DNA from: a virus
Direction: 5' to 3' (one strand)
IMG/VR virus record: IMGVR_UViG_3300031576_000019
Location: 1-64,000 of that record
DNA: 64,000 nucleotides
Shown one piece after another: positions 1 to 64,000 of this stretch. A program made the position numbers and the translations under genes. The notes below the pieces were generated by a model. The model had not been told where the DNA came from. It worked only from the letters and a program-made list of their open reading frames with translations, and did no database searches. Each line of letters begins with the position of its first letter. Within the stretch, counting starts at the first letter, position 1.

Positions 1-268
1 GAACGGTCTGATCAATAAACTGCACAAAGACAACATCATTGTTCATCTCGGTCGCCGAGAGCGTCACCAGCACGCCCGCTTTCCCAGAACCATCCGCCAC
101 CGGCAAGGTGCCCAAATCGGTGTAGACCCCAGCATCGGTTACACCCTTAACATCACCCGCTGCAAGCGTTGGGTTGAGTTTGAACGAACCAGAATTAGCC
201 GTGTCCTCCAGCGCGACACGGATTTTGAAGTCTTCGTTCTTCTTGGGCGGGTTATAGGGACTAGCCAT
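1..268 (-). CDS. Putative virion structural protein (partial, runs off the window)
   Basis: ATG at 268 abuts the stop of the upstream gene; reads MASPYNPPKKNEDFKIRVALED... with no stop to position 1. Confidence 0.6.
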   Translation of the reverse strand, partial: MASPYNPPKKNEDFKIRVALEDTANSGSFKLNPTLAAGDVKGVTDAGVYTDLGTLPVADGSGKAGVLVTLSATEMNNDVVFVQFIDQTV

Positions 269-1444
269 TTACATTCCTATCATTGAACGCGCTCGGACAC
301 CTAATTGGAGCGGCGCAGAATAAAGCATAGATGGATCGGGGACTCCACTGTAGTAAAAGGCCACCCCAAACTCGCCAAAGAAGCGCGGGGTAGTTATAAA
401 CCAAGCAGTGTTCCGAGTGACGGTTGTAAGTGTTTTCTCGGTGCTCCAGGTAGCCCCACCATCGGTGGAATACTTATAGTACAGCTGAATAGCACTCTGC
501 CAAGTCTGGCTACCATCCGATAGACCGCCATAGATGACGTACCAGTAACCGCTCACCGTATCAAGCGCAACCCCGCAACCACCCTGATCATCAGTGCTGT
601 TCAAGACTACATTGGCGCTGGTTTCGGTAATGGTTGTGTCGGTGACAATCCAGCATCGCAGATTCGCATTGGCCGTATCTACTGCGCTCCAAGCCACAAT
701 AATGTTGCGCGAATTAGCAATATCCACACAAGCCGCTAAGTGAGGGAAGGAACTGGTCGCGGCTACGTCCGTCATGCTGGTAGCGATGGATGTTTCGGCC
801 CAGGTGTTGGCGCTATCATCGTAACGCTTGACCGACAACTCGTTGGCCGAGGCGTCCCAGAAAATCAACATCACATCGGCTGTGTCAGCATTCCAACCTG
901 GTAAAAGAAGATATTGGTCTTGCGTAGCGCCTTCGGATGGATCCGCAATGGTATCCGTCCACGTCGCGCCTACATCGGTAGAGGACCAGGCCCCATCTTC
1001 CGTGCCCGCATCAATTGAACCCGCCACGCGCAGATCGCCATTTCTCCCGCGTGTTATGGTGAGTGCTCCACCGTTAGCGACAGAGGCACCCGCAAAGACA
1101 GTCGTTTGGGTGGAGAGAGCATCAGATGAAGCGGTGTTGATATTGCGATAAAGAATGTCGGAGCCGACGCTCTCGGTGTAAGCGATATGGATCAGATTGC
1201 CCGAAACATTGCTCCAGCGGTCATACCAGACCGAAATAGCAGTAACCGTCCCAGTAAAAATCAAGGTGGGTACTGACCACGACAAGCCATTGTTGCTTGA
1301 CTTGATGAAGTAGACATCCTGATCCCGTTGGAGATAGACAAGGTACAGCACGCCCGAAAGCGTCTGTACAACATAGTTTGTTCCCCCGCCGGTAAAGATA
1401 GGCGAAGCAATCGTTCCGCCTGCTATAACTTCTGCGCGCGGCAT
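269..1444 (-). CDS. Asp-box (BNR) repeat beta-propeller protein, probably virion-associated
   Basis: Three Asp-box motifs SSNNGLSW, STDVGATW, STDGGATW; Thr/Ser/Ala-rich; late-gene context. Confidence 0.65.
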   Translation of the reverse strand: MPRAEVIAGGTIASPIFTGGGTNYVVQTLSGVLYLVYLQRDQDVYFIKSSNNGLSWSVPTLIFTGTVTAISVWYDRWSNVSGNLIHIAYTESVGSDILYRNINTASSDALSTQTTVFAGASVANGGALTITRGRNGDLRVAGSIDAGTEDGAWSSTDVGATWTDTIADPSEGATQDQYLLLPGWNADTADVMLIFWDASANELSVKRYDDSANTWAETSIATSMTDVAATSSFPHLAACVDIANSRNIIVAWSAVDTANANLRCWIVTDTTITETSANVVLNSTDDQGGCGVALDTVSGYWYVIYGGLSDGSQTWQSAIQLYYKYSTDGGATWSTEKTLTTVTRNTAWFITTPRFFGEFGVAFYYSGVPDPSMLYSAPLQLGVRARSMIGM

Positions 1445-1450
1445 AGTGTC

Positions 1451-2038
1451 TTAAGCCAGTGTCAGCGTCAAGGTCAACGCCCAAGTGCCACCCGATTTGG
1501 TGCCGAAACTTTCAACTTTACGATTCAACATCCGACCGCCCGATGAGCCATTGAAGATAGCCCACTCGGCCCAAGCGAAGTTGGCATCGCCCGACGCAAA
1601 GGAACTCTGGAATACAATTGAGGCCGCGCCGGAAGTCGTTGCGTCCGTGTGTTGTGGATAGGTGGCGTCCATTACCTTACGGAGCTTGTTGGCGGCGGCC
1701 TGCAGGTCGGTCTGCGTGGCGGCTGCCGCTGTGCTGGAATCACCGACGCCGATATAGGCGTTGCCGTTGTTAAAGTAGGTCAGGGTTTGAGCGGCTGTGC
1801 CAGTGCCGTTTCCAATCAGGCATTGCCAGAGACACGAGGCCCCGCCGTACATCAGCAGGTTGCCCTCGTCCTCAATGACTTCATACGGTTGGGGGGCAAG
1901 GCCTATCGCGACTTGTTCGGGTGTCCAGTCCCCCTCACGCTTTTCCAGCTTCCAATGGCAATGCCATTTCAACCCTTCCAAGCCAGGAAGTGCGACGGAC
2001 AGCGCAGAATCCTCGTTGAGTAAAGATTGGTCAATCAT
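1451..2038 (-). CDS. Putative tail/virion structural protein
   Basis: YIGVGDSSTAAAATQTDLQ...ANFAWAEWAIFN...MLNRKV pattern typical of tail fibre/baseplate-proximal proteins. Confidence 0.6.
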   Translation of the reverse strand: MIDQSLLNEDSALSVALPGLEGLKWHCHWKLEKREGDWTPEQVAIGLAPQPYEVIEDEGNLLMYGGASCLWQCLIGNGTGTAAQTLTYFNNGNAYIGVGDSSTAAAATQTDLQAAANKLRKVMDATYPQHTDATTSGAASIVFQSSFASGDANFAWAEWAIFNGSSGGRMLNRKVESFGTKSGGTWALTLTLTLA

Positions 2039-2048
2039 GGGTAGACTC

Positions 2049-3092
2049 CTAGGGGTTCACTTTTTTGACGCCCGACTTGTGTACCCAGAGCGCCTTGGGT
2101 ATTTCGATTAATAGGAAGTTATTCATCTCGTCAAGGACTCTTCCGGTCGAACCACCATAGCCCGCCGCAAATGGCTTGAATGAACTACCCGGCCCGAAGC
2201 GCATATTCCGAAAGAGCGGGAGAAGTTCTACTGTAGCGCCAATCCATTCTGAGGCGGGTGGCGGAGCGGCCAACTCAATCAGTCTACTTGCCACCTGGCC
2301 CTCGATATTGTGGTTGTTCCAACCCGCTCCGAGCGTGAAGACAGTGGCACCCAATACGTAGTTATCTTTGGCTAGTTCATTATCAAGCGGAAGCAGGATA
2401 CTGTTGAGATATTGTTCGGCATTACCGTTGAACAGTTCCTTCCAAGACTTGCCAGGAGGCACGCCAAACGGCACGCCGTCCGCGCCACACTCCGTGATAA
2501 GGACAGGCAAGTTTGGATAACCCATCGCAGAGAAGCGCAGGTTATCTTCCCGGTGGCGAAGCAAGAGATACGACCAGGTACTTTGATCGGGGCCAGCGTA
2601 ACTGTGTCGGCCCAGCATAGCCTTGTAGACAACTGCCGCTACGAGTGCTGGATGATATTCTGCCCAGAGCGGGTAGTCTGGATTGCCAACGGCCCAACCT
2701 CCAATAACAGCCGTGCGGTTAAACGTCACCCGTAGAATACGAGCAAACTCGGCCAGAAAAGTAGCGTACCAGCGCATCGCAGTAGTGTCGGTGATGACAC
2801 ACTCGTTTGGTCCCTCCCACAGTTTCACACTGGGATTGAGAAGGATAGGCGATGATAGATATTGATGAGTGTAGGTCGCCGCCATCGCAACCGGGTCAGT
2901 CCCCAGAAGTTGATTGGGATCAAAGGCATTCTCAAACACCCGCCCGACAATCAGTGGGTGATGCGGAAGCGTTTCCGCCTCGGTCGCAAAGGAGAAGTCA
3001 CCCACCATCTTGACAATGGGCGCTCCTCTACGAGTCCATTCTGAGCCAGCGGCGCTCGTTCCGAGAATGTGCGGACCAAGTTTTTTTAACAT
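2049..3092 (-). CDS. Glycoside-hydrolase-like protein with C-terminal SH3b-like domain
   Basis: WEGPNE, LGRHSY and LITECG motifs of TIM-barrel GHs; NMRFGPGSSF is SH3b-like; start reset to ATG 3092 behind GGAGAG. Confidence 0.55.
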   Translation of the reverse strand: MLKKLGPHILGTSAAGSEWTRRGAPIVKMVGDFSFATEAETLPHHPLIVGRVFENAFDPNQLLGTDPVAMAATYTHQYLSSPILLNPSVKLWEGPNECVITDTTAMRWYATFLAEFARILRVTFNRTAVIGGWAVGNPDYPLWAEYHPALVAAVVYKAMLGRHSYAGPDQSTWSYLLLRHREDNLRFSAMGYPNLPVLITECGADGVPFGVPPGKSWKELFNGNAEQYLNSILLPLDNELAKDNYVLGATVFTLGAGWNNHNIEGQVASRLIELAAPPPASEWIGATVELLPLFRNMRFGPGSSFKPFAAGYGGSTGRVLDEMNNFLLIEIPKALWVHKSGVKKVNP

Positions 3093-3102
3093 CAACACTC
3101 TC

Positions 3103-4278
3103 CTATGGACACGCGACGCGCTGACTTGCTTGTGTACGCAGTGTATCAATAGCGGAAGCGACATCCGGCTGAGTGAGGTACGGAATATCCCACTTCCACA
3201 TGACCAACCCACACGCACCCGGCTCGTTCAACATGAGACCTCCCCAGTTTTCCAGTTCCGCGCCAGTAACGTTTCCGGCCGCGCCCCCTCCGATCAGATT
3301 GATCGCAAAGTAAAGTTTTATCTGACGCGACTGGGCCGCCACGAGATTGGTCGAGATAAAATCTTGAATAGTTCCTTTCCGAATGGTGTACTGCGAGACG
3401 ACCACCGTAACATCCGGTATGGACGAGGCGGGCGCGGCCGCCAGCCAGGTCGCTTCGGTGTACGCGCCAAAAGGTAGCGTTGGCCAGTAAGCTAATGAGT
3501 ATTCAGCGGCAGCCTGCAGGGTGGCATAGGGTATCGGCCAGCCCGGACCATTGGAAGCATCCTGCGGCTCGTCGAATCCAATGTGCGCCAAGAGCGTGCC
3601 GTCTGAAACGTAGCTGGACAAATCTATTCCGGCGAATCGGTCAACGAGCGTCTTCCATTTTGCAAAATCCCACGCGCCACTCGAATCCTTTACCTGCGCT
3701 CCGGTCAGATTGAGCCAAATTCGTATTCCATTGGCTCGGGCGGCTTCCAGCATTGGAATCAAATCATCTGGCTTGCTGGCGAAGGCGCGTAGCGCGCCAG
3801 TGTAACCAGATGCTGGAAATTCTGAATTGGGCAGATGGATCACCCCAAACGGGATGCCCGTTTCGGAGGGAGGCGGCACCTGAGTCGGAATCAGAGTCGC
3901 GGTAGGTAATGGCGTGTTGGTGGGCGTGACCGTAGAGGTCGGCGTATCGGTAGATGTCACCGTTGCTGTCTCGGTCGGTATAAGCGTCATCGTCGCCGTC
4001 TCGGTCGGCGTATCGCTTGGCATAAGTGTGTCGGTGGGTGTGTGAGTCGCCGTTGCCGTTTCGGTCGGAGTATGCGTAATGGTCGGCGTCAATGTCTGAC
4101 AATCACTAATTCCCAGCGGTTCTGTCTGATATTGGCACAGTACAGCCACTGAGAGGGCATTTACAGACGCAATTTCAAGCGTGGCTGGCGCAGACGCAAG
4201 TTGCTGACCCGCCGACAGAGTGGCAATAGTGGTAAAGATTGCAAAGATAATAGACGTGCGTTTGGAGGGCAGTTTCAT
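3103..4278 (-). CDS. Secreted protein with Thr/Pro-rich linker and GH-like domain
   Basis: N-terminal hydrophobic signal, TPTETAT repeats, then globular domain with FDEP motif. Confidence 0.6.
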   Translation of the reverse strand: MKLPSKRTSIIFAIFTTIATLSAGQQLASAPATLEIASVNALSVAVLCQYQTEPLGISDCQTLTPTITHTPTETATATHTPTDTLMPSDTPTETATMTLIPTETATVTSTDTPTSTVTPTNTPLPTATLIPTQVPPPSETGIPFGVIHLPNSEFPASGYTGALRAFASKPDDLIPMLEAARANGIRIWLNLTGAQVKDSSGAWDFAKWKTLVDRFAGIDLSSYVSDGTLLAHIGFDEPQDASNGPGWPIPYATLQAAAEYSLAYWPTLPFGAYTEATWLAAAPASSIPDVTVVVSQYTIRKGTIQDFISTNLVAAQSRQIKLYFAINLIGGGAAGNVTGAELENWGGLMLNEPGACGLVMWKWDIPYLTQPDVASAIDTLRTQASQRVACP

Positions 4279-4286
4279 TTTGGCTC

Positions 4287-5840
4287 CTAGCGGGTCACCA
4301 CACGCCGCACATAGCGGTCGGCGATGGCGCGCGAGTAACGGCCCTGAGGGAAGGCGTTGGTTTCCGGGAGGTCTTCTTCAATATTTTCCTCGAAGCCCAT
4401 GTACCAAAGCAATCCCGCCAGGACAAAAAAGGTAGACACAATATCTTGGGGAATCTTTCCGTCTGGAAGCGCGTACTTGGCAAACTGGTGAACAATGCCC
4501 TCAATCGGAGGAAAGCGCACACGCACTTTTGCCATAATCAGTTTCAGCGACACCATGTAGACCGACTTCTTGACCCCACCCATGTCCATCGGCACAATCG
4601 GCAAATCTTCGGGAAACGACATCTCAGAGTGAACCTTCTGCCCAGCCGTTGAGTCATAGGCCCCCAGACTCGCCCGGTAATAGCCCATCCACTCCATAAA
4701 CTTGTTTACGAATGGACTGTACTTGCCTCCACCATCTCCCCACCAAAAAGCCCGCAGGACCGCCGGGCTGGGATAGTCCGTCACATCAAAAACAAGAACC
4801 ACTGGCGCATTCCGATAGGGTGGTTTACCTTGGCCCGGATCACCTACCACCACATATACTCGGCTTTGTTCGCGCGGAAGCGCCCACAGCACACAGCCAG
4901 CCTTCTGCATCTCATTGTAATGAAAGCCTGGCTCCTCCAACATCACCCCGTCTTTGAGAATCTCTGCCAATCCTTCGTCCAGGCATGGGCCAATCAATTG
5001 ATCCGAGAATTCCTTGCCGCCTCCAATGGGCCGCTTACCGTTCATGTGGATGGCAATCTTCTCCGGGTCATGGCCCATCCGCCGCTTGAACGATTCAATT
5101 TGTTCGGGCGTCAGATTCTTGTTTTGTTCAGTGCTTATTAGCCAACTGCGCTGAACAGGCGTCGCTGGAACACCCTGATCGTAGAGCCACCACAGTTCAG
5201 GGTTATCGGCAGAATTGGCGGTAATGGATAGTCTTCCCATTCTCGCTCGACCCTTTATCTTGCCGCGCACCCGTGTGCCCAGGTTGATAATGGCCGTGGA
5301 TAAGTCATCCACCGATTCGCCCTGGTCAATGTTGACCCAATCTCCGTCCCAAGTCAGGATTTTCTGGGCATTCTTGTCGCTCGACATAAACTCAAGCGTG
5401 CCCTTGTGGATTGCGCCACCCGGATACCGATACTGAATGGTCAGTGTTGGGTAGGGCTTAATGTTCACTTTCCACAGGAACCGATCTTTGTAGATGGTGT
5501 TCTCTAGCCAAGACAGCAAACTGTCGTACATCTGCTTCGATTGCCAAGCGATTGGCGCAACGTTCAGAAACTTGAAATCGGTTATTAATGTGCAGTCTGT
5601 CAGGGCCGAGAAGCCGACGGTAATTGTTTTCGAAGAACCCATACCACCCACGACAACTAAATCAAGTTGGGGGGCTTGATGAAACTCCAACTGCCAAGGT
5701 GGATCAATGTTGTCGTCAAACACCCATCCTTGGCTCTGCTGACGGGTCCGAACATAATAGCCGGTCAGATAGCGCGCGTCTTGTTTCCCAAGCTCAAAAA
5801 CGCGCTGGTCTTCATCGGTTAGGGTGTAAAGGTGTTTCAC
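4287..5840 (-). CDS. terL: Terminase large subunit
   Basis: Walker A VVVGGMGSSKT, Walker-B-like WVNIDQGE, C-terminal RNase-H-like nuclease (VVGDPG, AYDSTAG, QDIVS); 517 aa. Confidence 0.85.
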   Translation of the reverse strand: MKHLYTLTDEDQRVFELGKQDARYLTGYYVRTRQQSQGWVFDDNIDPPWQLEFHQAPQLDLVVVGGMGSSKTITVGFSALTDCTLITDFKFLNVAPIAWQSKQMYDSLLSWLENTIYKDRFLWKVNIKPYPTLTIQYRYPGGAIHKGTLEFMSSDKNAQKILTWDGDWVNIDQGESVDDLSTAIINLGTRVRGKIKGRARMGRLSITANSADNPELWWLYDQGVPATPVQRSWLISTEQNKNLTPEQIESFKRRMGHDPEKIAIHMNGKRPIGGGKEFSDQLIGPCLDEGLAEILKDGVMLEEPGFHYNEMQKAGCVLWALPREQSRVYVVVGDPGQGKPPYRNAPVVLVFDVTDYPSPAVLRAFWWGDGGGKYSPFVNKFMEWMGYYRASLGAYDSTAGQKVHSEMSFPEDLPIVPMDMGGVKKSVYMVSLKLIMAKVRVRFPPIEGIVHQFAKYALPDGKIPQDIVSTFFVLAGLLWYMGFEENIEEDLPETNAFPQGRYSRAIADRYVRRVVTR

Positions 5841-6157
5841 TGGGATGGATCAGGCAATGGCCACTGCCAACCGATTGATTCCAGACCATACCAATCATTC
5901 GCCCTGGCCTCGGATGTCCAATTCAGGCAATAGGACACTACCTCAGCCTCTGTGACACCGGATTGGACAGAAAAGAAAATACAAACGTCGTAGAGGCCGC
6001 GATAGTATTCCGTCTCCGCTGGCTGATCTATCGGCCCTTGGTTCCCGAGTGAGAAACCAAACGAACCCGCCAACAACAGCGCACAGGGCGAGAAAAACAA
6101 CGACAGCACCAGACACCCCTGAAGGAGCTCTCTCCAATATGAGAAATTGAATTTCAT
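5837..6157 (-). CDS. Hypothetical membrane protein
   Basis: N-terminal TM segment; stop overlaps terL start. Confidence 0.6.
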   Translation of the reverse strand: MKFNFSYWRELLQGCLVLSLFFSPCALLLAGSFGFSLGNQGPIDQPAETEYYRGLYDVCIFFSVQSGVTEAEVVSYCLNWTSEARANDWYGLESIGWQWPLPDPSQ

Positions 6158-6193
6158 GTTGGACGACCTTTGCCTCCAACCTGGAGGAGGGAA

Positions 6194-6481
6194 CTACTTC
6201 TGGAAAATTTCATCGCGCAAATCCCGGATGGCCCCTAAATAGGCGCGGACATGAACAGTTGGGTCTCCCAGCGAAAAGAGTTCACTTAATTCCAACGCGC
6301 GTGGCCCGCCCTCAAACCTGAATATAACTTTTCCGTTGGGCAGGTTGGGGCTGGGCACACGCCGTGAGGGAAGCCGGTGAACTCCCGAACACACCAGAAA
6401 AGCCGCCTGGTTGACGACATTGGTTTCAAAGGCAGGCACTTCTACGACTGTAATCTTGAGAGGAAGGGAATCTGTCATCAC
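6194..6481 (-). CDS. Hypothetical protein
   Basis: 95 aa ORF, ATGA-coupled to upstream gene. Confidence 0.6.
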   Translation of the reverse strand: MMTDSLPLKITVVEVPAFETNVVNQAAFLVCSGVHRLPSRRVPSPNLPNGKVIFRFEGGPRALELSELFSLGDPTVHVRAYLGAIRDLRDEIFQK

Positions 6482-6681
6482 TGAATTTTCCCGGTGCCGG
6501 ATGTGCCGGTCGCCTTTCCGACCCGAAACTGTTCTTGCAGAAAATAGACGACCAGATTGTTCGCCAGGGCATGGTAGATACTGACGTTGTAATCGCGCTC
6601 AAAGAAGGTCGGGTCTTGTTTCAACGCTGCTTCTTCAAACTCGGCCAAGTTTCTAACCAAGTATTCCGCCAGAGTTATCAT
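6478..6681 (-). CDS. Hypothetical protein
   Basis: 67 aa ORF, translationally coupled on both sides. Confidence 0.55.
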   Translation of the reverse strand: MITLAEYLVRNLAEFEEAALKQDPTFFERDYNVSIYHALANNLVVYFLQEQFRVGKATGTSGTGKIQ

Positions 6682-6917
6682 TCGGACACCTGCAGAGAGG
6701 ACGCAACAACAAACATTGCCAACTTCCCCAGAAGTTCCTCGGCCTGAGCCAGAGTGAAACCAAACCTGCTCTGGATAACACCTAGCATCCGTTGCACCTC
6801 CAGCAGGTGGACATATTTCAAGTTGTCCATTGCATCCTGATGGGATTTGTTGATTTCACGTTGAGTCAGTAATGGGAGCGCGACCAGAACCTCGCGCTCC
6901 CCGGTTATTGTCTGCAT
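6678..6917 (-). CDS. Hypothetical protein
   Basis: 79 aa ORF after AAGGA RBS and an operator-containing promoter. Confidence 0.6.
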   Translation of the reverse strand: MQTITGEREVLVALPLLTQREINKSHQDAMDNLKYVHLLEVQRMLGVIQSRFGFTLAQAEELLGKLAMFVVASSLQVSE

Positions 6918-7081
6918 TCATGCTGTCCTTTGTGAACTATTATTCACATAACGGGGCAGGAAGTCAATCCCTTTGTTGAAGGCCCCAACTGGGTAGACGG
7001 GCCAAATCCACAGTTGTTTCATCTTTCAAGGGACGGCCTCGCCGCGTGTTACTTGCCACTTCTTGAACTGCAGAAAGAGAT

Positions 7082-7243
7082 TCATTGCTTCAGCCACCAG
7101 TCTAGGGCATCCATCGCCCTCAACTCAGGAACGAGTGTGTTACCAAATTTGCCCTGCGTGGCAAAGGCGGTCACGCGCACAAAGCACCACCCGACTAGAT
7201 CACGAGGCAATAACCACGCCAACCATTTCCAAAATTTTTCCAT
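7082..7243 (-). CDS. Hypothetical small protein
   Basis: GGAGG RBS before ATG 7243 (MEKFWKWLAW...). Confidence 0.55.
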   Translation of the reverse strand: MEKFWKWLAWLLPRDLVGWCFVRVTAFATQGKFGNTLVPELRAMDALDWWLKQ

Positions 7244-7282
7244 GTTCAGTCCTCCTGCTCGACCATCCATTGTAATTTGCTC

Positions 7283-7483
7283 CTACAACTCAAAACGAAA
7301 GGTGCGGCATCGCTGACCCGTTGAGTCAAGCACCACCGCCTTCAACACATACATGGGGGCCGGATCCTCCGGCACCACCATCAAATCCGCCACTGCCTCG
7401 CTTTCCCCATACAACTTGCTCACAAAGGCCGGCACTACACCGTTGGCCTCTTTTAGATAAACCTCAAGTCCAATTTTGAGCAT
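7283..7483 (-). CDS. Hypothetical protein
   Basis: 66 aa, GGAG RBS. Confidence 0.55.
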   Translation of the reverse strand: MLKIGLEVYLKEANGVVPAFVSKLYGESEAVADLMVVPEDPAPMYVLKAVVLDSTGQRCRTFRFEL

Positions 7484-7496
7484 GTCTTATCTCCAG

Positions 7497-7850
7497 CTAC
7501 GGGCCAAAGGGATTGCCAATACCAATGTAATTCCGTGTCTCAATCCAACCACCCCCACTGCCGGGAAACAGCGACCGATATTCACCGACATTGTTTCCCC
7601 GACTGTACAGACGCACCCGATACCCAAGACTGGCCGTCTGAAAACGACATCGCTTGCGGAAATCCTCCACCGGCTTGAAGACCGCCACTCGCATTGCGCC
7701 CGTTGCTGGAATAATGACTGCACCCATCTCCTCCGGCGATACCACTACCACTATCACTCGTTCGCCCTCCGAAATGTCTACAAACAAATCTCCCGCCCGA
7801 AGGCTGTCCATTGCTTCAATCGTTTCGGTTTCTGATAGTTGGGGGAACAT
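7497..7850 (-). CDS. Hypothetical protein
   Basis: 117 aa, coupled to upstream ORF. Confidence 0.55.
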   Translation of the reverse strand: MFPQLSETETIEAMDSLRAGDLFVDISEGERVIVVVVSPEEMGAVIIPATGAMRVAVFKPVEDFRKRCRFQTASLGYRVRLYSRGNNVGEYRSLFPGSGGGWIETRNYIGIGNPFGP

Positions 7851-8107
7851 TATGCTGAAACCGGAACCGAAAGTTCCTCAACCTCGGCCTCTTTCCCGCC
7901 CAGTGCATCCCGCGCTATCTCATAGGCGTTCGCCACCGGAGCAGGATAGCCAGGATGGGGTATGCCCAGCTCATGCACAATTCGGTCAAGGGCGAGGCAG
8001 TACTGTCTCAATAGACGAATAGCCGTATCACCCGCACCCTCACTTCGGCTTGGTTCGCCCGGAATCTCCCACATGATGTAATTGGCTAACAGTTGAATTT
8101 GCTCCAT
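7850..8107 (-). CDS. Hypothetical protein
   Basis: 85 aa, AAGGAG RBS directly after the operator at 8120-8135. Confidence 0.65.
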   Translation of the reverse strand: MEQIQLLANYIMWEIPGEPSRSEGAGDTAIRLLRQYCLALDRIVHELGIPHPGYPAPVANAYEIARDALGGKEAEVEELSVPVSA

Positions 8108-8119
8108 GTATGTCTCCTT

Positions 8120-8147
8120 GTGAATAATTATTCACATTCTACCACAT
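8120..8147 (-). promoter_or_regulatory. Leftward promoter (TGGTAGAAT extended -10) followed by perfect operator GTGAATAATTATTCAC
   Basis: Minus strand reads tggTAGAATgtgaataattattcacaAGGAGacatacATG. Confidence 0.65.
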
Positions 8148-8264
8148 GCCAGAAACACTAAGACCCCGCGTAGGGGAAAGGTGACATAGTTATATATATG
8201 TATAGGTAGAAAGTGAACACCCCCTATACAAAGAATTATTTTTCCCCCATAGCGTTGTTCCTGT

Positions 8265-8323
8265 GGGGGGTGGGGGGGGGGTAGGGGGGGGGTGCTCCCC
8301 CCGGTGGTGGGGGTGGGGGTGGG
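8265..8323 (+). repeat. Poly-G tract cluster (G-quadruplex-capable)
   Basis: G6-T-G10-TA-G9 ... G5-T-G5-T-G3 at the point where gene orientation switches. Confidence 0.8.
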
Positions 8324-8382
8324 TACTCCGGGTCTGGTCTGCGCCCTAATGCGCCGCTTTTGTGCGACGTGCAGACCATCAA

Positions 8383-8452
8383 CGCTGTGCGCTTCAACAA
8401 GGCAGGGTGCCGCCCTCACGGGTGCTAATGGGTTCGACTCCCATCACAGCGG
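8383..8452 (+). ncRNA. tRNA-like element with collapsed anticodon arm
   Basis: Acceptor stem CGCTGTG/CACAGCG, T-arm ATGGG-TTCGACT-CCCAT; middle AGGGT-GCC-GCCCT has no 7-nt loop. Confidence 0.55.
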
Positions 8453-8790
8453 CCTTTTGTTTATCTCACTCGCCTCCAAGTTGGAGGAAATGGACGGGCC
8501 AAGACGTATGCCGATGTGCTTGTCACATCTCATATCATCTTGCTCGTATTATGTCATGTATAAGAGCAATGTCAGCAAGTATTCACCTACCCACTTCGGC
8601 ACCACCAAGGTAAGCAACGATGGTGGCATGATAGCCTTTACTCTCATCACCTTGTTGGCATGTGTACTGTGTGTGCTTGTGCTCGTTGTTCTCCTGTAAT
8701 CCATCACCTATCATCATTGGCCCGCCCCACTCCCATATAGACTATATGCGTACACTGATACGCCTTAGTCGAATGAGAGTGTGTTATGTA

Positions 8791-8970
8791 ATGGTACAAA
8801 TAATCGTCAAAGGCGGCACTGTCACCTATAGCACCACAGTAGAAGCACTTGCCTACCTCCTCTCAGCAGGGTATCGCACCGTGGGAACACCCGTTGTGCA
8901 TGGTAGCCCTGCCTACAAAGCCACGCTCAAGCGTGCTATCACACAGCGCAATGCCGACCTTCACCGCTAA
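8791..8970 (+). CDS. Small early hypothetical protein
   Basis: MVQIIVKGG... C-terminal part of ORF 8662..8970. Confidence 0.45.
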   Translation: MVQIIVKGGTVTYSTTVEALAYLLSAGYRTVGTPVVHGSPAYKATLKRAITQRNADLHR

Positions 8971-9537
8971 GTCACTACGGAGAATGCCCGTAGCGGGCCT
9001 GTACTTCACCATCCAGGCCCGTCGTTCATGGTGCAACCAACCTACTCCCTGTAGCCAAGTACACCCTGCCGTATGTCACCACATACACGGACAGGCCATG
9101 ACATTGTGTCATGTGCGCTGTGTAGAGCATCACCCCTGCCTGCTATATGGGCATCGGCGCTCTAGGCCACGTTGCATTGCCTTATATGCAACCCCTGCAC
9201 AATGTAGCTGTGCATCGCCAGGAGAATAGCACTCCTGCGTAAAGAATACTTCCTCTGACAGTCAGGTAGGCTGTCCCCTATGCACAGGTTGGGTTTCTGA
9301 AACTTGTGTGTTTCTTCACATCCTGCACCTTATATCATCCGTTAATAGATAACATAATGTCTGTCTTTCCATTGTGGTGACACATTGTACAGCCTATGCT
9401 ATCTCTCACCCTACAATGTGCTATGTATAGTAGCACATAGCACTACATAACTACGTATACCTATACCTACATGGTCTGGCGTCGTCAGCATGTAGGTATG
9501 TGGTATGTGTGGGCAGTAAGCCCCTACCCTGTGTGGT

Positions 9538-9599
9538 GGGGGTGCCGTTTGTGGGTATGTACTCACACTGAGGAGTCCTATTCAGGACGAAACAGCCCC
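9538..9599 (+). ncRNA. Hammerhead ribozyme (type III) candidate
   Basis: GTT triplet 9547-9549; stem I TGTGGGT-atgt-ACTCACA; core CTGAGGA 9568-9574; stem II GTCCT-attc-AGGAC; GAAAC 9589-9593; stem III imperfect. Confidence 0.75.
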
Positions 9600-9648
9600 T
9601 GGGCCAATCTAACCGATTGGCCCTTTTGATTCCTTGAAAGGAACTCAC

Positions 9649-9846
9649 ATGAACAACAACACTGGCACTTCTGGAACGCGCACTAACAACTTGTACATTG
9701 GCAGGTCCTACACCGCCCGCCAAGCTAATGCCGCTATCAATGCCCGCCGTGGGCAGATGACGGGTGGCGGGTGCTTTGTGGGGAGCATCCTGCTCTTGGC
9801 GCTTATTGTGACCATCTTGGTCGTCATTCTCCCCCATGTTCGCTAA
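9649..9846 (+). CDS. Small membrane protein
   Basis: AAAGGA RBS; C-terminal TM helix. Confidence 0.6.
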   Translation: MNNNTGTSGTRTNNLYIGRSYTARQANAAINARRGQMTGGGCFVGSILLLALIVTILVVILPHVR

Positions 9847-9860
9847 TAAAGGACAATCCC

Positions 9861-10067
9861 ATGAATCCCATCGTCAAAGAAGCCGCCGATATGTTGAAAA
9901 GCGGCACGCCGGCAGTTTTCGTTGAATTGGTTCTGAACGAGAAAGGTTTCAACACTGATGAAGCCGAAGGAATTGTATGGGCCGCCCAGACCCATAACAG
10001 CACACCCGACCAAGCCTTCTTCAATGGCATTGAAGCCGACTTCCGTTCCGCGCTCAACGCGCGCTAA
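9861..10067 (+). CDS. Small early hypothetical protein
   Basis: AAAGGA RBS; MNPIVKEAAD... Confidence 0.6.
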   Translation: MNPIVKEAADMLKSGTPAVFVELVLNEKGFNTDEAEGIVWAAQTHNSTPDQAFFNGIEADFRSALNAR

Positions 10068-10187
10068 CTCCGAAAATAGACAGCCACCTGCATTTAGGCG
10101 TTGTCTCATAGTTGTTTTACATCTGTAGTTCTATCTATCAACGCGCCGTAACCCTTGATAGGGATACACGGCGCGTTTTTGATTCTC

Positions 10188-10421
10188 ATGTTTGGATTCG
10201 GAAAACCAGTAACAGTAAGCGTTCACCACGGCTCGTTGGCTGAGGCTACGAGCAATGAGCGAAACGCCCATCTGTACGGCGCGGCGGTCTGCACCGCCGA
10301 AGAAGTTGCCCTGTACAACGAGTGGGAGAACATTCCGGTCACCGGTGACCCAGATGCCGGGATTGTGGCGAACGGTTGGGACCCGTCCGCTCTCTACAAC
10401 ATCAAGGTCAAGGGCGAATAG
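10188..10421 (+). CDS. Small early hypothetical protein
   Basis: ATG immediately after hairpin+TTTTGATTC. Confidence 0.5.
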   Translation: MFGFGKPVTVSVHHGSLAEATSNERNAHLYGAAVCTAEEVALYNEWENIPVTGDPDAGIVANGWDPSALYNIKVKGE

Positions 10422-10500
10422 CGCAGAAGACAGCCAGCAGGGGACTGGCTGTAATGCGGCAGGCCAATCATGTGTTGGCTTCTGGTTCTCAGCCCCAGAA
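10421..10500 (+). ncRNA. Twister ribozyme candidate (permuted, P1 closed, with P3)
   Basis: GCA-GA-AGAC, P1 AGCCAG/CTGGCT, G-TAA-TGC, GGC, P3 GCCAA/TTGGC, P4 TCTGG/CCAGA with loop TTCTCAGCC; T1 only 3 bp. Confidence 0.6.
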
Positions 10501-10514
10501 GAAAGGAAACATTC

Positions 10515-10634
10515 ATGTTAATTGTGAAATTGTTGCGGGCGAGTGGGCGACTCCTTGAAATCGCCAAGACTACAGATGAGGTTATAGTCCCCGAAATACG
10601 CATTGCGAAGTATGCGGGAGAATCAAACAGATAG
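10515..10634 (+). CDS. 39-aa peptide between the two twister candidates
   Basis: AAAGGA RBS; MLIVKLLRASGRLLEIAKTTDEVIVPEIRIAKYAGESNR. Confidence 0.5.
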   Translation: MLIVKLLRASGRLLEIAKTTDEVIVPEIRIAKYAGESNR

Positions 10635-10694
10635 ATGCCCGGATTCAGGTCGCGGGCTGGTGCGTGTGTCGTGGTTGTGAAGAAATCTTTTGGT

Positions 10695-10770
10695 TTCTGG
10701 AGGCAGAGTGACGCACGCTAAAAACGTGCGGTAATGCGCTGACTGGTCACAAGCCCAGTTACCTATGGAA
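10695..10770 (+). ncRNA. Twister ribozyme (permuted, type-P5-like)
   Basis: GCA-GA-GTGA, P1 CGCACG/CGTGCG, G-TAA-TGC, GCT, P4 GACTGG/CCAGTT with loop TCACAAGC; pseudoknots GTGA/TCAC and GC/GC. Confidence 0.8.
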
Positions 10771-10815
10771 CGTCCTGCAACCTACTTGGGATACGCAGGG
10801 CGCTTTTGATTCCAG

Positions 10816-11013
10816 ATGACTACTCCCGCGATTGTGCAGACCGCTAACTGGCTCCGTTCAGAAGCCATTGAATTGATTGAAGACAATGCTCACCGAGCGG
10901 TGGGTGGGCGTGATTTGAGCGAGCGCCTTGATGAGGCCCTTGAAAATGTGTGGGAAGCCAAGCGCCTTGCCAACACTGCTGATGTTCTGGAATTCGGCAC
11001 TCCCAACAACTAA
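10816..11013 (+). CDS. Small early hypothetical protein
   Basis: 65 aa, ATG right after hairpin+TTTTGATTCC. Confidence 0.55.
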   Translation: MTTPAIVQTANWLRSEAIELIEDNAHRAVGGRDLSERLDEALENVWEAKRLANTADVLEFGTPNN

Positions 11014-11038
11014 CTAGCCCCCGTGAAAGGAGGGCACA

Positions 11039-11350
11039 ATGTACATTCAAGTCAACTACGCGCCCTCCGAAGATGGGTACACCCTTCATACAGACTGGGT
11101 TGAGATGGGGGTGATTCGGTTCGTTGATGAGGGTGGGCGTAAGGTCTTGGTTTGCCATGGGGACGAGGAGGGATTAGTGACTGCTCCAGATAGGTACATG
11201 AATTGGGCTGACATTGTAATTTGTTGTCACCCAGCTCAAGTGCAAGAGCGTCAAGGGATTACAACTTTGGGCCGATGGGAAGGCGTGACTGAAATCCGGT
11301 TCTTCCCCAACTTCATTCAGGTATGCCAAGCGGGAGCATACACCATGTAA
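11039..11350 (+). CDS. Hypothetical protein
   Basis: 103 aa, strong AAAGGAGG RBS. Confidence 0.65.
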   Translation: MYIQVNYAPSEDGYTLHTDWVEMGVIRFVDEGGRKVLVCHGDEEGLVTAPDRYMNWADIVICCHPAQVQERQGITTLGRWEGVTEIRFFPNFIQVCQAGAYTM

Positions 11351-11426
11351 TTCCCTCTAAGTTGGAGGGGAAGTCTGGCCTTGCCAATCCCGGCAGGGCC
11401 TTTTTGATTCCATAAGGAGATACAAG

Positions 11427-11753
11427 ATGTTCAATCTTGAGGTAGCTGACCCGCAGACCGTGAAAGCGGCTGTGGGCCAGACTAAAAGCTTGGGGAGCGG
11501 GGCGCGGCTCTCCATAGTGGTTACTCCGGCTGGGGACCCGGAGTTAGCCTTTTACACCACTGATAACAAGTTGGTGGTGAAAGATTCGGTGGCCAATTTG
11601 GGGGCGGCCATGGGGTTGAAGGAAGCCGCCGACTTCCTGGCGCGCTATGCGCGCGCCAATGTGGACGTGCTGGCCATTAACGACTGGGCAACTCCAGTCG
11701 TTAATGATGCGGATGATGGCTACATCCGCGATGAAAACGGCAACATTATTTAG
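11427..11753 (+). CDS. Hypothetical protein
   Basis: 108 aa, AAGGAG RBS. Confidence 0.65.
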   Translation: MFNLEVADPQTVKAAVGQTKSLGSGARLSIVVTPAGDPELAFYTTDNKLVVKDSVANLGAAMGLKEAADFLARYARANVDVLAINDWATPVVNDADDGYIRDENGNII

Positions 11754-11841
11754 TGTAGATGATGTTTTGCGGATGGCCTTGACCCATTAGGTTTCGGGGT
11801 ATTTCAACATACGTTGAAACCGACTAGTCAAGCGAAAGACA

Positions 11842-12006
11842 ATGAATGTTTTGTTTTACGCCAGTTACGCATTTTGTTGTGAGTGGATCTGGTATCTGGA
11901 GGCTAAAGGCCGCATTGCGCTCTGCTTCTGGGATGACACCCAGAAGTGCTGGGCCATGACGGATAGCATCCGTCTGATCATGACGGATGAGGGACAAACT
12001 GAATAA
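11842..12006 (+). CDS. 54-aa protein, paralogue of 12543..12710
   Basis: MNVLFYASYAFCCEWIWYLEAKGRIALCFWDDTQKCWAMTDSIRLIMTDEGQTE; below the ORF-track cutoff. Confidence 0.6.
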   Translation: MNVLFYASYAFCCEWIWYLEAKGRIALCFWDDTQKCWAMTDSIRLIMTDEGQTE

Positions 12007-12096
12007 CACCGAGAGCACGCGCCTAACCCGCGCGTGGAAGGTGGCCAGCGTCCGCATATCTCAAAGTAGCGGAGCATTTCCCACCGGGAGATTGAC

Positions 12097-12414
12097 ATGA
12101 GACAGAGATTTTCCTTTCACGAATTAACCATCACAGCAAATGTAGAGTTTGACCTGCAAAATGGGGAGGTTGAGATTGTGGGCAGTGTTATTTGCGAAGA
12201 AACCAACCGACGCGCGAATTTTTCTTATGCGCGTCATGCCCACAATGTTACGGCGGCTGTGCGTCAAGTTGAGAAGTTAGCAGAGAAAGAAGCTAATAAA
12301 CTGGCCGATGAAGTCTATCGGTTCAAGCAACTTGCGGCCGCCAACCGCAATGCCAATCGCCGCATGGCCTATGACAACCCCGAGGCCGAAGCGGAGTCCT
12401 ACGGAAATAAATAG
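12097..12414 (+). CDS. Hypothetical protein
   Basis: 105 aa, GGGAG RBS, followed by terminator-like hairpin. Confidence 0.6.
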   Translation: MRQRFSFHELTITANVEFDLQNGEVEIVGSVICEETNRRANFSYARHAHNVTAAVRQVEKLAEKEANKLADEVYRFKQLAAANRNANRRMAYDNPEAEAESYGNK

Positions 12415-12542
12415 TCTCCAGACCATGAGCGCCTCAGATGACTGAGGCGCTTTTGTTTGTGGACTATCTCATTATGCCCAAGCGGTTAGGCTTTCAGGGT
12501 GTTTCAACACATGCTGAAATCGGCCTGCTAGGCGAAAACAAC

Positions 12543-12710
12543 ATGGACACGACTCTATTCATTGTGCCAGATTACAAGATCGTAGTTTTATGGTTGAGAC
12601 ACCTGGCAAGCAAGGGTCGGGGAGCCTTTGTCTTTGCTATTGGTGGGGGTGCCTTTTCTATTAGCGAATCTTTCCGCATTGTTGCGGCAGATGAAGGGCA
12701 AAGTGACTAA
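12543..12710 (+). CDS. 55-aa protein, paralogue of 11842..12006
   Basis: MDTTLFIVPDYKIVVLWLRHLASKGRGAFVFAIGGGAFSISESFRIVAADEGQSD. Confidence 0.6.
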   Translation: MDTTLFIVPDYKIVVLWLRHLASKGRGAFVFAIGGGAFSISESFRIVAADEGQSD

Positions 12711-12711
12711 C

Positions 12712-12906
12712 ATGCCCACCCAAGTTGTTGAAATGACGGCCCTTGACTGGGCCAAAGAACAGGCCGCGCTCGCACAGGAACGGAGTGATTGGACAGTCGT
12801 AAGGGAAACGGTTGCCTTCATTGGAGAGATTCAAGGGGCCAACGGCACTCCTGACAACTTCACACTCATATCCGAGAAAGCATCCACAAGTGGGTGGACG
12901 CTTTAG
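12712..12906 (+). CDS. Small hypothetical protein
   Basis: MPTQVVEMTALDW..., starts just after the upstream stop. Confidence 0.5.
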   Translation: MPTQVVEMTALDWAKEQAALAQERSDWTVVRETVAFIGEIQGANGTPDNFTLISEKASTSGWTL

Positions 12907-13011
12907 TTTCTCTTTTCACCTTCGCCGACCTGTTCTCTGCAACTGGGAACATGGTCGGTTTTTCTTTCAGTTGCTTCGCAAACACCCATGCAAATCCTCA
13001 GGAGACACATC

Positions 13012-13215
13012 ATGTCCAACACACCCTACGCCGTAATCCTGTCAGCCGAGGGGCCTGCCTACGATGAGCATGCCTATGCCGAGGAACAGCAGGCAAATGC
13101 CTGCCCAGACTATCGCCCTGAGCCCAATGGGGCTGAGGTTGTGATAACGACAGGCCTGAATGCGGTTGGCTTCTTGGCCAACCTGGTTGCCTCAGCCTTC
13201 CCTGGCCCACGCTAG
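13012..13215 (+). CDS. Small hypothetical protein
   Basis: AGGAG RBS; MSNTPYAV... Confidence 0.55.
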   Translation: MSNTPYAVILSAEGPAYDEHAYAEEQQANACPDYRPEPNGAEVVITTGLNAVGFLANLVASAFPGPR

Positions 13216-13240
13216 AGTCGGTTTAGGGGATAATTGAATA

Positions 13241-13336
13241 ATGAACGACACACTCTTGGGCCAAATTGTTGGCCTAATTCTTTTGATTGGGGTGGCGCTG
13301 TACTTCATTGACAGCCTGAAACGCCCTAAGCGGTAA
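13241..13336 (+). CDS. 31-aa single-TM peptide
   Basis: MNDTLLGQIVGLILLIGVALYFIDSLKRPKR: hydrophobic core and basic tail. Confidence 0.5.
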   Translation: MNDTLLGQIVGLILLIGVALYFIDSLKRPKR

Positions 13337-13412
13337 GTCCTGCTTCTATTTCCTGTCTACCTATCACTGGCCCTCCAACTTGGAGGGCCAGTTTGCTTTT
13401 AAGGAGATCGCT

Positions 13413-13568
13413 ATGAATCCAGAAGAATATAACATCCCCAGCGCGTATGAAATCGCGCTGGAAGACGCGGTAGAGTCGGCCATTGAAAGTGGGGCCGACT
13501 CAGATGTAGCCATCGAAGTAGCCGCGGAGGCAATAGCGGCCGGGGAAGATAGTGTGGAAGGGTGGTAA
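13413..13568 (+). CDS. Small acidic protein
   Basis: AAGGAG RBS; very Glu/Asp-rich. Confidence 0.55.
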   Translation: MNPEEYNIPSAYEIALEDAVESAIESGADSDVAIEVAAEAIAAGEDSVEGW

Positions 13569-13570
13569 TA

Positions 13571-14200
13571 ATGGACTACACCTCAGTCATCGAGCAACTC
13601 GTCGCGGAGGGACGCGACGATGATGCAATCAAATACATGTCCTCTCGTCAGGCCGAGGGTCTGATGTGGGAGGATATGAAGGGGTTGGCCAAGGTCTTTT
13701 TCTGTTGCTCAACATTCCAAGAGTGGGCGGAGTTGAGTAACCGGATAGAAAATCAGACTGACATTCCTATTCTCTCCGACCCGGAGAGAATAATAAGGTT
13801 GGTCGTGAACTTCGATGGGGGGTCGAAGAACAATGGGTCGGTCACTCAAGTAGGCTATGGGTCTTATCGAGTGATATGGTGGGAGAGCCAGGGTTGGAAG
13901 CCTATAAGCCGTCTTCAATTCGGAGCCGTTACTTCCAACGTGGCAGAGTACATGACCGCCATTGCCGCCTTGGAAGATACCAAGGTGAATTTGGAGAAGG
14001 GTGGCTTTCAACCACGCAAAGCCAGGGTTGAGATGCGCGGGGACTCAGCCTTGGTTATCAACCAGGTACAGAGGTTATGGAAGATTTCTTCCACAATGGC
14101 CCCATGGGCGGACTGCTTGAGCAACGCGGCTCAGGACTTTGGGGAAGTGATGTGGGTGAAAGTCCCACGCGAGGAGAACGTGCGAATACTTGGCCATTAG
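13571..14200 (+). CDS. rnhA: Ribonuclease HI-like protein with N-terminal extension
   Basis: FDGGSKNNG, TSNVAEY, RGDSALVINQV and VPREEN motifs; the final conserved Asp after EEN is not evident. Confidence 0.8.
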   Translation: MDYTSVIEQLVAEGRDDDAIKYMSSRQAEGLMWEDMKGLAKVFFCCSTFQEWAELSNRIENQTDIPILSDPERIIRLVVNFDGGSKNNGSVTQVGYGSYRVIWWESQGWKPISRLQFGAVTSNVAEYMTAIAALEDTKVNLEKGGFQPRKARVEMRGDSALVINQVQRLWKISSTMAPWADCLSNAAQDFGEVMWVKVPREENVRILGH

Positions 14201-14213
14201 TTTGGAGGCTACT

Positions 14214-15644
14214 ATGAACATCAACAAACTGCTCAGTAATGATGAGGGCTTGATTGAGTTCTTCATGCCCGTCATTCAGGGACATGCGCTAAAGTTGCGC
14301 GATTACGCTGATGGGGTACAGGAGGGAGTGCTTCAACTCCTGCGAGCGGCAAAGTCGTTTGATGCGACCAAGGGTCCGCTCGTGCCCTATTTCGCGTTGC
14401 GCTTGATGGGGTTGCGTGACGGAGAACGCGACAAGGCCAAAGCGGGTGAACAATCGCTGGAGGCTTTGGAGGAAGACTTTGACCGCGAGTTTCCCGCAAT
14501 GGACCATCCCGACGCTGACCTTGCGGCCAGCCTCAGTCTGATAGAGGACGAAATATCGTTTGAGGCCAAGCGGTTGGATGGGTGGGCCGAGAACATACTC
14601 AACGATTTTCTCATATACACCGTGCCTACCAGTAAGGATGAACGCGACGAGAAACTAGCTTGGGCTAAACGCTTCTTTGGCCTTATTCCTTTGGTTGAGG
14701 AGGATGTGCTGACCGTCCGCTATTCCGAGCGCATTCAGATTGAGCGGAAAAAGATGGCGGGCCAAGCCTATCGTATCTTTGCCGATGATGTTGAGCCCGA
14801 GGCCGATGGCACTTGGGATTGGGACGAGGTTCAGGCCCTCAACGCCGATGGTGAACCAGATTTCCTCGAGGACTATGCCGATAACAAAACGGGCTTTGGC
14901 CAGTTCAATGTGTCTTGTACTATGTACGGGCTGTACGATGTTTACGACAGCTGTGGCAAGTGGCGCGGCATTACCAAGCGCCACCCAACCGAGTTTCGCA
15001 TGTGGACGTTGGTACCACACACAGAAATGCGCGAGATTTGGCATGCGCCCTTTGGAATAAACACCAAGCAGACAAGGGGGGCGCCCTACATCAGCCCGTA
15101 CTTCGGTACGCGAGGCGAGGACTGGTCAGATGAGGACTGGAAGGCAGAAATGGAAGAGGAAGCCGACTTTGACGAGTTCTTGGCCTATCAACCAACTCCC
15201 GAGGACGTTCGGCACCTGACCGAACGCCCCACCCTGGCCGAAGCCACCTCCAAGTTGGAGGGATTCCTCTGCAAGCTCGATGTTTATAATCGGGCCTTCG
15301 TTATGGCCACTCTAAGTGGCAAAGGGCCATCCGCTTGCTGGCAAGCCGCCAGAGATGCGGTAGCCGCCAAGAAAGCCCGCCAAGTTAACTTGGCGAAAAT
15401 TCGCAAGTGGGAGGCCGAAATGATTGAGCGTCTTCGGCCTCTGACCGTCAAGGCCGCTACCGAGACCGGTCTCGTGCTTACCACCGGCCAGAAATTGGCC
15501 TGGGAACAAGCGATTGAGTGTGCAAGGTATGTCCTCCCCGTCAGTGGCCTCCCCTTCAAGATGCTGGGAAGTATCTACCAGCACATTCATAACCCATTGG
15601 CCGACAAGTTTGTGAACGTGAAGTTGGCCGACCTGACAGTCTAA
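14214..15644 (+). CDS. Protein with sigma-70 region-2-like N-terminus and large unknown C-terminus
   Basis: DGVQEGVLQLLRAAKSFDATKGPLVPYF matches the sigma-2 pattern DLxQEGxxGLxxAxxxFDxxKG. Confidence 0.6.
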   Translation: MNINKLLSNDEGLIEFFMPVIQGHALKLRDYADGVQEGVLQLLRAAKSFDATKGPLVPYFALRLMGLRDGERDKAKAGEQSLEALEEDFDREFPAMDHPDADLAASLSLIEDEISFEAKRLDGWAENILNDFLIYTVPTSKDERDEKLAWAKRFFGLIPLVEEDVLTVRYSERIQIERKKMAGQAYRIFADDVEPEADGTWDWDEVQALNADGEPDFLEDYADNKTGFGQFNVSCTMYGLYDVYDSCGKWRGITKRHPTEFRMWTLVPHTEMREIWHAPFGINTKQTRGAPYISPYFGTRGEDWSDEDWKAEMEEEADFDEFLAYQPTPEDVRHLTERPTLAEATSKLEGFLCKLDVYNRAFVMATLSGKGPSACWQAARDAVAAKKARQVNLAKIRKWEAEMIERLRPLTVKAATETGLVLTTGQKLAWEQAIECARYVLPVSGLPFKMLGSIYQHIHNPLADKFVNVKLADLTV

Positions 15645-15698
15645 ATCCCTCCAACTTGGAGGAGAAACACAGGTGGAGGCGCTTCTTGGCCTCCACCT

Positions 15699-15728
15699 GT
15701 GAATAATCGTTCACTTTTCTGGTAGGAT
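15699..15728 (+). promoter_or_regulatory. Operator plus extended -10 promoter
   Basis: GTGAATAATCGTTCAC-ttttcTGG-TAGGAT. Confidence 0.6.
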
Positions 15729-15914
15729 GGAGACAGTATGAGCAAGAATCTCACCCCTGAGCAACGCGACAAATTCAAGAGGTCAGCGCGAATTTGAGCA
15801 TGTGCGCTGTGACTCAGACTGAGTTGCTTCGCAGAGATGGGGATAAACCAGAGGCATATTCTGGCCCATCCTTATACGAGGACTGCCCAAAAAGTTGCTT
15901 CGCAGGAGACCCAA

Positions 15915-16112
15915 ATGAAATGGATTATTGATGGCTTGAGGGGGAATCGGATGACCAGGAGAAGGAACGGAATCCTTCTGTCCTTAGAGGAGGTACTATC
16001 GGCTTACCCACTTGCATAGGTGGTCTATGTGAGTGACAGCGGGGGAGAATCCTGGCGACGGATCTGGGACTGTGTTTATGGGGAATACGAAGAACAGCCG
16101 GAGGTCAAATGA
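15915..16112 (+). pseudogene. Small gene with in-frame TAG
   Basis: TAG at 16017-16019; the frame continues to a TGA overlapping the next ATG (16109). Confidence 0.5.
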
Positions 16113-16294
16113 AGTGCTCCATCTGTGGTCACGAAACCATTAAACGTGACCCACCCTACTGTACTACCTGTACTTTGGTCACCTCCAACTTGGAGGACAT
16201 GCTGAGAACCAAGGGGGGGCGGAAGTACATTGTTGAACTAGCCGAACATCTGAAAAAGGAGAAATCCGATGACAATCGACCAAGTGATTGTTGA
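16109..16294 (+). CDS. Small zinc-finger-like protein
   Basis: CSIC...CTTC. Confidence 0.55.
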   Translation: MKCSICGHETIKRDPPYCTTCTLVTSNLEDMLRTKGGRKYIVELAEHLKKEKSDDNRPSDC

Positions 16295-16613
16295 ACTGGC
16301 AGCTCTGCTGGCTGCCGAGGAAAGCGAGCTCATTGTCTTCCTGGCTCCGCTCCCGCTGGAGTTGGACTTGGACGATGAGACTCCATCGTCCGAGAAAATC
16401 CGCCAGTACAAGAACTGGCTGGATGAACAAGGATAAGAATATGTACAAGTGTTCATTTTGTCACAAATCCGTAGGACACAATGGGTATTTGTGTGAGGGG
16501 CTTGTCTGCCGGAAACTTCTTCTTGAAAGCCTTGCTAAGGCCTACCAAGCCGAGGGCTTTCAGATAGACATGGCTCTTGACGAGGCAACAAATATCATCT
16601 TGATTGCTATGAC

Positions 16614-16823
16614 ATGAAATATTCCAATCTCTTTCAAGATTATCAGCCACGTCAAGGGAAGGCGTGGCTGCGTAGTCTCCCATCCGACATCCGCAAGAAT
16701 TTCTCCGTCATCGGCCTCATGGTTCAGCGTGAACTCAATCTCAACATCCACAGTATTGGCGGACGGGCCAATGTACAGAGAGCGAAGCGCGACTATCGCG
16801 GACGCTTTGTCAGGAAAGGCTGA
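16614..16823 (+). CDS. Small basic hypothetical protein
   Basis: 69 aa ending RDYRGRF, coupled to upstream ORF. Confidence 0.55.
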   Translation: MKYSNLFQDYQPRQGKAWLRSLPSDIRKNFSVIGLMVQRELNLNIHSIGGRANVQRAKRDYRGRFVRKG

Positions 16824-17233
16824 TATGAATCATTGAGAATGTCTTTCTCACCGTGACCGAGGGCATCGTCGTCCATCAGGTCAATGTTGCCCTTTCGCCC
16901 TCGTCTGTAAAAGATTGTTCACAATGTCCCCGAAACTTCTCCCCACTCCTAATCCATCCATCACCTTGGTCGTTATAGGCACAAACGTCCCCAAATATAT
17001 GCCCGTCCTATATGGCTATGGACCAATGCTGGATTATCCCGTTCGGAATCTTCAACGGGCCATTGAAGAGGCCGAGAGTATCTTGTGTCGCCTTGACACA
17101 AATCTAAGGGCCTCGCTCCGCCGCAAAGGAGGCGGTTGGGAGCCTCGTCCACCACCTCTAAGTTCTATCGATCCCTCATTCTACGAGGGAAGGGACGAGA
17201 GTTACTTCGCAGAATATACTCAGGAGATGAACC

Positions 17234-17617
17234 ATGTGTAAAGTTGTCAATGCTCGCAGAATATTGTTCGACGTTTTCATCGGACGGGCAAGTTCTTATC
17301 GGGCTGTCCGTCACAACCACAGTGTAGTTCGTAGTTCCACGGAAAACATTCTCCGAAGTACAGAGGGCTACTTTGGCAATCTACACCCAATAGGATGGTG
17401 CAATGTTTGTAAATGCAACCATGACCGATTGGGATGCCTTGAAGCCTACACCAACAGTTTCGCCCAGCGTGTCAAGAATGATCCCGAATTTCGGGAGGCG
17501 ATTGAAAGCCTGCGCGGTCAAACACTTGGATGTTTCTGTTCGCCCATGGCCTGCCATGGGCACGTCATTCAAGCCCATCTCAACAAGACCTCGTTGCTTA
17601 GTAGGGAGCAAGCATGA
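17234..17617 (+). CDS. DUF4326-like protein
   Basis: DVFIGR ... FGN ... LRGQTLGCFCSPMACHGHVI. Confidence 0.8.
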   Translation: MCKVVNARRILFDVFIGRASSYRAVRHNHSVVRSSTENILRSTEGYFGNLHPIGWCNVCKCNHDRLGCLEAYTNSFAQRVKNDPEFREAIESLRGQTLGCFCSPMACHGHVIQAHLNKTSLLSREQA

Positions 17618-17797
17618 TGAAACTACCCGCTACCCCAGCTCAACAACGAGCCGAAGTAAGGGAGGCGATTGACCTCTATGTCGAGGTCTTCAACCGTTCT
17701 CCCACCCCCGATCAACTTGCTGACTTCATGCCGGAATATACCCCGAAAGAAGTAGCGGTACTCTGGCACGAAGCCACCCTTATAGAAGGAGAACCCC

Positions 17798-18349
17798 ATG
17801 AATCCCAAGACGGTCAAGGAAGTTGAGTTTGAATTAGCCGCTCAACTTGCCGAAGCCGAAGAATGTCCAATGACTGTTATCGAGTGTGACATTCTAACTG
17901 TCCCTGAGGGAATTATCGTCCACCAAACTAATGCGCTGGGCTATATGGGGGCCGGGCTGGCGCTCAAAGTTCGACAGAAGTGGCCACAGGTCTATCAAAG
18001 TTATCGGGATAGTCCTCCAGCCCTCGGGCGTGTTCAACTTATTCGGGTAGCCTCAGGGCTTTGGGTGTGTAACCTGTGCGGGCAAGCGAGCATTGGGCGA
18101 AAGCGTCAACATACAAGCTATGACGCCATTCAACGGGGGCTTCAACACCTGGCGAACCTGGTGTTCGCCGATTCCGAGCTCAATGTAGTCAATGTCTACA
18201 TCCCCTTTGGCATGGGGGCCGGATTGGGCGGCGGCGACTGGCGCATTATTGAGCGCACCATTGCTCAGGAATTCCCAACGGCCATACTCTGCAAATTGCC
18301 AGAAGAAGTTGCTTCGCAGAAACAGGGGTATGAAACCGAAACCAGATGA
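17798..18349 (+). CDS. Macrodomain (Poa1p-like) ADP-ribose-processing protein
   Basis: IIVHQTNALGYMGAGLA, NLCGQ, IPFGMGAGLGGGDW. Confidence 0.85.
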   Translation: MNPKTVKEVEFELAAQLAEAEECPMTVIECDILTVPEGIIVHQTNALGYMGAGLALKVRQKWPQVYQSYRDSPPALGRVQLIRVASGLWVCNLCGQASIGRKRQHTSYDAIQRGLQHLANLVFADSELNVVNVYIPFGMGAGLGGGDWRIIERTIAQEFPTAILCKLPEEVASQKQGYETETR

Positions 18350-18760
18350 ACCTCACTACAACTTTGAGCCAGACCCAACCTCCTCTGAACTTATAGAGGA
18401 GATTTTTGAGAATTGGCAAATGTTGGCCAGTGAACTGCCCTCGGCCAGCCAACTGGTTATCGTATTAGCCGAGGATGTACCAGAAGTGGTCGTGCGGGAT
18501 TGGTATGCCGACCACGTTTAGTTGAAGGAGAAGCGCATGATCCCAAAAGAAATGGACGAGAGCGTGCGGAAGCTCTGGAGCTCTGTCACCCCTGACGAGG
18601 CCGAGTCGGGCCTCATTCAGGAAGTAGACAACGATATGTCAGCAGGCCACACACTTCCCGAACTACAGGAAGTGCTGGCCAACGAAGTTCCGCCCTTAAA
18701 AGTGGCGGCTTGGTGGCATGGGGTAACACGAAGATAATTGCTTCGCAGATAGAAATTGAA

Positions 18761-18805
18761 GGGCTGGACAGGCGCAGGGACATGGGTTCAATTCCCATCC
18801 AGCCT
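18761..18805 (+). ncRNA. tRNA minihelix-like element (acceptor stem plus T-arm only)
   Basis: GGGCTGG/CCAGCCT stem enclosing GGAC-ATGGG-TTCAATT-CCCAT. Confidence 0.5.
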
Positions 18806-18909
18806 TGTTGGCCGTGAGATAGATGGGCTGCAGACCGTATCTATCCTAGTCGCCTAATCAAACCCTTAGCACTCGCCGAATGAAACGCGGCGAGAAAGGA
18901 AAACACACC

Positions 18910-19332
18910 ATGAAAGCCAACATCACCGGGAACATCGGTTCATTAACGGAGCGCATCCTCCCGGACGGGCGCACCATCCTGAACGTACGCGTGAAAGAAA
19001 CTGGGGAACGCGGCGCTTGGTACACCGGTACCGCTGTGGGAGCGAAAGCAGCCGCTCTAGTCGTCCTTTTGAAGATCGGTGACTTTGTTCGGATCGGCCT
19101 CAACGGGCTGGAGGTCAAGCACTACGAAGGCACCGATGCCACAACCGGCGAGAAAATCGCCAAGACTGACCTGCAAGGCTTCGTTGGTTATGTGCGTGGC
19201 CTGAGCCGCAAACTGGCCGATGGGCAACGGGTAAAGAATCCGTACAACATCAACCTCTTCGCTACCCGCGATGAGGAAATGTTGCCGGAAGACGTTCTGG
19301 CCCCCGAAGCCGAAGTCGAAATCGCCCTGTAG
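18910..19332 (+). CDS. Divergent SSB-like OB-fold protein
   Basis: ITGNIG...WYTGTAVGAKA...LKIGDFVRI; acidic tail; AAAGGA RBS. Confidence 0.6.
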   Translation: MKANITGNIGSLTERILPDGRTILNVRVKETGERGAWYTGTAVGAKAAALVVLLKIGDFVRIGLNGLEVKHYEGTDATTGEKIAKTDLQGFVGYVRGLSRKLADGQRVKNPYNINLFATRDEEMLPEDVLAPEAEVEIAL

Positions 19333-19403
19333 GTATCCACCGCACAACCTGGCGAGAGCAGGGCCTAAACCACCCTGCTCTCCTCCAACTTGGAGGAAAC
19401 CTA

Positions 19404-19766
19404 ATGGCACGAGGTCGAGATCGTTTAATCCGCTCCTACCCTGTTCTGGAAGGGGCCAAAGAAGAGGACGTATCCGCTCTCAGAGTTGAAGTCAGTTACC
19501 GTATGGGTGGGACGAACTTCTTTCGCGGTGGCTGGGACCCACGCGGGTATGTAGTCGAAGCAGGCATATACACCCATCGTGACGGCATGACCCCCCATTG
19601 TCCCACCGACTGTGTGTACAAGTTCTTGGTTGAGGCCAAAGCCTTCAGCCCCAAGAAGCTGGCCAGCATTGTCCCGAGTGACGAAGACATTCAGGCCGTC
19701 GTCAAGTATGTCTTGGCCCGTCCAGCCCACAAAGATGTGAAATTGGGCGAACCAGTGAATATGTGA
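19404..19766 (+). CDS. Hypothetical protein
   Basis: 120 aa; RBS supplied by the palindrome at 19382. Confidence 0.65.
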   Translation: MARGRDRLIRSYPVLEGAKEEDVSALRVEVSYRMGGTNFFRGGWDPRGYVVEAGIYTHRDGMTPHCPTDCVYKFLVEAKAFSPKKLASIVPSDEDIQAVVKYVLARPAHKDVKLGEPVNM

Positions 19767-19770
19767 TCCC

Positions 19771-20034
19771 ATGATAGAAAATCTCCCCGGGTGTGCTGAA
19801 GCCAATCGGTTAGGCTATTCACTTCATCACTACGCTGGCAACGGTCAGTCGGCTAGTTATGTGAAGGACGGGATTTTCTTGGAGGTGTATAACGATGGCG
19901 ATACCGCGAAACTGACAGTTGCCATTGGCTTGATCAGCTTAAGCACTGGTGACTTCCAGTTTCCACATCCAAGGTTTGACATCTTTGAGAAAGTCATGAT
20001 CCGCTCGTATACAGCCATTCAGAATAGCATGTGA
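19771..20034 (+). CDS. Hypothetical protein
   Basis: 87 aa ORF in operon. Confidence 0.6.
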   Translation: MIENLPGCAEANRLGYSLHHYAGNGQSASYVKDGIFLEVYNDGDTAKLTVAIGLISLSTGDFQFPHPRFDIFEKVMIRSYTAIQNSM

Positions 20035-20060
20035 ATAATCTTTCACTCCTATGGTACAAT
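20031..20060 (+). promoter_or_regulatory. Operator plus extended -10 promoter of tmRNA
   Basis: GTGAATAATCTTTCAC-tcctaTGG-TACAAT, 22 nt before the tmRNA 5' end. Confidence 0.7.
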
Positions 20061-20082
20061 CTCGCCAGTACCTTTACAACTT

Positions 20083-20394
20083 GGGCGTGAATTTGGTCTC
20101 GACAGGATAGGCGGGAAGTGAATTGCAGGCGGAGAAGCGCAGACCTCCTAAAATCGGCGCAACCTTTCAAGTGCTGAAGCACCCATTGCGGTGGATTCCC
20201 TGTTTGGGTTCCGCCCCGGCCAACTGGCCGAAAGCCTGTTCGCAGGCGTCTCCGTGACCGCGTAAGTGTCCGGTGGTGGAAGTCGGTCATCCCCGAAACC
20301 GACACAGATGAAGACGCTGACGGCGTACCGTCTAAGCCTGTAGGAATTTGCTTCGCAAGTGTCTTGGACGCCGGATCGTTACCGGCCACGTCCA
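20083..20394 (+). ncRNA. ssrA: tmRNA
   Basis: 5' GGGCGTGAATTTGGTCTCGAC; 3' GGACGCCGG-ATCGTTA-CCGGCCACGTCCA; acceptor stem with G3-U; tag ORF 20173-20265 AEAPIAVDSLFGFRPGQLAESLFAGVSVTA*. Confidence 0.9.
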
Positions 20395-20752
20395 CAGTTA
20401 TCCCGGCCAGCGGTGCTTTCTCGTTAGACGTTAGCCACTGTCCTCCGTCCGGGATAGAAAGAGTAGTTGGGGTTATGGCGGGCCGCGTAGGTTTTGTCCA
20501 GCCGCCGCCCAGCCCGCCCCCATTATTACTAGACAAGTATCGGGTGGAATGGAAATAGACCTCCGTAATCGAGCACATCTGGCTGGCCCGATACTTGTCC
20601 GACTTTACGACAACCCTTTAGGGGCCTGGATTGCAGAGTAAACCGCCGATACACACCCATTGAGGTTGAGGCGCGATAGAAACTCTGAGGACGAAAGGCC
20701 CCACCAACTTCTTCTAGGATTGTGGAATACGTCAGGTTCTAAGAGGCCCAAG

Positions 20753-21046
20753 ATGAAAATCGGCGTGACGATTGATGAAGTCCGACAGCAAGGCACGCAG
20801 ACCGCTTATGTGCCCTCCCGTTTGCACGGTCATAACCTTGACTTGCAACACCCCGATGTGGAGTTTGGCTTTGTTACCAGTGTCAAGTCCATCGGCGCTT
20901 TCTGTCGCTTCTGGTCCAAATTTGTTCCTGACGAACTACGGACCACAGCAAACAGTGAGATGGCCCCATTTCACAGTCTGGCGCTCCATGAGGGTCATTC
21001 GGAAGAGGCAGTGGCCAAACAGTTGAAGAAAATTATGGGCGGTTAG
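20753..21046 (+). CDS. Phage hypothetical protein
   Basis: AYVP..HPDVEFGFVTSV..FCRFWSK..LRTTANSE; stop lies within the tRNA 5' end. Confidence 0.6.
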   Translation: MKIGVTIDEVRQQGTQTAYVPSRLHGHNLDLQHPDVEFGFVTSVKSIGAFCRFWSKFVPDELRTTANSEMAPFHSLALHEGHSEEAVAKQLKKIMGG

Positions 21047-21109
21047 TTCAGTTGGGAGAACGTCTGCGCTGCAAGCAGAATGTCGTGGGTTCGAGTCCCA
21101 CATCGTCCA
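21037..21109 (+). tRNA. tRNA-Ala (TGC)
   Basis: Cloverleaf: GGGCGGT/ATCGTCC with G3-U70; anticodon arm TCTGC-GCTGCAA-GCAGA; T-arm GTGGG-TTCGAGT-CCCAC; CCA not encoded. Confidence 0.85.
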
Positions 21110-21130
21110 CATGCTTACGAAGGTAGCAAA

Positions 21131-21560
21131 CTGTGTGCATTCATCCTGGAAGGACAGGACTGGCCAGATAAGTACAAGTATGCCTCGGTGGAGGTAATTG
21201 CCAGAGAGAATGATTCCCACCAATGCGGTGGGCCTCAGGAGATCAGCCGGAATCAAGCCCGGCCAATGCACACGACAGGTGCGGTCAAGAGTAAGACCGT
21301 AAATCGGCAGGCGCTAAACTGCCAGCCTGTCTTGACAGAGACAACCGCTCAAGCGTCCGGTATTAGGCGTTGGACGGGCCGACGCAGGCCATTTCATGTA
21401 AGCCCTGTCTCTGTCCTCCGAAATGCCAAAGGGCTCGTTTGCCCGGAGGCCTGGGATGTGGTGGGCCGCTTATAAATGGCCTAGCTGGACGAGGGTAATT
21501 GCCCCTGACAGTGAATAACTAGCCACCCTCACCCGCAACTGTGTGGCATCCCAGACAAAC
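21131..21560 (+). ncRNA. Candidate large structured ncRNA downstream of tRNA-Ala
   Basis: Long-range pairs GTGTGCATT/AATGCACAC and CTGGGATG/CATCCCAG plus many short hairpins; no convincing ORF. Confidence 0.55.
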
Positions 21561-21962
21561 TCTTTCCCGGTGTAACCGGTGACCATCATTCACGGAAGAT
21601 TTTATGGGCGCAAAATGAAACAAACCGCTTATGAATTGGCCGAAAGACTTCTACAAACTGAGAGAGAACGACACTCTCTCAACACGCAGGAGCGCAGGCT
21701 ACTCCTTTCGGCAGTGGACATGATTACTCGGGGCCTGGGTAAATGGATTTTTTGCCGTAGTGTCCTCCGTCAGGATCAACATCCTACGATGGTCTGGCAA
21801 CCACCCGATAGTAAGGTTCCAGACCAAGAGCAGGAATTCGAGAATAGGGTCACTTCCGAAATTCTTCATTGGACCTCTGATTGATAATCTTGGCGACCGC
21901 GCGCATTACACCTACACAGTCTAAAGAGTTTCTCCTGTCTCAACCTGATTTGCCCAAAATTG

Positions 21963-21990
21963 AAACACCCTCCAACTTGGAGGGTGTTTT
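21963..21990. terminator. Hairpin between convergent genes, built on the 15-bp palindrome
   Basis: AAACACCCTCCAA-C-TTGGAGGGTGTTTT. Confidence 0.6.
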
Positions 21991-21993
21991 ATA

Positions 21994-22650
21994 TTATTCG
22001 TCCGGGGCTTCTTCTCGTTCGTACTTGCGAGAACGGCGATTATAGCTCGGTGGATAATTTATTTGATCTCCATTTCGGTTTTGCGGAGCGCCGGCTGTCC
22101 TCCGTGCCTCATCCTCGGCCCATTCCAGCCAGTCTAATCTGCGTCGGAAGATGGCCTGAATGAGATCATTGAAGTGGTGTAGCATGGTCGCTACCGCCCA
22201 GGCCATCACCTCCTCTACCCCCACCACTCCGATACATACACCGTGCCCCAAAATCCACACCAGGCTCCAAGGCACGGCCTCGGCGTGTTCTACCCGCCAC
22301 TGACCGATATTCGTCATGGCATCCAGCGTCGCCGCCCCAGCCCAGACATACAACCAGCCCGTCCGGGGGCTCAGCGCCAGCGTAAACAGTCCGCGCCAGT
22401 TCTGGGACCCGGACAGATTGGTTGGTCGAGACTTGCTTCGCATCCATAGCGCGAAGTTTTGGCCAAACTGGATCACAATCCCAATTGGCCAGGCCATCTC
22501 GGCCACCGAAATCAGGTGGCTATAGTTGACCGTTTGTTCCAGTGACCACCAGCCCACAAAGGCTAGACACAGCGCGAAAGATGCGTATAGCACAGCATTG
22601 ATGAGGGCTGAACCAAAGTTCAGGGCGGGAAAGTCCAACTTCTTAGGCAT
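21994..22650 (-). CDS. Multi-pass membrane protein (antisense to the arm)
   Basis: About 4 hydrophobic segments; AAAGGA RBS. Confidence 0.7.
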   Translation of the reverse strand: MPKKLDFPALNFGSALINAVLYASFALCLAFVGWWSLEQTVNYSHLISVAEMAWPIGIVIQFGQNFALWMRSKSRPTNLSGSQNWRGLFTLALSPRTGWLYVWAGAATLDAMTNIGQWRVEHAEAVPWSLVWILGHGVCIGVVGVEEVMAWAVATMLHHFNDLIQAIFRRRLDWLEWAEDEARRTAGAPQNRNGDQINYPPSYNRRSRKYEREEAPDE

Positions 22651-22689
22651 CTTGGGTTTTCCTTTCTAGGCTCAGTTTACCACGAAAAA

Positions 22690-22719
22690 GTGAACAATGT
22701 TTCACTTTTCTGGTATAGT
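22690..22719 (+). promoter_or_regulatory. Operator plus extended -10 promoter
   Basis: GTGAACAATGTTTCAC-ttttcTGG-TATAGT. Confidence 0.65.
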
Positions 22720-22735
22720 CATCCCAGAGGTTAAT

Positions 22736-23122
22736 ATGAAAAAGATTTGGACTGATGACGAAATTGTAGAAGCCGTCTTGAGGGACGCCCGTCGGCAGGT
22801 AGAGGCAGGCCATTTTCTCGACATGCACGTCTATGGTGTAAGACCTCTCAATAGCGGTAAATATCGCCCATCATATAGAAAGAAGTCTCGTGTGTGCTTC
22901 GTTGGCGCCACCCTGTTAAGTCGCAGGTCAGTCGGGGGTAAATTCTACTTCCAGCACACTGTCTTCGCCGACATATTCGGCAAAGACGAAGAATGGGGCA
23001 TGGCCTTTCAGGACGCTGTTTTGAAAAGTCGTAAGAAGTCCCGGAGGGAAAACTATCTCTCCGGCTTCCAAGTTGGCGAAGCCTGTCTAAGGCAAGCCGA
23101 GTCTGAGAGCCTGTTGAAGTAG
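22736..23122 (+). CDS. Hypothetical protein (paralogue family with 24664 and 25086)
   Basis: VCFVGATLL...FGKDEEWGMAF...GFQVG. Confidence 0.6.
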   Translation: MKKIWTDDEIVEAVLRDARRQVEAGHFLDMHVYGVRPLNSGKYRPSYRKKSRVCFVGATLLSRRSVGGKFYFQHTVFADIFGKDEEWGMAFQDAVLKSRKKSRRENYLSGFQVGEACLRQAESESLLK

Positions 23123-23206
23123 TTGCTTTGCAGGTTCTTCCTCCAAGTTGGAGGGATTTACCAAGCCCCGCGCCTCCAAAATGGGCCGGGAAAGAAAGGA
23201 AACATT

Positions 23207-23632
23207 ATGTACCAATCGTTAACCCTTATCGGCAATCTCGGCAAGGACCCTGAGTTGCGCTTCACCCCCAGTGGTCAACAAGTATGTAACTTCTCGGTTG
23301 CCACTTCTGAAAAGTGGACGGGCCAGGATGGTCAGGCCCACGATAAGACCATCTGGTGGCGCGTGACCTGCTGGGGAAAGCAAGCTGAGAACGTCAACAC
23401 CTACCTCAAAAAAGGCAACCGGGTGCTGGTCGTTGGCCGGATAACCGGTGACGACAGTGGCAACCCACGCACCTTCACCCGTACCAATGGAGAGACAGGC
23501 TCCTCGTTTGAAGTGACGGCACAGACTATCAAATTCCTCACACCCAAGGGTGAGGGCGGTGCGGCCACCGTAACCCCCACTTCTACTGAAACAGCGGATA
23601 GCTGGGGCGGCGACGACACCCTTCCCTTCTAG
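23207..23632 (+). CDS. ssb: Single-stranded DNA-binding protein
   Basis: LIGNLGKDPELRFTPSGQQVCNFSVAT...YLKKG; C-terminal DDTLPF. Confidence 0.95.
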   Translation: MYQSLTLIGNLGKDPELRFTPSGQQVCNFSVATSEKWTGQDGQAHDKTIWWRVTCWGKQAENVNTYLKKGNRVLVVGRITGDDSGNPRTFTRTNGETGSSFEVTAQTIKFLTPKGEGGAATVTPTSTETADSWGGDDTLPF

Positions 23633-23753
23633 GACTCTCTGGGTGCCATGTTAAGCTCTGTGGCATGGTAAATGGTTTGACTTTGCCGCCCTCCTCTGGT
23701 CAGGTGAGACACAACTAAACCAGCTCAGTAGATTTAGATTGAAAGAGGATGCT

Positions 23754-24473
23754 ATGAACCCCACCTTAATAAGAATCCCAGCGGGCAGGCTTTTGATGGG
23801 GAGCAAGGCCACCAATTCTTTGGCGCAAGATAGTGAGAAGCCTCAGCACACGGTGGATCTTCCTGAGTATTTCATTGGCCGGACGCCGGTTACCAATGCC
23901 CAATACCGCGCGTTTGCCGAGGCCCATAAACCGGATTGGAAACCCAGCGCCGCTGATGACCACCCGGTCGTAAATGTCAGTTGGCATGAGGCGGTGGCGT
24001 ATTGCGATTGGTTGACACAGAAACTGCGGAAGAGCGGAGCATTGCCAGCGGATGGCACCGTGCGTTTGCCCACCGAGGCCGAATGGGAAAAAGCGGCGCG
24101 CGGTTCGGAGGGACTCATTTATCCGTGGGGCAATGACTTTGACCCGGCCAAATGCAACACCAGTGAAGGTGGCAAGGGCGGCACAACGCCCGTCGGCGCA
24201 TATTCCCCAGAGGGCGATAGCCCTTACGGGGTGGCGGATATGGTCGGGAACGTGTGGGAGTGGTATAGCAGTTTGTACAAGTCTTATCCCTACAAGCCGG
24301 ATGATGGTCGAGAAAACTTGAAAGCCGATGATAATGTCGCCCGTGTGCTGCGGGGCGGCGCGTTCTATGACGTTGACTGGTACGCGCGCTGTGCGTACCG
24401 CTACGGGAACTACCCGGGCTATCGTATCAGGTACCTCGGGTTTCGGGTGTGTGTAAGTAGGAGAAACAACTAG
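23754..24473 (+). CDS. FGE-sulfatase (SUMF1/C-lectin fold) domain protein
   Basis: PVTNAQY, HPVVNVSW, RLPTEAEWEKAARG, DMVGNVWEW, RVLRGG...GFR. Confidence 0.9.
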   Translation: MNPTLIRIPAGRLLMGSKATNSLAQDSEKPQHTVDLPEYFIGRTPVTNAQYRAFAEAHKPDWKPSAADDHPVVNVSWHEAVAYCDWLTQKLRKSGALPADGTVRLPTEAEWEKAARGSEGLIYPWGNDFDPAKCNTSEGGKGGTTPVGAYSPEGDSPYGVADMVGNVWEWYSSLYKSYPYKPDDGRENLKADDNVARVLRGGAFYDVDWYARCAYRYGNYPGYRIRYLGFRVCVSRRNN

Positions 24474-24663
24474 CAAAGATATCTGGGATGTCTGGACATC
24501 TTGCCCTAAAGGTAAGCACAAATGAACGTGAAACAACGACTAGAGATTCTGCGGGTGGCCGCGCATAAATGGCAGACAGATCGCCTCATCAAATACCTTT
24601 CTGGAAAGGTCAAATAACAATGACCCTCAGGTTGGGAATTTTTCAATGAATGGCAGGCCGAAC

Positions 24664-25089
24664 ATGACTCGAAATGAACTCAAGGCCCGTATCTGGCAGG
24701 CTATCACCGATGCTGAGAAGCTACACGTTCGGATTTTGCCGAACACCTTCAGCTTTGAACCAATCAACAATCGGGTAACTGCCAAGGGAAATCGGTGTTG
24801 TCCAATGACGGCCTGCGCCTTGGGTCAACCCGTTCAGCAAGCACCCGATGGCTACTGGATGATTGTGACTGCTATTCAGAATGCACTGGGAGTGGAATAC
24901 GCCTGGGTCATGGCTTTTACAAGCGGTTATGACAAGCCCGAAGAGACTCTTGAAGAAATGGACGAGAGATACACTGCTCAGCTCGATGCTCTCTTGCTCG
25001 GTCAAGAAATTCGTCACGAGATGGACGCGCGCGGTCTAGTCCCCGAACCCACTGTCCAGCCCAAAAAGAAAGCGAGAAAGAAGAAATGA
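24664..25089 (+). CDS. Hypothetical protein (paralogue family)
   Basis: CCPMTACAL...LGVEYAWVMAFTSGYD...LLGQEIR. Confidence 0.6.
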   Translation: MTRNELKARIWQAITDAEKLHVRILPNTFSFEPINNRVTAKGNRCCPMTACALGQPVQQAPDGYWMIVTAIQNALGVEYAWVMAFTSGYDKPEETLEEMDERYTAQLDALLLGQEIRHEMDARGLVPEPTVQPKKKARKKK

Positions 25090-25442
25090 ATCAAAAGCAA
25101 CGACTGGAAATCCTGCGCGTAGCGGTCAAGGCGACCCAGAAGAAGGGCATCCCCATTATAGAGGGTGGATTTGGGGTTTCCTTCCTAAGCAACGGTCGGG
25201 CTTATAAGAGGACAGAGACAGATGGTGTATGCCCCATCGGTGCGCTGTGCCTTCATTACCAGACCGGGATTATTGGTTATGGCGAGAATATGAAGATACT
25301 TCTTGGTCTGCGAACGGGCGAGGGTGACAACTTCTGCAAAACCTTTTATAGCGCCTTTGATGGGGATGACCAAGATGAAGATAGTTCGCTGCGAGCGTTT
25401 TGGCTGGGCAAGAAGCTAAGAAAAGAATTCATCAAAGCATAA
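25086..25442 (+). CDS. Hypothetical protein (paralogue family)
   Basis: VCPIGALCL...FYSAFDG...FWLGKKLR. Confidence 0.6.
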   Translation: MNQKQRLEILRVAVKATQKKGIPIIEGGFGVSFLSNGRAYKRTETDGVCPIGALCLHYQTGIIGYGENMKILLGLRTGEGDNFCKTFYSAFDGDDQDEDSSLRAFWLGKKLRKEFIKA

Positions 25443-25508
25443 TCCCTCCAAGTTGGAGGAAAACTAGTAACGGCAGGTATAGACCCTGCCGTTTTTGGAC
25501 TCTAGCCT

Positions 25509-26141
25509 ATGTCGACTATCCGCATCTCAAATGGTGGGGGCGCTTCGGCGCTCGTGTACTCCTACGCTATTTCAGTTGAGAAAGAAAAGTCGCCCATCAT
25601 TGTCTGGTTAGAGCTTGCCCCTGACCACCCCAAACAGATTGGCGCAATCTGGGCCTCACTCGTCGGGGGTGACAAAGAACTCATCCGCATCTGGGATGAA
25701 GACAAGGGTAAAACCTTTACCGCCACTGGCCTCAACCGACGGTACATCAAGATCACCGAGGAGGTTCCAACGGTCTATGCCCGCCCCCGCCCCCGCTTCA
25801 CTCGCTTGGTGGCCCCCGAGATGGTCAAGCCAGACGGAAACATTGGTAACAAGACCATGTACGTCGCTGAGTGGCGCGGCACAACCAAGAACGGGAAGTC
25901 AGTGTGCTTGCCACCCACCAAGGTCCTGGCCGCTCTGCTTGAGAACCACAGCATCTACCCAATCCGTTTGGATTGGGGCGAATATCTACTCGAACAGGCC
26001 ATTGAAGATGGACGAGCTATGCCGTTTCAGACAGGCGGGCCAGCTCCACAGGGATACACTATTTCTGCTGATACACCCTGGCGGGATTACATTGAGGCCG
26101 GCGTGAGGACTAGCTTCCTCCAACTTGGAGGTGAAAAATGA
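25509..26141 (+). CDS. Hypothetical protein upstream of MTase-helicase
   Basis: 210 aa ORF, ATGA-coupled to the HNH gene. Confidence 0.7.
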   Translation: MSTIRISNGGGASALVYSYAISVEKEKSPIIVWLELAPDHPKQIGAIWASLVGGDKELIRIWDEDKGKTFTATGLNRRYIKITEEVPTVYARPRPRFTRLVAPEMVKPDGNIGNKTMYVAEWRGTTKNGKSVCLPPTKVLAALLENHSIYPIRLDWGEYLLEQAIEDGRAMPFQTGGPAPQGYTISADTPWRDYIEAGVRTSFLQLGGEK

Positions 26142-26668
26142 GCGAAATATGGAAGCCCGTTCCGGGACACGAAAACAGATATGAAGCTTCAAGTTTTGGC
26201 AGAGTCCGTTCTCTTGTTTGTCGTAGCGGAAGACGAAAGAAACCTCTTGTGTTGCGCCCCTCAGTGTCAAAACTTGGGTACCTTAATCTCACAATAGTTC
26301 GCAACGGTTCTAAAGCCAATTCAACAGTCCACATTTTTGTTGCAACTGCTTTTCTTGGCCCTTGTCCAGTCGGGATGGAGGTGAATCACAAGGATGGCGA
26401 CAAGTCTAATAGTTGCCCTGACAATCTTGAATACCTCACACGAGGAGAAAATATCAAACATGCTTATCAGACTGGACTTCGGAAGCCTCTGCGAAGCGAG
26501 GATGTACACAAGGCAGTCCTGACATGGGAAAAGGTCCGCAAGATCCGTAGCCTGTTTGACACTGGCGAATTTTCGCAAAGCGAACTCGCTACTCAATTTG
26601 GGGTAGAAAGAACAACCATCGGTCAAGTAGTTCGTCATACGACTTGGCGAGAAAGGAGCCAAGGATGA
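26138..26668 (+). CDS. NUMOD4-HNH homing endonuclease
   Basis: EIWKPVPG..RYEASSFGRVRS; VHIFVATAF; VNHKDGDKSN..NLEY..EN; C-terminal HTH. Confidence 0.9.
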   Translation: MSEIWKPVPGHENRYEASSFGRVRSLVCRSGRRKKPLVLRPSVSKLGYLNLTIVRNGSKANSTVHIFVATAFLGPCPVGMEVNHKDGDKSNSCPDNLEYLTRGENIKHAYQTGLRKPLRSEDVHKAVLTWEKVRKIRSLFDTGEFSQSELATQFGVERTTIGQVVRHTTWRERSQG

Positions 26669-29600
26669 GATTGGCAGGCCAGAGCAAGTTGGGTTTTTAT
26701 CCAACCCCGAGTGCTACTCTAAAACTTATCCCTTCTTGGCTCTCTATTGTTCAGGAAGGAACTCGTCGTTACCTGGACCCATGTTGTGGAACGGGCGAGG
26801 CATTAGCCACCATAGAAAGGATGCGCGGTCCCGCAGAAACGTATGGAATAGAACTGTCGGACGTTCGTGAACTAGAAGCAAAAACCCGTCTCACGACTAC
26901 GATTTGTTGCGGTTACGAGTATTCCCAAATTACCGACGACACTTTTTCATTGGTACTTTTGAATCCGCCGTATGATGGCGAGGGAGACACAGGTGGTGGG
27001 GCAAGGATGGAAGAGACCTTCCTGCTCAACACCACCTCCCGCATCACACCAAGGGGTATTCTCCTTTATCTCATTCCCCACATCCGCTTGCACAATGAGA
27101 AGATTGCCCGCCACCTGGCTGGCTGGTATTCTGACCTGCGCTGTTTCAAATTTGCCAAAGAAGATTACGAGGTCTTTGACCAAATCATCTTGTTTGGCGT
27201 GCGGCGGGCCGAATATAAGGCCCCAACCGCCGAGGCCCAAAACGAAATCCTCAATATCTGGTCGGTTGGGAATCTGGTAGACCGCTACGATGAAGTAGTT
27301 GGCGAGAAGGGGAAGGCTCACCGTGTAGCTGTTCCAGCACCCATGCCCTTCTTTGTTGCTGGGCAGGGTGAGTATGCCGTCCCTGATGCGCCTCTGCGCG
27401 GGCGGCATGGGGCTCCCTTCAAATTCCAATACCTAATTGTGTCTGACGAGGACAAGATTCGTGAGTCCGAGCGGGCCGCAGGCCGACTCATCCGGGGCAA
27501 CGCTTGGCGTGACCTCACTCCGCGTCTTGAGCCACTGGTAATTGAACCAGCCATGGAGCCCAAGAAGGGCCATATCGCTATGCAGGTCAGTGGTGGTCTG
27601 CTTGGCACCAATCTCCTCAACGACCAGGGGCGCGTCATTCTCCTGAAAGGTTCGGTTATCAAGCGGTCCGTCACGAAGAAGGTAGTACAACCTGTAGACG
27701 AGGAGGGCGCGGAACCCCAGCCAGAGGAAGATGACGACAAAGAACATATGAATAAGGTAGAGATGGAGGAGCGTTTCTACACCAGTATGGCCGTGCTGTC
27801 GGAGGCCGGTGAACTCACCATTACCGAGGATGTATCGGAGGTCAAGGAACTGTTGGTCAAGCATGTGGCTCAACTGGCCGATGTGGTTCAGGCCCGAAAC
27901 CAGCCGCGCTACAGCATGAATCCTAAACCATGGGAGTGGGCTATCTTTGACAACCTCTCGCGTAGCCGACAACTACCGGGCCGAAACGAAACGGGCTTGA
28001 CCGACTTTCAGAAGCACTTGACCGTTGCAATGGGACGTTTGTGTCTGGCTGATGGGGCCGGGTTTATCAATGCGGAAATGGGAAGCGGCAAAACCACCAT
28101 TGGTATCTCTATTGCTGAATATCTCAGTGCGGCCAAGACACGCAAGAATAAAGCGCCTGTTTATCCGGTCCTGGTCGTCGGACCTGGCATTGTTACTGGT
28201 AAAGAGAACTGGCCAAAGGAAATTCCCGAGGTCATCCCTGGCGCGAAAGCCCGAGTGATTGAAGTGGGAGCGAAAGCCGCTCCCAGGCCGATGAAGATTG
28301 GACAGTATCTTTTCTCCATCTTGGGATTACATCTCAATAAGTCCGACTTTGAAGGGAAGAATGCCTACGGATGCCTTAACTTGCTCAAAAGGATAACCTC
28401 CGAGCAGAAATTGCGCGTGCCCAAGGCTATTGCTAAAGCGGTAGAGTTTTCACTGCACGAGGCCGAGAAGCGCAAGCCTATTCGCCGACGCGGAGCTACT
28501 CATCCCAATCTGCTTGATGGTCGCATAGGTGGTTTCCTGTGGCTAGGACTGGATATGCCGCGCGACCCCGCTACTGAGGATGACCGCCGCTACTCGGTCG
28601 CCCAATTTCTGGACGAGTACGCCAGTGGCGTAATGCCTCTCAAGTCCTTCGCTATTTTGTCGCACGAGACGGCCAAGCTGGGCCCAGGACGGGTGCCAGC
28701 CATCGTTGAGCGGAGCATCCTGAGTAGTAGTGACTCTATTGTGGTCTGCGCCTGTCCCATTTGTGGCACTCCGCTTCAAGATGTAGACCCTAAGACAGAG
28801 GAGAAGTTTTATATCACGCCCTCCAACTTGGAGGAGTGGATTGGCGCTAAACGCCGGTTCTGCGTGGCGCCCATGCGTTCTCATAATGACAAGGCCCATC
28901 GGGCTGAGATCGGCAAGCGGATTTGGGACCCGGATAAGGGCAAGCATGTCGTGATGGTAAACGACGAACACGACCAGCCCCATGTGTGCGGGAGTCCCCT
29001 GTTTTCGTACACCTATTACCGCCGAGAAGCGGCCGCCAGTTACATTGCCAAGAAAGCCAAGAAGAAGTTTGGCCTGATGCTAATGGACGAAATCCACAAG
29101 GCGAAGGCCAAGGGCACAGGCGTCGGGCAAACACTGACTCTGCTCAGCAACGCCATTCCCTATACCGTTGGTCTGACTGGAACTCTCTTTGGCGGATACA
29201 GCACATCCATCTTCTGGCTTCTCTATCGGCTAGCCCCGGAAGTGCGCCAAGAGTTTGGCTTCAACGACGAGCAACGGTGGGTGGAACGTTACGGGCTTAT
29301 CAAAAAGGTTTTCTATAGGGACAAGGAACTTGAGGAAGATGGTTCCTTTACCGGCAAGAAACACTTTGAAACCGTGACCGAACGGCCCGGCATCTCGCCC
29401 GCCATTGTTGGAACAGGATTGAAGTTCTGCTCCTTTAGCAGTCTCACTGACATTGGCTTGCCATTGCCTAAGTATTCGGAGGAGATTGCCCGCATTGCTC
29501 CCTCGGACGATATGAAGAAACAGTATCTTGAGGCCGACAAGGGTGTTTATGATTGGGCTATCAGCCGAATGCACGAACCGGGCGGCAAAGGTGCAATTGG

Positions 29601-30531
29601 CGTCTGGTTGACCTCGGCCCTCAATCGGCCCAGTTCAATGTGGCGCTATGAGAAGGTAACCTTCAAGGCTCGCATCAGTGGCCGCGGCAAGTGGGCCATC
29701 CGGGCCGAAGAAGACGTGGCCGAGTTTGAGTCTGTGGTTCCTCCGGGTGGGATCGTGGTGGTGGACGGGAAAGAGATTTACAGGCCCGATTTATCAGTCC
29801 TGCTCCCCAAAGAAGATTGGCTGGCCACAACCGCTCGTAACGAGATGGTCCAGGGCCGCAAGACGCTGGTGTATGTGCGTCAGACTGGCACCCGCGACAT
29901 TCAGCCCCGACTTCAGGCGGTACTAGAAGCGCGCGGTTTGCGGGTAGGAATTCTGCGCCCATCCCTGGCCCCAGTCAAGCGTGCGACTTGGATTAAGCAG
30001 AACGCTCCCAAATTCGACGTTCTGCTGACCAATGCGCGCCTGGTGGAGGTCGGCCTGAACCTGACAATGTTCGCCACCGCAATCTTCTATGAACTGGAAT
30101 GGTCGCTCTACACGCTCTGGCAGGCCATGCGTCGTCTGTATCGACCTGGCGCCCCTCTCCCGGTCAAGCTGTACTTCCCGGTCTACACTGGCACGATGGA
30201 GGAGAAGGTCATTGACCTGATGGGGGCCAAGATGATGGCCGCTCAGGCCTTCTATGGCGATGAGGTGGGTGGTGCATTAGTGGAAGACGGTGACACCGGT
30301 GACTTACTGGAAGATTTGGTCCGTTCAGCCATGGGCGATCTAAAAATTGGACGGGCCGAGGGTCTTTTCTCGCTGGGTAATGACCTGCTGGTAACCGAAA
30401 GTCCGATGGGTAGTCCAACCGCCGTCAGCCCACGGATGAAGACTATGAGCGAGATGTTGGCTCTGGTCCAAACTAGCGTCAGTCACAGGAAGAAGGTTGT
30501 CGTCCCCGACACCCAATTCTCGATGTTCTAA
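26665..30531 (+). CDS. N6-adenine methyltransferase fused to SNF2-type helicase
   Basis: GFYPTP, LDPCCGTG, LNPPY; AEMGSGKT, MDEIH, GLTGT, GLNL, QAMRRLYRPG. Confidence 0.85.
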   Translation: MRLAGQSKLGFYPTPSATLKLIPSWLSIVQEGTRRYLDPCCGTGEALATIERMRGPAETYGIELSDVRELEAKTRLTTTICCGYEYSQITDDTFSLVLLNPPYDGEGDTGGGARMEETFLLNTTSRITPRGILLYLIPHIRLHNEKIARHLAGWYSDLRCFKFAKEDYEVFDQIILFGVRRAEYKAPTAEAQNEILNIWSVGNLVDRYDEVVGEKGKAHRVAVPAPMPFFVAGQGEYAVPDAPLRGRHGAPFKFQYLIVSDEDKIRESERAAGRLIRGNAWRDLTPRLEPLVIEPAMEPKKGHIAMQVSGGLLGTNLLNDQGRVILLKGSVIKRSVTKKVVQPVDEEGAEPQPEEDDDKEHMNKVEMEERFYTSMAVLSEAGELTITEDVSEVKELLVKHVAQLADVVQARNQPRYSMNPKPWEWAIFDNLSRSRQLPGRNETGLTDFQKHLTVAMGRLCLADGAGFINAEMGSGKTTIGISIAEYLSAAKTRKNKAPVYPVLVVGPGIVTGKENWPKEIPEVIPGAKARVIEVGAKAAPRPMKIGQYLFSILGLHLNKSDFEGKNAYGCLNLLKRITSEQKLRVPKAIAKAVEFSLHEAEKRKPIRRRGATHPNLLDGRIGGFLWLGLDMPRDPATEDDRRYSVAQFLDEYASGVMPLKSFAILSHETAKLGPGRVPAIVERSILSSSDSIVVCACPICGTPLQDVDPKTEEKFYITPSNLEEWIGAKRRFCVAPMRSHNDKAHRAEIGKRIWDPDKGKHVVMVNDEHDQPHVCGSPLFSYTYYRREAAASYIAKKAKKKFGLMLMDEIHKAKAKGTGVGQTLTLLSNAIPYTVGLTGTLFGGYSTSIFWLLYRLAPEVRQEFGFNDEQRWVERYGLIKKVFYRDKELEEDGSFTGKKHFETVTERPGISPAIVGTGLKFCSFSSLTDIGLPLPKYSEEIARIAPSDDMKKQYLEADKGVYDWAISRMHEPGGKGAIGVWLTSALNRPSSMWRYEKVTFKARISGRGKWAIRAEEDVAEFESVVPPGGIVVVDGKEIYRPDLSVLLPKEDWLATTARNEMVQGRKTLVYVRQTGTRDIQPRLQAVLEARGLRVGILRPSLAPVKRATWIKQNAPKFDVLLTNARLVEVGLNLTMFATAIFYELEWSLYTLWQAMRRLYRPGAPLPVKLYFPVYTGTMEEKVIDLMGAKMMAAQAFYGDEVGGALVEDGDTGDLLEDLVRSAMGDLKIGRAEGLFSLGNDLLVTESPMGSPTAVSPRMKTMSEMLALVQTSVSHRKKVVVPDTQFSMF

Positions 30532-30542
30532 AGGTGATATAA

Positions 30543-30746
30543 ATGGCAAGCAAGTTTGTTCGCACTGAACGCCGGGATGTCCAAGTCTTAACACTCATGT
30601 CCTACCATGTCCGACCTGGAGAGAATCAGTTCTTCTGTAAAACGCAACGGGCTTGAGAGTTGTGGGGGCCGATGCCAGAAAGCGAAAACGTTTGTCGTCT
30701 TAGGCGTTGGCCTATTGACCGGATAATCTTTGTCGGCACAAAATAA
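30543..30746 (+). pseudogene. Small gene with in-frame TGA
   Basis: AAGGTGA RBS; TGA at 30654-30656 (RA*ELW); frame continues to TAA just before the next RBS. Confidence 0.45.
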
Positions 30747-30755
30747 GGAGCCATC

Positions 30756-31100
30756 ATGCGTTTGTACATTGCAACTCGAACAGAAGAAGACGGACCACAA
30801 GTATCCGTTCAGGATGTCGAGAAAGCCACATCCTACCCACTCAAACATATACTCCGTCACTCGCCCAATGGCTTTGAGTGGCATTATGGCGGGAGCGGAC
30901 CGGCGGACCTCGCGCTTAGTATCTTGGCCGATTACTTTGGTGAACAGGATATCGACCCCGCCAGTTTTCTCTATAAGACTCGTTCCGAGCGTCTCTACCA
31001 AGCCTTCAAGTGGCGTTTCATTGCGCCTGCACCAAGAGGAGACTGGATTCTCGCGGAAGGAGATATTACCGCCTGGCTCAAACACGAGGGTGAAATCTAG
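30756..31100 (+). CDS. DUF6166-like protein
   Basis: RHSPNGFEWHYGGSGPADLALSILAD...YQAFKWRFIA. Confidence 0.7.
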   Translation: MRLYIATRTEEDGPQVSVQDVEKATSYPLKHILRHSPNGFEWHYGGSGPADLALSILADYFGEQDIDPASFLYKTRSERLYQAFKWRFIAPAPRGDWILAEGDITAWLKHEGEI

Positions 31101-31181
31101 TTTCCCTCCAAGTTGGAGGGATTAGTTGCTTCGCAGAGTAGCCTCATAGAAATATGAGGCTCTTTTTAGTTGGAGGTCTGT

Positions 31182-31832
31182 ATGCAAGAAGAAACAATCT
31201 ACCCAACTGGGGACAAGCCCTATGAACGAGTCCTTCGCAATCCGCGAGGCTGTTCCCAACTCGAATTGTTGGTCACCATTGTAGGGGAAAGACCGGCCCG
31301 CAATCTACTCCAAGCAGCTGGCGATCTGTCTGGTATCTATCGCATGGGGGTACACGACCTGCTAGGCATAGATGGCCTGGGAGAACGGCGGACCGCGATG
31401 ATTATGGCCATACGTGAGGTAGCGAACCTTTCCATGGTTCCACTGGCCCGCTCGGTCACCGATTCAGCTGGTGCTGCCTATGCTCTGTTTCGCCCAAATT
31501 TCGTGGGCCGCGAACAGGAATATCTGTATGTTCTTTTGCTCGACACTCGCAATCGCGCTATTGGCCAGCCCATTGAAATCTATCACGGGTCACTCAACAC
31601 CTCGCTGATTCGGGTCAGCGAAGTTTTCTGCGTCGCGATCAAAGCCAATGCGGCCTCCATTGTGATAGCCCACAACCATCCCAGCGGCGACCCCTCGCCC
31701 AGCCCCGAAGATGTGGCCGTGACCCGCGCCCTCATCGAAGCCGGGAAACTGTTGGATGTGGAGGTGCTGGATCATCTGGTCGTTGGCGACAATCGCTTTG
31801 TATCAATGCAAGAACGCGGCCTGGCCTTCTAA
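31182..31832 (+). CDS. radC: RadC family JAB-domain protein
   Basis: QEYLYVLLLDTRN, AHNHPSGDPSPSPED, VLDHLVVG. Confidence 0.95.
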   Translation: MQEETIYPTGDKPYERVLRNPRGCSQLELLVTIVGERPARNLLQAAGDLSGIYRMGVHDLLGIDGLGERRTAMIMAIREVANLSMVPLARSVTDSAGAAYALFRPNFVGREQEYLYVLLLDTRNRAIGQPIEIYHGSLNTSLIRVSEVFCVAIKANAASIVIAHNHPSGDPSPSPEDVAVTRALIEAGKLLDVEVLDHLVVGDNRFVSMQERGLAF

Positions 31833-32914
31833 TTAGGAGGAATAGTATGGATCCCATCACCGAAATCCAAACCGTCTTATGTGCAGCTGGCCAGGGGGAA
31901 GAACAGGCTATGGCGCTTGTTCACAAAATGTGCATAATTATTCACATGATTGACGACTCCCCTACTCTGCTTAAACGCGCCGAGACACTTCATGTTCGTT
32001 GGACCCTGCACGCCGCCCAGCTCCGCGTTCTTAGTACGTTCAAGTTTCTGCCAGATGAAAATCTCCACAACACCGCCAAGGCTGAAGCCTATGAAGCCTG
32101 CGCGTGGCAGATGGGTGAGTTGATTTCTCTTATCAAAGGACTCAACTCATGTTCACCCCTAGCACTCTCCTCGAACGAACCATCGGAACAAACCAACTGG
32201 CTGCAGAAATCCTCATTGGCCTTGCCTACCACATCCCGATTGACCGCGCCAAGCGGTGGGTAGAGCCTAGTCCGTTCACCATTTTTGCACTCAATTTAGA
32301 AGGGATAACCGACGCCGCCATTGCGCGGGAATTTGGCGTTTCGCCGGTTGTCGTGTTTCACCGCAAGGCGGTTATTCGCCAAGTGACTGCCGACATCTTG
32401 GCGCTGGAGGAATAGATGTTAGATCAGATACAGAGAATGGTCGGAGGAGCTCGCAGACAACTTTTCCCCACTCCCACCGAGACGCTCATCATGGACCTCG
32501 AGCGGTTTATTGAGCACATCGAGTCTACTCCCGGTCTAAAGCGGTGGGAAATTCGATTTCCCCGCAAAGCCGTTCGGCAGGCCAAGGCGGGTGAGATGGT
32601 TATATTGAAGCAATTTAACGCGCGCTTGGAACTCCGGGCGCGGAAGTGTAGTCTAGCGGTTTTTTACGATCTCGCTCACGATCCGCGCGGCGAGGATGGC
32701 ATCATTGTTGAAAGGAAACGCAGCAGATGAAGATTATCAAACTGACACTTGTAGTGTCAGAGGAGATCGTCGATGATCTCTTGAACAATGTTATTCCGGG
32801 GGAGGTGGTTTATTACAGCACTCAGCCCGGTATTCTCACCACCGAGCTCCGCCACCGGATTGCCACTTGGGAGAATCTCGCGCGCCAAATTCAGACCCAG
32901 AAGGACAGCCAAGC

Positions 32915-33310
32915 ATGAAAAACCTCGTCATTAGCAAGAGTTTTTCACATCTCTGGCCCGCGCCAGAGATTTTCGTTATCCCACTCACGGCCGAAAATGT
33001 GAGTTTCCTTAACCATCTATGTGTGAATGTGAGGCTAGATCTGACTGTGCTACTAACGATCTATCCCAGAAGCGAGTTTGTTGTTGAGGCGCGGGCCCTG
33101 TTTGCCATCCACGAAGATCGCCCAGAATCGCTGGACGAAACGTGGATGATTGTTGACCAACACGCGGAATTTCCCTCTAAGTTAGAGGGCGGCAACCAAT
33201 ATCTTGTGTGTGACCAAGAGGGCTTCACCCTCCGAGTCTATGCCGACGAGGGCGGTGACTATGCCGACTCCGAAGATATTGAGTGGAAAGTTCTGGAGCA
33301 AATCGAATGA
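32915..33310 (+). CDS. Hypothetical protein
   Basis: One of a run of ATGA-coupled small ORFs at 31847-35092. Confidence 0.55.
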   Translation: MKNLVISKSFSHLWPAPEIFVIPLTAENVSFLNHLCVNVRLDLTVLLTIYPRSEFVVEARALFAIHEDRPESLDETWMIVDQHAEFPSKLEGGNQYLVCDQEGFTLRVYADEGGDYADSEDIEWKVLEQIE

Positions 33311-33518
33311 AAACCGTCATTCTTATAAGGCAAACATCCGAGCCGTTTACAGATAACGAACGACAAGAGACAGCAAGAATTCTGCGAGCGTTGGCTGAAC
33401 GTGTTGAACGGTTGCCATACTTCTCGCCAGGGGCCGATATGCCTCTTTTTGATAAGAATGGTGATGAGACAGGCTTCTGTACCGTTCTCACTGATACCGC
33501 CGTGTGGAGAATTGCAGA

Positions 33519-34067
33519 ATGACCCCCATGCAGAAGATCATCGAAACCATACTGGCTAATCACAACCTGCTTGGGGCCTTCAACGATCCCGAATGTCATG
33601 AGTTACACCTGAAACTGGAAAACAAGCCCTACATGCCACTCGTGATTGAGAAGGTCGGGGCTGACACCATATCTGTTTGTCACTTCTTTATACAAGAAGG
33701 CGATGTGATGTATGACCCAGAACTGACCTTCGGCTGGCTGGATTGGGTACCAACCTCAATTACCCAACATCCGCTGGGTCGGTACGCCGAGGTTTTCCGA
33801 GCTGTAGGTGACAACCCGCGAGCACTATGCGACTCCCAACTACTCAGAGAGTTGAAATCATTTGCAACGATGTGGGCTACAAACATCAAAGACCAAGGTT
33901 TTACCGGTGACAATGTGAAAGCCAAGAGTCTAAGCCACTCGCAGGTGACTGGAAAGCCGAATGTAGAAGACGACTATGTTGAGCCAGCCATTCCGTTCAG
34001 TTTGCCTGACGATGCCGATATTCAGCCAGTCTATGACCAAGTAGATACAGGCTGGGGAATAGATTGA
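33519..34067 (+). CDS. DUF6908-like protein
   Basis: LENKPYMPLVIE..ISVCHFFIQEGDVMYDPE..WATNIKDQGF. Confidence 0.65.
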   Translation: MTPMQKIIETILANHNLLGAFNDPECHELHLKLENKPYMPLVIEKVGADTISVCHFFIQEGDVMYDPELTFGWLDWVPTSITQHPLGRYAEVFRAVGDNPRALCDSQLLRELKSFATMWATNIKDQGFTGDNVKAKSLSHSQVTGKPNVEDDYVEPAIPFSLPDDADIQPVYDQVDTGWGID

Positions 34068-34080
34068 CAGGTGAAGGATT

Positions 34081-34410
34081 ATGCCAGATTACAGATTGAC
34101 CTATGCTCGCATAGTTATTATGGAGACTTACATCATCGGGGCCAAAGACCAGGAGGATGCTACGGAAATAGCCTTCAAGTTAGAGACAGAGGGAAAACTT
34201 GGCCTACAAAAGTGTCAAACGCGCCGCGCGCTGGATGGTTGGGAGCCCAAACAAGCCAGTTTAATCCGCGAGATTGTGGACGATGACACGATCTGGGAGA
34301 TTGAGAAATTGTCCGGCCTTGACTTTGATGCAGAAGACGAGAGTGTATTTCGAGCCGAAGCTGTTCACCTTGAGGCCGCTTACGAAGACCGGATAGGAGA
34401 ACTAGAATGA
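34081..34410 (+). CDS. Hypothetical protein
   Basis: 109 aa, RBS present. Confidence 0.55.
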   Translation: MPDYRLTYARIVIMETYIIGAKDQEDATEIAFKLETEGKLGLQKCQTRRALDGWEPKQASLIREIVDDDTIWEIEKLSGLDFDAEDESVFRAEAVHLEAAYEDRIGELE

Positions 34411-34829
34411 GACTGCAACCTAGTGGTGCCTATTGCACTGGCGACCTCATTTGTGCCTATCGGTTAGAAGATAAGACGCGCAAGAACCAGTTTAGGAAAG
34501 ATACGGTAGCCCTATTACGCGCAGTGGGCAAACTCATGTTGGAGCAAGGCTATGTTAAACAATCTGTCGCCTTCAATATGGGTGGCATAGCGGTTTCGGG
34601 GGATGCCCATGCCGAGTATCTCAACTTAAGCAATCTACAGGCCGTCTATTGCACCATCAATCAAACCTTTGTCGTTGGCCCGCGCGAAGACGGTATCTGC
34701 ATTCGGGCCGTTATCCGTCAGTACAGTGATGCCCGCCCTAGATATGATGGCCCCAATCACTGGTTCTCCGGCGATCTGGATGACGAGCAATTAGCGCGCG
34801 TTTTGATAAAGATAATGGAGACTCCATGA
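34407..34829 (+). CDS. Hypothetical protein
   Basis: 140 aa with FNMGGIAVSGD motif; coupled ORF. Confidence 0.6.
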   Translation: MRLQPSGAYCTGDLICAYRLEDKTRKNQFRKDTVALLRAVGKLMLEQGYVKQSVAFNMGGIAVSGDAHAEYLNLSNLQAVYCTINQTFVVGPREDGICIRAVIRQYSDARPRYDGPNHWFSGDLDDEQLARVLIKIMETP

Positions 34830-35092
34830 TAAAACAACAAATTCGATTTAACGTTAGCGACAAAGATAGCTCTTCTCCCGCCCTCTGCCCTTGTCGTGTG
34901 ACGGTTGACCAATACGGGAATATGGAGTTGTTCGTTGAGGGCTATGGCACCGCCGACTCAGAGGTGAGCAAAGGTCCCATTGCCCACCTAGAACTATGGC
35001 AGGGCCAACTGCGCTTATTGGTCTGGCCAGACATCAAAAACGAGGAACCCCTGATTATTGATCTGGGGCAGGCGCGGGAGTCGCTTCGATAA
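34826..35092 (+). CDS. Hypothetical protein
   Basis: 88 aa; PIAHLELWQGQLRLLVWPDIKNEEP. Confidence 0.6.
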   Translation: MIKQQIRFNVSDKDSSSPALCPCRVTVDQYGNMELFVEGYGTADSEVSKGPIAHLELWQGQLRLLVWPDIKNEEPLIIDLGQARESLR

Positions 35093-35585
35093 CCGTAACC
35101 GGTTCTTCCTCCAAGTTGGAGGGATGATTAACCTGCTGACCGATGAAGGTGGGGTTGAACATGGCAATCTGCGGCTTGGCTTCTCCGCCCTCCGACTCAT
35201 TATTACCGATGGCCTGGTCCAGAGTGTCCTTCAAGACGGCCCAAATGAACTTAGCGGCCGCCGTAGAATTCTCGATTGGTAGTCCTTCCCCTTGGGCAAT
35301 CTTGCGTTGGTGCCGCACGATTTCGGGGAAGCCCATCACCGCCTCCAATTGAGCCGCCAAGATAATCCCCTTCTTCAACCGCCCCACCATATCCTGAACA
35401 TCTGGCTTCGCCATCCAGCGATAGTAGGTGGCGCTATCCAGCCCATGCGCTTCAAGCGCCCGTGTAAGAGTAAAGCCGGGGCGCATCGCTAATGCGACCA
35501 CCTGTAGCACCTCCTTGATACGTTTCAGGCGCGGCACATTTTCTAAATCAGCATTTTCAATCATTAGAGCGGGAGTGTTAGACAT
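35055..35585 (-). CDS. HTH protein, possible terminase small subunit
   Basis: LTRALEAHGLDSATYYRW HTH followed by helical region and acidic tail; own promoter TTCACA-17-TATACT. Confidence 0.5.
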   Translation of the reverse strand: MSNTPALMIENADLENVPRLKRIKEVLQVVALAMRPGFTLTRALEAHGLDSATYYRWMAKPDVQDMVGRLKKGIILAAQLEAVMGFPEIVRHQRKIAQGEGLPIENSTAAAKFIWAVLKDTLDQAIGNNESEGGEAKPQIAMFNPTFIGQQVNHPSNLEEEPVTVIEATPAPAPDQ

Positions 35586-35616
35586 AAGGGGAAGTATAAA
35601 GCAATTTGGTCAATCT

Positions 35617-35646
35617 GTGAATAAAGGTTCACGTTTCTGGTATGAT
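35617..35646 (+). promoter_or_regulatory. Operator shared by divergent promoters
   Basis: GTGAATAAAGGTTCAC-gtttcTGG-TATGAT; minus strand TTCACA-17nt-TATACT. Confidence 0.65.
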
Positions 35647-35801
35647 GCTTTCAGAGGCAAATATGCAACCCCAAGAGTTCTTCACCATGCTCTCAATAAT
35701 GCCTAATGACGAGGCCACTGTTGAGGAATGGCAGAGAGTTATTCGCTCTGCCAGTTGGTGGCTAACTTTCTTCAATGCACTTGACGACCAGGAAGACATC
35801 A

Positions 35802-36620
35802 ATGGCCAAAAATAGCAAGATTTCATGGTGCGATAACACCTTTAACGGCTGGATTGGTTGCACTGAGGTTGCGGAAGGTTGCGAGCATTGCTACGCGAAG
35901 TATCTCTCGGCCCGAATGAACTGGGCTGAGTGGGGCGATGACAAGCCGCGCTATCGCACCTCGGCTGCCAACTGGAAGAAGCCCTTGACTTGGGATAGAG
36001 CCGCCAAAAAGGAAGGCAAGCGCATCCGCAACTTCGCCTTCTCTCTGTCGGACGTGTTTGACGTGAGGGTGCCATTTCAATGGCTTGTGGATTTTGGTCA
36101 ACTGGTCAATGGAACAACCCACACTGACTGGTTGATTCTCACCAAGCGGTTCACTATCCCCAAGAAACATCCTAACGTATTTGACTGGTCAAAAGTCTGG
36201 CTGGGTTATTCAGTCGCCGGTCAGGAAGACCTGCACGGCTTTGACCACATCGCCGATATTCCATCCAAATACCGCTGGATTTCCTACGAGCCCGCCATTG
36301 GCCCGGTAGATTTTGAACCAGTTCTCAAAACGGGCCAACTCAACTGGATTGTAGTGGGTGGTGAAAGTAACCAATACGACTCAGGGAAGCTTGTCCCAGC
36401 CAGGGCCTTTGATGTGAGCTGGGCCTACAGCGTTATTGCCCAGTGCCGAAAATATAAAGTCCCGGTTTTCGTCAAACAATTGGGGAGCAGGCCCTATCGC
36501 TCACCCCAACACAAAAAAGCCACCGGCTACAACATCTCGCTCAAGGATGGTCATGGGGCCGACCCATGGGAATGGCCCGAAGATTTGTGGGTACAAGAGT
36601 TTCCTGACGAGGAATTTTAG
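35802..36620 (+). CDS. DUF5131 (phage Gp37/Gp68) family protein
   Basis: SKISWCDNTFNGWIGCTEVAEGCEHCYA, LSDVFD, LTKR, WISYEP, WIVVGGES, FVKQLG. Confidence 0.9.
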   Translation: MAKNSKISWCDNTFNGWIGCTEVAEGCEHCYAKYLSARMNWAEWGDDKPRYRTSAANWKKPLTWDRAAKKEGKRIRNFAFSLSDVFDVRVPFQWLVDFGQLVNGTTHTDWLILTKRFTIPKKHPNVFDWSKVWLGYSVAGQEDLHGFDHIADIPSKYRWISYEPAIGPVDFEPVLKTGQLNWIVVGGESNQYDSGKLVPARAFDVSWAYSVIAQCRKYKVPVFVKQLGSRPYRSPQHKKATGYNISLKDGHGADPWEWPEDLWVQEFPDEEF

Positions 36621-37158
36621 TTGCTTCGCAGAATCTTTTTAGAAAGGAACTTTGGTATGGGCATGCACTTCACCACCATCACCGGCGTAACCGTCAACGA
36701 ATTTTATGCAAATCAGCGAGCCGAGCTTGCGCGAGTATCTTGCCTCGCTATTCGCCGTCTCACCGGCAAGAATCCCGCTCTGCTGGTGCGCATCACCAAT
36801 TTCCGGGATTATTCGGCTTGGCTTCCTCTTCCCGTTGAGCCGCGCTCCACACTCGACTTCCGAGTGGTCAGCAAATTGGCCGAACTTCGTGATTGCCAGA
36901 GCCTGGATGAAGACCCAGACTTCAATCGCACCGAGGGTTGGTATAGCGAACTGACCACCGAGGACTAATGCCCCCTCACAAGACACCTCAGACGGATATT
37001 CGGAAACAGAAGGGGCAGGCTACCTATACCGAACGTCTTGACAATGTTGGCTTGACCATTTGCCCTGTCTGTGAGGGTGATTCTTTTGAGTTTGTCAACA
37101 ATGGGGCCAAGTGCCTGACCTGCGGCGTCGTTTTTAGTGAGGACAGAGAGCAATTCCT

Positions 37159-38988
37159 ATGGCAAAGCCAGTAAAGCGCCCCTATACGGTAGTGGATTTA
37201 TTCTGTGGACACGGTGGTTTTACCCACGCGGCCGTACGGGCCATCAAGAAGCTGGGTGGTGTCATTGAACACTTCATCGCCGTCAATCATTGGGACGACG
37301 CCATTGCCACACATGAGGAGAATCACAAGTTCGCCACTCACTATCTCAGCAAGGTGCAGGAAGTCAAACCACGAGAGGCGGTCCCCTCGGGGCGGGTAGA
37401 CATTCTATTGGCGGGGCCAGAGTGTACCTTCCACAGTAACGCTGCAGGTGAGCGCCCGATCAACGACCAAAGCCGTATCATGGCTTGGGCGATCCTGGAT
37501 TGGCTAGAGAAGCTCTATATCAATTGCTTCATCATTGAAAACGTGCCAGAGTTTATGAAGTGGGGACCGCTGAATGCTGACCAGAGCCGCAACAAAAAGA
37601 TGCAGGGGGCAACCTTCCTGTCCTACATCACGGCGCTAGAAGCTTTGGGCTACAACGTCACCTACAAAGTCGCCAACTCGGCTGATTATGGGGGTGTCAC
37701 CACCCGCCAGCGCCTATTCATCATGGGCCGCAAGAAGCATCTGCCTTTCCCGCTTTTCCCCGAACCAACTCATATCTCGCGCAAGAAACTAACCAAAAAC
37801 AAATCGCAGTTCTCCATGGTTAGCATCAATCGGAAGCCCTGGCGGGCCGCGCGGGAAATCATTGACTGGGATGTGCCATCTTACTCTATCTTCATGTCCT
37901 CTGAAGATGCCCGAAAAGTTGGTGTGCGTCGGCCGCTGGCTCCGAATACCGTGCGTCGGGCCCTAACGGGTCTGTTTAAGTTTGGCCTGCCCGGAATCCA
38001 GATTGACGATATATCGGGCACGGTACAAAACCTCATGCCGTTCTTGGTGGGCGTAGGTGGGCCAACTGCTCAGCGCATCCCAAGCGATATTGACCTGCCC
38101 GTTCATACCTTACACGGCACTAACAATCTTGGCGGTTCTGAACCCTATCTGATAAAAATGTGCGGGTCGAACAATGCGGCCGACGCTAATCTCCCCTCTC
38201 CAACTATTACAGCCGATGGTAACCACATTGGCCTGGCCCAGCCCTTTCTCTTGGGCCAGCAAAGCGCCGCACGGCCTCGGCCCACTAGCCAGCCCATCCC
38301 GACGATTGCAACGGCTGGCGCCATCAGCCTGAGCCAGTCTGTGGTCATGTTTGACCGAGGCGGAGATGATAAATACTTTCGGGGAGCGCCCGATGATAGG
38401 CCATTAGGAACGCTGACCACTCAGATGGTTCCCAGCCTCATCACGCCCGAGGCCTGGATAGCGCAGGTGACTCATGCATGCGGCGACCGCATCTTCCCAC
38501 TCAATATCCCGCTTCTGACTTTTGCGGGTCATGGCGACATAGGGTTGTGTAATCCGTATGTCATGGCGACCGACCAAACACATAGCCGAAGTGTGTCGGT
38601 TTACTCGTTAGATGGACCTGTCCTGACCATCACAACCAAGAACCGTTTGGTGCTGGCGACACCCTTTATTGCCCAGTTCAATGGCACGTCCATTGGTGGG
38701 TCAATTGACCGGCCCGTTGGTTCGTTCACTACCCGTGACCGGTTTGGCCTGTGCTTCCCGGTTTTCAGCGGAGGCTATCTGCTGGTAGACATTCTTTTTC
38801 GTATGTTCCAACCACATGAAATGGCCATGGCAATGGGCCTGCCACGAAGCTACAAGTTTATGAGTGTTGGCATGGTCAAGGGCAAGCGGGTCGTGAAGAA
38901 AGCCAGCAAAAAGGATGCGACCAAAATGATTGGCAATGCGGTAGAAGGCCACGTTGGGTATCACCTGGTCCATAGCCTGCTCTCCTAA
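37159..38988 (+). CDS. DNA cytosine-5 methyltransferase
   Basis: DLFCGHGG, AGPECT, IENVPEF, RQRLFI, IGNAV; long repeated variable region. Confidence 0.9.
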   Translation: MAKPVKRPYTVVDLFCGHGGFTHAAVRAIKKLGGVIEHFIAVNHWDDAIATHEENHKFATHYLSKVQEVKPREAVPSGRVDILLAGPECTFHSNAAGERPINDQSRIMAWAILDWLEKLYINCFIIENVPEFMKWGPLNADQSRNKKMQGATFLSYITALEALGYNVTYKVANSADYGGVTTRQRLFIMGRKKHLPFPLFPEPTHISRKKLTKNKSQFSMVSINRKPWRAAREIIDWDVPSYSIFMSSEDARKVGVRRPLAPNTVRRALTGLFKFGLPGIQIDDISGTVQNLMPFLVGVGGPTAQRIPSDIDLPVHTLHGTNNLGGSEPYLIKMCGSNNAADANLPSPTITADGNHIGLAQPFLLGQQSAARPRPTSQPIPTIATAGAISLSQSVVMFDRGGDDKYFRGAPDDRPLGTLTTQMVPSLITPEAWIAQVTHACGDRIFPLNIPLLTFAGHGDIGLCNPYVMATDQTHSRSVSVYSLDGPVLTITTKNRLVLATPFIAQFNGTSIGGSIDRPVGSFTTRDRFGLCFPVFSGGYLLVDILFRMFQPHEMAMAMGLPRSYKFMSVGMVKGKRVVKKASKKDATKMIGNAVEGHVGYHLVHSLLS

Positions 38989-38997
38989 AGAAACATC

Positions 38998-39392
38998 ATG
39001 GCACAAGCTGGACTATTCGACACCTAATTCCAACAGCAGGATGCGATTGACCAAGACAAGGCTGACCGCTCCATTCGGGAGGCGCACAAGAAGTCTTGGA
39101 AGTCGTCTTGGGAATGGAACGGACCAAGTGCGGACGACTGGATTCAGTTTGACTGTGTTCGGGCCATCTCGATGGACGATGGCGAAAGCCACTTTGTCTA
39201 TATGGCTCTGGCTTTCGTTATTGAGTATGACCCCGAGAGCGAAATATCCATTGTGGAATACTGGGGCGCGCCCCTCATCCTCTTAATGGACACAGGTTTA
39301 TGCTTCTCCCAGAAGACATTTGGCCCCACGTCAAACTGATGCGTGGGGAAATCACGATTGAACAACTTGAAAAGATGAAGGTGAAACCATGA
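38998..39392 (+). pseudogene. Gene with early TAA and a frameshift
   Basis: TAA at 39025; the frame shifts near 39265 into one ending at a TGA overlapping ATG 39389. Confidence 0.45.
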
Positions 39393-39694
39393 GCGATACC
39401 ATGAACTGGCCCCTAAAAGAAGGTTGGGTTTGTGAAGTCTGCGGGGAATTCCATGGGCTGACCTGCATGTCTACCCACGCTTACTGTTATTGTAATCACT
39501 GTCATGTTCAATACTGGATGCGTGACTATGAAAATCTCCAATCTGTCGTGGACACACCTCTCCTGGACGTGGAGACGGGCTGGATCAATGCAGTTAAGGA
39601 GGGCTGGAAAGCGTGGCATCGCGCCATAGACGATTGGACCGAGGCCGATTGGGACAAGGCAAAAAGGTTGGCGAGTGTTGAGGAGCATCTATGA
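39389..39694 (+). CDS. Hypothetical zinc-binding protein
   Basis: CEVC...CNHC. Confidence 0.6.
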   Translation: MSDTMNWPLKEGWVCEVCGEFHGLTCMSTHAYCYCNHCHVQYWMRDYENLQSVVDTPLLDVETGWINAVKEGWKAWHRAIDDWTEADWDKAKRLASVEEHL

Positions 39695-40026
39695 ACACTA
39701 CCGCTTATCTTATCAACCGTGATGTGGCCATTGAACTCTACGATATTGGTCATCCCGCCATCCCTGGTGAGCGCGAATACCCACTTGAATTCTACCGGGT
39801 TATCTTTGAATTCGTCTCGGTTGACAACTGGGAAGATGTTGCTGGTTGCCTGAATGACTGGCGTGACCGCACTACGGATGCTATTGCTGAACACACCCAT
39901 CTGCAAGACTGGGAATATCACGACTTCTCTGGTGCAAACTTAGTCTTCTTCGGCCCTGACCAAAAGCACACCATGATCGGTGGCTTTTCCATCGATGTCG
40001 AAATTCAAGGAACGAGCCCACTATGA
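39691..40026 (+). CDS. Hypothetical protein
   Basis: 111 aa, coupled both sides. Confidence 0.6.
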   Translation: MNTTAYLINRDVAIELYDIGHPAIPGEREYPLEFYRVIFEFVSVDNWEDVAGCLNDWRDRTTDAIAEHTHLQDWEYHDFSGANLVFFGPDQKHTMIGGFSIDVEIQGTSPL

Positions 40027-40412
40027 ACAACATCGAACTCAATCAACCGACCCAAAAGTTTATAAATTGGACAGACGAAATGCCCTTTTTTGTTATCTCC
40101 GACATCCTAAACGCGCGCCGCCGAGATGACCATCCATGGATGCGCTGTGGTCTGTGTGGCCACACTTTTGAAGCAGGTGATTGGGCACGGTAGCGTTTTG
40201 GAAATCCCAATATTTTTGTGTGTGCGGCCTGTGACTGTCCCAAAGATGAGATGCTGGCGAAGCAGGAGATACTCCGTGACCTTGTGCACCGTCTCTTTTG
40301 GGATTATTTGGCCAATAATGATAGTGGGTATCCGTCTCTTGATTTGAATTATCACTGGAACAAAGGCCAGATCGTCCGACCCTATTATCGCAATCCGAGA
40401 ATAGGAAAATGA
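40023..40412 (+). pseudogene. Zn-finger-like gene with in-frame TAG
   Basis: CGLC...TAG 40191-40193...CAAC; both ends ATGA-coupled. Confidence 0.6.
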
Positions 40413-41179
40413 GCAACCGCTTCTATCTCCATCCCAACGGACACTATGTCCCATCCGTCACGACCATCACCTCCATCTTGGCCAAGCCAAGCCTGGAACG
40501 TTGGAAACAAGAACAAGTCATCGAGGCCGCTTTTGCCCTTGGTCCCGTCAGCGCCGACATGATTCTGGATACCGCCGCCCAGAAGAGTCGGGAAGCCACC
40601 GAATTTGGGACCCAGATACATGAGGCCTTGGCCCTCCTGCATCAGAATCTGCCTTGGTGGAATCACCCTGTTTGTGACGACCCGCGTGCTATTCCGATGC
40701 TGTTAACCTATAGAGATACTTTTCTCGTTCCATCCACCGTAGTGGATGGGCACAGACAAGTCGAACAACCTGTCTTCGGTATGACACCCAATGGTTTGGG
40801 CTACGCTGGCACGCCCGACCTGGTGTGTTACCTTCTTCCCGGCGCCATTATCAAGCGCACCCCTAAGGGCAGGAACATCCAAACCCATTGTCCTCCGCTC
40901 CTGGCCTATGCCATCATTGATGTCAAAACCTCCGATGCCATCTGGCCCGACTATGGCCTCCAACTTGGAGGCTATGGAAGCATGTGCTCTATGCCTCCCA
41001 CTTATCTTCTGTCTGTGCGGATGGACAAAAGCAGCTCTACTGATCTGGAGATAATATCTTGGCCAGTGAACGAAGCGATCCAGGCCTTTCTCAACTTGGT
41101 GCAACTCTGGTATTGGCTCAATCCTAAGGCCTGCGAGAGACAGACCAGGAGAATAGCAGACAGTACCATCAGAGCATGA
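40409..41179 (+). CDS. PD-(D/E)XK exonuclease-like protein
   Basis: PSVTTI, GTQIH, YAGTPD, IIDVKTS, LQLGGY. Confidence 0.85.
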   Translation: MSNRFYLHPNGHYVPSVTTITSILAKPSLERWKQEQVIEAAFALGPVSADMILDTAAQKSREATEFGTQIHEALALLHQNLPWWNHPVCDDPRAIPMLLTYRDTFLVPSTVVDGHRQVEQPVFGMTPNGLGYAGTPDLVCYLLPGAIIKRTPKGRNIQTHCPPLLAYAIIDVKTSDAIWPDYGLQLGGYGSMCSMPPTYLLSVRMDKSSSTDLEIISWPVNEAIQAFLNLVQLWYWLNPKACERQTRRIADSTIRA

Positions 41180-41267
41180 GATTAGAACGCTTGTTTCATA
41201 GACAATTATTCACATTCCCCTATAATGATTGGAAACCCGTAAGAAAGAATCATCATAGGAGATATAA

Positions 41268-41555
41268 ATGCTTGACACACTGGAAGATGTCAAACCTCGC
41301 AACCGCCGCGCCCTGATGATTATTGTAGACTACTGGGAAAAGAACCGGATGGGCATGACTAACCCAGAGCTCAAAGACGCACTCAATACCGTCTACGCAG
41401 AAGGCTTGGTCAGCACCCAACAAACCCATCGGATTGTGGTAGACTTGCGAAATAATCAGCTTCTGGGCGACAACCCCAGTGTTCATCGAAGCATCATCCC
41501 CACCGAACAAGCTGTCCGCCTGACCAAACGCTGGAAACGCAAAGCCTCCGTGTGA
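41268..41555 (+). CDS. LexA-like winged-HTH protein lacking the peptidase domain (candidate repressor)
   Basis: PRNRRALMIIVDYWEKN..T.PELKDAL..S..THRIVVDL..QLL..P..HRSI parallels the LexA N-terminal domain; own TATAAT promoter and terminator. Confidence 0.65.
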   Translation: MLDTLEDVKPRNRRALMIIVDYWEKNRMGMTNPELKDALNTVYAEGLVSTQQTHRIVVDLRNNQLLGDNPSVHRSIIPTEQAVRLTKRWKRKASV

Positions 41556-41568
41556 GGGGGCTTTTTTT
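41541..41568 (+). terminator. Intrinsic terminator after LexA-like gene
   Basis: AAAGCCTCC-gtgtga-GGGGGCTTT followed by T-run. Confidence 0.65.
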
Positions 41569-41597
41569 ATCCTCTCCTATGTGAAAGATTATTCACG

Positions 41598-42242
41598 ATG
41601 GCAACCGAGCGTGACCTCCAACACCAAATCAAACGCACCTTCGAGGCCCTGGGCGGGCGGGCCCGGAAACGGAATGACCTGGGCCATATGTTGCGCGCCC
41701 TGGGAAAAGCCAAGGCCGGCGCGGCACCCTCCGGCGAGCCCGACTACACGGCCACTCTGGACGGTCTGGCCTTTTATATCGAGGCCAAGGACTCCGACAG
41801 CGGAAGCGCCGGCCTCCGCTACTCGTTCAAGGAGCTCACGCCCGAACAGCGTGTCTTCCTACACCACTACGAAACATATTCATATCTCTGGCTGTGGATG
41901 GGCCAGCGCATCAATAGCGCCGAATATCCTCTTAGGGCTTGGCTAATTCCTTGGCCAAAATACTATGCGGTTGAGGTAGAGTTCCGGGAGGCCGGTCTGT
42001 TAAGCATGGCCTATCTACACCCCAAAGAACTCAAACATCGGGAGCAAGGATTATCGGCGGTAAATAAACTTGGTTCCTATGAGCTTATCTGGTTCGGTGA
42101 CGGCATCTGGCGCATTCCACCTCTACATGAACTTTGGCGCCGTTCCGCCGCGCTCCACTATCGTGAGCCCGAACGGGGCCTGGAAAGCGAAGTTCATATT
42201 CGCCGTGTTCCCTCCAAGTTGGAGGAAGTCCATGTCGGATGA
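41598..42242 (+). CDS. RecU/VRR-NUC-like Holliday junction resolvase
   Basis: PDY...FYIEAKD...LTPEQRVFL. Confidence 0.65.
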   Translation: MATERDLQHQIKRTFEALGGRARKRNDLGHMLRALGKAKAGAAPSGEPDYTATLDGLAFYIEAKDSDSGSAGLRYSFKELTPEQRVFLHHYETYSYLWLWMGQRINSAEYPLRAWLIPWPKYYAVEVEFREAGLLSMAYLHPKELKHREQGLSAVNKLGSYELIWFGDGIWRIPPLHELWRRSAALHYREPERGLESEVHIRRVPSKLEEVHVG

Positions 42243-42966
42243 AGCCGTCGGTCTCTATGAACAAATCCGTCAGGCCGCCAAGGCCGAGGTCTACGCCCGC
42301 TACCCCAGCGCCACCGAAACCGAGTGCGACGAGAGTATCCATCGCCAGGCCGAAGTGCTATTCGAGACTTTCAAGCGCACTGCCAGCCTCCGCACACTCG
42401 CCGACCGCTCCCTGCGCTGGCAGGCCGTTCACATCGCCGCCTCCGGTCTATGGGCCTACACCCCAGGCGAATATGCTTCCCCCGAGGAGTTCATCTCCGA
42501 GGCCCTCGCCGCTGTCTGGGGCGATGAGCCCCAAGAGAGTTCTACCTATCACGACCTGATGAGCACAGTTAAGATTGTTCAATACGCTAAAGCCGAAGGC
42601 ATTGAGGGCGTAGACGCCCTGTGGACCGACAACCGAGTAGGCAACACCCGCGTCGCCATCCCATATCTCAATGCCTTGATGCAACAGTCCGAAGCCCACG
42701 CTCAGTTCCAACAGACTGTTCGAGATGTCCTCGCGCTCAATCACGCCGACTTTCGAGAAAAGTACCCCACCTCGCCTCGCTCCGGTCTGCCCGTCATGCC
42801 CGGTTGGAAATATGTTTTGCCCGACGGCCGCTGGTACCTTGTCGTAGAGGGCCAGTCCGAAGTACAGTATCAGTTTGCGCTCCGGGCCCTGGGCAACAAG
42901 CTCTCTGAGCATCATGGTACAGGTCAGGAAGAGTTTCTTTTCGCGCTTCAACGGAGGAAGATATGA
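42232..42966 (+). CDS. Hypothetical protein
   Basis: RBS from the palindrome at 42211; 244 aa. Confidence 0.65.
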   Translation: MSDEAVGLYEQIRQAAKAEVYARYPSATETECDESIHRQAEVLFETFKRTASLRTLADRSLRWQAVHIAASGLWAYTPGEYASPEEFISEALAAVWGDEPQESSTYHDLMSTVKIVQYAKAEGIEGVDALWTDNRVGNTRVAIPYLNALMQQSEAHAQFQQTVRDVLALNHADFREKYPTSPRSGLPVMPGWKYVLPDGRWYLVVEGQSEVQYQFALRALGNKLSEHHGTGQEEFLFALQRRKI

Positions 42967-43242
42967 ATCAGACCCACGCCTTTGCACTTGCAGATGACGC
43001 TCAGAACCTTGTCATTCAATCACTTCGGCTGGGAGTCATTGCCAGTTTGCCCCAGGCCATAGATATATTTCGGGAGGCCATACAGTCTTACCCCCCTGAC
43101 TGTCCACCGCCTGACCATGACTGGCCTGCAATTTGGGAGGGCCAAGCGTTACTCGTTGACCTGATTTATCAAGGCTTCACAAGCGCATAAACTGCGCGAG
43201 CTCTGTCTCCTCCAGGTTGGAGGAAAGACCGAGCCGCCCGGT

Positions 43243-43273
43243 GTGAATAATCTTTCACAACCTGTGGTATAAT
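43243..43273 (+). promoter_or_regulatory. Operator plus consensus extended -10 promoter of the replication operon
   Basis: GTGAATAATCTTTCAC-aacctgTGG-TATAAT. Confidence 0.75.
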
Positions 43274-43289
43274 CCTTTTACAAACGCCG

Positions 43290-43426
43290 TTTGGCAGCGG
43301 CCATGAGTGACACAGGACCCCCAAAGACCTCTCGCATGGTCTGTTGGTTTGTTAGGCCACCCCACTTGTCCTGTGTGGGGCTGCCAAATAGGCCGACAGC
43401 TAATAGACCAGCCGAGAGGTCTTTGG
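43290..43426 (+). ncRNA. Pseudoknotted leader RNA (c4-antisense-like architecture)
   Basis: 14-bp stem CCAAAGACCTCTCG/CGAGAGGTCTTTGG extended inward; loop complementary to two upstream 9-mers. Confidence 0.65.
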
Positions 43427-43442
43427 TTTAGAAGGAGAGAAT

Positions 43443-44066
43443 ATGTTTTCTTTTAGAGTAGAAGCCAGAGGGGTTCCGTTCTCAATTTGGTACCCCGAGG
43501 GGATTATGGTTGACCCAGACCAGATTGATCCAAGTAATTCTAAGCATATACAGGCTCTCGCCGAGATAATTGTCTACTACAAGAAAAACAAGGCGGGTTT
43601 CAACCTAGAATCTATGATGGGGTGTGGGGACGAGTTCTACTATTTTGGTAGCCCAGAACAAATGAAGGATGTGACAGAACTTTATGAAACCGTTGTGCGC
43701 GAAGGATGCGATATAAGCACAGATGCTCTAGCGCAGGCAAAGAAGATAAGGGATGTTTACTATGGCTTCACTCCCAAACCCGTAAGGCCCCCCAAGGCTA
43801 GGCCAGAAAAGTCGAGACACGGTTTTGTGTACTTGCTTAGGTCGGACACTGGATATTGGAAGATTGGCCGAACGGTCAACCCCGCCAGTCGCGAAAAAAC
43901 ATTTGGTGTGAAACTCCCCTTCGTTGTTCGGTTTGAGCATCTAATTGAAACCAATGACATGATCGCTCTTGAGCTTCGCTTACACAACCACTTCTCCAAA
44001 AAGCGTGTAGATGGCGAGTGGTTTGATCTATCCTCCGAAGACACAGCCTACATCAAGAGCCTATAA
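43443..44066 (+). CDS. GIY-YIG / T5orf172-domain protein
   Basis: GFVYLL..YWKIGRT..LELRLHNHFSKKRVDGEWF. Confidence 0.85.
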   Translation: MFSFRVEARGVPFSIWYPEGIMVDPDQIDPSNSKHIQALAEIIVYYKKNKAGFNLESMMGCGDEFYYFGSPEQMKDVTELYETVVREGCDISTDALAQAKKIRDVYYGFTPKPVRPPKARPEKSRHGFVYLLRSDTGYWKIGRTVNPASREKTFGVKLPFVVRFEHLIETNDMIALELRLHNHFSKKRVDGEWFDLSSEDTAYIKSL

Positions 44067-44070
44067 GCCC

Positions 44071-45072
44071 ATGAGCATTTCACTCCTCGCAAAAGTTTTC
44101 TACATTGATCCAAAGACCTGCGATCAACCAGAGAAGTGTGTTCTCTCGGCCCTGGCTGACCATGCCAACGATGAGGGTTACTCTGTCTGGCCTAGCAATG
44201 CGCGGCTGGCCTGGAAATCCTCAATGAGCGTGCGTGGTATTCAAAAGGTGATTGACCGACTGATCGAGAAGAAGTTTGTAGAGATTGTCAGAGAGGCAAA
44301 TAATGGGCGAACAACTAACGAATATCGTCTTGTGGTTGAAGAAATTGAGGCGGTTTCGGCCAATCATAAGGATAGGTTTTTTGATGGGCCAGATGGTCTT
44401 ACCCACGAACCCCGTTCAGGGGCACCCCTGAACCCCGTTCATCCCACCCCTGAACCCCGTTCACCCGAACCATCATATAAGCCATCAAAAGAAACACCAG
44501 AAACGGAGAATGACAAAACCGGTCATTCTCCGGCTTCACATAATCTTTCACATCTGAGGCCACAGATAATGGAGGTTCCAAGCCATCTCAAGGTAAAAGA
44601 AAAGATGACCTATACAGGTCGATGCGATCAGTGTGAACAAATAATCACACAGTCTGATTTGGCCTGCCCGGGGCAAGGCTGTGGGCGTCCAGTTCAATGG
44701 ATTGGGGGTCGGACGAAGAAAGAGACGGGTAGGGTCACAAAACCCGCCTACGGCCCGCTCAGCGCGTTTACGCTCAAAGTGCTCAAGTTTGCCCAGGGGA
44801 CCGTAGACTACAAGTTTGACTGGCCGTCTCCGATGAAGGGCCAAACTTCCTCCAACTTGGAGGGACGCTTCCTATCCTTTGAACAAAGCCTGGGTGAGGC
44901 GAAAGTTATGTCAATTATCGAAAAGTGTGGGCAGGTCGGAGATAAGGGACTGGGACTCCTCAAGCACGCTATCAACTGCCTGGCGACCAATTCCGACCCG
45001 ACCGCCAGGGGCCAACGGCCAGTTGCTTCGCAGAGTCTTGAAACGAAAGGAGAAATAGATTGGGACGCTTAG
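44071..45072 (+). CDS. Replication initiator-like protein (N-terminal HTH)
   Basis: EKCVLSALADHANDEGYSVWPSNARLAWKSSMSVRGIQ..NEYRL; directly upstream of helicase. Confidence 0.8.
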   Translation: MSISLLAKVFYIDPKTCDQPEKCVLSALADHANDEGYSVWPSNARLAWKSSMSVRGIQKVIDRLIEKKFVEIVREANNGRTTNEYRLVVEEIEAVSANHKDRFFDGPDGLTHEPRSGAPLNPVHPTPEPRSPEPSYKPSKETPETENDKTGHSPASHNLSHLRPQIMEVPSHLKVKEKMTYTGRCDQCEQIITQSDLACPGQGCGRPVQWIGGRTKKETGRVTKPAYGPLSAFTLKVLKFAQGTVDYKFDWPSPMKGQTSSNLEGRFLSFEQSLGEAKVMSIIEKCGQVGDKGLGLLKHAINCLATNSDPTARGQRPVASQSLETKGEIDWDA

Positions 45073-46049
45073 TGCAATCCGCCGATTTGACGTATCTCAC
45101 TCCTGACACCCTTACGGCCGGGCTGGATTACATTGATTATATCCAGAAGAACCAAGGCCGCGCCATCGAGTTACCTATTGCCTCTCCGCTCGTTCAGGAT
45201 TACTGCCCACCCGTCATTCCTGGCCATATCATGCTGGTTGTGGCCCAAAGTCATAATGGCAAGACGGAGTTTCTGGAAGCTCTGGCAAAGCATAATGCCC
45301 TGCGCGCCGCCAAGCATAACCCCAAGGCCGTAGTAGCCTTTGTACATCTTGAGGAAAACATTCAGGATGCCAGCCTCAAGCAAATCTCACGGCTGTCTGG
45401 CGTGCCCATGGGAAAGTTGGCCCGCGGCGAAGTCAATCTTGCCGACCTGCGCCTCAATCCAGAACTCAACAAAATCAACGATGCTCCTATCGCTCGGATT
45501 GCCGTCAGCATGAGAACGGGCGACAGCCAGTACACCGCCAAGCGATTATATCGCCCTGAAATCCATCGCCAGTTGAAGGCACTCGAAAGCGAGGGTTGGG
45601 AGATCGTCCTGCTTATTGTGGACTATCTCACCGCTCTGCCGACCGACGCCAAGGATGACGAGGAGCGGCGCCTGAAGGTGCGTGAGGATTTATACGAGTT
45701 CCGAGACTGGGGGAATGCCATGCGCTTTCCAGTAGCCTCTGGTAGCCAAGCCAAGCAGAAGCTAGAAGGCGCTCCTGCACCAGGCATTATGCTTCCCGGT
45801 CTTTATGACATTACTGAGAGTAAAGATGTGGCCGAACGATCCGATAGAGTCTATACCTTCTGGATGCCCAAGACCACAAACTTGCTTGGCAAGACTTTTG
45901 ACTTTGGTAAACACACTTTGCGTGTGACCAACGACCTCATTCTCATGCGCGTGTGCAAGCAAAAGGGTGGCTTGCAATCTGGACGTATCTTTATTTGTCG
46001 GTGGAATTATGCTACTGGCACCATTGAGCTTCATCCCGAATACAACTAG
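45060..46049 (+). CDS. DnaB-like replicative helicase
   Basis: Walker A AQSHNGKT, LEE, IVDYL, SQ, ESKDVAERSD. Confidence 0.75.
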   Translation: MGRLVQSADLTYLTPDTLTAGLDYIDYIQKNQGRAIELPIASPLVQDYCPPVIPGHIMLVVAQSHNGKTEFLEALAKHNALRAAKHNPKAVVAFVHLEENIQDASLKQISRLSGVPMGKLARGEVNLADLRLNPELNKINDAPIARIAVSMRTGDSQYTAKRLYRPEIHRQLKALESEGWEIVLLIVDYLTALPTDAKDDEERRLKVREDLYEFRDWGNAMRFPVASGSQAKQKLEGAPAPGIMLPGLYDITESKDVAERSDRVYTFWMPKTTNLLGKTFDFGKHTLRVTNDLILMRVCKQKGGLQSGRIFICRWNYATGTIELHPEYN

Positions 46050-46052
46050 CCT

Positions 46053-47078
46053 ATGGACAAACTCTCGCAAGCCCACATAGGCCAGGCCAAGAGCGCCGAC
46101 GTTTTGTCATTGGCCAGTCAAATGACCAAGCTCAAGAAGAAGTCCAACTCGCCTCATTTTGGTGAGGAATGGAAGGGGCCTTGCCCTCGCTGTGGTGGCG
46201 AGGACCGGTTTGCGGTTCGGACAGGTATCAACCGTTGGGCTTGTCGCCAGTGTACTGGCATCAACAAGGATTGCTGGTTTGACGCTATTGCCTTGATTTG
46301 GTTCATTGAGACTTGGCAAACACGGCCACAGGGTAAAGACTTTATCTGGTGTGTCAACTCTATCCTCGACAAGAAACTGCCTACCGCTCCAACACCTGAA
46401 CCTGAAGACTCGGCTGGCCGACAAGAAGCCTTGGCCCGCTTTACCAACACTGAGCTCTGGCAGGAACTTCACCGGCGCATGACCCAAGAGAACAGGGATT
46501 GGTGGACGGCGCGCGGCGTGCCGCCCGTCTGGCAGGATAAGTTCACCCTTGGCTTCACGCCCGACTGGACCGTGCAATATCACGAGAAACCGTATCATAC
46601 ACCCGCTTACTCAATCCCATATCGAAGCCTCGAAAACAAAGTTCACAATCTACAATTCCGACTCACCAACCCACCCGCGCCTGGTGACAGGTATCGTTGG
46701 ATAGGAAAACTTGGCGCCTCGTTTTTTGTTGGCCAGCCCGAGATGGGCCTGACCGAAGAAGTCTTTATCGCCGAGGGCGCTATCAAGGCGATGGTCTTCA
46801 TCAGCGAGTTTGTACAGGGCCAGCAGGTGCTCGCTACGCCTACCAATGGTTCCTGGGCTGGCATGCCCGACGCCATCAAGGGCAGGGTCAAGCGGGCTTG
46901 GATTATCCTTGACCCCGACAGCAACCATCGCGCCCACGGCTTAGGTAATGAGATTGGTCGGGATGTAGCCCGCATCATCACTCTGCCTGCCAAGCTGGAC
47001 GATCTGATCTTGCACGGCATGGAATATAGGGACTTTGACCGGATGCGCTATTTTGCCCGCCCGCCCCGTTTGATATGA
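46053..47078 (+). CDS. Primase-like protein (Zn-binding plus TOPRIM)
   Basis: GPCPRCGGEDRF, WACRQC, IAEGAIKA, ILDPD. Confidence 0.75.
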   Translation: MDKLSQAHIGQAKSADVLSLASQMTKLKKKSNSPHFGEEWKGPCPRCGGEDRFAVRTGINRWACRQCTGINKDCWFDAIALIWFIETWQTRPQGKDFIWCVNSILDKKLPTAPTPEPEDSAGRQEALARFTNTELWQELHRRMTQENRDWWTARGVPPVWQDKFTLGFTPDWTVQYHEKPYHTPAYSIPYRSLENKVHNLQFRLTNPPAPGDRYRWIGKLGASFFVGQPEMGLTEEVFIAEGAIKAMVFISEFVQGQQVLATPTNGSWAGMPDAIKGRVKRAWIILDPDSNHRAHGLGNEIGRDVARIITLPAKLDDLILHGMEYRDFDRMRYFARPPRLI

Positions 47079-47120
47079 ATAATGGTTCACTTTTGAGGTA
47101 CAATCCCTCCAAGTTGGAGG
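47075..47120 (+). promoter_or_regulatory. Operator plus -10 followed by the 15-bp palindrome
   Basis: ATGAATAATGGTTCAC-ttttgagg-TACAAT-c-CCTCCAAGTTGGAGG. Confidence 0.6.
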
Positions 47121-47132
47121 AGAGACCAAGAC

Positions 47133-47510
47133 ATGAACATCACCATCCACTGCCCCTACTGCCGTAAAGATAAGCACATCACCGATCATCGCGGCTCGTG
47201 GCCCAAGCGCTGTCGGGATGAGGCCTGTCGGCAAGCTCATAATCGCGCATACATTAAGGCACGGCGGGCCAATCCCCAACCCATCAAAGCTCATCGTAAG
47301 CGCAAGTCAGGTGAACGCCTGACGACCTTCTATATCGTTAGTGACCCTGACACGGAAATAGGTTTCCTGTCGGGCGCGCGTATTAATGCGGTCGAGGCGA
47401 CACTTGAACTTGGATGCTTCTCTCCTAACACTATCCTCAAACAAGCTGGACACCATTTCCGAGTAACTGGTGAGATTGGTAGTAATCAGACTCTACAGGA
47501 GATACCATGA
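47133..47510 (+). CDS. Hypothetical Zn-binding basic protein
   Basis: CPYC...CRDEAC. Confidence 0.6.
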   Translation: MNITIHCPYCRKDKHITDHRGSWPKRCRDEACRQAHNRAYIKARRANPQPIKAHRKRKSGERLTTFYIVSDPDTEIGFLSGARINAVEATLELGCFSPNTILKQAGHHFRVTGEIGSNQTLQEIP

Positions 47511-47998
47511 ATATTGATATTGAAATCCAATTGCTTCGGGCATTGGTGGAAAATCTACCCACCTATCGCCAACAACGGCAATGTTCATCCAAAGGAGGCA
47601 AGGGCGGGCAGGCAGTATTGATCGTGATGCCCTTTCAGAAAATCCTCACCGACAAATCCCGCGAGATGCGCCTGGACTGTCTCAAACTCATATTTCCCTT
47701 TGGCCCGTCTGGGCCTGTCACTAGCACCAACAGTCTCAGTGACGCTGAGACGCATGTGCTTATCAACTACTTCTATGATGTCGATAATGGCGAAGGCGTT
47801 ACAGCCTCCACCCAACTCTCGGCAGAGGCTTGGAGCCTCATTCCTCTTCTTGAACAACAGGTGTTGGAGAATGGCCGTCAAGCGCTGATTGCACAGGGCC
47901 AACTTGAACTGCCAGTGGTTAACCCTGACCCCTTCTCCCAATTCTACGCTTTATCTCTGACCGAAAAGCGGGCCCTGATGTACGGAGAACCTGAATGA
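47507..47998 (+). CDS. Hypothetical protein
   Basis: 163 aa, AGGAG RBS. Confidence 0.6.
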   Translation: MNIDIEIQLLRALVENLPTYRQQRQCSSKGGKGGQAVLIVMPFQKILTDKSREMRLDCLKLIFPFGPSGPVTSTNSLSDAETHVLINYFYDVDNGEGVTASTQLSAEAWSLIPLLEQQVLENGRQALIAQGQLELPVVNPDPFSQFYALSLTEKRALMYGEPE

Positions 47999-48180
47999 AT
48001 AACCAGTGGGAATATCGCTACGCCAGCACAACCTCATTCTCGGTTAGCCCGGAAAAGTTTTTGACGCTTCTTAACAAACTTGGCCAGGAAGGCTGGGAAG
48101 TCGTCTGCAATCTGCCATTTGAGCGTTTGCTTCTCAAACGCCAACTTGATACCGAAATTCCGATAGAGGAGGAAAGATGA
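47995..48180 (+). CDS. DUF4177-like small protein
   Basis: QWEYR..LNKLGQEGWEVV..LLKRQ. Confidence 0.7.
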   Translation: MNNQWEYRYASTTSFSVSPEKFLTLLNKLGQEGWEVVCNLPFERLLLKRQLDTEIPIEEER

Positions 48181-49100
48181 TTATCGCTATTGACGTTGAC
48201 GACACCGTAGCCGAACTGGTCCCGGCCTGGTTGAATGCTTACAATGACAAATACTCTGGTGATGGCCCAGACTTGAAGTATGACGAGATCGCTTACTGGA
48301 CCGCCATTCCTGATAAAGCCAGATGCGGGGCAAAAGTCTATAACCTACTAACCAGTGATCTCTATAACAACGTGAAGCCAATCAATGGCGCGTGTCAGGC
48401 TGTAGACAAGCTTGTTTCCGCTGGTCACGAAATCTGGTTTGCCACAACCGCCATGAGAGAACACGCTGGAGCAAAAGCGACCTGGCTTCGACGGCACAGT
48501 TTTATCAACGACATCTATTCGCCTGAAACTATCGCTCCCATCTACATTGAGACACCCGACAAGACTCGTCTCAGAGCCGACATCATTGTGGACGACAAAC
48601 CAGAGACGGTTGAGAGGTTTCCCGGCTACGCCATTTTGTACGATAGGCCCTGGAATCAGGAGTGTCGGACAATCCGACGCGCGCACAATTGGGAAGAGGT
48701 GTTGAAATTCATTGGTGACATTGAGCCACTCAACAAGGCTCAACAAGGCTCAACTGGTCAGAGAGAGCGTTTCCGACATACTACCGAGGACCGGTGCCCG
48801 GAACAGACTCAAGCGTTCCGAGAACTCATCGAGGCTATGTATCAGACCCATCTCGACAAAAATGCTGATTATTCACCAGCTAACATTTTGGCGACTGGCC
48901 AGGTTGGATTAGTCACGCGGTTGTGGGACAAGACGGCTCGTCTCCTTAACCTGCAAGGGTTTCGGTTCTCCATTGAAGAGGCGGGCACCTATGAGCCACC
49001 ACGCCAACCCAAGAACGAGTCCATCGAAGATACCTATATGGACCTGGCTGTGTATGCCCTTATTGGCCTGATTGTGCGCCAAGGCAAATGGGGCAAGTGA
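48177..49100 (+). CDS. HAD 5'(3')-deoxyribonucleotidase fused to a DUF1599/Nmad1-like helical domain
   Basis: IAIDVDDTV, IVDDKP, PWN; C-terminal KNADYS..RLWDKTARL..ESIEDTYMDLAVYALI. Confidence 0.8.
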   Translation: MIIAIDVDDTVAELVPAWLNAYNDKYSGDGPDLKYDEIAYWTAIPDKARCGAKVYNLLTSDLYNNVKPINGACQAVDKLVSAGHEIWFATTAMREHAGAKATWLRRHSFINDIYSPETIAPIYIETPDKTRLRADIIVDDKPETVERFPGYAILYDRPWNQECRTIRRAHNWEEVLKFIGDIEPLNKAQQGSTGQRERFRHTTEDRCPEQTQAFRELIEAMYQTHLDKNADYSPANILATGQVGLVTRLWDKTARLLNLQGFRFSIEEAGTYEPPRQPKNESIEDTYMDLAVYALIGLIVRQGKWGK

Positions 49101-49296
49101 AGCCAACCATGAAATACCACTACCTATATGTGTTGAGTGAAAATCCCATTAATCCCTTGTATCCACCGCGCGTGCTTGTAGATATTGAGGCGAGTGGTCA
49201 ATTAACCCTGACGCCGCTCAACGAACTAAGCGATCTGGGCTGGAATGTGCTTTGTCAAATCTCTGGCACTGGCCCTGACCTGGTTTACTTGCTCAA

Positions 49297-49752
49297 ATGA
49301 CTCCTCAACGCGCCACCCTCAAGGCCCTGAAACTGGAAACAAACCGTCGCTTCATCGCCCCCAACCCACACCCACCCTCAGACCGAGGGTGGGTTAGTCT
49401 CGGCGCTATCCCTAAACGCGCGGGTTACTACAACCAATGTGAGCTCTGTGGGGCTTTCGGTTTCAACCTGCGTTTTGATCTGCATGAAGTAATCGTTACG
49501 CGGGCTGATGTGCGTGGAAATAAGGCCCTTGGCGAAATGATAACAGAGGCCGAGGAGAACACGCTCCTCGTCTGTCAGCATTGCAACTCCGGCGTGGCAA
49601 ATCGAGCCGAGGGTCACCGCGACTTTCTCGTGGGAAAACTGGTTGAACAGTACGGCTTCGCCAAAGTCTATAACTGGGTAGCGGGCTTGCCCATGAAGAA
49701 CAAGCAGGAATATCTGGAAAGGGTCCAGGCCCACAATTGCTCCAAAACGTGA
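49297..49752 (+). CDS. HNH/NinG-like nuclease
   Basis: CELCG..DLHE..NTLLVCQHCN. Confidence 0.6.
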   Translation: MTPQRATLKALKLETNRRFIAPNPHPPSDRGWVSLGAIPKRAGYYNQCELCGAFGFNLRFDLHEVIVTRADVRGNKALGEMITEAEENTLLVCQHCNSGVANRAEGHRDFLVGKLVEQYGFAKVYNWVAGLPMKNKQEYLERVQAHNCSKT

Positions 49753-49778
49753 ACTATTGTTCACGTTTCTGGTATAGT
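49749..49778 (+). promoter_or_regulatory. Operator plus extended -10 promoter
   Basis: GTGAACTATTGTTCAC-gtttcTGG-TATAGT (contains GAAC-N4-GTTC). Confidence 0.7.
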
Positions 49779-49816
49779 ACGGCTATCTGTTACTCACTTA
49801 TCTTTCAGGAGAAAGT

Positions 49817-50827
49817 ATGTCATACACCGTAACTTCAAGCAGAAACGTGAACATGCGGAACAAAAAGATTATTCTGTGGGGCGGCCCCGGTTCGCGCAAG
49901 ACGGAAACAGTCCTTCGGAACTTCCCGAATGTCTTGCTCATTGATAGCGAGGGGAACTCAGACCAGTGTGTAGATGTTCCAGAAATCCCGGAATTTCTAC
50001 AAGTCAAGACCAAGGATGTTGAGGTGGCCCGCCAGATATTAGTGGATGTGGGCACAAGCAAAGCCAAAATGCCAGATGGTCAACTGATTGAGACGGTCTG
50101 CATTGACTCCGAAACTCTTTTGTGGTGGGTGCGCCAAGAGTTTGGCGCTAATGTCGCCGAAAGCCGGGCCGTGCGCTACAACCGTAGCAAAGACGAGGCT
50201 AATATGACACAGGCCGATTGGAATATCTCCAAGCGGCCACTCAAAGAATTCCACACTTCATTGGCCAATTGCCCGGTGCGCTACATTGTGTTGATTGGAC
50301 GTGAGAAGGACCAATATGTCCAACGTCCAGGCTCCTCAAAGCCTGACGATAAAATCAAAGTTGGTGTAGAAGCCGACTTGATGAAGGGAACTGACTATGA
50401 AGCTAATCTCAGTTTCCGGTTTGGTTACGAGGATATTTTGGCCGAGAACCAAGCCCCAAAACCGGGGCCGTGGTTTTGTGAAGTCACCAAGGTGCAGGGT
50501 TCGCTCGGAAAAGAACTTGCCAAAGGCAAGCGTTTCAAGGAGTTTCCTTGGAGCATTATCCAGAAACACAGTCAGGTCTTGAAGCCATCTGTTGGCGCCG
50601 AGACGAGCGATGCGGGCACGGGTAGGGCGGGCGCAGAGGCGCTAGAGTCGGCCAGCAAGACCGAGGAGTGGACGAAGGCGGAAGCGGGTGTCAAGCGCAA
50701 ACGGTTTGAGTTGGAGGCCCAATCCATCACTCCCAGCTGGAAGAAAGTCTTCACCGACGCCAAGTTAGGGTATGACCCCGACAAAGAAGCCGAGTTGCTG
50801 GAGTTGCTTCGTAAGAGTGTTGCCTAA
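49817..50827 (+). CDS. AAA_24 / Sak4-like ATPase
   Basis: LWGGPGSRKT, LIDSEG, VCIDS. Confidence 0.75.
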   Translation: MSYTVTSSRNVNMRNKKIILWGGPGSRKTETVLRNFPNVLLIDSEGNSDQCVDVPEIPEFLQVKTKDVEVARQILVDVGTSKAKMPDGQLIETVCIDSETLLWWVRQEFGANVAESRAVRYNRSKDEANMTQADWNISKRPLKEFHTSLANCPVRYIVLIGREKDQYVQRPGSSKPDDKIKVGVEADLMKGTDYEANLSFRFGYEDILAENQAPKPGPWFCEVTKVQGSLGKELAKGKRFKEFPWSIIQKHSQVLKPSVGAETSDAGTGRAGAEALESASKTEEWTKAEAGVKRKRFELEAQSITPSWKKVFTDAKLGYDPDKEAELLELLRKSVA

Positions 50828-51111
50828 GATGGAAGAAGGAGCATGAGTGACCCTGCGGAGGAATTCCAAGCACTCTTTCAAAGGCAGGCTTTAGCAGATC
50901 GACTACTCAATCGGGCGCGACTTGTGATAGAGGCGTTTCTCAGAATACACATCCAAGAAGCCATCTACCCCACCGAGAACGAGCTAGCCGCGGGGTGCGC
51001 CACTTGGATTAGCAATCATGAGTCGCCCCGATTGGGCTGTCCTCAGGAGGAACTCGCGCAAGTGTTGTACCTAACTTATCTGCTTGGTTATTTCCGTGGA
51101 GTAAAAGAGAT

Positions 51112-51858
51112 ATGAGCACATTCACCTCTAACTTGGAGGGAAAACTACTCGACATAATCAGCGCGACTACACCCTGGCTGGCGCCACTCATGCCAGCCTA
51201 CATGGCCTGGTACAACATGATCCACGTCTTGGAGTGGCCTCCTTTGTTGGCCTTTTTTGGGGCGACTACTATTGAATTCTTGGGCCTAAGCACCGTCCAT
51301 ACCACATTCCAGTTCTGGACGTACAACGAGGCCCGTCAGTATCGCTTCCAGACGGCCTTGGACAGCCTTACAAAGAACAAGCGTGCTAAGAAGGCCGTCC
51401 GGGGGGCATCCGGCCTTGCCAAGACGCGCCTGACGGCCTTAGCGGGGGGCTTTTACCTGACTCTCGTAATTGTGGTGAACGTAATCCTGGACTTGAAGTC
51501 ACCCCCAGAGCAGATTATAGCCAAAGTCCTGCTCTCGCTGATTTCCATTGTGGCCGCTATTACGCTAGCTCTGCGCGCTCAACACAAGCGTCAGTTGGCC
51601 GAAGTGGAACAGTTGCGAGAGAACCGTAGAGTTGCAAGGGTGGTTTCACGGAAACCAAATGAACCAGTAATAGTTGCACCCCAACGGGCCAAAGACAAAG
51701 TGCGGGATTACTTGGCGGGGAACCCCAACATGGCCCATAGACCCACCGAATTGGCTCGTCTTCTGGGCCTCAGTGAGGGTACGGTTAAGTCGGCTATTCA
51801 TAGAATGGAAAAAGTAAACAACAATGATGCGCTAATCCCTTCTGTAATCGTGAGTTGA
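51112..51858 (+). CDS. Membrane protein with C-terminal HTH
   Basis: About 4 TM segments; PTELARLLGLSEGTVKSAI. Confidence 0.7.
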   Translation: MSTFTSNLEGKLLDIISATTPWLAPLMPAYMAWYNMIHVLEWPPLLAFFGATTIEFLGLSTVHTTFQFWTYNEARQYRFQTALDSLTKNKRAKKAVRGASGLAKTRLTALAGGFYLTLVIVVNVILDLKSPPEQIIAKVLLSLISIVAAITLALRAQHKRQLAEVEQLRENRRVARVVSRKPNEPVIVAPQRAKDKVRDYLAGNPNMAHRPTELARLLGLSEGTVKSAIHRMEKVNNNDALIPSVIVS

Positions 51859-52111
51859 ATGGCGGAGTAAAAGAGGCACCGCTCTCAAAGAAGGCCCAGG
51901 CATGTGCCCGCGACCATGCCTATTACGAATGCACTGCCATTGAGTGCATCCAAAACGCTATCACAAAAAGCCACAAACGCCCATTGCACAAATGAGGCAC
52001 AAGAATCGCTCAGGATCACCAGAAGTTTCGCCAGGGTGACACACTTGGGTCCGTCGCGAATAGTCTAGAAACAGAAAACGTCTGCTTGAGAACAGAGTAG
52101 GAAGTGGTGAA

Positions 52112-52567
52112 ATGACATTTGATGAGTTTTTCGACGGTGAAAAGGGTAGTCTGGTTGACATTGCCTATACAAAGGCCGAGTGCAGAGAAATTGAAGATGC
52201 GTTTAGAATCGTCTTTCAGTTCGCCCGGGCCACTACGCTGGAAGAGTGCGTGAAAATAATCCGCCAATGTGCGAAAGATTGGGCCATGTTGTCGAACGTT
52301 GAACTAGATGAAAAATATGGCGAGCTGGACTCAGCCACCGTAGCGGAGCTCGCTATCGCCGTCATTGAATCTACCGCAAAACCGATTGAATTTGTAGTAG
52401 AGGAGGTAGAAGAATGTATGTGTGAACACTCTTTCAGTGTCCACTCCTCTGGTGGGTGCTCCAAATGTGGCTGTCTTTGGGCGGAGACATGGGAAGACTA
52501 TATGTCTCGTAGAGAGAATGAGGCCTCCCCCACCCTGCCGAAAAGCCCTTCCGGGGCCCAAGAGTAG
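52112..52567 (+). CDS. Hypothetical protein
   Basis: 151 aa with CMCEH..H..CSKCGC. Confidence 0.55.
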   Translation: MTFDEFFDGEKGSLVDIAYTKAECREIEDAFRIVFQFARATTLEECVKIIRQCAKDWAMLSNVELDEKYGELDSATVAELAIAVIESTAKPIEFVVEEVEECMCEHSFSVHSSGGCSKCGCLWAETWEDYMSRRENEASPTLPKSPSGAQE

Positions 52568-53332
52568 GGGGTTTTGGACAACCAAATGGCCAAGAAAACC
52601 AAAACAACTAAAACAACCACTCCAAGAGCGCGTCTAAAACTTCTACATAACGAGCTCAGGTTTCTCCAGATGCGCGAGTGTCAACGCAGTATGCTGGCAA
52701 AAAGGAAGACAACATGGACATCTTGATGAGCACTGTCTTTTGCGCGACCTGTAGCATCCCCTTTACCGCCGCCAGTGATTTTATTGAGCGCCGCCAACAA
52801 GATCACGCTACGTTTTGGTGTCCGGCTGGACACGCAAACTGCTTCAATTCCCCGTAACGCAATAGCACCCGAGCCGGGGAGAAGTGAGACGAAATGAAAT
52901 TTAGATTTCAATTAGGTCGACGGGCAAATCGAGAATAGGAATTTATCTTTGCTATTACTGTGCCAAATTCCATCTAATCAAGCGCCAGAACCTTCTTGGC
53001 ATTATTCTGACAATGTAGTTGCTCGTCAACAATTGGTCCGGGCCGCGATGTTACTTGTTCGCCGTAAACGCGCCAGTCTTAAAAAGAGGAAAACTGCCAT
53101 TTGAAATAATGTAGTTGCAAGTGAAATTAATGTGCCGAACCTCATATTATGATATTCAGTACAGCACGCCAGACTCCTACCTCACCTAAAGCGAGACCTC
53201 GAGAAGGGCTAGGGCGCGCACGCGCCGGAAAGAAAACGAAGACGCCCTGAAAGAATAATCTAGTGCCCCACCTACACATTACTGGTGAAATTTTGCGCTG
53301 GAATAACATGCCCGAATAAATGGGCGGTCTTA

Positions 53333-54805
53333 TCAAGCCAAATTATCAAGAGTAAGTCTAAGCTCACCTTGCATGACATAAACAGCCGGTAGAGCCGTTC
53401 TTATAATATCAATCGCCTCTCCCAGATCCCCATCAAAAAGACCGGGCGCGCGCAGAATCTCCAGCGCCTCATCAATATCCATACTCTCAAGGGCCTCGTT
53501 GGTAATCAGATTCAAGCCCGCAATTTCAGCCCTGAGCGCCTCGGCTTTGCGCGACTTCTCTTTCACTTGGTCTTCTAAGACGACGCGCGCACCCTGGAAT
53601 ACCAGCGATTCAATAGACCTGGAAAACCCCGCAATCTCGTTATCCAGCATGGCAAGTTCTCCTTGCAGACGGGTCAGACCCTTGGCGGTTTCCGGTCCGA
53701 CGCTAAAAGAGTCGTCGGCATAGTACGCCTCCAATTCTTCGCGCGTTACACTCCTAAACATATCTTCCAGGGCCTCCACAATTTTGTGCTCATACATTGA
53801 ATTGGAGACATGAGGAATCTCCATCCCCGAATTCCGGGAGGCTACCCGGTTGAGGTAATGGGCGCACCCATAATTAGGAATACTCCGACCCCTAATCCAG
53901 CTGACTCCCCCTCGCCGCATCGGGCCACCACATAAGCCACAAAACAAAAAGTCCCGGAAAGGAGAACTCTGCCACCGGCCACGCGGGTGTTCACGCCGAC
54001 GCCGAGCAATCTCCAATTCCACCCTTAGACAAGTCTCGGCATCCCACATCTTGGGATGCCGGCCAGGAGACAGGACTCCGTTATAGACCGAGAAACCCCT
54101 ATACCAAGGGCTATTGATAATCCTCGTCACATGGCCGTATTTGAGTTGACGGCTACTTCCAGGCGGGAGCGGCAAGCGCCGCCATATTTCAATGTAGGAC
54201 ATGCCAGACAATAGATACTCGGCCAGCGTAGTAAACCACATTCGCCAGCCCTCATCAATGACATACCCCACCGTCTTTCCAGAATCATCCCGGACACTGT
54301 TGTAGCCAATCGCGCCGTTCCCGCCATGGTGCATCCCGCGTTTAGCTCGCCCCTCATGGCCCATTCGTATCCTGTCCCGGATTCGATCCAGTTCCATCTT
54401 GTTGACTGCCGCTAAAAGGTAAAATGTCCGCAGGTCAAAATTACCGGAAACCAGGATAACCTGTATGCGTGTCTGTTCAAGCATATCCCCAAATGGAACG
54501 GCGGGCCGCACTCCCCGACACAGCCGATCATCCGTCCTGGCATAGATCAACTCATACTTCTGAGCGTAGCCGTCTGCAATCAGACGCAGAAACTCCGGTC
54601 GATCAGCCCGCTCACCCCCTGGTTCTACCCAGCGCCTCCCCACTCGATAGCGCTTGTTGTCCACATACTGGTCAATAATTTCTACCCCATCCCTGATCGC
54701 ACGCTTGCGCGAGTCCTCCAGCTGAACCGGGATGGAGACTTTATCCTCCCCGCCCTGTCCCTCGCTGTCACTTATCCTGGCGTAGACAACGCCTCTCTTG
54801 CTCAT
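53333..54805 (-). CDS. Large serine recombinase (integrase)
   Basis: YARIS catalytic motif, RPEF, DRLCR, recombinase domain, Zn ribbon CGLCG, coiled coil. Confidence 0.92.
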   Translation of the reverse strand: MSKRGVVYARISDSEGQGGEDKVSIPVQLEDSRKRAIRDGVEIIDQYVDNKRYRVGRRWVEPGGERADRPEFLRLIADGYAQKYELIYARTDDRLCRGVRPAVPFGDMLEQTRIQVILVSGNFDLRTFYLLAAVNKMELDRIRDRIRMGHEGRAKRGMHHGGNGAIGYNSVRDDSGKTVGYVIDEGWRMWFTTLAEYLLSGMSYIEIWRRLPLPPGSSRQLKYGHVTRIINSPWYRGFSVYNGVLSPGRHPKMWDAETCLRVELEIARRRREHPRGRWQSSPFRDFLFCGLCGGPMRRGGVSWIRGRSIPNYGCAHYLNRVASRNSGMEIPHVSNSMYEHKIVEALEDMFRSVTREELEAYYADDSFSVGPETAKGLTRLQGELAMLDNEIAGFSRSIESLVFQGARVVLEDQVKEKSRKAEALRAEIAGLNLITNEALESMDIDEALEILRAPGLFDGDLGEAIDIIRTALPAVYVMQGELRLTLDNLA

Positions 54806-54865
54806 CTCGAATCTCCTCCAACTTGGAGGGAATCTAGCACAAGAGTCCTAAAACGCAAAACCGGC

Positions 54866-55186
54866 CTATTCAGCCGGTTGATAGACTTGCATATTCGGTC
54901 GAACTGTCCAGTCAGGGGACGCAAGTTGGGATACCCAAATCCTATTGCCCACATAGACATGGCGGGAGATGTAGGCCAGGTCAGCCAACGGCGAGCCAAA
55001 TGTTTCTAGTTTCCTGACAAACTCGTTCTGGCGCAGACCGATCTGCAGGAGTAGATCGCTAGCCACCTTCCACTCGCCTTGCGAACACAATCCCTCGCCC
55101 TCCATCTCCTTGCGTGAAATAGGCAACCGGGCGTGCGAACGAAACACCATTGCCTCCAATACCCGATCCAACCGATTAGCATCCAT
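54866..55186 (-). CDS. Hypothetical protein upstream of integrase
   Basis: 106 aa, AAGGAG RBS, TATAAT upstream. Confidence 0.6.
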   Translation of the reverse strand: MDANRLDRVLEAMVFRSHARLPISRKEMEGEGLCSQGEWKVASDLLLQIGLRQNEFVRKLETFGSPLADLAYISRHVYVGNRIWVSQLASPDWTVRPNMQVYQPAE

Positions 55187-55255
55187 CTCAATCTCCTTCT
55201 ACTTGTCATAATTATATCCCAAGTATATCCCAAATCGAGACTTGGGATATCTGCT

Positions 55256-55624
55256 CTACTCAGGCTTGGCCTCGGTCACCATAACCGGACCGAAGATGTT
55301 CAGGTCACGCACAGCGTCTTCAAGATAGGCAGTCAGAACAAGGCTGTCAATCCTGGGGAAACCCAAACGTTCCAATTCGGCCTCAATAAAGGTCAGCGCC
55401 GCGCGCTTTTTGATTAGTCCTTCCTCGGACGCGAAATACTGTTCGGCATAACCAACCCCGGTACGGATAACCGAAGACAGCAATTGACGTTGAGTTTCCG
55501 TGGCGTTGGCTTTCAGCCAATCACCCACGCCCAACTTGATGGTTGCAATCCAAGTCGCGCCCGCGCCTACGAGCAGGACCAGAATTGAGACAATGACACC
55601 GTTGATGAGAGATGCGAATTCCAT
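55256..55624 (-). CDS. Holin, LL-H-like
   Basis: N-terminal TM; VGYAEQ..GLIKKRAAL..YLEDAV. Confidence 0.7.
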   Translation of the reverse strand: MEFASLINGVIVSILVLLVGAGATWIATIKLGVGDWLKANATETQRQLLSSVIRTGVGYAEQYFASEEGLIKKRAALTFIEAELERLGFPRIDSLVLTAYLEDAVRDLNIFGPVMVTEAKPE

Positions 55625-55636
55625 GAGAGTTCTCCT

Positions 55637-55897
55637 TTATTTGTTGCGTAGACGTTCAACTTGGTTGGCAGCCTGGCGCAGGGCTTTGGCAAACTCGCGC
55701 GCCTGTGCTGGTGAATAGCCCGCTGTTAGGATAGGCTTGGGGAACCTCACCACCACCCGATCTTTATACTCAAAGCACTCAAATCGAATCGGCCCCTCAT
55801 CACCAGGCAGAGACAGGATATCCTCTACGGTCTCTTTCATCTGCGAATCCATCGCGGCCTGCACAGCGTGGTCAACTAAAAAATTAGAACTTTCCAT
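55637..55897 (-). CDS. Hypothetical protein
   Basis: MESSNFL... SPAQAREFAKALRQAA. Confidence 0.55.
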   Translation of the reverse strand: MESSNFLVDHAVQAAMDSQMKETVEDILSLPGDEGPIRFECFEYKDRVVVRFPKPILTAGYSPAQAREFAKALRQAANQVERLRNK

Positions 55898-55899
55898 GT

Positions 55900-56913
55900 C
55901 TATTCTCCGGTATAACCTTTGCCAATCTGAACGGCCAACTCCTGGCCCTCCAACCGGCATACTAATCGTCCGCCCATCTTCAAGAAACGGGCCGGGATAA
56001 TCTCGCTCCAATCCAGTGAGTAGCGCGCAAAGCCAAGGCCATGCACCCAGTTGGTCCAGGAACGTTTCATTTTCTTATAGTGTGGATGCAGATCGCACAG
56101 ACACCCACACTCCAAACCCTCAATCCCGTTGTCCATCACCACATGAGCAAAGCGGTGGTTATGGCCCACCATCACCGAGCGTACCACCCGTCCCCGCCGA
56201 TTGCCCGAGTCCGCAATCTCTGCCCGCACCGACTCGCCCGGCAGACTCTTTATTTTTGAGCCGTGGATGACCCGCAAGGTGTCGCCAGCCAAGAAGGCTT
56301 CAATTAACCGGCTTTCATCAATCGCAACCAGATTGTGGAATTTCAATTCATCAATCTCGGCTAGCTCAGGGGCCTTCCTGTAAATAAATCGCTGGTAGCG
56401 GGTATAAGTGTGATTGTCCATCACCCACCAGACCTCCGCATCCGGGGCCGCACTTTGCAGAGCTCGCCGCTTCAACTTTTCGTCCTTCAGCTCATCGGCT
56501 ACCGAATAACGCGGTCCGTCCGGTGCAAACTCGCCCAGCGTCTCAAAATCCATTGCGTCATTACCCCAAGTAATATGATTGGGAGCCATCAACTCAATGC
56601 ACTTGAGCGCCAGTTCCCACGCATACGGGTCAGCGTATAGGCCATGGGCATCGGTCGGGTTAGCCAACATCAACACCTCTTTCCCCACCGGGGGCTGATA
56701 TTCTGCTATTCGATGATTGGAAACAGCAGAAGCAGTATTGAGGGCTACGGGAGTAAAGGTGGTTGGAAGGTGATACTGACGATATTCCCTTAGTCGGCGA
56801 GAGAGCGTCTCGGGCCGCATTCCCAAACTTGCGGCAGTGGCAGAAACATCAAGACTACTATTACTGACCAGCTTAGTCTTTTGTTCATCTGTCAAATCAG
56901 TCCATGTCGCCAT
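55900..56913 (-). CDS. Metallophosphoesterase with N-terminal HTH
   Basis: TDAH, GNDAMD, DNH, IHG, GHNHR, GCLC, WVHG. Confidence 0.8.
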   Translation of the reverse strand: MATWTDLTDEQKTKLVSNSSLDVSATAASLGMRPETLSRRLREYRQYHLPTTFTPVALNTASAVSNHRIAEYQPPVGKEVLMLANPTDAHGLYADPYAWELALKCIELMAPNHITWGNDAMDFETLGEFAPDGPRYSVADELKDEKLKRRALQSAAPDAEVWWVMDNHTYTRYQRFIYRKAPELAEIDELKFHNLVAIDESRLIEAFLAGDTLRVIHGSKIKSLPGESVRAEIADSGNRRGRVVRSVMVGHNHRFAHVVMDNGIEGLECGCLCDLHPHYKKMKRSWTNWVHGLGFARYSLDWSEIIPARFLKMGGRLVCRLEGQELAVQIGKGYTGE

Positions 56914-57320
56914 TAAGGTCCTTTCAATAGAACATGCAAGCGTTGCAAGATGCCAGTTTCATAAAACAGGAAGACTACCAAAACCATGCTTGCAATATCC
57001 TGAATTGCCCTGCGCGGATTAGCCTGAAACGCCGCCATCCATGACTTGTGTTGCGGGTTATCCGGCTTCAAGTGGGTCGCCATTAAAGTCTTCAACTCCT
57101 GCACCGACTCCGCCGTGTTCTGAGTCGCCTTGAGAATCGTCACCAGTTCCTTCTGGTGTTGCTCCGTTTCCTCCCGAAGCACCGTCACCGTCTCCAACAG
57201 GCCCGGCCGGCCGTTCCCCTCCAATAGGCGAGCGATCCGCTCCGTCGAGGCTGTCAGCGTTTCCAGATGCGCCTCCATCCGGCCCAGTCGCGGACTGGGC
57301 CGGGGTTTGATTTGTGGCAT
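56913..57320 (-). CDS. Coiled-coil membrane-anchored protein (lysis-region)
   Basis: LEGNGRPGL motif, coiled coil, C-terminal TM. Confidence 0.6.
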   Translation of the reverse strand: MPQIKPRPSPRLGRMEAHLETLTASTERIARLLEGNGRPGLLETVTVLREETEQHQKELVTILKATQNTAESVQELKTLMATHLKPDNPQHKSWMAAFQANPRRAIQDIASMVLVVFLFYETGILQRLHVLLKGP

Positions 57321-57621
57321 GAGCAATGTCCTGTTCTTTCTTTAGCCCCGCCTTGAACTTCTCAGCCCGTAGTCCATCCCGGATGATTTGCAAAATGTCA
57401 ATCACCTCATCAAACGAGATGTTCTGCGACCCAACAATGCGGAACTCCTTGGTCAGCGGTTTGAAGAAAAATCCAAAGAATTTCTCGGTGGACACAATCT
57501 CAAACGCCATCTGCTCAATCGCGGCCAATTGCGTCTCTGGATTATCACTGCCCGTCATCTCGGCCATCCGTTGCGCGAACTGTTGCTTCTGGTTTCCCCG
57601 GTTGCGTGCGCCTTTGCTCAT
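57058..57621 (-). CDS. Hypothetical protein
   Basis: AGGAG RBS behind a consensus promoter; 3' part overlaps the next gene. Confidence 0.55.
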   Translation of the reverse strand: MSKGARNRGNQKQQFAQRMAEMTGSDNPETQLAAIEQMAFEIVSTEKFFGFFFKPLTKEFRIVGSQNISFDEVIDILQIIRDGLRAEKFKAGLKKEQDIAHATNQTPAQSATGPDGGASGNADSLDGADRSPIGGERPAGPVGDGDGASGGNGATPEGTGDDSQGDSEHGGVGAGVEDFNGDPLEAG

Positions 57622-57631
57622 AGTGTCTCCT

Positions 57632-57677
57632 GTGAATAATATTTCACAATTCTACTTTTTTGGGGGGAATTTGTCAA
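57632..57677 (-). promoter_or_regulatory. Consensus sigma70 promoter with downstream operator
   Basis: TTGACA-17nt-TAGAAT-t-GTGAAATATTATTCAC-AGGAG. Confidence 0.8.
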
Positions 57678-59098
57678 CTCAATTTCCGTCGCCGTATATG
57701 TTTCTCCAGCGCCCCCAGGGTGGGGTAGAGCACATGGCGCGCGCGCTTGGAATAGTCCAATTCCAATCCAGCGATAAGAACACCGGTCGCCAGTAGTGAG
57801 TCTACGTCGGGCCGGAAGCCCTCGGTCGGCCCACCAGACAGCGGATTCACAAATTGTGGATCAAGGGCCTTGCTGTTTGCATGCGCGTCAAGGGCTGGGA
57901 TACCATTCGGCCAATTGTTTGGGCCAATGGTTGTCCAAAAGGCTTGATCGCCACCTAAGTCTAGTGAGTTCCCATCCGCTCCTTTGGCAATGGTGTTGTA
58001 GCGCAGGATACCACCTGAGGGGTCAGGTCGTCCCACTGCAACCAGGTCAAAGTCAATGGAATACAGGAAGGGTTCAGTAATAGTGTTGTACTCAATGGTC
58101 ACGTTGGCCCAGGTATTACCGTTGTTGACGTTAGCCGCGCTATGCCAATAGTGAATCCCACGCCCACACTTGGCCAGAATGTTGTTTGAGACAGAAATCT
58201 TATAAAGTGTCCCATCCCCATTGGCCTCATTGGCCATCATCACACCATGCGCGGGTCGAGCATCCCGATAGTAGGTCGTATTGGTAGAGTAGCAATAGTT
58301 GTCCTTGATGGTGACGTAATCCGTCGTCACGCCCTCCTCGCACGGCGCATCAAGATAGAAGCAGGTGCTCCACACATCATGGATGATGTTTCCAAACGCC
58401 GAGCCAGTGCCGTGATAGAAGTTGATGCCCTCACCCCACGACAGGGAAACGTTGTTACCCGTAATTAGCCAGCGCCGCGAAACATGCCCATCTGGCCAGT
58501 TGAAGCATGAGATGACGCTGGCCCAGCCACTTCCACCGAGGGCATTGTTCTCGTTCTCCATTACACAGTTGTAAAGGCGGTTCGAGATAACGGCAATATC
58601 GTCGCCGCTCCCGCCAATAGCCCGCCGTTCGATTTCAAACAGCGTATTATTTGATATGATAATGCAGGCGCAGGATGTAACCGAAATGCCCCGCTCGGTT
58701 GAGTTCTTGAATGTCATTCCGTCCAGGATGCAATAGCTGGCTGACGAGAACCGCACCAGTGAATCGTTGGCCGCCAGCGTTGCCGAAACTCCGTCAATAA
58801 TCACTGGCCCGTCTCCGGCCGCCTTGAAGATAACCCAGGCCGTCACTGTTCCTACCGAGGTAATCGTCTGCATTCCCGAAGGCGTATAAGTCCCGCCATG
58901 CACCAGTATCACCGTCCCCGCCCCCGCCACCTGACTCGCCTTCTGCAAAGTTGCGTATGGCGCGGCCAAGCTGCCGATACCTGTCGTGTCGTTCCCTGTC
59001 CCCACCCCGGGCGGCGGGGATGAAGTTGGAGCGACGTGCAACTCAACGGGTATCGGCAGGCCACCCCCTTCGCCAAACAAAATTAATTGAACTAACAT
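57674..59098 (-). CDS. Right-handed beta-helix (pectin-lyase-like) protein
   Basis: GND...PYATLQKA..GTVILVHGGTY followed by IxNNxI repeats. Confidence 0.8.
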   Translation of the reverse strand: MLVQLILFGEGGGLPIPVELHVAPTSSPPPGVGTGNDTTGIGSLAAPYATLQKASQVAGAGTVILVHGGTYTPSGMQTITSVGTVTAWVIFKAAGDGPVIIDGVSATLAANDSLVRFSSASYCILDGMTFKNSTERGISVTSCACIIISNNTLFEIERRAIGGSGDDIAVISNRLYNCVMENENNALGGSGWASVISCFNWPDGHVSRRWLITGNNVSLSWGEGINFYHGTGSAFGNIIHDVWSTCFYLDAPCEEGVTTDYVTIKDNYCYSTNTTYYRDARPAHGVMMANEANGDGTLYKISVSNNILAKCGRGIHYWHSAANVNNGNTWANVTIEYNTITEPFLYSIDFDLVAVGRPDPSGGILRYNTIAKGADGNSLDLGGDQAFWTTIGPNNWPNGIPALDAHANSKALDPQFVNPLSGGPTEGFRPDVDSLLATGVLIAGLELDYSKRARHVLYPTLGALEKHIRRRKLS

Positions 59099-59113
59099 GG
59101 ATGAATTTCTGGC

Positions 59114-59830
59114 CTATCGCCAGATCGGCCACAACGTTCCCATGTCGGACAACGAAATCGGAATGTCCCACACAGCCACCTGCCCAATAAAGCCATCCCA
59201 GACGCTGTTACTGGCTTGACGACAGCCAAGATTACAGCGCAAGGTGCTCAGACTACCGGTATACGCCGCCGTAATAGCTGCTGTTCCCTCTACTCGACCA
59301 TTGAAAATGGCCTGCATCAGCAAGCGCGAGAAGGACCAAATCATCCCCATCATAAAGGGCGTATCCCAAGAACCCATATTCCCCCGCACCACTTGCGCCG
59401 AACCCGCGCCTCCAACATAGTTCCAATTCACTTGGGCCAAGGCGTCGTCACCTGTCATAAATACACCGTTGTTACTGTCTACTTCAATCCGTAGAAGATT
59501 CTTGGACAGACCACTGCTCCAGACCGCAGTGCTGGAGGGTTTGGCAAAAACAACCGCTGCGCCCTCCTGGCCATTGAATATCGTGTTGAGGGCTGAGGAA
59601 TAGACATTGATCTGACTCGCTGAACCGCCCCCGGCAAACGATGCACAGCGCCGTCCGTCCCCGAGAGTAGGTTGGTCAAGGGTGACAGATGTGGCAACAG
59701 CATCGGCTAGGTGACCGGTGCAATCCTTGATAGCCGTTCCTGCCCGCTCCTCACATACCCAATGTGCAATGCGATGGCCAGGAGCAATAGTCGCAATCCG
59801 GTCATAGAGTTCGTAATTTCTATTGGGCAT
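59114..59830 (-). CDS. LamG/concanavalin-like virion protein
   Basis: AHWVCEE..GT..D; WDGFIGQVAVWD. Confidence 0.65.
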   Translation of the reverse strand: MPNRNYELYDRIATIAPGHRIAHWVCEERAGTAIKDCTGHLADAVATSVTLDQPTLGDGRRCASFAGGGSASQINVYSSALNTIFNGQEGAAVVFAKPSSTAVWSSGLSKNLLRIEVDSNNGVFMTGDDALAQVNWNYVGGAGSAQVVRGNMGSWDTPFMMGMIWSFSRLLMQAIFNGRVEGTAAITAAYTGSLSTLRCNLGCRQASNSVWDGFIGQVAVWDIPISLSDMGTLWPIWR

Positions 59831-60838
59831 TTAGGCTTTGGGTCGCTTGAAGATTAGACGGAACTCAAACACCTCTGCCGAGACGGGCACATAGGCATTT
59901 CGCACCACGAGCAGTCCGTATATGTCTTGCAGACTTCCAGTACACTTGAGGGGAAGACTGAGACCCTGAACGGGGAAGATCACGTTTCCGTCCGCGCCCG
60001 CCGTAGCATCCCCCACATAGTAAGCGTTGAGTGGGATCACCCCAATCAGAGTGGCCAGCTCGGCATCCGTGGGTGTAAACAAGGCGTTGTCATTGTCGGG
60101 TGTCACCGAGGCGTCAAACAGCCAAAGCTCAAATTGGCCCTTGAGTGTTTGGTTTGCGCCGTCAATCAAGATGGCCCCAACAACTTCATTAGATCCGGCC
60201 GGAAGCGGCGTCACACCCGTAAAGGTAATTTTTACTGGCGCACTGGTGCTGTTGGTGACAGCATCTCCCGCCGCATAGGTGGTTGTATTGGCTGGCCGAG
60301 TAAAGCTAGCGTTTACCGAGGGTGTATCACCCTCGTAGATGTAGAGCCGATTGAGAGCATCAAAGATGGGCAGAGTATATTCACCATCAGCCGATGGCAA
60401 CGATGCTGGCACGTCTTTACGGACACCCATAACCGCCACCCCTTTATCAGTTGACGCATGGGCGGAATCCTCCGTGTGCATGATGTCTTCATCACTGGCG
60501 AGTGTGACAGCTAGTGCATTCGCTTTGGTTTTCTGCCCCAGACTGACAGGAAGAAGCGCAATCAGACTGGTAATACGTTGAGCGATGCGTTGCAGGCGCC
60601 CATTAAGGCCGCTGGAAGCTGTGTCGGAAGCTGGAGCCGTTTCAGTCAGTGCGCCCGTGATGGCGCCAATGGCAACATCGGTTACAGTCTTAGCATCATC
60701 CGTGCCCGAAAATTCAACCAGGCCCACTGGCGCAATATGAACACTCGCATCACCCGAATAAGTTACTTGCCGGGTAGCGATCTTGCTCCCGGAGGGTACG
60801 GTTGAGACAGTCGTTTGGGTCGTAAGATTATCAGCCAC
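59831..60838 (-). CDS. Putative virion structural protein
   Basis: Thr/Ala/Ser-rich; TRPANTTTYAAGDAV; EDSAHASTDKG. Confidence 0.6.
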   Translation of the reverse strand: MADNLTTQTTVSTVPSGSKIATRQVTYSGDASVHIAPVGLVEFSGTDDAKTVTDVAIGAITGALTETAPASDTASSGLNGRLQRIAQRITSLIALLPVSLGQKTKANALAVTLASDEDIMHTEDSAHASTDKGVAVMGVRKDVPASLPSADGEYTLPIFDALNRLYIYEGDTPSVNASFTRPANTTTYAAGDAVTNSTSAPVKITFTGVTPLPAGSNEVVGAILIDGANQTLKGQFELWLFDASVTPDNDNALFTPTDAELATLIGVIPLNAYYVGDATAGADGNVIFPVQGLSLPLKCTGSLQDIYGLLVVRNAYVPVSAEVFEFRLIFKRPKA

Positions 60839-60850
60839 AGAACACTTCCT

Positions 60851-61783
60851 TTACACAAATACGGATGCGGACACCCAATAGTCAGGGGTCGCACTAATTT
60901 GAATCCAGCCATCCAGCGTGATACGCGAGATCAGACATTCCCAAGTGACGTTTCGTAGGACATTGATTTCTTTTCCATGCGGCTTGTCACAAACCGGGAA
61001 ATTTTGAAGAATAGGCTTTCGGCGCTTGCCAGACAGGAAGGCCCACTTGGGTGGTAGACCTCCACGCGCATTCATATCAACATTGCCCGCAATCCCAAGC
61101 ACACGCCCGCCAGCTGAATACTGCCAGGTATGCCACTTATTCCATTGGCCAAAGAGACTGGGCCCGATTTCATTGTAGCCCGCTACCCACAGTGGGAAGG
61201 CCGAGAAGTCCTCACCTCCAGTACAGTAGTTCCAAGCCCAGCCATTCGTGTACAAGATAGGTTGAGTGCGCCCGTCCAGCCATTCCTCTAGGTGAAATAG
61301 CGCCAGACCAAGTTCTTTAGTGTATGCGCGTTGGTCAATCGTCTCATAACCCTCACCAACCTTGCGAGGCTCCACATCCCATACCGGAGGCAACTCACCC
61401 CTATCCCCCTCCAAGTTGGAGGAAAACCAGTCGGCTTGGGTGACGCCTTTTGTGCCGGCAATATGATAGTGATACGCCTGTCGGGGGATACCTACTCGTT
61501 TAGCCTCAGCCCAGTTGCGCTTAAATTGGGTGTCCAGGCCCGTAATGCCCAGCGTGGCCCGGATAGCGACAAACGCTGGATTAGCTTGGGCCAGTTTGTC
61601 CCAATCAATCACACCCTGATGCCTTGATACATCCAGGCCAAGTCCTATTCTGGGTGGCAGAACAATCGGGGCAGGCGGCGAAATAATCGGAGGCACCGGA
61701 ACCAGCCTCAGAATGGCATAGCCCTCTTGAAAAGCATCGTAGGGAACATCAATGACGGGAATATCAGGGGGAAAGTCAGGCAT
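60851..61783 (-). CDS. GH25 endolysin (muramidase)
   Basis: GLDVSRHQG.IDW, AYHY, WDVE, LWVAGY, WQYS, VDMN; start reset to ATG 61783 behind AAGGAG. Confidence 0.9.
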   Translation of the reverse strand: MPDFPPDIPVIDVPYDAFQEGYAILRLVPVPPIISPPAPIVLPPRIGLGLDVSRHQGVIDWDKLAQANPAFVAIRATLGITGLDTQFKRNWAEAKRVGIPRQAYHYHIAGTKGVTQADWFSSNLEGDRGELPPVWDVEPRKVGEGYETIDQRAYTKELGLALFHLEEWLDGRTQPILYTNGWAWNYCTGGEDFSAFPLWVAGYNEIGPSLFGQWNKWHTWQYSAGGRVLGIAGNVDMNARGGLPPKWAFLSGKRRKPILQNFPVCDKPHGKEINVLRNVTWECLISRITLDGWIQISATPDYWVSASVFV

Positions 61784-61836
61784 CAGTTTATCTCCTTGTG
61801 AACAATTATTCATATAATAGGGCAAAAAGAAAGGGT

Positions 61837-64000
61837 CTACCCCACCACGCTCAACTCAACCGCACTAACCTGCGCCGTGCCAGCAAAGGTGTCCCCCGCC
61901 ACATTACCATCCCGAAAGAGACGGAATCCAACCGCATCACCTTCGGAGAAACTTGAAAGTGACATCGTGCCACTATTAGTTCCTACCCGGTTGACCACAC
62001 CCGGGCCAGAGACAAATAGATTTACAGAAGCAGTCGCCGAGCCTGGCAAGTCTGTTCCGCTCACGAGCCGCCGCACCTCGCCCACAAAGTTGCACTGTCC
62101 AGTATCGGTGGTAGATGGCGACCACCATATCTTAACTGTCAGCGTGCGACCTGACCAACCACGCGGTAGAGAAATGTTCCAGTCTGTGATTGAATCCAAC
62201 CCATTGTCTAAATATTGGATGAAACCATTGTTTGAGAATGAACCAAGAGTAACGCCTACTCCCAGATGCGCCGCCGAGTGGATCAGCCCAACACGCGGCT
62301 GTCCGAGCGGCACCGTCCTGGACGCATCGTTAATGAAATAAGGCCAGGACTGAGTTGAATCAGCAAACAGGCGAACGTAGTTGGCTGGTGGGCTTGCTGG
62401 AGCTGCGATTTCCCGAAAGTCTATGACTCCTTCGGGAACGGTTGTTGTAGGCGCAGTGCCTACGACTAGGCCAGCGCCTGTAAGAGTCAGGTAGTTAACA
62501 TCCGCTCCAGCACCCGCCGAATCGCAATGGAGCACAAGCGAGACAGGGGTTGCGCCGCCACTATAGGAAGCGAGTAGCTCAAGCAGGCCTTTTCCACTGT
62601 TAGCCGATGTTTCGCCAGCAGACTGAATCTGTAGAGACGAAACGGGCCGACCTGACGACATAGGGCCGTGTAGAAGTTGACCGGCATAAGTGGCGACGCC
62701 CGCCGAAGAACTGTGGGTCTGTAGGAAGGTCTTGGTCACCCCACCTAGAGTGTCGACAAACCTAAGCGCCTTAGCGTCTTCGTAAGCTAAATTGCCAACC
62801 AGGATTTCCAAACCTGTGTTGCCAATTCGAATACTATCCCCACCAGCGATAATGTAACCAGAAGTATCAATATAAGCCTGTGTAGTCGTCCCACCCCGGA
62901 AGTTGAACCTCCCCAAACTCTGGTCCCAGAATAGATTGGCTTTGCTGGCCGAGTTATCCCCAATCAAAATATCGCCCGCCGCAAAGACCGAGGCTTCTCC
63001 ATTGTAGGTTTGTGCGTTGTTGAAGATCACTAGAGCGGTAGAGGACGGGGTGGCAATATCTCGGCCAATGAACACATCGCCATCCGCTTGAAGGTCAATT
63101 GCGACGGTCGTTCCCGTCCTAAGTCTAAGTCCCAAAGGGGTAATCTTTAGATTTGGCTTGGCGGATGTGTTATCTCCAATCAGAACATCTCCAGAACTCA
63201 TGCTCTCGGAATTGTAGGTCTGGGCTATATTGAAAATGGCCAGATTGGTAGTCGCCGGTGCGCTTACATCCCTGCCTACCAGAATATCACCATTAGCCCT
63301 CCACTGCCCAATGCGTGTACCAGCACCATTAAGGATACGTAGGCCATTGATTACATCTACTGTCAGGCTGGTCTTTCCTGTGCCATATTCACCCAGACCA
63401 ATGCCATAAGTATCAGAAACGTAATCGTATGAACCATTTAGATTTCCCAGCCGCGCGCGCAAGGCCTGAATTGCCCAGGGCGCTCCTAAGTGTGTCACCA
63501 TACTTAGATTAGGGGCCGCTCCAATTGCGCCATCCGCTGACTGCGATATCACCCCCGCACCCGACTGACCATAGTTCACTATGGCGACACCCTTGCGGAA
63601 GGTATAGTTCGTGCCAATAGCGGGTGACCGCTTAGCTATGCCGAGCCTCCAGTAAGTCGTTTGGTCTACCTTGCCGACCACTAATCCCCAAAATGCGCCC
63701 GTTGCCGGGTCCTTGATGTACACCACATCCCCCACTGTCCACAACGCTCCGGCTGTCGCATGGGTGATCCCATCTGGGTCAGTCACGTCTACATTGACAG
63801 CCGACAGGTCCCACGGCCAAGCCTTGCCACTCCCAGAGTTATAAAGAACGGTGTACTCTGCGTCACCTAAAGCCCGTCGCCAGACCGACACTTCATCAAT
63901 CCGCCCATTCATATAGGCCGACCCATTGGTACGCCCAATCTCAAATGCCTTAGTGCTGTCCTGAGCCCCTACCGTATGCGCGGTGGCGTCTGCGAGGCCA
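61837..64000 (-). CDS. Tail fibre / large tail protein (5' end outside the window)
   Basis: Begins in a LamG-like domain (GRIDEVSVWRRAL); internal repeats GDILVGRD..IFN.AQTYN; frame open to the window edge. Confidence 0.7.
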   Translation of the reverse strand, partial: GLADATAHTVGAQDSTKAFEIGRTNGSAYMNGRIDEVSVWRRALGDAEYTVLYNSGSGKAWPWDLSAVNVDVTDPDGITHATAGALWTVGDVVYIKDPATGAFWGLVVGKVDQTTYWRLGIAKRSPAIGTNYTFRKGVAIVNYGQSGAGVISQSADGAIGAAPNLSMVTHLGAPWAIQALRARLGNLNGSYDYVSDTYGIGLGEYGTGKTSLTVDVINGLRILNGAGTRIGQWRANGDILVGRDVSAPATTNLAIFNIAQTYNSESMSSGDVLIGDNTSAKPNLKITPLGLRLRTGTTVAIDLQADGDVFIGRDIATPSSTALVIFNNAQTYNGEASVFAAGDILIGDNSASKANLFWDQSLGRFNFRGGTTTQAYIDTSGYIIAGGDSIRIGNTGLEILVGNLAYEDAKALRFVDTLGGVTKTFLQTHSSSAGVATYAGQLLHGPMSSGRPVSSLQIQSAGETSANSGKGLLELLASYSGGATPVSLVLHCDSAGAGADVNYLTLTGAGLVVGTAPTTTVPEGVIDFREIAAPASPPANYVRLFADSTQSWPYFINDASRTVPLGQPRVGLIHSAAHLGVGVTLGSFSNNGFIQYLDNGLDSITDWNISLPRGWSGRTLTVKIWWSPSTTDTGQCNFVGEVRRLVSGTDLPGSATASVNLFVSGPGVVNRVGTNSGTMSLSSFSEGDAVGFRLFRDGNVAGDTFAGTAQVSAVELSVVG

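Follow-up and report, generated by a model that had tools for sequence, protein, structure and literature searches.

The genome of this phage carries about 30 copies of a 15-base palindrome, CCTCCAASTTGGAGG. The hypothesis that it is kept by selection on the DNA, and not on the encoded peptide, is strongly supported by codon choice, by alignments with homologues lacking indels, and by the absence of the motif in the homologous proteins. The palindrome is predicted to be bound as double-stranded DNA by a dimeric protein, which we regard as somewhat probable. The broader view, where dimer sites made by substitution and selected as DNA would have a roadblock-type role across the genome, is finely balanced.

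Within the window, i.e., the whole stretch of 64,000 nucleotides that was analyzed, there are 19 exact copies and 5 variants (Table 1), as counted and located by a previous reading made from the sequence alone (the sequence-only reading). Dinucleotide shuffles of the window (n=100) produced no exact palindrome. When up to 2 mismatches are allowed, the 24 copies compare with 0.2 expected. The phage assembly has 90,773 bp, with a 127-bp overlap of the ends that marks a circular genome (G000, ~90.6 kb). This genome has 25 exact copies and 5 variants, whereas 0.0007 exact copies are predicted by a third-order Markov model of its own sequence. A further match at genome coordinate 85526 is a probable chance hit outside this set. 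The variants, 4 one-off copies and one double variant, are confined to positions 5/11 (C to T) and 7/9 (A to G), with C>T at position 5 in 4 of the 6 variant half-sites. At 33174 both arms are altered in such a way that the palindrome persists. These restrictions had been noticed in the sequence-only reading, and so had the 25 nt identical between 23133 and 35101 around two exact copies (motifs at 23140 and 35108); both hold. The phage is temperate, since it encodes a serine integrase, and it also encodes HTH proteins, none of which could be tied to the palindrome.

Table 1. Copies of the palindrome in the window (strand given as. for all; variants in the sense strand).
Position	Copy	Context
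6173..6187	variant A7>G	between two leftward genes, ~10 nt past stop, 15 nt ahead of next ATG
8473..8487	exact	poorly coding stretch, ~30 nt past tRNA-like T-arm
11354..11368	variant C5>T	divergent intergenic region, 9 nt ahead of terminator-like hairpin 11377-11400
13372..13386	exact	top of 12-pair hairpin, then T-rich tail (terminator-like)
15247..15261	exact, SKLE	deep in sigma-like gene, residue 353 of 484
15648..15662	exact	4 nt past sigma-like gene stop; precedes 13-pair hairpin and GTGAA-N6-TTCAC promoter
16182..16196	exact, SNLE	within 61-aa zinc-ribbon-like ORF
19382..19396	exact	intergenic; GGAGG 7 nt ahead of ATG at 19404
21969..21983	exact	top of 14-pair hairpin with T-run between convergent genes (bidirectional terminator-like)
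23140..23154	exact	intergenic, 5 nt past polar motif AGTTGCTTTGCAGG, ~55 nt ahead of likely SSB start; 25 nt in common with 35108
25445..25459	exact	2 nt past stop; precedes terminator-like hairpin 25469-25493
26117..26131	exact, LQLGG	last codons of ORF 25509-26141; GGAGG 6 nt ahead of HNH/NUMOD4 endonuclease ATG
28820..28834	exact, SNLE	deep in methyltransferase-helicase gene, residue 726 of 1295
31105..31119	exact	intergenic; followed by polar motif and terminator-like hairpin 31140-31161
33174..33188	double variant CCTCTAAGTTAGAGG, SKLE, palindrome intact	deep in ORF 32867-33310
35108..35122	exact	convergence of rightward gene end and leftward HTH gene 35055-35585
40957..40971	exact, LQLGG	PD-(D/E)XK-type exonuclease gene; no indel relative to homologues
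42211..42225	exact, SKLE	end of ORF 41598-42242; GGAGG 6 nt ahead of ATG at 42239
43209..43223	variant A7>G	18 nt past stop, 17 nt ahead of GTGAA-N6-TTCAC/TATAAT promoter
44849..44863	exact, SNLE	replication-initiator gene, residue 280 of 353
47106..47120	exact	starts 2 nt past TACAAT -10, across likely transcript start; 12 nt ahead of ATG 47133
51125..51139	variant C5>T	codons 5-9 of HTH protein gene 51112-51858
54815..54829	exact	9 nt upstream of serine-integrase start codon, after terminator-like hairpin 54859-54879
61408..61422	exact, SNLE	GH25 endolysin gene; no indel relative to homologues

Copies within genes are read in the two frames previously described: S[N/K]LE in the sigma-like protein (15247), helicase (28820), initiator (44849), HTH/terS-like protein (51125), and endolysin (61408), and LQLGG in the nuclease (40957) and the ORF starting at 25509 (26117). 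All 14 S[N/K]LE peptides of the called ORFs are spelled TCC AAS TTG GAG or as one of the listed variants, a spelling for which codon usage predicts a frequency of ~1%, and chance alone would give 0.84 of these peptides. The alignments proposed in the sequence-only reading point in the same direction. Where the phage GH25 endolysin has SNLE, its homologues read NSLG, SVVG, or ETVK, and where the exonuclease has LQLGG they have the conserved LQLAA or LQLSA, in both cases without any indel. Hence, the copies arise by point substitution and not by insertion. In the scaffold-like protein the motif occupies different positions in G000 and in its relative G001, which indicates site turnover.

The copies are not randomly placed. 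Among the 30, 14 are intergenic, 4 are at gene ends, and 12 are deep in genes (40% in coding sequence), so that 18 are intergenic or at most 30 nt from a gene boundary, a type of sequence accounting for 17% of the genome. The 23 sites of the early region have a mean spacing of 2.2 kb and are more evenly spaced than random (CV 0.55, P = 0.003). Seven strong terminator-like hairpins either consist of the motif or have it within 60 nt, and the extended arms previously reported at 13372 and 21969 were found. However, a GC-rich hairpin followed by a T-run, as in intrinsic terminators, is present only at 13372, 21969, 25445 (minus strand), and 71751 (genome coordinate). The remaining copies lack the T-run and the array is thus not a set of intrinsic terminators.

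We then searched for the motif in other genomes. The 11-bp core TCCAASTTGGA is found in all four clades of the major capsid protein (MCP) of this phage group, with 13 copies in 50.6 kb of G106/G001, 9 in 24 kb of G002, and 5-6 in the 14-16 kb fragments L243-L249, where 0.01-0.05 are expected. Two longer relatives, G105 and L239, lack the motif. Among the matches listed from a scan of the genomes of 185,579 species, every stretch had one copy, one metagenome-assembled genome (MAG) appearing twice. This MAG, G004 (Fimbriimonas), has the exact palindrome five times in 4 Mb, against 0.007 expected, in small intergenic composite repeats between ordinary chromosomal genes. There, the palindrome has 9-bp arms and its neighboring stem covaries (CCGTTCG/CGAACGG vs CCCGTTTGC/GCAAACGGG). 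The same MAG has 26 matches to Y1_Tnp (PF01797), flanked by hairpins of like format (8-10 bp arms, 2-4 nt loop, CC...GG). The density of the palindrome in G004 is ~200 times below that of the phage. These results do not support the idea, put forward in the sequence-only reading, of a host signature akin to HIP1 or uptake sequences, since no comparable chromosome-wide density is seen among the matches listed.

Is the palindrome read as a duplex or as a folded single strand? Its central base in the sense strand is C in 16 copies and G in 14. A and T never occur there, even though the codons AAT and AAA would leave the residue unchanged. The motif reads identically on both strands, without strand preference, and at three flanking positions pyrimidines make up 75-85% on the 5' side, as purines do on the 3' side. 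In relatives the sequence is conserved and not the structure, because the outer bases remain pyrimidine/purine without covariation (positions 2/14 have 5 Watson-Crick, 4 G-T, and 4 C-A pairs) and the hairpins, at -4.2 and -2.4 kcal/mol, are no stabler than those of shuffles. The weak hairpin and the non-covarying outer bases therefore favor a duplex DNA site. The alternative is a stem-loop in ssDNA or RNA, with a 6-bp stem and an A-S-T/U triloop, recognized by a HUH Y1 enzyme (IS200/RAYT-type), a REP-binding host protein, or an RNA-binding protein, or acting as a 3'-end or stability element. We consider it unlikely, even if the G000 form folds as RNA at -8.9 kcal/mol, three copies tip terminator-like hairpins (13372, 21969, and 71751 in genome coordinates), and the G004 palindrome is one hairpin of a composite with a covarying neighbor in a genome rich in Y1_Tnp and similar hairpins, an observation that does count against a dimer operator. 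So does the fact that variants fall in the would-be loop (7/9), keep a G-U/G-T wobble on the + strand (5/11), or compensate (33174), as a hairpin predicts, although this signal is weak (~P = 0.1). Against the stem-loop, Y1_Tnp has no match in G000 or G106, the flanks of the phage copies are merely pyrimidine/purine-biased without a conserved cleavage tetranucleotide, and their Watson-Crick pairing is no commoner than in shuffles, i.e., there is no base-pair covariation. Outer pairs in relatives are broken at the chance rate while keeping their pyrimidine/purine identity, the central base ignores the strand, and REP-type elements are intergenic, yet 12 phage copies are deep in genes. A translational operator, where CCTCC would pair with the GGAGG of a ribosome-binding site in the mRNA and the hairpin would gate downstream translation, is extremely unlikely. 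A start codon does follow the GGAGG of the motif after 6-12 nt at 19382, 26117, 42211, 47106, and 54815, and after 15 nt at 6173, against ~0.4 expected cases, and some G106 copies also precede an ATG. However, an arm 5-13 nt upstream of a start, as needed to sequester a Shine-Dalgarno sequence, concerns only 5-6 of the 30 copies, twelve being deep in genes, and those at 15648, 25445, and 43209 are upstream of terminators or promoters, outside the downstream leader. The relatives often have GGAAA or GGAAG as this arm, and their hairpin is weak. A simpler account of the overlap is that an existing GGAGG supplies five bases of a half-site.

Other explanations differ in what would bind the duplex. 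A host protein that binds the chromosomal composite repeats might dock on the phage, whose lineage would have written the host site into its genomes, e.g., to bring in a factor for topology, the nucleoid, or repair, or else to titrate some defense protein. This would fit the presence of the core in all four MCP clades, even though G000 and G106 lack a detectable common non-structural gene, the excess of the exact 15-mer between chromosomal genes of G004, and the motif-free G105 and L239, if their host lacks the factor. Yet, we find it quite unlikely. No MCP relative was found in 401 genomes of Armatimonadota and the tmRNA gene of the phage has no match in G004, which leaves this MAG unsupported as a host. 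The motif is also much sparser there than in the phage, and a single copy in 100 other genomes of the family of G004 makes a conserved host regulon unlikely. The relatives are fragments, and a phage-borne binder may simply be unsampled. A recognition site for a DNA-modifying or DNA-cutting enzyme, kept exact by repair bias or self-marking, is very improbable. The candidates would be the C5 cytosine methylase (37159-38988) and the DUF6094 methyltransferase-helicase, or else an endonuclease of the nicking or homing type. Besides its two methyltransferase domains, the phage indeed has an HNH/NUMOD4 endonuclease, another HNH, and a GIY-YIG-like protein. With 25 exact against 4 one-off copies, the set is also very sharp, sharper than most sets of repressor operators, which counts against a dimer operator. 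Type II recognition sequences typically have such a central S, and the prevalence of C>T at position 5 is what deamination of methylated cytosine would give. But phage genomes are usually neutral to such targets or avoid them, instead of being 10,000-fold enriched, and 15-21 bp far exceeds known methylase sites. Even spacing and placement at gene boundaries are left unexplained, and the G106 fragment has the core but no homologue of these enzymes.

The closest published analogue is found in the Cluster O mycobacteriophages (Corndog and relatives), which carry a 17-bp dyad repeat, TGTTCGG-N3-CCGAACA, in ~30 or more copies per 70-90 kb genome, with invariant arms and few one-off variants (PMC4351075). 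Around one third of these copies are within coding regions and many are between genes, with higher density in the non-structural part. They are unoriented relative to transcription and mostly off promoters, and the authors predict a dimeric binder, while giving the function of the repeat as unknown (PMC4351075). Our array resembles it in having ~30 dyads with invariant arms across the genome, intergenic and intragenic, without orientation and conserved in relatives. It is another case of this already known, and unexplained, sort of phage repeat, whose similar statistics and predicted dimeric binder support the dimer-site reading. It differs by 7-bp arms around one central base instead of three, by a temperate phage where Cluster O phages are not obviously so, and by a core common to very divergent relatives with other outer bases, the exact word being also found in a bacterial MAG. 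Stoperators of Cluster A phages, bound by the L5 gp71-type repressor, are dozens of near-identical sites over a temperate genome, also off promoters, where the bound protein stops elongation and silences the prophage; each is a 13-bp asymmetric site that a monomer binds and that is oriented relative to transcription (PMC9283540). The many dispersed near-identical sites of our temperate phage recall them, and an elongation block is the mechanism we propose by analogy, but its site is a perfect dyad without orientation. Palindromes are also known from other systems. REP/BIME elements with RAYT and IS200/IS605-derived elements are short GC-capped palindromes at gene 3' ends. The palindrome of G004 is part of such a composite, whereas the phage has neither a Y1 transposase, nor a conserved flanking tetranucleotide, nor a second hairpin, and its copies, many of them in coding sequence, come from substitution and not insertion. 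The KorB operators (OB) of plasmid RK2, parS/ParB, and the centromere sites of phage N15 are scattered exact palindromes of 13-16 bp, some in or beside genes, bound by dimers that act at a distance. In contrast, ParB_N (PF02195, E<=0.1) has no match in G000, G106, G105, or G002, the copy number is higher here, and this phage integrates instead of persisting as a plasmid.

The best-supported reading is thus that of the dimeric-protein site proposed in the sequence-only reading, even if the phage HTH proteins named there have no detectable counterpart in the motif-bearing G106. With a C:G pair at the center, the half-sites yyyCCTCCAA flanking it would each be read by one monomer. Sites would be created and maintained by point substitutions under selection on DNA, settling where this is cheapest: past stop codons, on existing GGAGG ribosome-binding sites, and in segments tolerating S-N/K-L-E. 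The bound protein would then work along the entire genome rather than at a single promoter, most probably as a roadblock or insulator that works in either orientation, placed where operons end and where a few transcripts start (47106, and 54815 ahead of the integrase gene), akin to stoperator-type silencing. The 12 copies deep in genes and those at 15648, 25445, and 43209, upstream of terminators or promoters, have no obvious use as roadblocks. A role in DNA organization is about equally open. The binder could be a phage protein outside the common structural module or a host protein. Since G000 and G106 (~61% complete) share only structural genes (BLASTP, E<0.05), a conserved phage-encoded binder is not visible. 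It is hardly probable that the phages copied by point mutation the head of a G004-type (REP/PATE-like) repeat to recruit or titrate its binder. If they did, phages that otherwise look unrelated would carry the head of a host repeat at 200 times its density in the host.

The array of the 15-bp palindrome CCTCCAA[C/G]TTGGAGG described by the sequence-only reading is real and strongly selected. The 19 exact copies reported for the window were all recovered by pattern match to CCTCCAASTTGGAGG, against none in 100 dinucleotide-preserving shuffles, and allowing up to two mismatches gave 24 matches for an expectation of 0.2. Across the whole phage genome (G000), there are 25 exact copies and 5 variants, for 0.0007 expected under a third-order Markov model trained on this genome itself, and the palindrome is by far its most frequent long word. 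The half-site TTGGAGG is only mildly frequent outside palindromes (21 copies, both strands summed). An additional match with two mismatches, at 85526 in genome coordinates, is non-palindromic and probably due to chance. The finer details reported for the array also held. The variants are confined to the position pairs 5/11 and 7/9 (six variant half-sites of two kinds only, four C5>T and two A7>G), the copy at 33174 is altered in both arms, and the extended arms have 12 pairs at 13372 and 14 pairs at 21969. A run of 25 identical nucleotides is common to two copies (motif at 23140 and 35108) and comprises 7 to the left, the motif, and 3 to the right. This identity is far above chance for 30 sites and may stem from gene conversion between them or mark an extended site.

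The virus is a temperate tailed phage. Its record, of which the window covers the first 64 kb, has 90,773 bp, and the ends overlap by 127 bp, indicating a circular assembly with 90,646 unique bases. The late genes run leftward from around 6.9 kb, across the assembly junction, to 53 kb and include, besides a TerL-like gene, those encoding the portal, the major capsid protein (MCP), a 2793-aa tape-measure-like protein, fibres, a GH25 lysin, and a serine integrase. The early and replication genes run rightward from around 7 to 53 kb and encode a sigma-like protein, SSB, an HNH/NUMOD4 endonuclease, a DUF6094 methyltransferase-helicase, RadC, DUF5131, a C5 cytosine methylase, an exonuclease, a replication initiator, a DnaB-like helicase, a primase, and others. 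A megablast of 12 kb of the phage against phage records gave no match, and a search of the exonuclease against PDB sequences found nothing. The genome carries several further elements (see table). A second palindrome, GTGAA-N6-TTCAC, is present in 11 copies in the window for 0.08 expected. Its overlap with the -35 region of promoters that have good -10 boxes is reminiscent of a class II activator site or a repressor site. A polar motif, AGTTGCTTCGCAGA, has 10 copies when up to two mismatches are allowed; each is upstream of a gene, and none is on the - strand.

Coordinates of features in the phage genome (G000) and in the Fimbriimonas MAG (G004)
Feature	Genome or locus	Position	Strand	Remarks
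TerL-like gene	G000	4287-5840		leftward late region
tRNA-like T-arm GGTTCGACTCC	G000	8430-8450		around 30 nt upstream of the 8473 palindrome copy; stretch of doubtful coding potential; no tRNA called
Twister-P5 ribozyme	G000	10702-10758	+	49.5 bits, above Rfam gathering score
Polar motif AGTTGCTTCGCAGA	G000	12969-45034	+	range of the copies; those at 23121 and 31124 directly adjoin the palindrome
GTGAA-N6-TTCAC (examples)	G000	15700-15716; 43241-43256; 47073-47088		
tmRNA gene	G000	20083-20397	+	Rfam RF00023, 77.6 bits; uncalled by ARAGORN
tRNA-Ala(TGC)	G000	21037-21110	+	phage-encoded
25-nt identical stretches	G000	23133-23157; 35101-35125		
HNH_3/NUMOD4 homing-type endonuclease gene	G000	26138-26668	+	free-standing; directly ahead of the next gene
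DUF6094 methyltransferase and helicase fusion	G000	26644-30531	+	1295 aa
HTH proteins	G000	35055-35585; 51112-51858		
Composite repeat	G004, L213	1280-1460		
Composite repeat	G004, L214	2832-3012		
Composite repeat	G004, L210	2720-3200	-	
Composite repeat	G004, L215	1106-1286		
Composite repeat	G004, L089	2400-2580	-	
Hairpin-flanked Y1 genes	G004, L232, L234, L235			own hairpin pair each, e.g. CCTAGGGCGCAGCCCTAGG; low copy number

The copies inside genes bear out the proposal that selection acts at the DNA level. The peptide S[N/K]LE occurs 14 times in the called ORFs, for 0.84 expected from amino-acid frequencies, and is spelled TCC AAS TTG GAG in 12 cases and as a listed variant in the other 2, whereas codon usage predicts the motif spelling in around 1%. 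A peptide-level explanation was rejected on these grounds. None of the 30 copies has a central base other than C or G, even though AAT and AAA would be synonymous. The frames used inside genes are S[N/K]LE (13), LQ[L/V]GG (3), and PP[S/T]WR (none), which fits sites settling where the protein tolerates the motif. Homologous proteins have other residues at the motif columns: SNLE in the GH25 lysin aligns with NSLG, SVVG, or ETVK, and LQLGG in the exonuclease takes the place of the LQLAA or LQLSA conserved in the family. Both alignments are free of gaps, which implies that these copies arose by substitution. For the same reason, we rejected a 15-bp mobile unit that inserts and duplicates a 6-bp target, which had been suggested by the direct repeats ctatgg (40957) and gaatct (54815); the former is a coincidence at the protein level, encoding YG...YG around a conserved LQLxxY.

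Site-by-site inspection placed 14 of the 30 copies in intergenic DNA, 4 in first or last codons, and 12 deep in genes. Intergenic DNA together with the 30 nt around gene boundaries accounts for 17% of the genome but 60% of the sites. The early region has a 2.8-fold higher density of sites, and its 23 sites are spaced by 2.2 ± 1.2 kb, more evenly than random (CV 0.55, P = 0.003). Three copies (15648, 25445, 43209) lie directly past a stop codon, ahead of a terminator-like hairpin or a promoter, and at three (13372, 21969, and 71751 in genome coordinates) the motif is the tip of a terminator-like hairpin. Among the stronger hairpins of this kind between 6 and 64 kb, seven are the motif or lie within 60 nt of it. 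The copy at 47106 begins 2 nt past a TACAAT -10 element, and the one at 54815 lies 9 nt upstream of the integrase ATG.

The exact 15-mer was found in 79 other IMG/VR contigs, one copy each, which is around chance level. Two of these contigs, G001 and G002, are relatives of the phage, with an MCP around 50% identical and homologues of the portal and TerL. Searching IMG/VR with the helicase revealed no relatives, and a scan for TTTCCAASTTGGAAA no further ones. A profile of the three MCPs identified G106 (50.6 kb, of the lineage of G001), G105 (23 kb, with the closest MCP, 56% identity), and twelve metagenome contigs. The 11-bp core TCCAASTTGGA is enriched in several of these relatives: 13 copies in G106, 9 in G001, 2 in G002, and 5, 2, 1, 6, 1, and 1 in contigs L243-L247 and L249, for 0.01-0.05 expected per contig, and none in G105 or in the 17 kb of contig L239. 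Motif-bearing contigs are found in all four main clades of the MCP tree. The sites themselves turn over, since the motif in the scaffold-like protein is offset by 18 residues between G000 and G001; in the protein after the MCP, G001 and G002 have it at a common position that G000 lacks. At BLASTP E<0.05, G000 and G106 have only structural genes in common, and no gene separates motif-bearing from motif-free contigs in the available fragments of the structural module. Another word, TTCCNGGAA, absent from G000, is modestly enriched in several relatives (G106 at L228-L230, L241, L243, and L246, with 4 copies in 6.7 kb of L241); its flanks are not conserved, and codon or peptide bias may thus explain the enrichment.

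The sequence data lead us to favour a predicted two-fold symmetric protein on duplex DNA; a hairpin, formed in RNA or in single-stranded DNA, is less likely. Some points speak for a hairpin: the double variant is compensatory, the single variants are compatible with wobble pairing, three copies form terminator tips, and in a bacterial genome (G004, see below) the palindrome has a hairpin context. The relatives, however, keep the sequence rather than the pairing. Their stems are weak and no better than shuffles (-4.2 and -2.4 kcal/mol; the form in G000 reaches -8.9). In these relatives, which have a lower GC content, the outer bases vary (TTTCC.., TCTCC.., CTTCC..) but keep to pyrimidines in the left arm and purines in the right, and positions 2/14 in G106 show no covariation (5 Watson-Crick, 4 G-T, and 4 C-A pairs). 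Likewise, folding together the 60 half-sites of G000 gave three more biased positions (yyyCCTCCAA, 75-85% pyrimidine), whose left and right bases pair in 11, 13, and 13 of the 30 sites, not above the 10.1, 11.9, and 10.2 of shuffles. Outer positions that drift with base composition, stay pyrimidine or purine, and remain unpaired argue for duplex recognition. So do the central C:G pair in either orientation with no strand preference (on the sense strand, 16 copies have C and 14 have G) and the presence of copies deep in genes and to either side of terminators.

A recognition site of a modifying or cutting enzyme would fit partly, given the sharpness of the motif set and the C>T variants, but it leaves the enrichment and the placement unexplained. 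We rejected a general Shine-Dalgarno or translational role. GGAGG lies 6-12 nt ahead of a start codon in five copies (19382, 26117, 42211, 47106, 54815) and 15 nt ahead in a sixth (6173), but this role fits these five or six copies only, and the hairpins of the relatives are weak. That the motif overlaps ribosome-binding sites has a simpler explanation, because a pre-existing GGAGG supplies five bases of the half-site. Under duplex recognition by a protein, the mechanism that we consider most likely is that the bound protein would block transcription elongation, as at stoperators. As for its source, no ParB_N domain (at the Pfam level) and no Y1_Tnp domain were found in the phage. Two HTH proteins resemble viral clusters of HTH or terminase-small-subunit-like proteins, and neither could be tied to the motif. 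Since the core is common to phages with unrelated early genes, a host-encoded binder is a serious possibility.

We also scanned one genome for each of 185,579 species. The matches listed were single scattered copies, and G004, the MAG CAMFIS01 of an uncultured Fimbriimonas sp., alone appeared twice. Its 4 Mb hold 5 exact copies, for 0.007 expected, all of the form CCCCTCCAASTTGGAGGGG, and a sixth with T9>C, a variant type also found in the phage; 100 other genomes of its family have one copy in total. The suggestion that the motif might be a signature of the host genome is not supported by the matches listed, and G004, which is a candidate host only, has a density around 200 times below that of the phage. 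The copies in G004 occupy the spaces between ordinary, mostly convergent chromosomal genes, with neighbors such as a GH3 glycosidase, PriA, a nucleoside hydrolase, MacB/FtsX, and a beta-lactamase-fold protein. Each is part of a small intergenic composite, made of the palindrome, a covarying stem, and a second hairpin ending in GTCGATCC. The second element (GGGGTGGATG...CATCCACCCCGTCGATCC) occurs only around seven times in the genome, and five of these adjoin the palindrome. Rfam assigned the composite to no family. It may be a non-autonomous element of the IS200/IS605 type. The Y1 transposase family PF01797 has 26 matches in G004, and three of the four Y1 genes inspected are flanked by their own hairpins of 19-22 nt, in a palindrome-like format. 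The MCP profile had no match in 401 genomes of the phylum of G004 (Armatimonadota), nor did the phage tmRNA gene in G004.

Dispersed exact palindromes throughout phage genomes are already known, without an established function or binder for the class. The most similar case in the literature, described in 2015, is a 17-bp dyad repeat in Cluster O mycobacteriophages, with 34 invariant copies and 3 that differ at one position; around a third of the copies are in coding regions, they show no orientation, and most are not linked to promoters (PMC4351075). Its authors predicted a dimeric binder and stated that the function was unknown (PMC4351075); we found no later literature resolving it, and a literature search for our motif itself returned only primers and unrelated matches. 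At the stoperators of Cluster A, the bound protein blocks elongation, and the sites are asymmetric, oriented, and bound by a monomer (PMC9283540), which places the array of G000 outside this family. Our analysis adds a core deeply conserved among phages sharing only the structural module, which narrows the choice of where the binder is encoded, and an exact match in a bacterial repeat element, which provides a candidate host and a candidate host-side partner. The flank pattern gives a testable half-site. Finding the binder would explain a recurrent and strongly selected feature of phage genomes and would provide a very specific DNA-protein pair with around 30 natural sites.

Follow-up and report, generated by a model that had tools for sequence, protein, structure and literature searches.

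A type III hammerhead candidate and two type-P5 twisters in a small-gene block of an uncultured tailed phage: a probable case of self-processing of an early message

The window, i.e., the whole 64-kb stretch of DNA analyzed here, is the first part of a tailed-phage genome that is complete, spans 90.8 kb and has direct terminal repeats. The phage is uncultured, and its record is a complete virus genome. In the region 8791-12414, there are ten small ORFs on the + strand, and for each of them its own frame scores best with the phage codon usage. The small ORFs match no Pfam or PHROG family, and the label "early" for this block is taken from the gene layout alone. At the start of this rightward block of small orphan genes, three ribozyme motifs are located within 1.2 kb: a hammerhead candidate and two twisters, called here A and B (Table 1). 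The motifs are real, lie on the sense (+) strand and are outside the coding frames of the co-oriented small ORFs; the gaps that carry them have no coding score with the phage codon usage. The first-pass annotation had placed all three motifs on the sense strand between tiny ORFs. The strand holds for all of them, and the twisters are indeed outside coding frames, but the hammerhead is not between ORFs. It occupies the 3' part of a non-coding stretch that spans 678 nt (8971-9648), 100 nt ahead of the first ORF of the block. The leader at 9250-9549 contains many short inverted repeats. A scan for sigma-70-like promoters gave fewer sites than in shuffled sequences and no clear promoter ahead of the hammerhead. 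Other ribozyme classes were searched for in the window and in the 27 kb that complete the genome, and none scored at E ≤ 1.

Table 1. Positions of the ribozyme motifs, hairpin-U-tract elements, leader and ORFs, with the support or placement of each.
Feature	Positions	Strand	Support and placement
Structured non-coding leader	9250-9549	+	Fold z = -3.6; 0 of 200 shuffles as stable
Type III hammerhead candidate	9538-9600	+	Hammerhead_3, 26.8 bits; descriptor match; core consensus
Element e1	9601-9633	+	9-bp GC hairpin and UUUUGAUUCC; ends 15 nt ahead of ORF start 9649
Small ORF	9649-9846	+	On the 903-nt piece between the predicted hammerhead and twister A cuts; codon score
Small ORF	9861-10067	+	On the same 903-nt piece; codon score
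Element e2	10142-10187	+	Branched hairpin (loop AACC..GGGAUAC) and UUUUUGAUUCUC; abuts ORF start 10188
Small ORF	10188-10421	+	On the same 903-nt piece; codon score
Twister A, P5-type with P3	10422-10498	+	Rfam sub-threshold; independent model; descriptor; fold
39-codon ORF with SD	10515-10634	+	On the 280-nt piece 10453-10732 between the predicted twister cuts; best codon-score frame
Twister B, P5-type without P3	10702-10758	+	Rfam Twister-P5 above gathering score; descriptor; fold
Element e3	10771-10813	+	Branched hairpin of e2 type and UUUUGAUUCC; 12 nt past twister B, 2 nt before ORF start 10816
Element e4	11377-11411	+	GC hairpin and UUUUUGAUUCC; ends 15 nt ahead of ORF start 11427

In the hammerhead, stem III is formed by 9538-9548 (5' strand) and 9592-9600 (3' strand), stem I by 9550-9555/9562-9567 (6 bp), and stem II by GUCC 9575-78 and GGAC 9585-88 (4 bp). 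The core consists of CUGAGGA 9568-9574 and GAA 9589-91, which is part of GAAAC 9589-93, together with A9592, U9548 and U9549. The GUU site occupies 9547-49, and the cut is predicted between U9549 and U9550. The hammerhead core, the GUU site and the position of the predicted cut (after 9549) given by the first-pass annotation are borne out by the sequence. As a criterion for the core, we used the consensus of Perreault et al. 2011 (PMC3088659). All 13 positions (C3, U4, G5, A6, N7, G8, A9, G12, A13, A14, A15.1, U16.1 and H17) are without mutation; the consensus permits N7 = G and H17 = U, both of them rare. Watson-Crick pairs adjoin the core in all stems (U9550-A9567, G9575-C9588 and A9592-U9548). 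Our type III hammerhead descriptor, written after the sites had been seen but with elements drawn from the published consensus, has its sole match in the genome at 9540-9600 and no match in 300 shuffles. With the Rfam model Hammerhead_3 (RF00008), the candidate scores 26.8 bits against a gathering score of 48.5, i.e., it is below the threshold by 22 bits; its single-family E-value over the whole phage genome is 6.2e-5. Like other type III hammerheads, it has a complete core, closed stems I and II and an open stem III. It differs from them by G7, GUU, the flaws of stem III and the sub-threshold score. Among 126 phage hammerhead cores sharing this stem II, a single one has G7, and GUU occurs in none of the 19 type III fits among phage hammerheads, most of those sampled being other than type III. 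Stem III has an A.C mismatch at the third pair and a bulged U, so that 6 of 8 positions are paired. Because of three rare features, namely G7, GUU and an imperfect stem III, the hammerhead is the weakest of the three motifs. In addition, an upstream hairpin (9520-9543) competes for the distal part of stem III, and the ribozyme fold is 6 kcal/mol above the minimum-energy fold.

Both twisters have the same permutation, in the order P2 5' strand, G-A-T1, closed P1, N-AA, P2 3' strand, GC and P4/L4. They share P1, P2, P4, T1, T2 and the ends at P5 with the type-P5 twister (RF02684, clan CL00120; PMC5408937), and the N-A cut site of this class with A1, A2 and the general-base G is present in both. 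Covariance models leave pseudoknots unscored, and our own descriptors include them. With a P5-twister descriptor in which both pseudoknots are mandatory, the sole matches in the genome are 10423-10497 and 10703-10757, and 200 dinucleotide shuffles had none; this descriptor, like the hammerhead one, was written after the sites had been seen, with elements from the published consensus. A third twister-like match at 21201-21263 (14 bits) has neither the UAA site nor A1 and was rejected. The first-pass annotation had proposed Rfam covariance models as a check on all three motifs. Twister B passes the Twister-P5 gathering score (49.5 bits against 37.6; single-family E = 9.1e-11 over the whole genome), but twister A (26.3 bits; E = 8.0e-5 with the same scope) and the hammerhead do not.

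In twister B, P2 is formed by 10703-05/10735-37 (3 bp), P1 by 10712-17/10725-30, and P4 by 10743-46/10755-58. The predicted cut is between U10732 and A10733, followed by A10734; the general base is G10706, and A10752 is A6 of L4. T1 pairs A-GUG 10707-10 with CAC-A 10748-51 and keeps the A.A, and T2 pairs GC 10738-39 with GC 10753-54. When compared to the type-P5 twister, twister B has the T1 most common in phages (GUG/CAC), but its P2 is only 3 bp long. The minimum-energy fold of the isolated sequence recovers P1, P2 and P4. In context, the upstream sequence at 10662-10672 can pair with 10708-10718 in the 5' half of the ribozyme, and there the minimum-energy fold is more stable than the ribozyme fold by 9.5 kcal/mol, with pseudoknots uncounted. 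Upstream flank helices of the ribozymes were indistinguishable from chance when duplex energy was compared with shuffles, although this test is uninformative.

In twister A, P2 is formed by 10422-25/10455-58 (4 bp), P1 by 10431-37/10445-51, and P4 by 10482-85/10495-98. An optional P3 hairpin of 5 bp is formed by 10463-67/10475-79. The cut is predicted between U10452 and A10453, followed by A10454, with G10426 as the general base and A10491 as A6 of L4. T1 pairs A-AGA 10427-30 with UCU-C 10487-90, where A.C replaces A.A, and T2 (GC 10459-60 with GC 10492-93) is perfect. A1, A2, the general-base G and A6 of L4 are kept, and the only core substitution is the one in T1; both pseudoknots differ from the consensus by double changes that preserve complementarity. 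Twister A differs from the type-P5 twister by AGA/UCU in T1, the A.C pair, the 5-bp P3, an L4 of 9 nt (one extra nucleotide) and the low score. The Rfam model misaligns it, setting P4 on the P3 hairpin. An independent model built from P3-bearing twisters of other phages aligned twister A over its full length (22.4 bits, E ~2e-3). The minimum-energy fold of the isolated sequence recovers P1-P4. Its T1 variant was not found elsewhere in IMG/VR. An A-to-C change in T1 is reported to be tolerated in twisters, as are P3 stems, and 94% of natural candidates cleaved (PMC11662667). The two same-permutation twisters of the first-pass annotation, with predicted cuts at 10452/10453 and 10732/10733, are confirmed by the sequence, and the pairings said to be kept in different letters (GUGA/UCAC in B, AGA/UCU in A, different P1 stems) are complementary.

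P5 twisters are common in IMG/VR phages: a strict pattern matched 119 loci or more, some of them in arrays with as many as 7 members. T1 shows covariation in this set (GUG/CAC 72, GGG/CCC 23, GAG/CUC 3). The medians for 108 other phage twisters are 5 nt past a stop codon and 25 nt before a start codon. Twister A begins 0 nt after a stop codon and ends 16 nt ahead of an SD-led start, and this is the canonical phage layout between a stop and an SD-led start.

Four conserved hairpin-UUUUGAUUC elements, terminator-like and in the sense orientation, lie within 1.8 kb, ahead of every second start codon. Elements e2 and e3 are homologous and differ by three compensatory stem changes; the starts that follow them, at 10188 and 10816, are SD-less. 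Four such elements in the sense orientation make a single long transcript questionable. Two of the three ribozymes precede an element of this kind, in contrast to other phage twisters, beside which it was found in 1 of 114 cases. Together with the ribozymes, the elements could form a hitherto undescribed signal for the start of a cassette, in which a self-cut is followed by the hairpin and UUUUGAUUC 0-15 nt before the start of every second gene; we consider this hardly probable. If true, it would give hairpin-capped messages with 5'-OH ends and very short or SD-less leaders. The hairpin-U-tract would then be a phage-specific signal for stability, translation or transcription restart and not a plain terminator.

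The reading of the first-pass annotation, self-contained processing of a polycistronic early mRNA, is supported in part: judging by the sequence, the three motifs probably cut the early message into pieces, and their geometry fits transcript processing. With a probability of about 60%, the hammerhead and the two twisters process the early RNA of the phage by self-cleavage into separate message units. Each motif would fold during transcription and then cut itself by internal transesterification, at 9549/9550, 10452/10453 and 10732/10733. After each cut, the upstream piece would end in a 2',3'-cyclic phosphate and the downstream piece would begin with a 5'-OH. Owing to the permutations, ribozyme helices would continue to cap the new ends. 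The P1 hairpin of a twister would cap the 3' end of the upstream piece, and P3/P4 or the hammerhead stems I and II would cap the downstream 5' end just before the next ribosome-binding site. The predicted products are a leader RNA (9250-9549, detached by the hammerhead cut), a 903-nt piece with three genes, a 280-nt piece with one gene if both twisters cut, and the remainder. In this way, the stability and translation of the pieces would be uncoupled, and a host nuclease would be unneeded. While the motifs, their statistics and their placement relative to the ORFs, which is general in other phages, are shown here, we infer that the RNA is cut in vivo, that the region is co-transcribed and that expression is affected.

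The first-pass annotation drew an analogy with phage T7, in which the early mRNA is cut between cistrons by the host protein RNase III, which leaves 5'-phosphate and 3'-OH ends. Intercistronic cuts in an early polycistronic RNA and hairpins at the new ends, here predicted, would be common to both systems. In contrast to T7, the RNA itself would cut here, leaving a 5'-OH and a 2',3'-cyclic phosphate. Perreault et al. 2011 proposed that ribozymes flanking prophage genes process long phage transcripts (PMC3088659), and Weinberg et al. 2019 restated transcript processing by ribozymes as unproven (PMC6765202). Several sense-strand ribozymes of mixed classes flanking small phage ORFs are shared with the arrangement described there (PMC3088659, PMC6765202). 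In our case, the set consists of a type III hammerhead candidate and two P5 twisters. A parallel is found in halovirus HF2. There, too, a hammerhead is part of the leader that precedes the first early gene, and the mapped 5' end of an early transcript is ≤3 nt from the hammerhead site (PMC3088659). Since descriptions of such a layout in phages date back to 2011, the locus is a clean new example and not a new phenomenon. According to reviews, the function of arrays of self-cleaving ribozymes in phages is largely speculative. The locus leaves the present understanding unchanged. It is well suited to experiments on cleavage and mRNA stability, and the phage is a compact test case, in which 1.2 kb hold three ribozymes from two classes and the predicted products are 903 and 280 nt long. 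The AU-rich pseudoknot of twister A and the two rare core variants of the hammerhead can be useful for mapping sequence tolerance.

It is possible, though rather unlikely, that only twister B works and makes a single cut, the hammerhead and twister A being decaying relics or chance look-alikes. Their Rfam scores, ~22 and ~11 bits under gathering, point in this direction. So do the rare G7 and GUU, the imperfect stem III and the competing upstream hairpin of the hammerhead, as well as the AU-rich T1, A.C pair, extra L4 nucleotide and T1 variant, found nowhere else in IMG/VR, of twister A. However, the catalytic and core positions are all intact in both motifs, and in twister A both pseudoknots keep their complementarity by means of double changes. 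The descriptors matched no shuffled sequence. Natural twisters broadly tolerate such imperfections (PMC11662667), and twister A sits at the canonical stop/SD position.

The ribozymes might also serve to make defined non-coding RNAs and not mRNA segments, either together with the hairpin-UUUUGAUUC elements acting as terminators or by releasing the structured leader as the main hammerhead product. Cuts at 9550 or 10733, with transcription ending at ~9627 or ~10807, would yield small structured RNAs of similar sizes, ~78 and ~75 nt. A terminator-like element does follow the hammerhead and twister B at 2-13 nt, and the 300 nt ahead of the hammerhead cut are unusually structured (z = -3.6). We nevertheless regard this explanation as improbable: the elements end 0-15 nt before a downstream start codon and are not tied to an upstream stop, a ribozyme precedes only two of the four, twister A has no element, and such elements hardly ever accompany the twisters of other phages. 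Far less probable still is ligation of the 280-nt inter-twister piece into a circular mRNA for a 39-residue peptide. A 5'-OH and a 2',3'-cyclic phosphate are the substrate ends of RtcB-type ligases, and the two half-twisters have compatible P2 strands (GCA and UGC). But the T1 strands of the two halves are mismatched (GUG vs UCU), which disfavours a hybrid twister able to run the reaction backwards. The phage genome has no gene for RtcB or an RNA ligase. For tandem hammerheads, circular or spliced products were sought and none were found (PMC3088659).

We also assessed the region in relatives of the phage. The alignment of TerL included 51 distant relatives, and closer TerL homologues reach 59% identity. 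None of the 51 has the small ORFs or the hairpin element of this region. Five complete relatives have no twister and no type III hammerhead. A neighbouring sigma-like gene has no homologue except itself, locus searches in IMG/VR with four single proteins found nothing, and a nucleotide search of GenBank phages gave no match. Since no close relatives were found, there is no orthologous covariation for the three ribozyme copies. Two relatives defined by TerL carry three twisters or two pistols at the same place in the genome, on the opposite strand and 2-3 kb ahead of TerL. The presence of pistols or twisters at the same position is in line with the idea that selection acts on the position and on the cutting, and not on the ribozyme class.

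The first-pass annotation had placed three self-cleaving ribozyme motifs on the plus strand, a hammerhead and two twisters (A and B). Rfam scans located all three at those positions, and the observation of the motifs is confirmed. Twister B is the sole ribozyme found in the window at curated thresholds, a Twister-P5 match of 49.5 bits against a gathering score of 37.6. Using a sensitive scan of 9000-11500, we also found twister A (Twister-P5, 10422-10478 (+), 26.3 bits) and the hammerhead (Hammerhead_3, 9542-9598 (+), 26.8 bits against a gathering score of 48.5). The covariance check holds above threshold for twister B; the other two are matched below it. In single-family searches of the whole phage genome, the E-values were 9.1e-11 for twister B, 8.0e-5 for twister A and 6.2e-5 for the hammerhead. 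Across the window and the other 27 kb of the genome, no further ribozyme family reached E <= 1.

Coordinates of the ribozyme candidates and other features
Feature	Position	Strand	Remarks
Putative large terminase	4287-5840	-	517 residues, Walker A motif GGFGSGKT, 65 homologues
Hammerhead candidate	9538-9600	+	type III, predicted cut after U9549
Hairpin/U-tract element	9601-9633	+
Hairpin/U-tract element	10142-10187	+
Twister A	10422-10498	+	P5-type with P3
Twister B	10702-10758	+	P5-type without P3, extent of the Rfam match, predicted cut U10732|A10733
Hairpin/U-tract element	10771-10813	+
Hairpin/U-tract element	11377-11411	+
tmRNA	20083-20397	+	77.6 bits
tRNA-Ala (UGC)	21037-21110	+

Both twisters have the common permutation ascribed to them, which matches the P5-type layout described in PMC5408937: the 5' strand of P2, the general-base G, an A and three T1 nucleotides, a closed P1 hairpin, N|AA, the 3' strand of P2, the GC of T2, and then P4 with its L4 loop. 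Twister B has T1 GUG/CAC with an A.A pair, T2 GC/GC and a P2 of 3 bp. In the Rfam alignment of twister A, P4 is misplaced onto the P3 hairpin (GCCAA 10463-67 with UUGGC 10475-79); the actual P4/L4, CUGG-UUCUCAGCC-CCAG, lies at 10482-10498. With this correction, P2 of twister A is a perfect helix of 4 bp, P1 has 7 bp, T2 is GC/GC and T1 is AGA/UCU. Compared with the consensus GgG/CcC, two G-C pairs of this T1 have become A-U through double changes, with pairing preserved. The claim that T1 differs in sequence between the two twisters and remains paired is borne out. Its single change at a conserved position turns the T1 A.A pair into A.C. McKinley et al. 2024 (PMC11662667) found no significant effect of an A-to-C change in this pair; they also report tolerance of P3 stems and cleavage by 94% of natural twister candidates.

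For a covariance model of our own we took six P5 twisters with a P3 stem, all from unrelated IMG/VR phages. This model aligned twister A over its full length with P3 and P4 (22.4 bits, rough E 2e-3 for the window) and gave 39.3 bits for twister B. Unconstrained minimum-energy folds of the isolated sequences recovered all nested helices of both. Covariance models ignore pseudoknots, and our descriptor demands both of them; it matched exactly twisters A and B on both genome strands and nothing in 200 dinucleotide-shuffled genomes, which is a check on chance rather than blind discovery, since it was written with the sites already known. Activity is predicted with high confidence for twister B and is likely for twister A. 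The 5' half of twister B (10703-10718) can also pair with 10659-10678 (+) through 11 bp, including 3 G-U pairs. In its sequence context, the ribozyme fold is 9.5 kcal/mol less favourable than this upstream-paired one, which may slow the predicted cleavage; non-randomness of the helix could not be demonstrated. A weak twister-like match at 21201-21263 (+), 90 nt past tRNA-Ala, has a good P4/L4 (CGG-AAUCAAGC-CCG); it was rejected as lacking the UAA cut site and A1, and is probably a chance match or a dead remnant.

The hammerhead contains all 13 positions of the Perreault consensus core, with Watson-Crick pairs adjoining it, a 6-bp stem I, a 4-bp stem II and a GUU cleavage triplet. It is the sole match of a type III descriptor, which found none in 300 shuffles. 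Nevertheless, it is the weakest of the three motifs, because an A.C mismatch and a bulge interrupt stem III, a hairpin farther upstream (9520-9543) competes for the distal part of this stem, and two core features are rare or absent in the phage hammerheads compared. Position 7 is G in only 1 of 126 non-redundant phage hammerhead cores sharing its stem II, and the 19 of these that fit type III carry GUC (18) or GUA (1), never GUU. The ribozyme fold lies about 6 kcal/mol above the minimum-energy fold. We consider its activity somewhat better than an even bet.

The 90,773-bp IMG/VR record, of which the window covers bases 1-64000, has direct terminal repeats and is estimated to be 100% complete. 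Leftward genes occupy 269-8120. One of them encodes a Walker A protein without a match in Pfam or PHROG, which is most likely the large terminase; several homologues lie on phage contigs of about 80-90 kb. Small orphan ORFs open a long rightward arm at about 8.8 kb; after them come an RNase H-like protein, a sigma-like protein, the tmRNA, tRNA-Ala, and helicase and methylase genes. The far leftward arm holds the lysis, tail and portal genes and a large serine recombinase/integrase. The three candidates sit where the rightward arm begins, and from the gene layout we infer that this arm is early. Just before it, a long G-rich tract (8262-8325 (+)) is followed by 8330-8450, which ends in a T-arm-like GGTTCGACTCCC. 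ARAGORN called no tRNA at 8262-8450, and the region could be a tRNA-fragment attachment site.

Using a codon model trained on the long genes of the phage, we found that ten small plus-strand ORFs (8791-12414) score best in their own frame, and the ribozyme-holding gaps give no coding signal. None of the ten matched a Pfam or PHROG family. Both twisters lie in gaps between tiny ORFs, as annotated: twister A directly abuts the stop codon at 10419-10421, and its 3' end lies 16 nt ahead of an SD-led start at 10515; twister B is 67 nt past a stop and 57 nt ahead of the next start. The hammerhead instead sits towards the end of 678 nt of non-coding sequence, 100 nt ahead of the start at 9649. Cleavage at all three sites would split the RNA into a leader, a 903-nt piece carrying three ORFs, a 280-nt piece carrying a single ORF of 39 codons, and the remainder. 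Ribozyme helices would be present at each new end: P1 on the 3' ends, P3/P4 or stems I and II on the 5' ends.

P5 twisters are common in IMG/VR phages. A strict P5-twister pattern occurs in at least 119 IMG/VR stretches, and our model found 132 copies in 100 of those listed. Among the matches listed, the largest array confirmed by Rfam packs seven twisters into 5.5 kb, 3 of 15 loci also have type II hammerheads, and T1 covaries across the other phage twisters. In the same matches, 82% of 108 non-redundant twister copies are preceded by a stop codon no more than 120 nt away (median 5 nt), and for 85% an ORF begins no more than 80 nt downstream (median 25 nt). Perreault et al. 2011 (PMC3088659) described clustered hammerheads flanking genes in prophages, showed that native polycistronic RNAs cleave, and proposed processing into gene-length messages; a 2019 review (PMC6765202) still calls the function elusive. 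The annotation's reading, processing of a polycistronic early mRNA without host factors, is therefore the standard, still unproven hypothesis. For this phage, such processing is plausible.

It had also been suggested that the 280-nt piece between the twisters circularises. This idea is unsupported: the two half-twisters have T1 strands that do not fit each other, the phage encodes neither RtcB nor an RNA ligase, and circles sought with tandem hammerheads were not found (PMC3088659). The single long transcript is itself questioned by four plus-strand elements of the form GC hairpin, UUUU(U), GAUUC(C/U), which resemble intrinsic terminators. They hold the only plus-strand copies of TTTTGATTC in the genome, and two are homologous to each other, sharing the loop AACC..GGGAUAC and showing three compensatory changes in the stem. 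Their position is tied to the downstream start: they end 0-15 nt ahead of the start codon of every second small ORF, and two such starts have no SD. They could be terminators, translation signals or restart signals. A comparable downstream hairpin occurs at 1 of 114 other phage twisters, versus 2.6% of random segments.

The 300 nt detachable by the hammerhead (9250-9549) have an RNA fold z of -3.6, and none of 200 shuffles was as stable. Non-coding 8971-9549 (+) holds 16 short inverted repeats; it could be a structured leader RNA releasable by the hammerhead, or DNA operator palindromes of a divergent control region. A duplicated leader of about 65 nt (11776-11841 and 12476-12542 (+)) precedes two small ORFs and matched no Rfam family. 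It can form either of two helices that compete for the strand G(U/C)UGAAA; the differences between the copies include compensatory changes, and the leader looks switch-like.

The neighbouring genes of the ribozyme block are orphans, and the terminase has many homologues. Its alignment gave 51 IMG/VR loci at 28-43% identity. We searched 16 of these records whole for Twister-P5 and Hammerhead_3, and 14 of the loci for all Rfam families up to 10 kb each side of the terminase gene where the contig allowed. In five complete relatives, the whole-record search gave no hit to Twister-P5 or Hammerhead_3, and no Rfam ribozyme family exceeded its threshold at distances of up to 10 kb from that gene. Locus L146 (record G015) carries three Twister-P5 copies (contig positions 37679-38916), and two pistol ribozymes (L175:7616-8128 (-)) are present in the record of locus L175, which is classed as a provirus. 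Both sets lie on the strand opposite the terminase gene and 2-3 kb upstream of it, the same spot as here. Thus, ribozymes are sporadic in this lineage and, where present, occupy the same spot with different classes. Another distant relative has a group I intron (L140:14847-15124 (+), 76 bits) about 3.5 kb downstream of its terminase gene.

Follow-up and report, generated by a model that had tools for sequence, protein, structure and literature searches.

Two twister ribozymes of the type-P5 class, one canonical and the other a credible variant, stand on the same strand in the early region of the complete genome of an uncultured cave phage and bracket a single ORF of 39 codons; we hold, with moderate confidence, that the early operon is most likely cut into separate linear messages, one of which is 280 nt long. 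The window, by which is meant the whole 64-kb stretch of DNA that was analysed, is the start of a 90,773-bp IMG/VR virus record, which has direct terminal repeats and is rated complete. The predicted cut sites, 10452|10453 and 10732|10733, lie 280 nt apart and were located where an earlier note on this DNA had placed them, and the ORF that this note had put between them (10515-10634) is present, with AAAGGA as its RBS. The note had proposed a stable mini-mRNA that would be either linear or circular. The linear form is supported, with credible twisters, an ORF and an RBS, while the circular form is not, given that no ligase was found in the phage and that the ends are unpaired in the predicted fold. 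The features around which the argument is built are the following.

10188..10421 (+): upstream small early gene of 77 aa, from the ORF list, codon score 0.305 (gene-like)
10422..10501 (+): twister 1, type-P5 with the optional P3 hairpin, from a partial Rfam match, the fold, a descriptor and a 3'-half model
10453..10732 (+): predicted released RNA of 280 nt, from the cut sites and twister chemistry
10502..10507 (+): RBS AAAGGA, directly 3' of P4 of twister 1 and 7 nt before the ATG
10515..10634 (+): 39-codon ORF, from the ORF list and the source's gene caller (P0001)
10681..10698 (+): possible hairpin of 7 bp, loop UUUU, just 5' of twister 2, read by eye
10702..10758 (+): twister 2, canonical type-P5, Rfam RF02684 with 49.5 bits (gathering score 37.6)
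10816..11013 (+): next small early gene, 65 aa, from the ORF list, codon score 0.364

Plus-strand genes extend from about 9.6 kb to about 52 kb and include helicase, methyltransferase, replication-initiator and primase-like proteins. Between 9.6 and 13 kb they are small orphans standing in a row, none of which matches a known family, a picture typical of an early region. Nine of the small early proteins gave zero PHROG or Pfam matches, and a homologue of the 77-aa upstream protein is absent among 5.8 billion proteins. The block of small genes is closed by a 212-aa protein (window 13562-14200, plus strand) with an RNase H-like domain, for which the Pfam RVT_3 match has 25.4 bits and the PHROG RNase H match is weak. 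DNA similar to the phage stretch was not found in the GenBank phages searched, and related loci were not found in the viral contigs searched with two flanking proteins. In sequencing runs, window 9000-13000 occurs in only two DNA runs, both from one cave metagenome and one of them probably the source. Further along the plus strand the window holds a phage-borne tmRNA (20083-20397, 77.6 bits) and a tRNA-Ala(UGC) (21037-21110). The gene-free structured stretch that comes after this tRNA contains, at 21221-21263 on the same strand, a weak match to a model of the twister 3' half (11.9 bits, E 0.37; CAAUGCG...CCGGAAUCAAGCCCGG); zero Rfam family matches were obtained in window 21100-21620.

A type-P5 twister is built from the helices P1, P2 and P4 and the pseudoknots T1 and T2, with a U-A cut site and with its termini at P5 (PMC5408937, PMC6765202), and a P3 helix is optional (PMC5408937). 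That cleavage leaves a 5'-OH and a 2',3'-cyclic phosphate is established (PMC6765202). When set against the class defined by RF02684 (Roth et al. 2014, as given in PMC5408937 and PMC6765202), twister 2 is canonical, whereas twister 1 differs by a C in the loop, by an AU-rich T1 (AGA:UCU) and by a loop of 9 nt. Twister 2 meets the Rfam gathering threshold and is the sole type-P5 twister in the window to be found at gathering thresholds. Its cut site is U10732|A10733, its T1 is GUG:CAC, and it scores 55.4 bits with model R1, which was made from eleven P3-less phage twisters with the window's own copies left out. The possible hairpin just upstream of it is absent from the minimum-energy fold of the whole 280-nt RNA, and for this reason it is given as a tentative reading only.

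Twister 1 begins directly where the 77-aa gene ends, so that the TAG stop of this gene (10419-10421) abuts the ribozyme. Its elements were read by eye and mapped to the numbering of the rice twister (PMC5113685, PMC5408937). P2 has 4 bp (10422-25 with 10455-58), P1 pairs 10431-37 with 10445-51, and P4 has 5 bp (10481-85 with 10495-99, the hairpin 10481-10499 having the loop UUCUCAGCC); the optional P3 is a hairpin at 10462-10480, directly after UAAUGCGGCAGG. T1 pairs A10428, G10429 and A10430 with U10489, C10488 and U10487, while T2 pairs G10459 and C10460 with C10493 and G10492, and the loop has its U-A pair between U10486 and A10491. The scissile step is U10452|A10453, the general-base G is G10426, and A10427 is the equivalent of A46 in the rice twister. 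All core nucleotides (U10452|A10453, A10454, G10426, A10427, U10486, A10491, G10492 and C10493) are in place, the sole exception being C10490. The T1 triplets, AGA:UCU where GGG:CCC or GUG:CAC is usual, keep three of three pairs by changes on both sides. The unconstrained minimum-energy fold of 10422-10501 consists of exactly P2, P1, P3 and P4; when the sequence context is longer, an alternative fold competes with it. Twister 1 is, in short, a credible type-P5 twister that by inspection has every structural element apart from the A-A pair of T1.

The score of twister 1 against RF02684 is 26.3 bits (10422-10478, at relaxed thresholds), which is below the gathering threshold of 37.6. This low value arises because the P3 hairpin precedes P4: the Rfam alignment puts P4 on the inserted, unrelated hairpin and skips the true P4. 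Two natural phage twisters that bear a P3 reach 28.8 and 30.5 bits with Rfam, also below threshold, and with model R1 twister 1 has 27.7 bits, where undoubted P3-bearing twisters from other phages have 21-37 bits. From these equally low scores it follows that the low score of twister 1 is a property of the models and not of this copy. The Rfam Twister-P5 model under-scores P3-bearing copies (L141, L147, L044 and L049, 28.8-30.5 bits against 37.6), so that such copies are missed at gathering thresholds. Model R2 covers only the 3' half of the twister, was made from the twisters of other phages and allows for P3 as an inserted element. With this model 10452-10499 comes second in the window, behind twister 2 (17.1 bits, E 0.022), and this match to the 3' half is independent of the match to the 5' half. 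A descriptor composed of GCAGA, a T1 triplet, TAATGC, GGT, the complement of the triplet and [AC]AGCCC, with T1 complementarity required, has two matches in the 90.8-kb genome, namely twister 1 and twister 2. In 300 composition-preserving shuffles it has zero matches, even when the requirement for complementarity is dropped. A copy of the twister-1 variant was not found elsewhere in the viral contigs searched for it.

Twister 1 departs from the consensus in two ways, by C10490 in place of the loop A and by one extra C, which makes the loop 9 nt long. The extra C (AGCC, then CC in the stem) is seen in about 15 or more of 42 natural P5 twisters. At C10490 the loop A forms, in crystal structures, the A-A pair in T1 (PMC5408937), so that here A10427 faces a C, and an A occupies this loop position in all of about 45 genuine or canonical twisters in the first sample of viral contigs. 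Cleavage by twister 1 may therefore be slow. A targeted scan found at least seven natural type-P5 twisters with the same C, a matched T1 and a good P1. They are on five phage contigs (L125, L130, L133, L141 and L147, the last with two), and several of them stand in arrays next to canonical copies. In the rice twister mutational scan, only G13, G30, A46 and G48 are given as tolerating no substitution, and T1 pairs as exchangeable for other pairs; the loop A is not among these four positions, while its partner A46 is (PMC5113685).

Consider, then, the case where twister 1 has decayed and only twister 2 cuts. There would be a single processing site, at 10732|10733, and the 39-codon ORF would not be separated from the three genes upstream of it. 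The score under the Rfam threshold speaks for such decay, and so does the C in place of a near-invariant loop A whose partner, A46, is one of four positions that tolerate no substitution in the rice twister (PMC5113685). In a decaying copy, however, one would not expect three T1 pairs to be retained by double changes, and P1, P2, P4, T2 and the U-A cut site are all intact. The loop A itself lies, moreover, outside these four intolerant positions (PMC5113685), and C variants occur within arrays of other phages that have a working look. We regard decay of twister 1 as unlikely, and judge that there is a good probability that it cleaves.

If both sites are cut, the released RNA is predicted to begin with A10453, bearing a 5'-OH, and to end with U10732, bearing a 2',3'-cyclic phosphate; the frame at 10515-10634 is the only one in the interval that is credibly coding. 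Its AAAGGA is a standard RBS in this phage, where AAAGGA with an ATG 6-9 nt later precedes many genes; a gene that starts near 23207 has a nearly identical AAAGGAAACATT-ATG. With 52 long genes as the training set, the log-odds score for codon usage is 0.111 for the ORF, compared with 0.235 +/- 0.131 for windows of true genes and -0.133 +/- 0.161 for spurious ORFs. The value 0.111 is reached by 8.7% of the spurious ORFs, and 15% of the true windows are that low, which means that the codon usage leans toward coding with a score that is intermediate. A homologue of the 39-aa peptide is absent among 5.8 billion proteins, and the peptide has no PHROG or Pfam match. A minus-strand gene at 10394-10603 was considered and rejected, with a codon score of -0.045 and all neighbouring genes on the plus strand.

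The missing homologues and family matches, together with the intermediate codon score, would also suit an interval that is not a message at all, where the ORF is there by chance and the two cuts release a spacer or a small non-coding RNA of 280 nt. This we consider rather doubtful. The RBS has the same kind and spacing as those of confirmed genes of the phage, and the codon usage favours coding by an estimated factor of about 2.5 to 1. The minimum-energy fold of the 280-nt RNA, in which the ends are unpaired, is no more stable than those of shuffled sequences (z -0.88), and comparable cassettes elsewhere are filled by one ORF with a strong RBS. The 39-codon ORF is probably a real gene.

Same-strand twisters that bracket single genes recur in other complete phage genomes, with up to seven in a row. 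In the viral contigs obtained from pattern scans, same-strand twisters a few hundred bases apart are frequent, and the interval from one twister to the next is usually one gene with a strong RBS, as exemplified by the distances between cuts given here.

L125: 288 nt between cuts, one ORF of 49 aa
L147: 406 nt between cuts, one ORF of 100 aa
L039: 412 nt between cuts, one ORF of 112 aa
L050: 612 nt between cuts, one ORF of 166 aa
L081: 683 nt between cuts, one ORF of 192 aa
L020, L032, L034, L053: up to 1.8 kb between cuts, several genes

Single genes are bracketed by same-strand twisters also in L141. The longest array is that of L133/G001 (IMGVR_UViG_3300047444_000783, 109.6 kb, complete), where seven type-P5 twisters lie within 5 kb (1309-6118, plus strand), all seven above the Rfam threshold and with about one gene between each pair. 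The downstream twister of L125 begins 2 nt past the stop codon, much as twister 1 here follows directly after a stop. The 280-nt cassette is in this respect the small end of a common arrangement. Its 39-aa peptide has no similarity to the 49-aa peptide of the L125 cassette. Some further observations were made on these arrays. The 288-nt cassette of L125 (5906-6259, minus strand) has, in its 5' untranslated part, three copies of a repeat of about 20 nt (ATAGATTTTATCTTGTGCGG-like). The seven twisters of L133 have six different T1 triplets. In L133 and L141 an AUG lies within the conserved U|AAUGC, one base past the cut, and in 5 of about 12 intervals it is in frame with, and open as far as, the downstream gene, where about 2 intervals are expected by chance; the internal, RBS-bearing start codons of these intervals look like the real starts.

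Twister ends are substrates for circularisation by RtcB ('Tornado'), and engineered circularisation designs have an added end-pairing stem and permuted twisters that leave short tails. At the present locus, unlike in Tornado-type designs, each end of the 280-nt RNA keeps half a ribozyme, and an end-pairing stem is not predicted. The natural circular mRNA that was raised in the earlier note would come about if a host RtcB-type ligase joined the cyclic phosphate of U10732 to the 5'-OH of A10453, and the resulting 280-nt circle were translated from its internal RBS. If such a circle existed, an early phage peptide would be translated from a very stable template. The chemistry of the ends suits RtcB, as is established (PMC8782182), RtcB is widespread among bacteria (present in 10 of 14 control genomes), and 3 bp of P2, read from the sequence, could form between the two ends.

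These points are outweighed by others, and the circle is not supported. No RNA ligase was found to be encoded by the phage. The remark in the same note that the window lacks an RtcB gene is borne out, and the search for rtcB over the whole phage genome came out equally empty, as did that for an Rnl2-type ligase; an Rnl1-type ligase of the T4 kind was not found in the phage genome either, in a weak search that had no positive control. Both ends of the 280-nt RNA are half-twisters which its predicted fold keeps unpaired. At the chimeric junction the T1 triplets would be GUG against UCU, which are not complementary, and one would therefore not expect the ends to stay together; by the same mismatch, the junction twister of a circle could not re-cut it. 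Neighbouring twisters in other arrays mostly have different T1 triplets, which argues against selection for end-joining. Twister-bracketed units elsewhere, with up to 1.8 kb and several genes, fit better with operon processing. In the tandem hammerheads of prophages, circular or spliced products were considered and circles were looked for, but neither kind was detected (PMC3088659). A circular 280-nt message is accordingly very improbable. Two other readings were rejected. If the locus were an integrated multimer of a viroid-like circular RNA, it would consist of repeats of one unit, but the two twisters differ in P1, T1 and P3; splicing by the ribozymes that joins the flanks would fuse no frame, since the upstream gene ends before twister 1.

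We return to the cutting of the early operon into linear messages, for which two features outside the cassette are of interest.

9542..9598 (+): candidate type-III hammerhead at the head of the same early transcript, Rfam RF00008 with 26.8 bits
10771..10802 (+): GC-rich hairpin, then UUUUGAUUCC, seen in the fold of 10733-10815

The hammerhead candidate, with an E of 0.021 in 7.2 kb, does not reach the gathering score of 48.5. Its core, CUGAGGA...GAAA, is intact, stem III has two mismatches, and the minimum-energy fold is a three-way junction (z -2.9), with the cut predicted after U9549 in the triplet GUU. A terminator-like hairpin lies 3 nt beyond the candidate, and then comes the first early gene. 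GC-rich hairpins are found on the plus strand at 9601-9623, 10141-10176, 10771-10802 and 11377-11400, each followed by TTTTGATTC and, a few nt on, by a start codon, and two of the four directly follow a ribozyme. Those at 9601-9623 and 11377-11400 were flagged as resembling terminators. The location of the GC-rich hairpins just before genes suggests, for its part, 5'-end hairpins or attenuators. The hairpin at 10771-10802 comes after twister 2 and before the ATG at 10816, the start codon of the 65-aa gene, which is the first on the RNA that follows twister 2. A GC hairpin with the motif UUUUGAUUC comes before the next start codon after both the hammerhead candidate and twister 2, and from this the whole early transcript looks punctuated in the same way.

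The proposed course of events is as follows. The rightward early operon, with its small orphan genes from about 9.6 kb, would be transcribed as one long RNA, which the self-cleaving ribozymes would cut co-transcriptionally. The 77-aa gene would be cut off directly behind its stop codon by twister 1, and the 39-codon ORF 98 nt past its stop by twister 2, with a separate linear message of 280 nt as the result. At its 5' end this message would carry a 5'-OH and the P3 and P4 hairpins left by twister 1, and then at once the RBS; at its 3' end it would carry the P1 hairpin of twister 2, bearing a 2',3'-cyclic phosphate. The 3' end of the upstream gene would, likewise, be closed by the P1 hairpin of twister 1 with its cyclic phosphate. 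Such cutting would uncouple the stability and the translation of each gene from those of its neighbours, and the 5'-OH end may either stabilise the message or mark it for decay, depending on the RNases of the host. We infer that both ribozymes cleave in the cell, that the 39-codon ORF is translated, and that the cuts would serve to set the stability or the translation of the messages. In engineered insulators (RiboJ), a self-cleaving ribozyme and a hairpin directly upstream of the RBS give a defined 5'-OH end, and the present locus resembles them in that a self-cleaving ribozyme and a hairpin are followed directly by the RBS.

Phages in which ribozymes bracket a single gene have been described before. 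Perreault et al. 2011 (PMC3088659) described multiple hammerheads that flank individual genes or short gene blocks in prophages; their cleavage was shown in vitro and in E. coli, and processing to single-gene mRNAs was proposed (PMC3088659). A review from 2019 adds that twisters may likewise process polycistronic transcripts, for a purpose that it leaves unsettled (PMC6765202). As with the prophage hammerheads (PMC3088659), same-strand self-cleaving ribozymes here bracket small genes on a phage transcript. The differences from these hammerheads (PMC3088659) are that the ribozymes here are predicted twisters, with one hammerhead candidate upstream, and that the bracketed unit, with 280 nt and 39 codons, is unusually small. 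Since the layout is found both in the literature and in several other phage genomes, the locus adds no new principle. The role of many bacterial and phage twisters and hammerheads is still an open question (PMC6765202), and for this question the locus is a compact test case, with two twisters and a hammerhead candidate within 1.2 kb of a complete phage genome. One of the two twisters is a rare natural variant, and the bracketed gene is the smallest among the loci compared. The locus would make a handy construct with which to learn whether the stability and the translation of early phage messages are set by ribozyme cuts.
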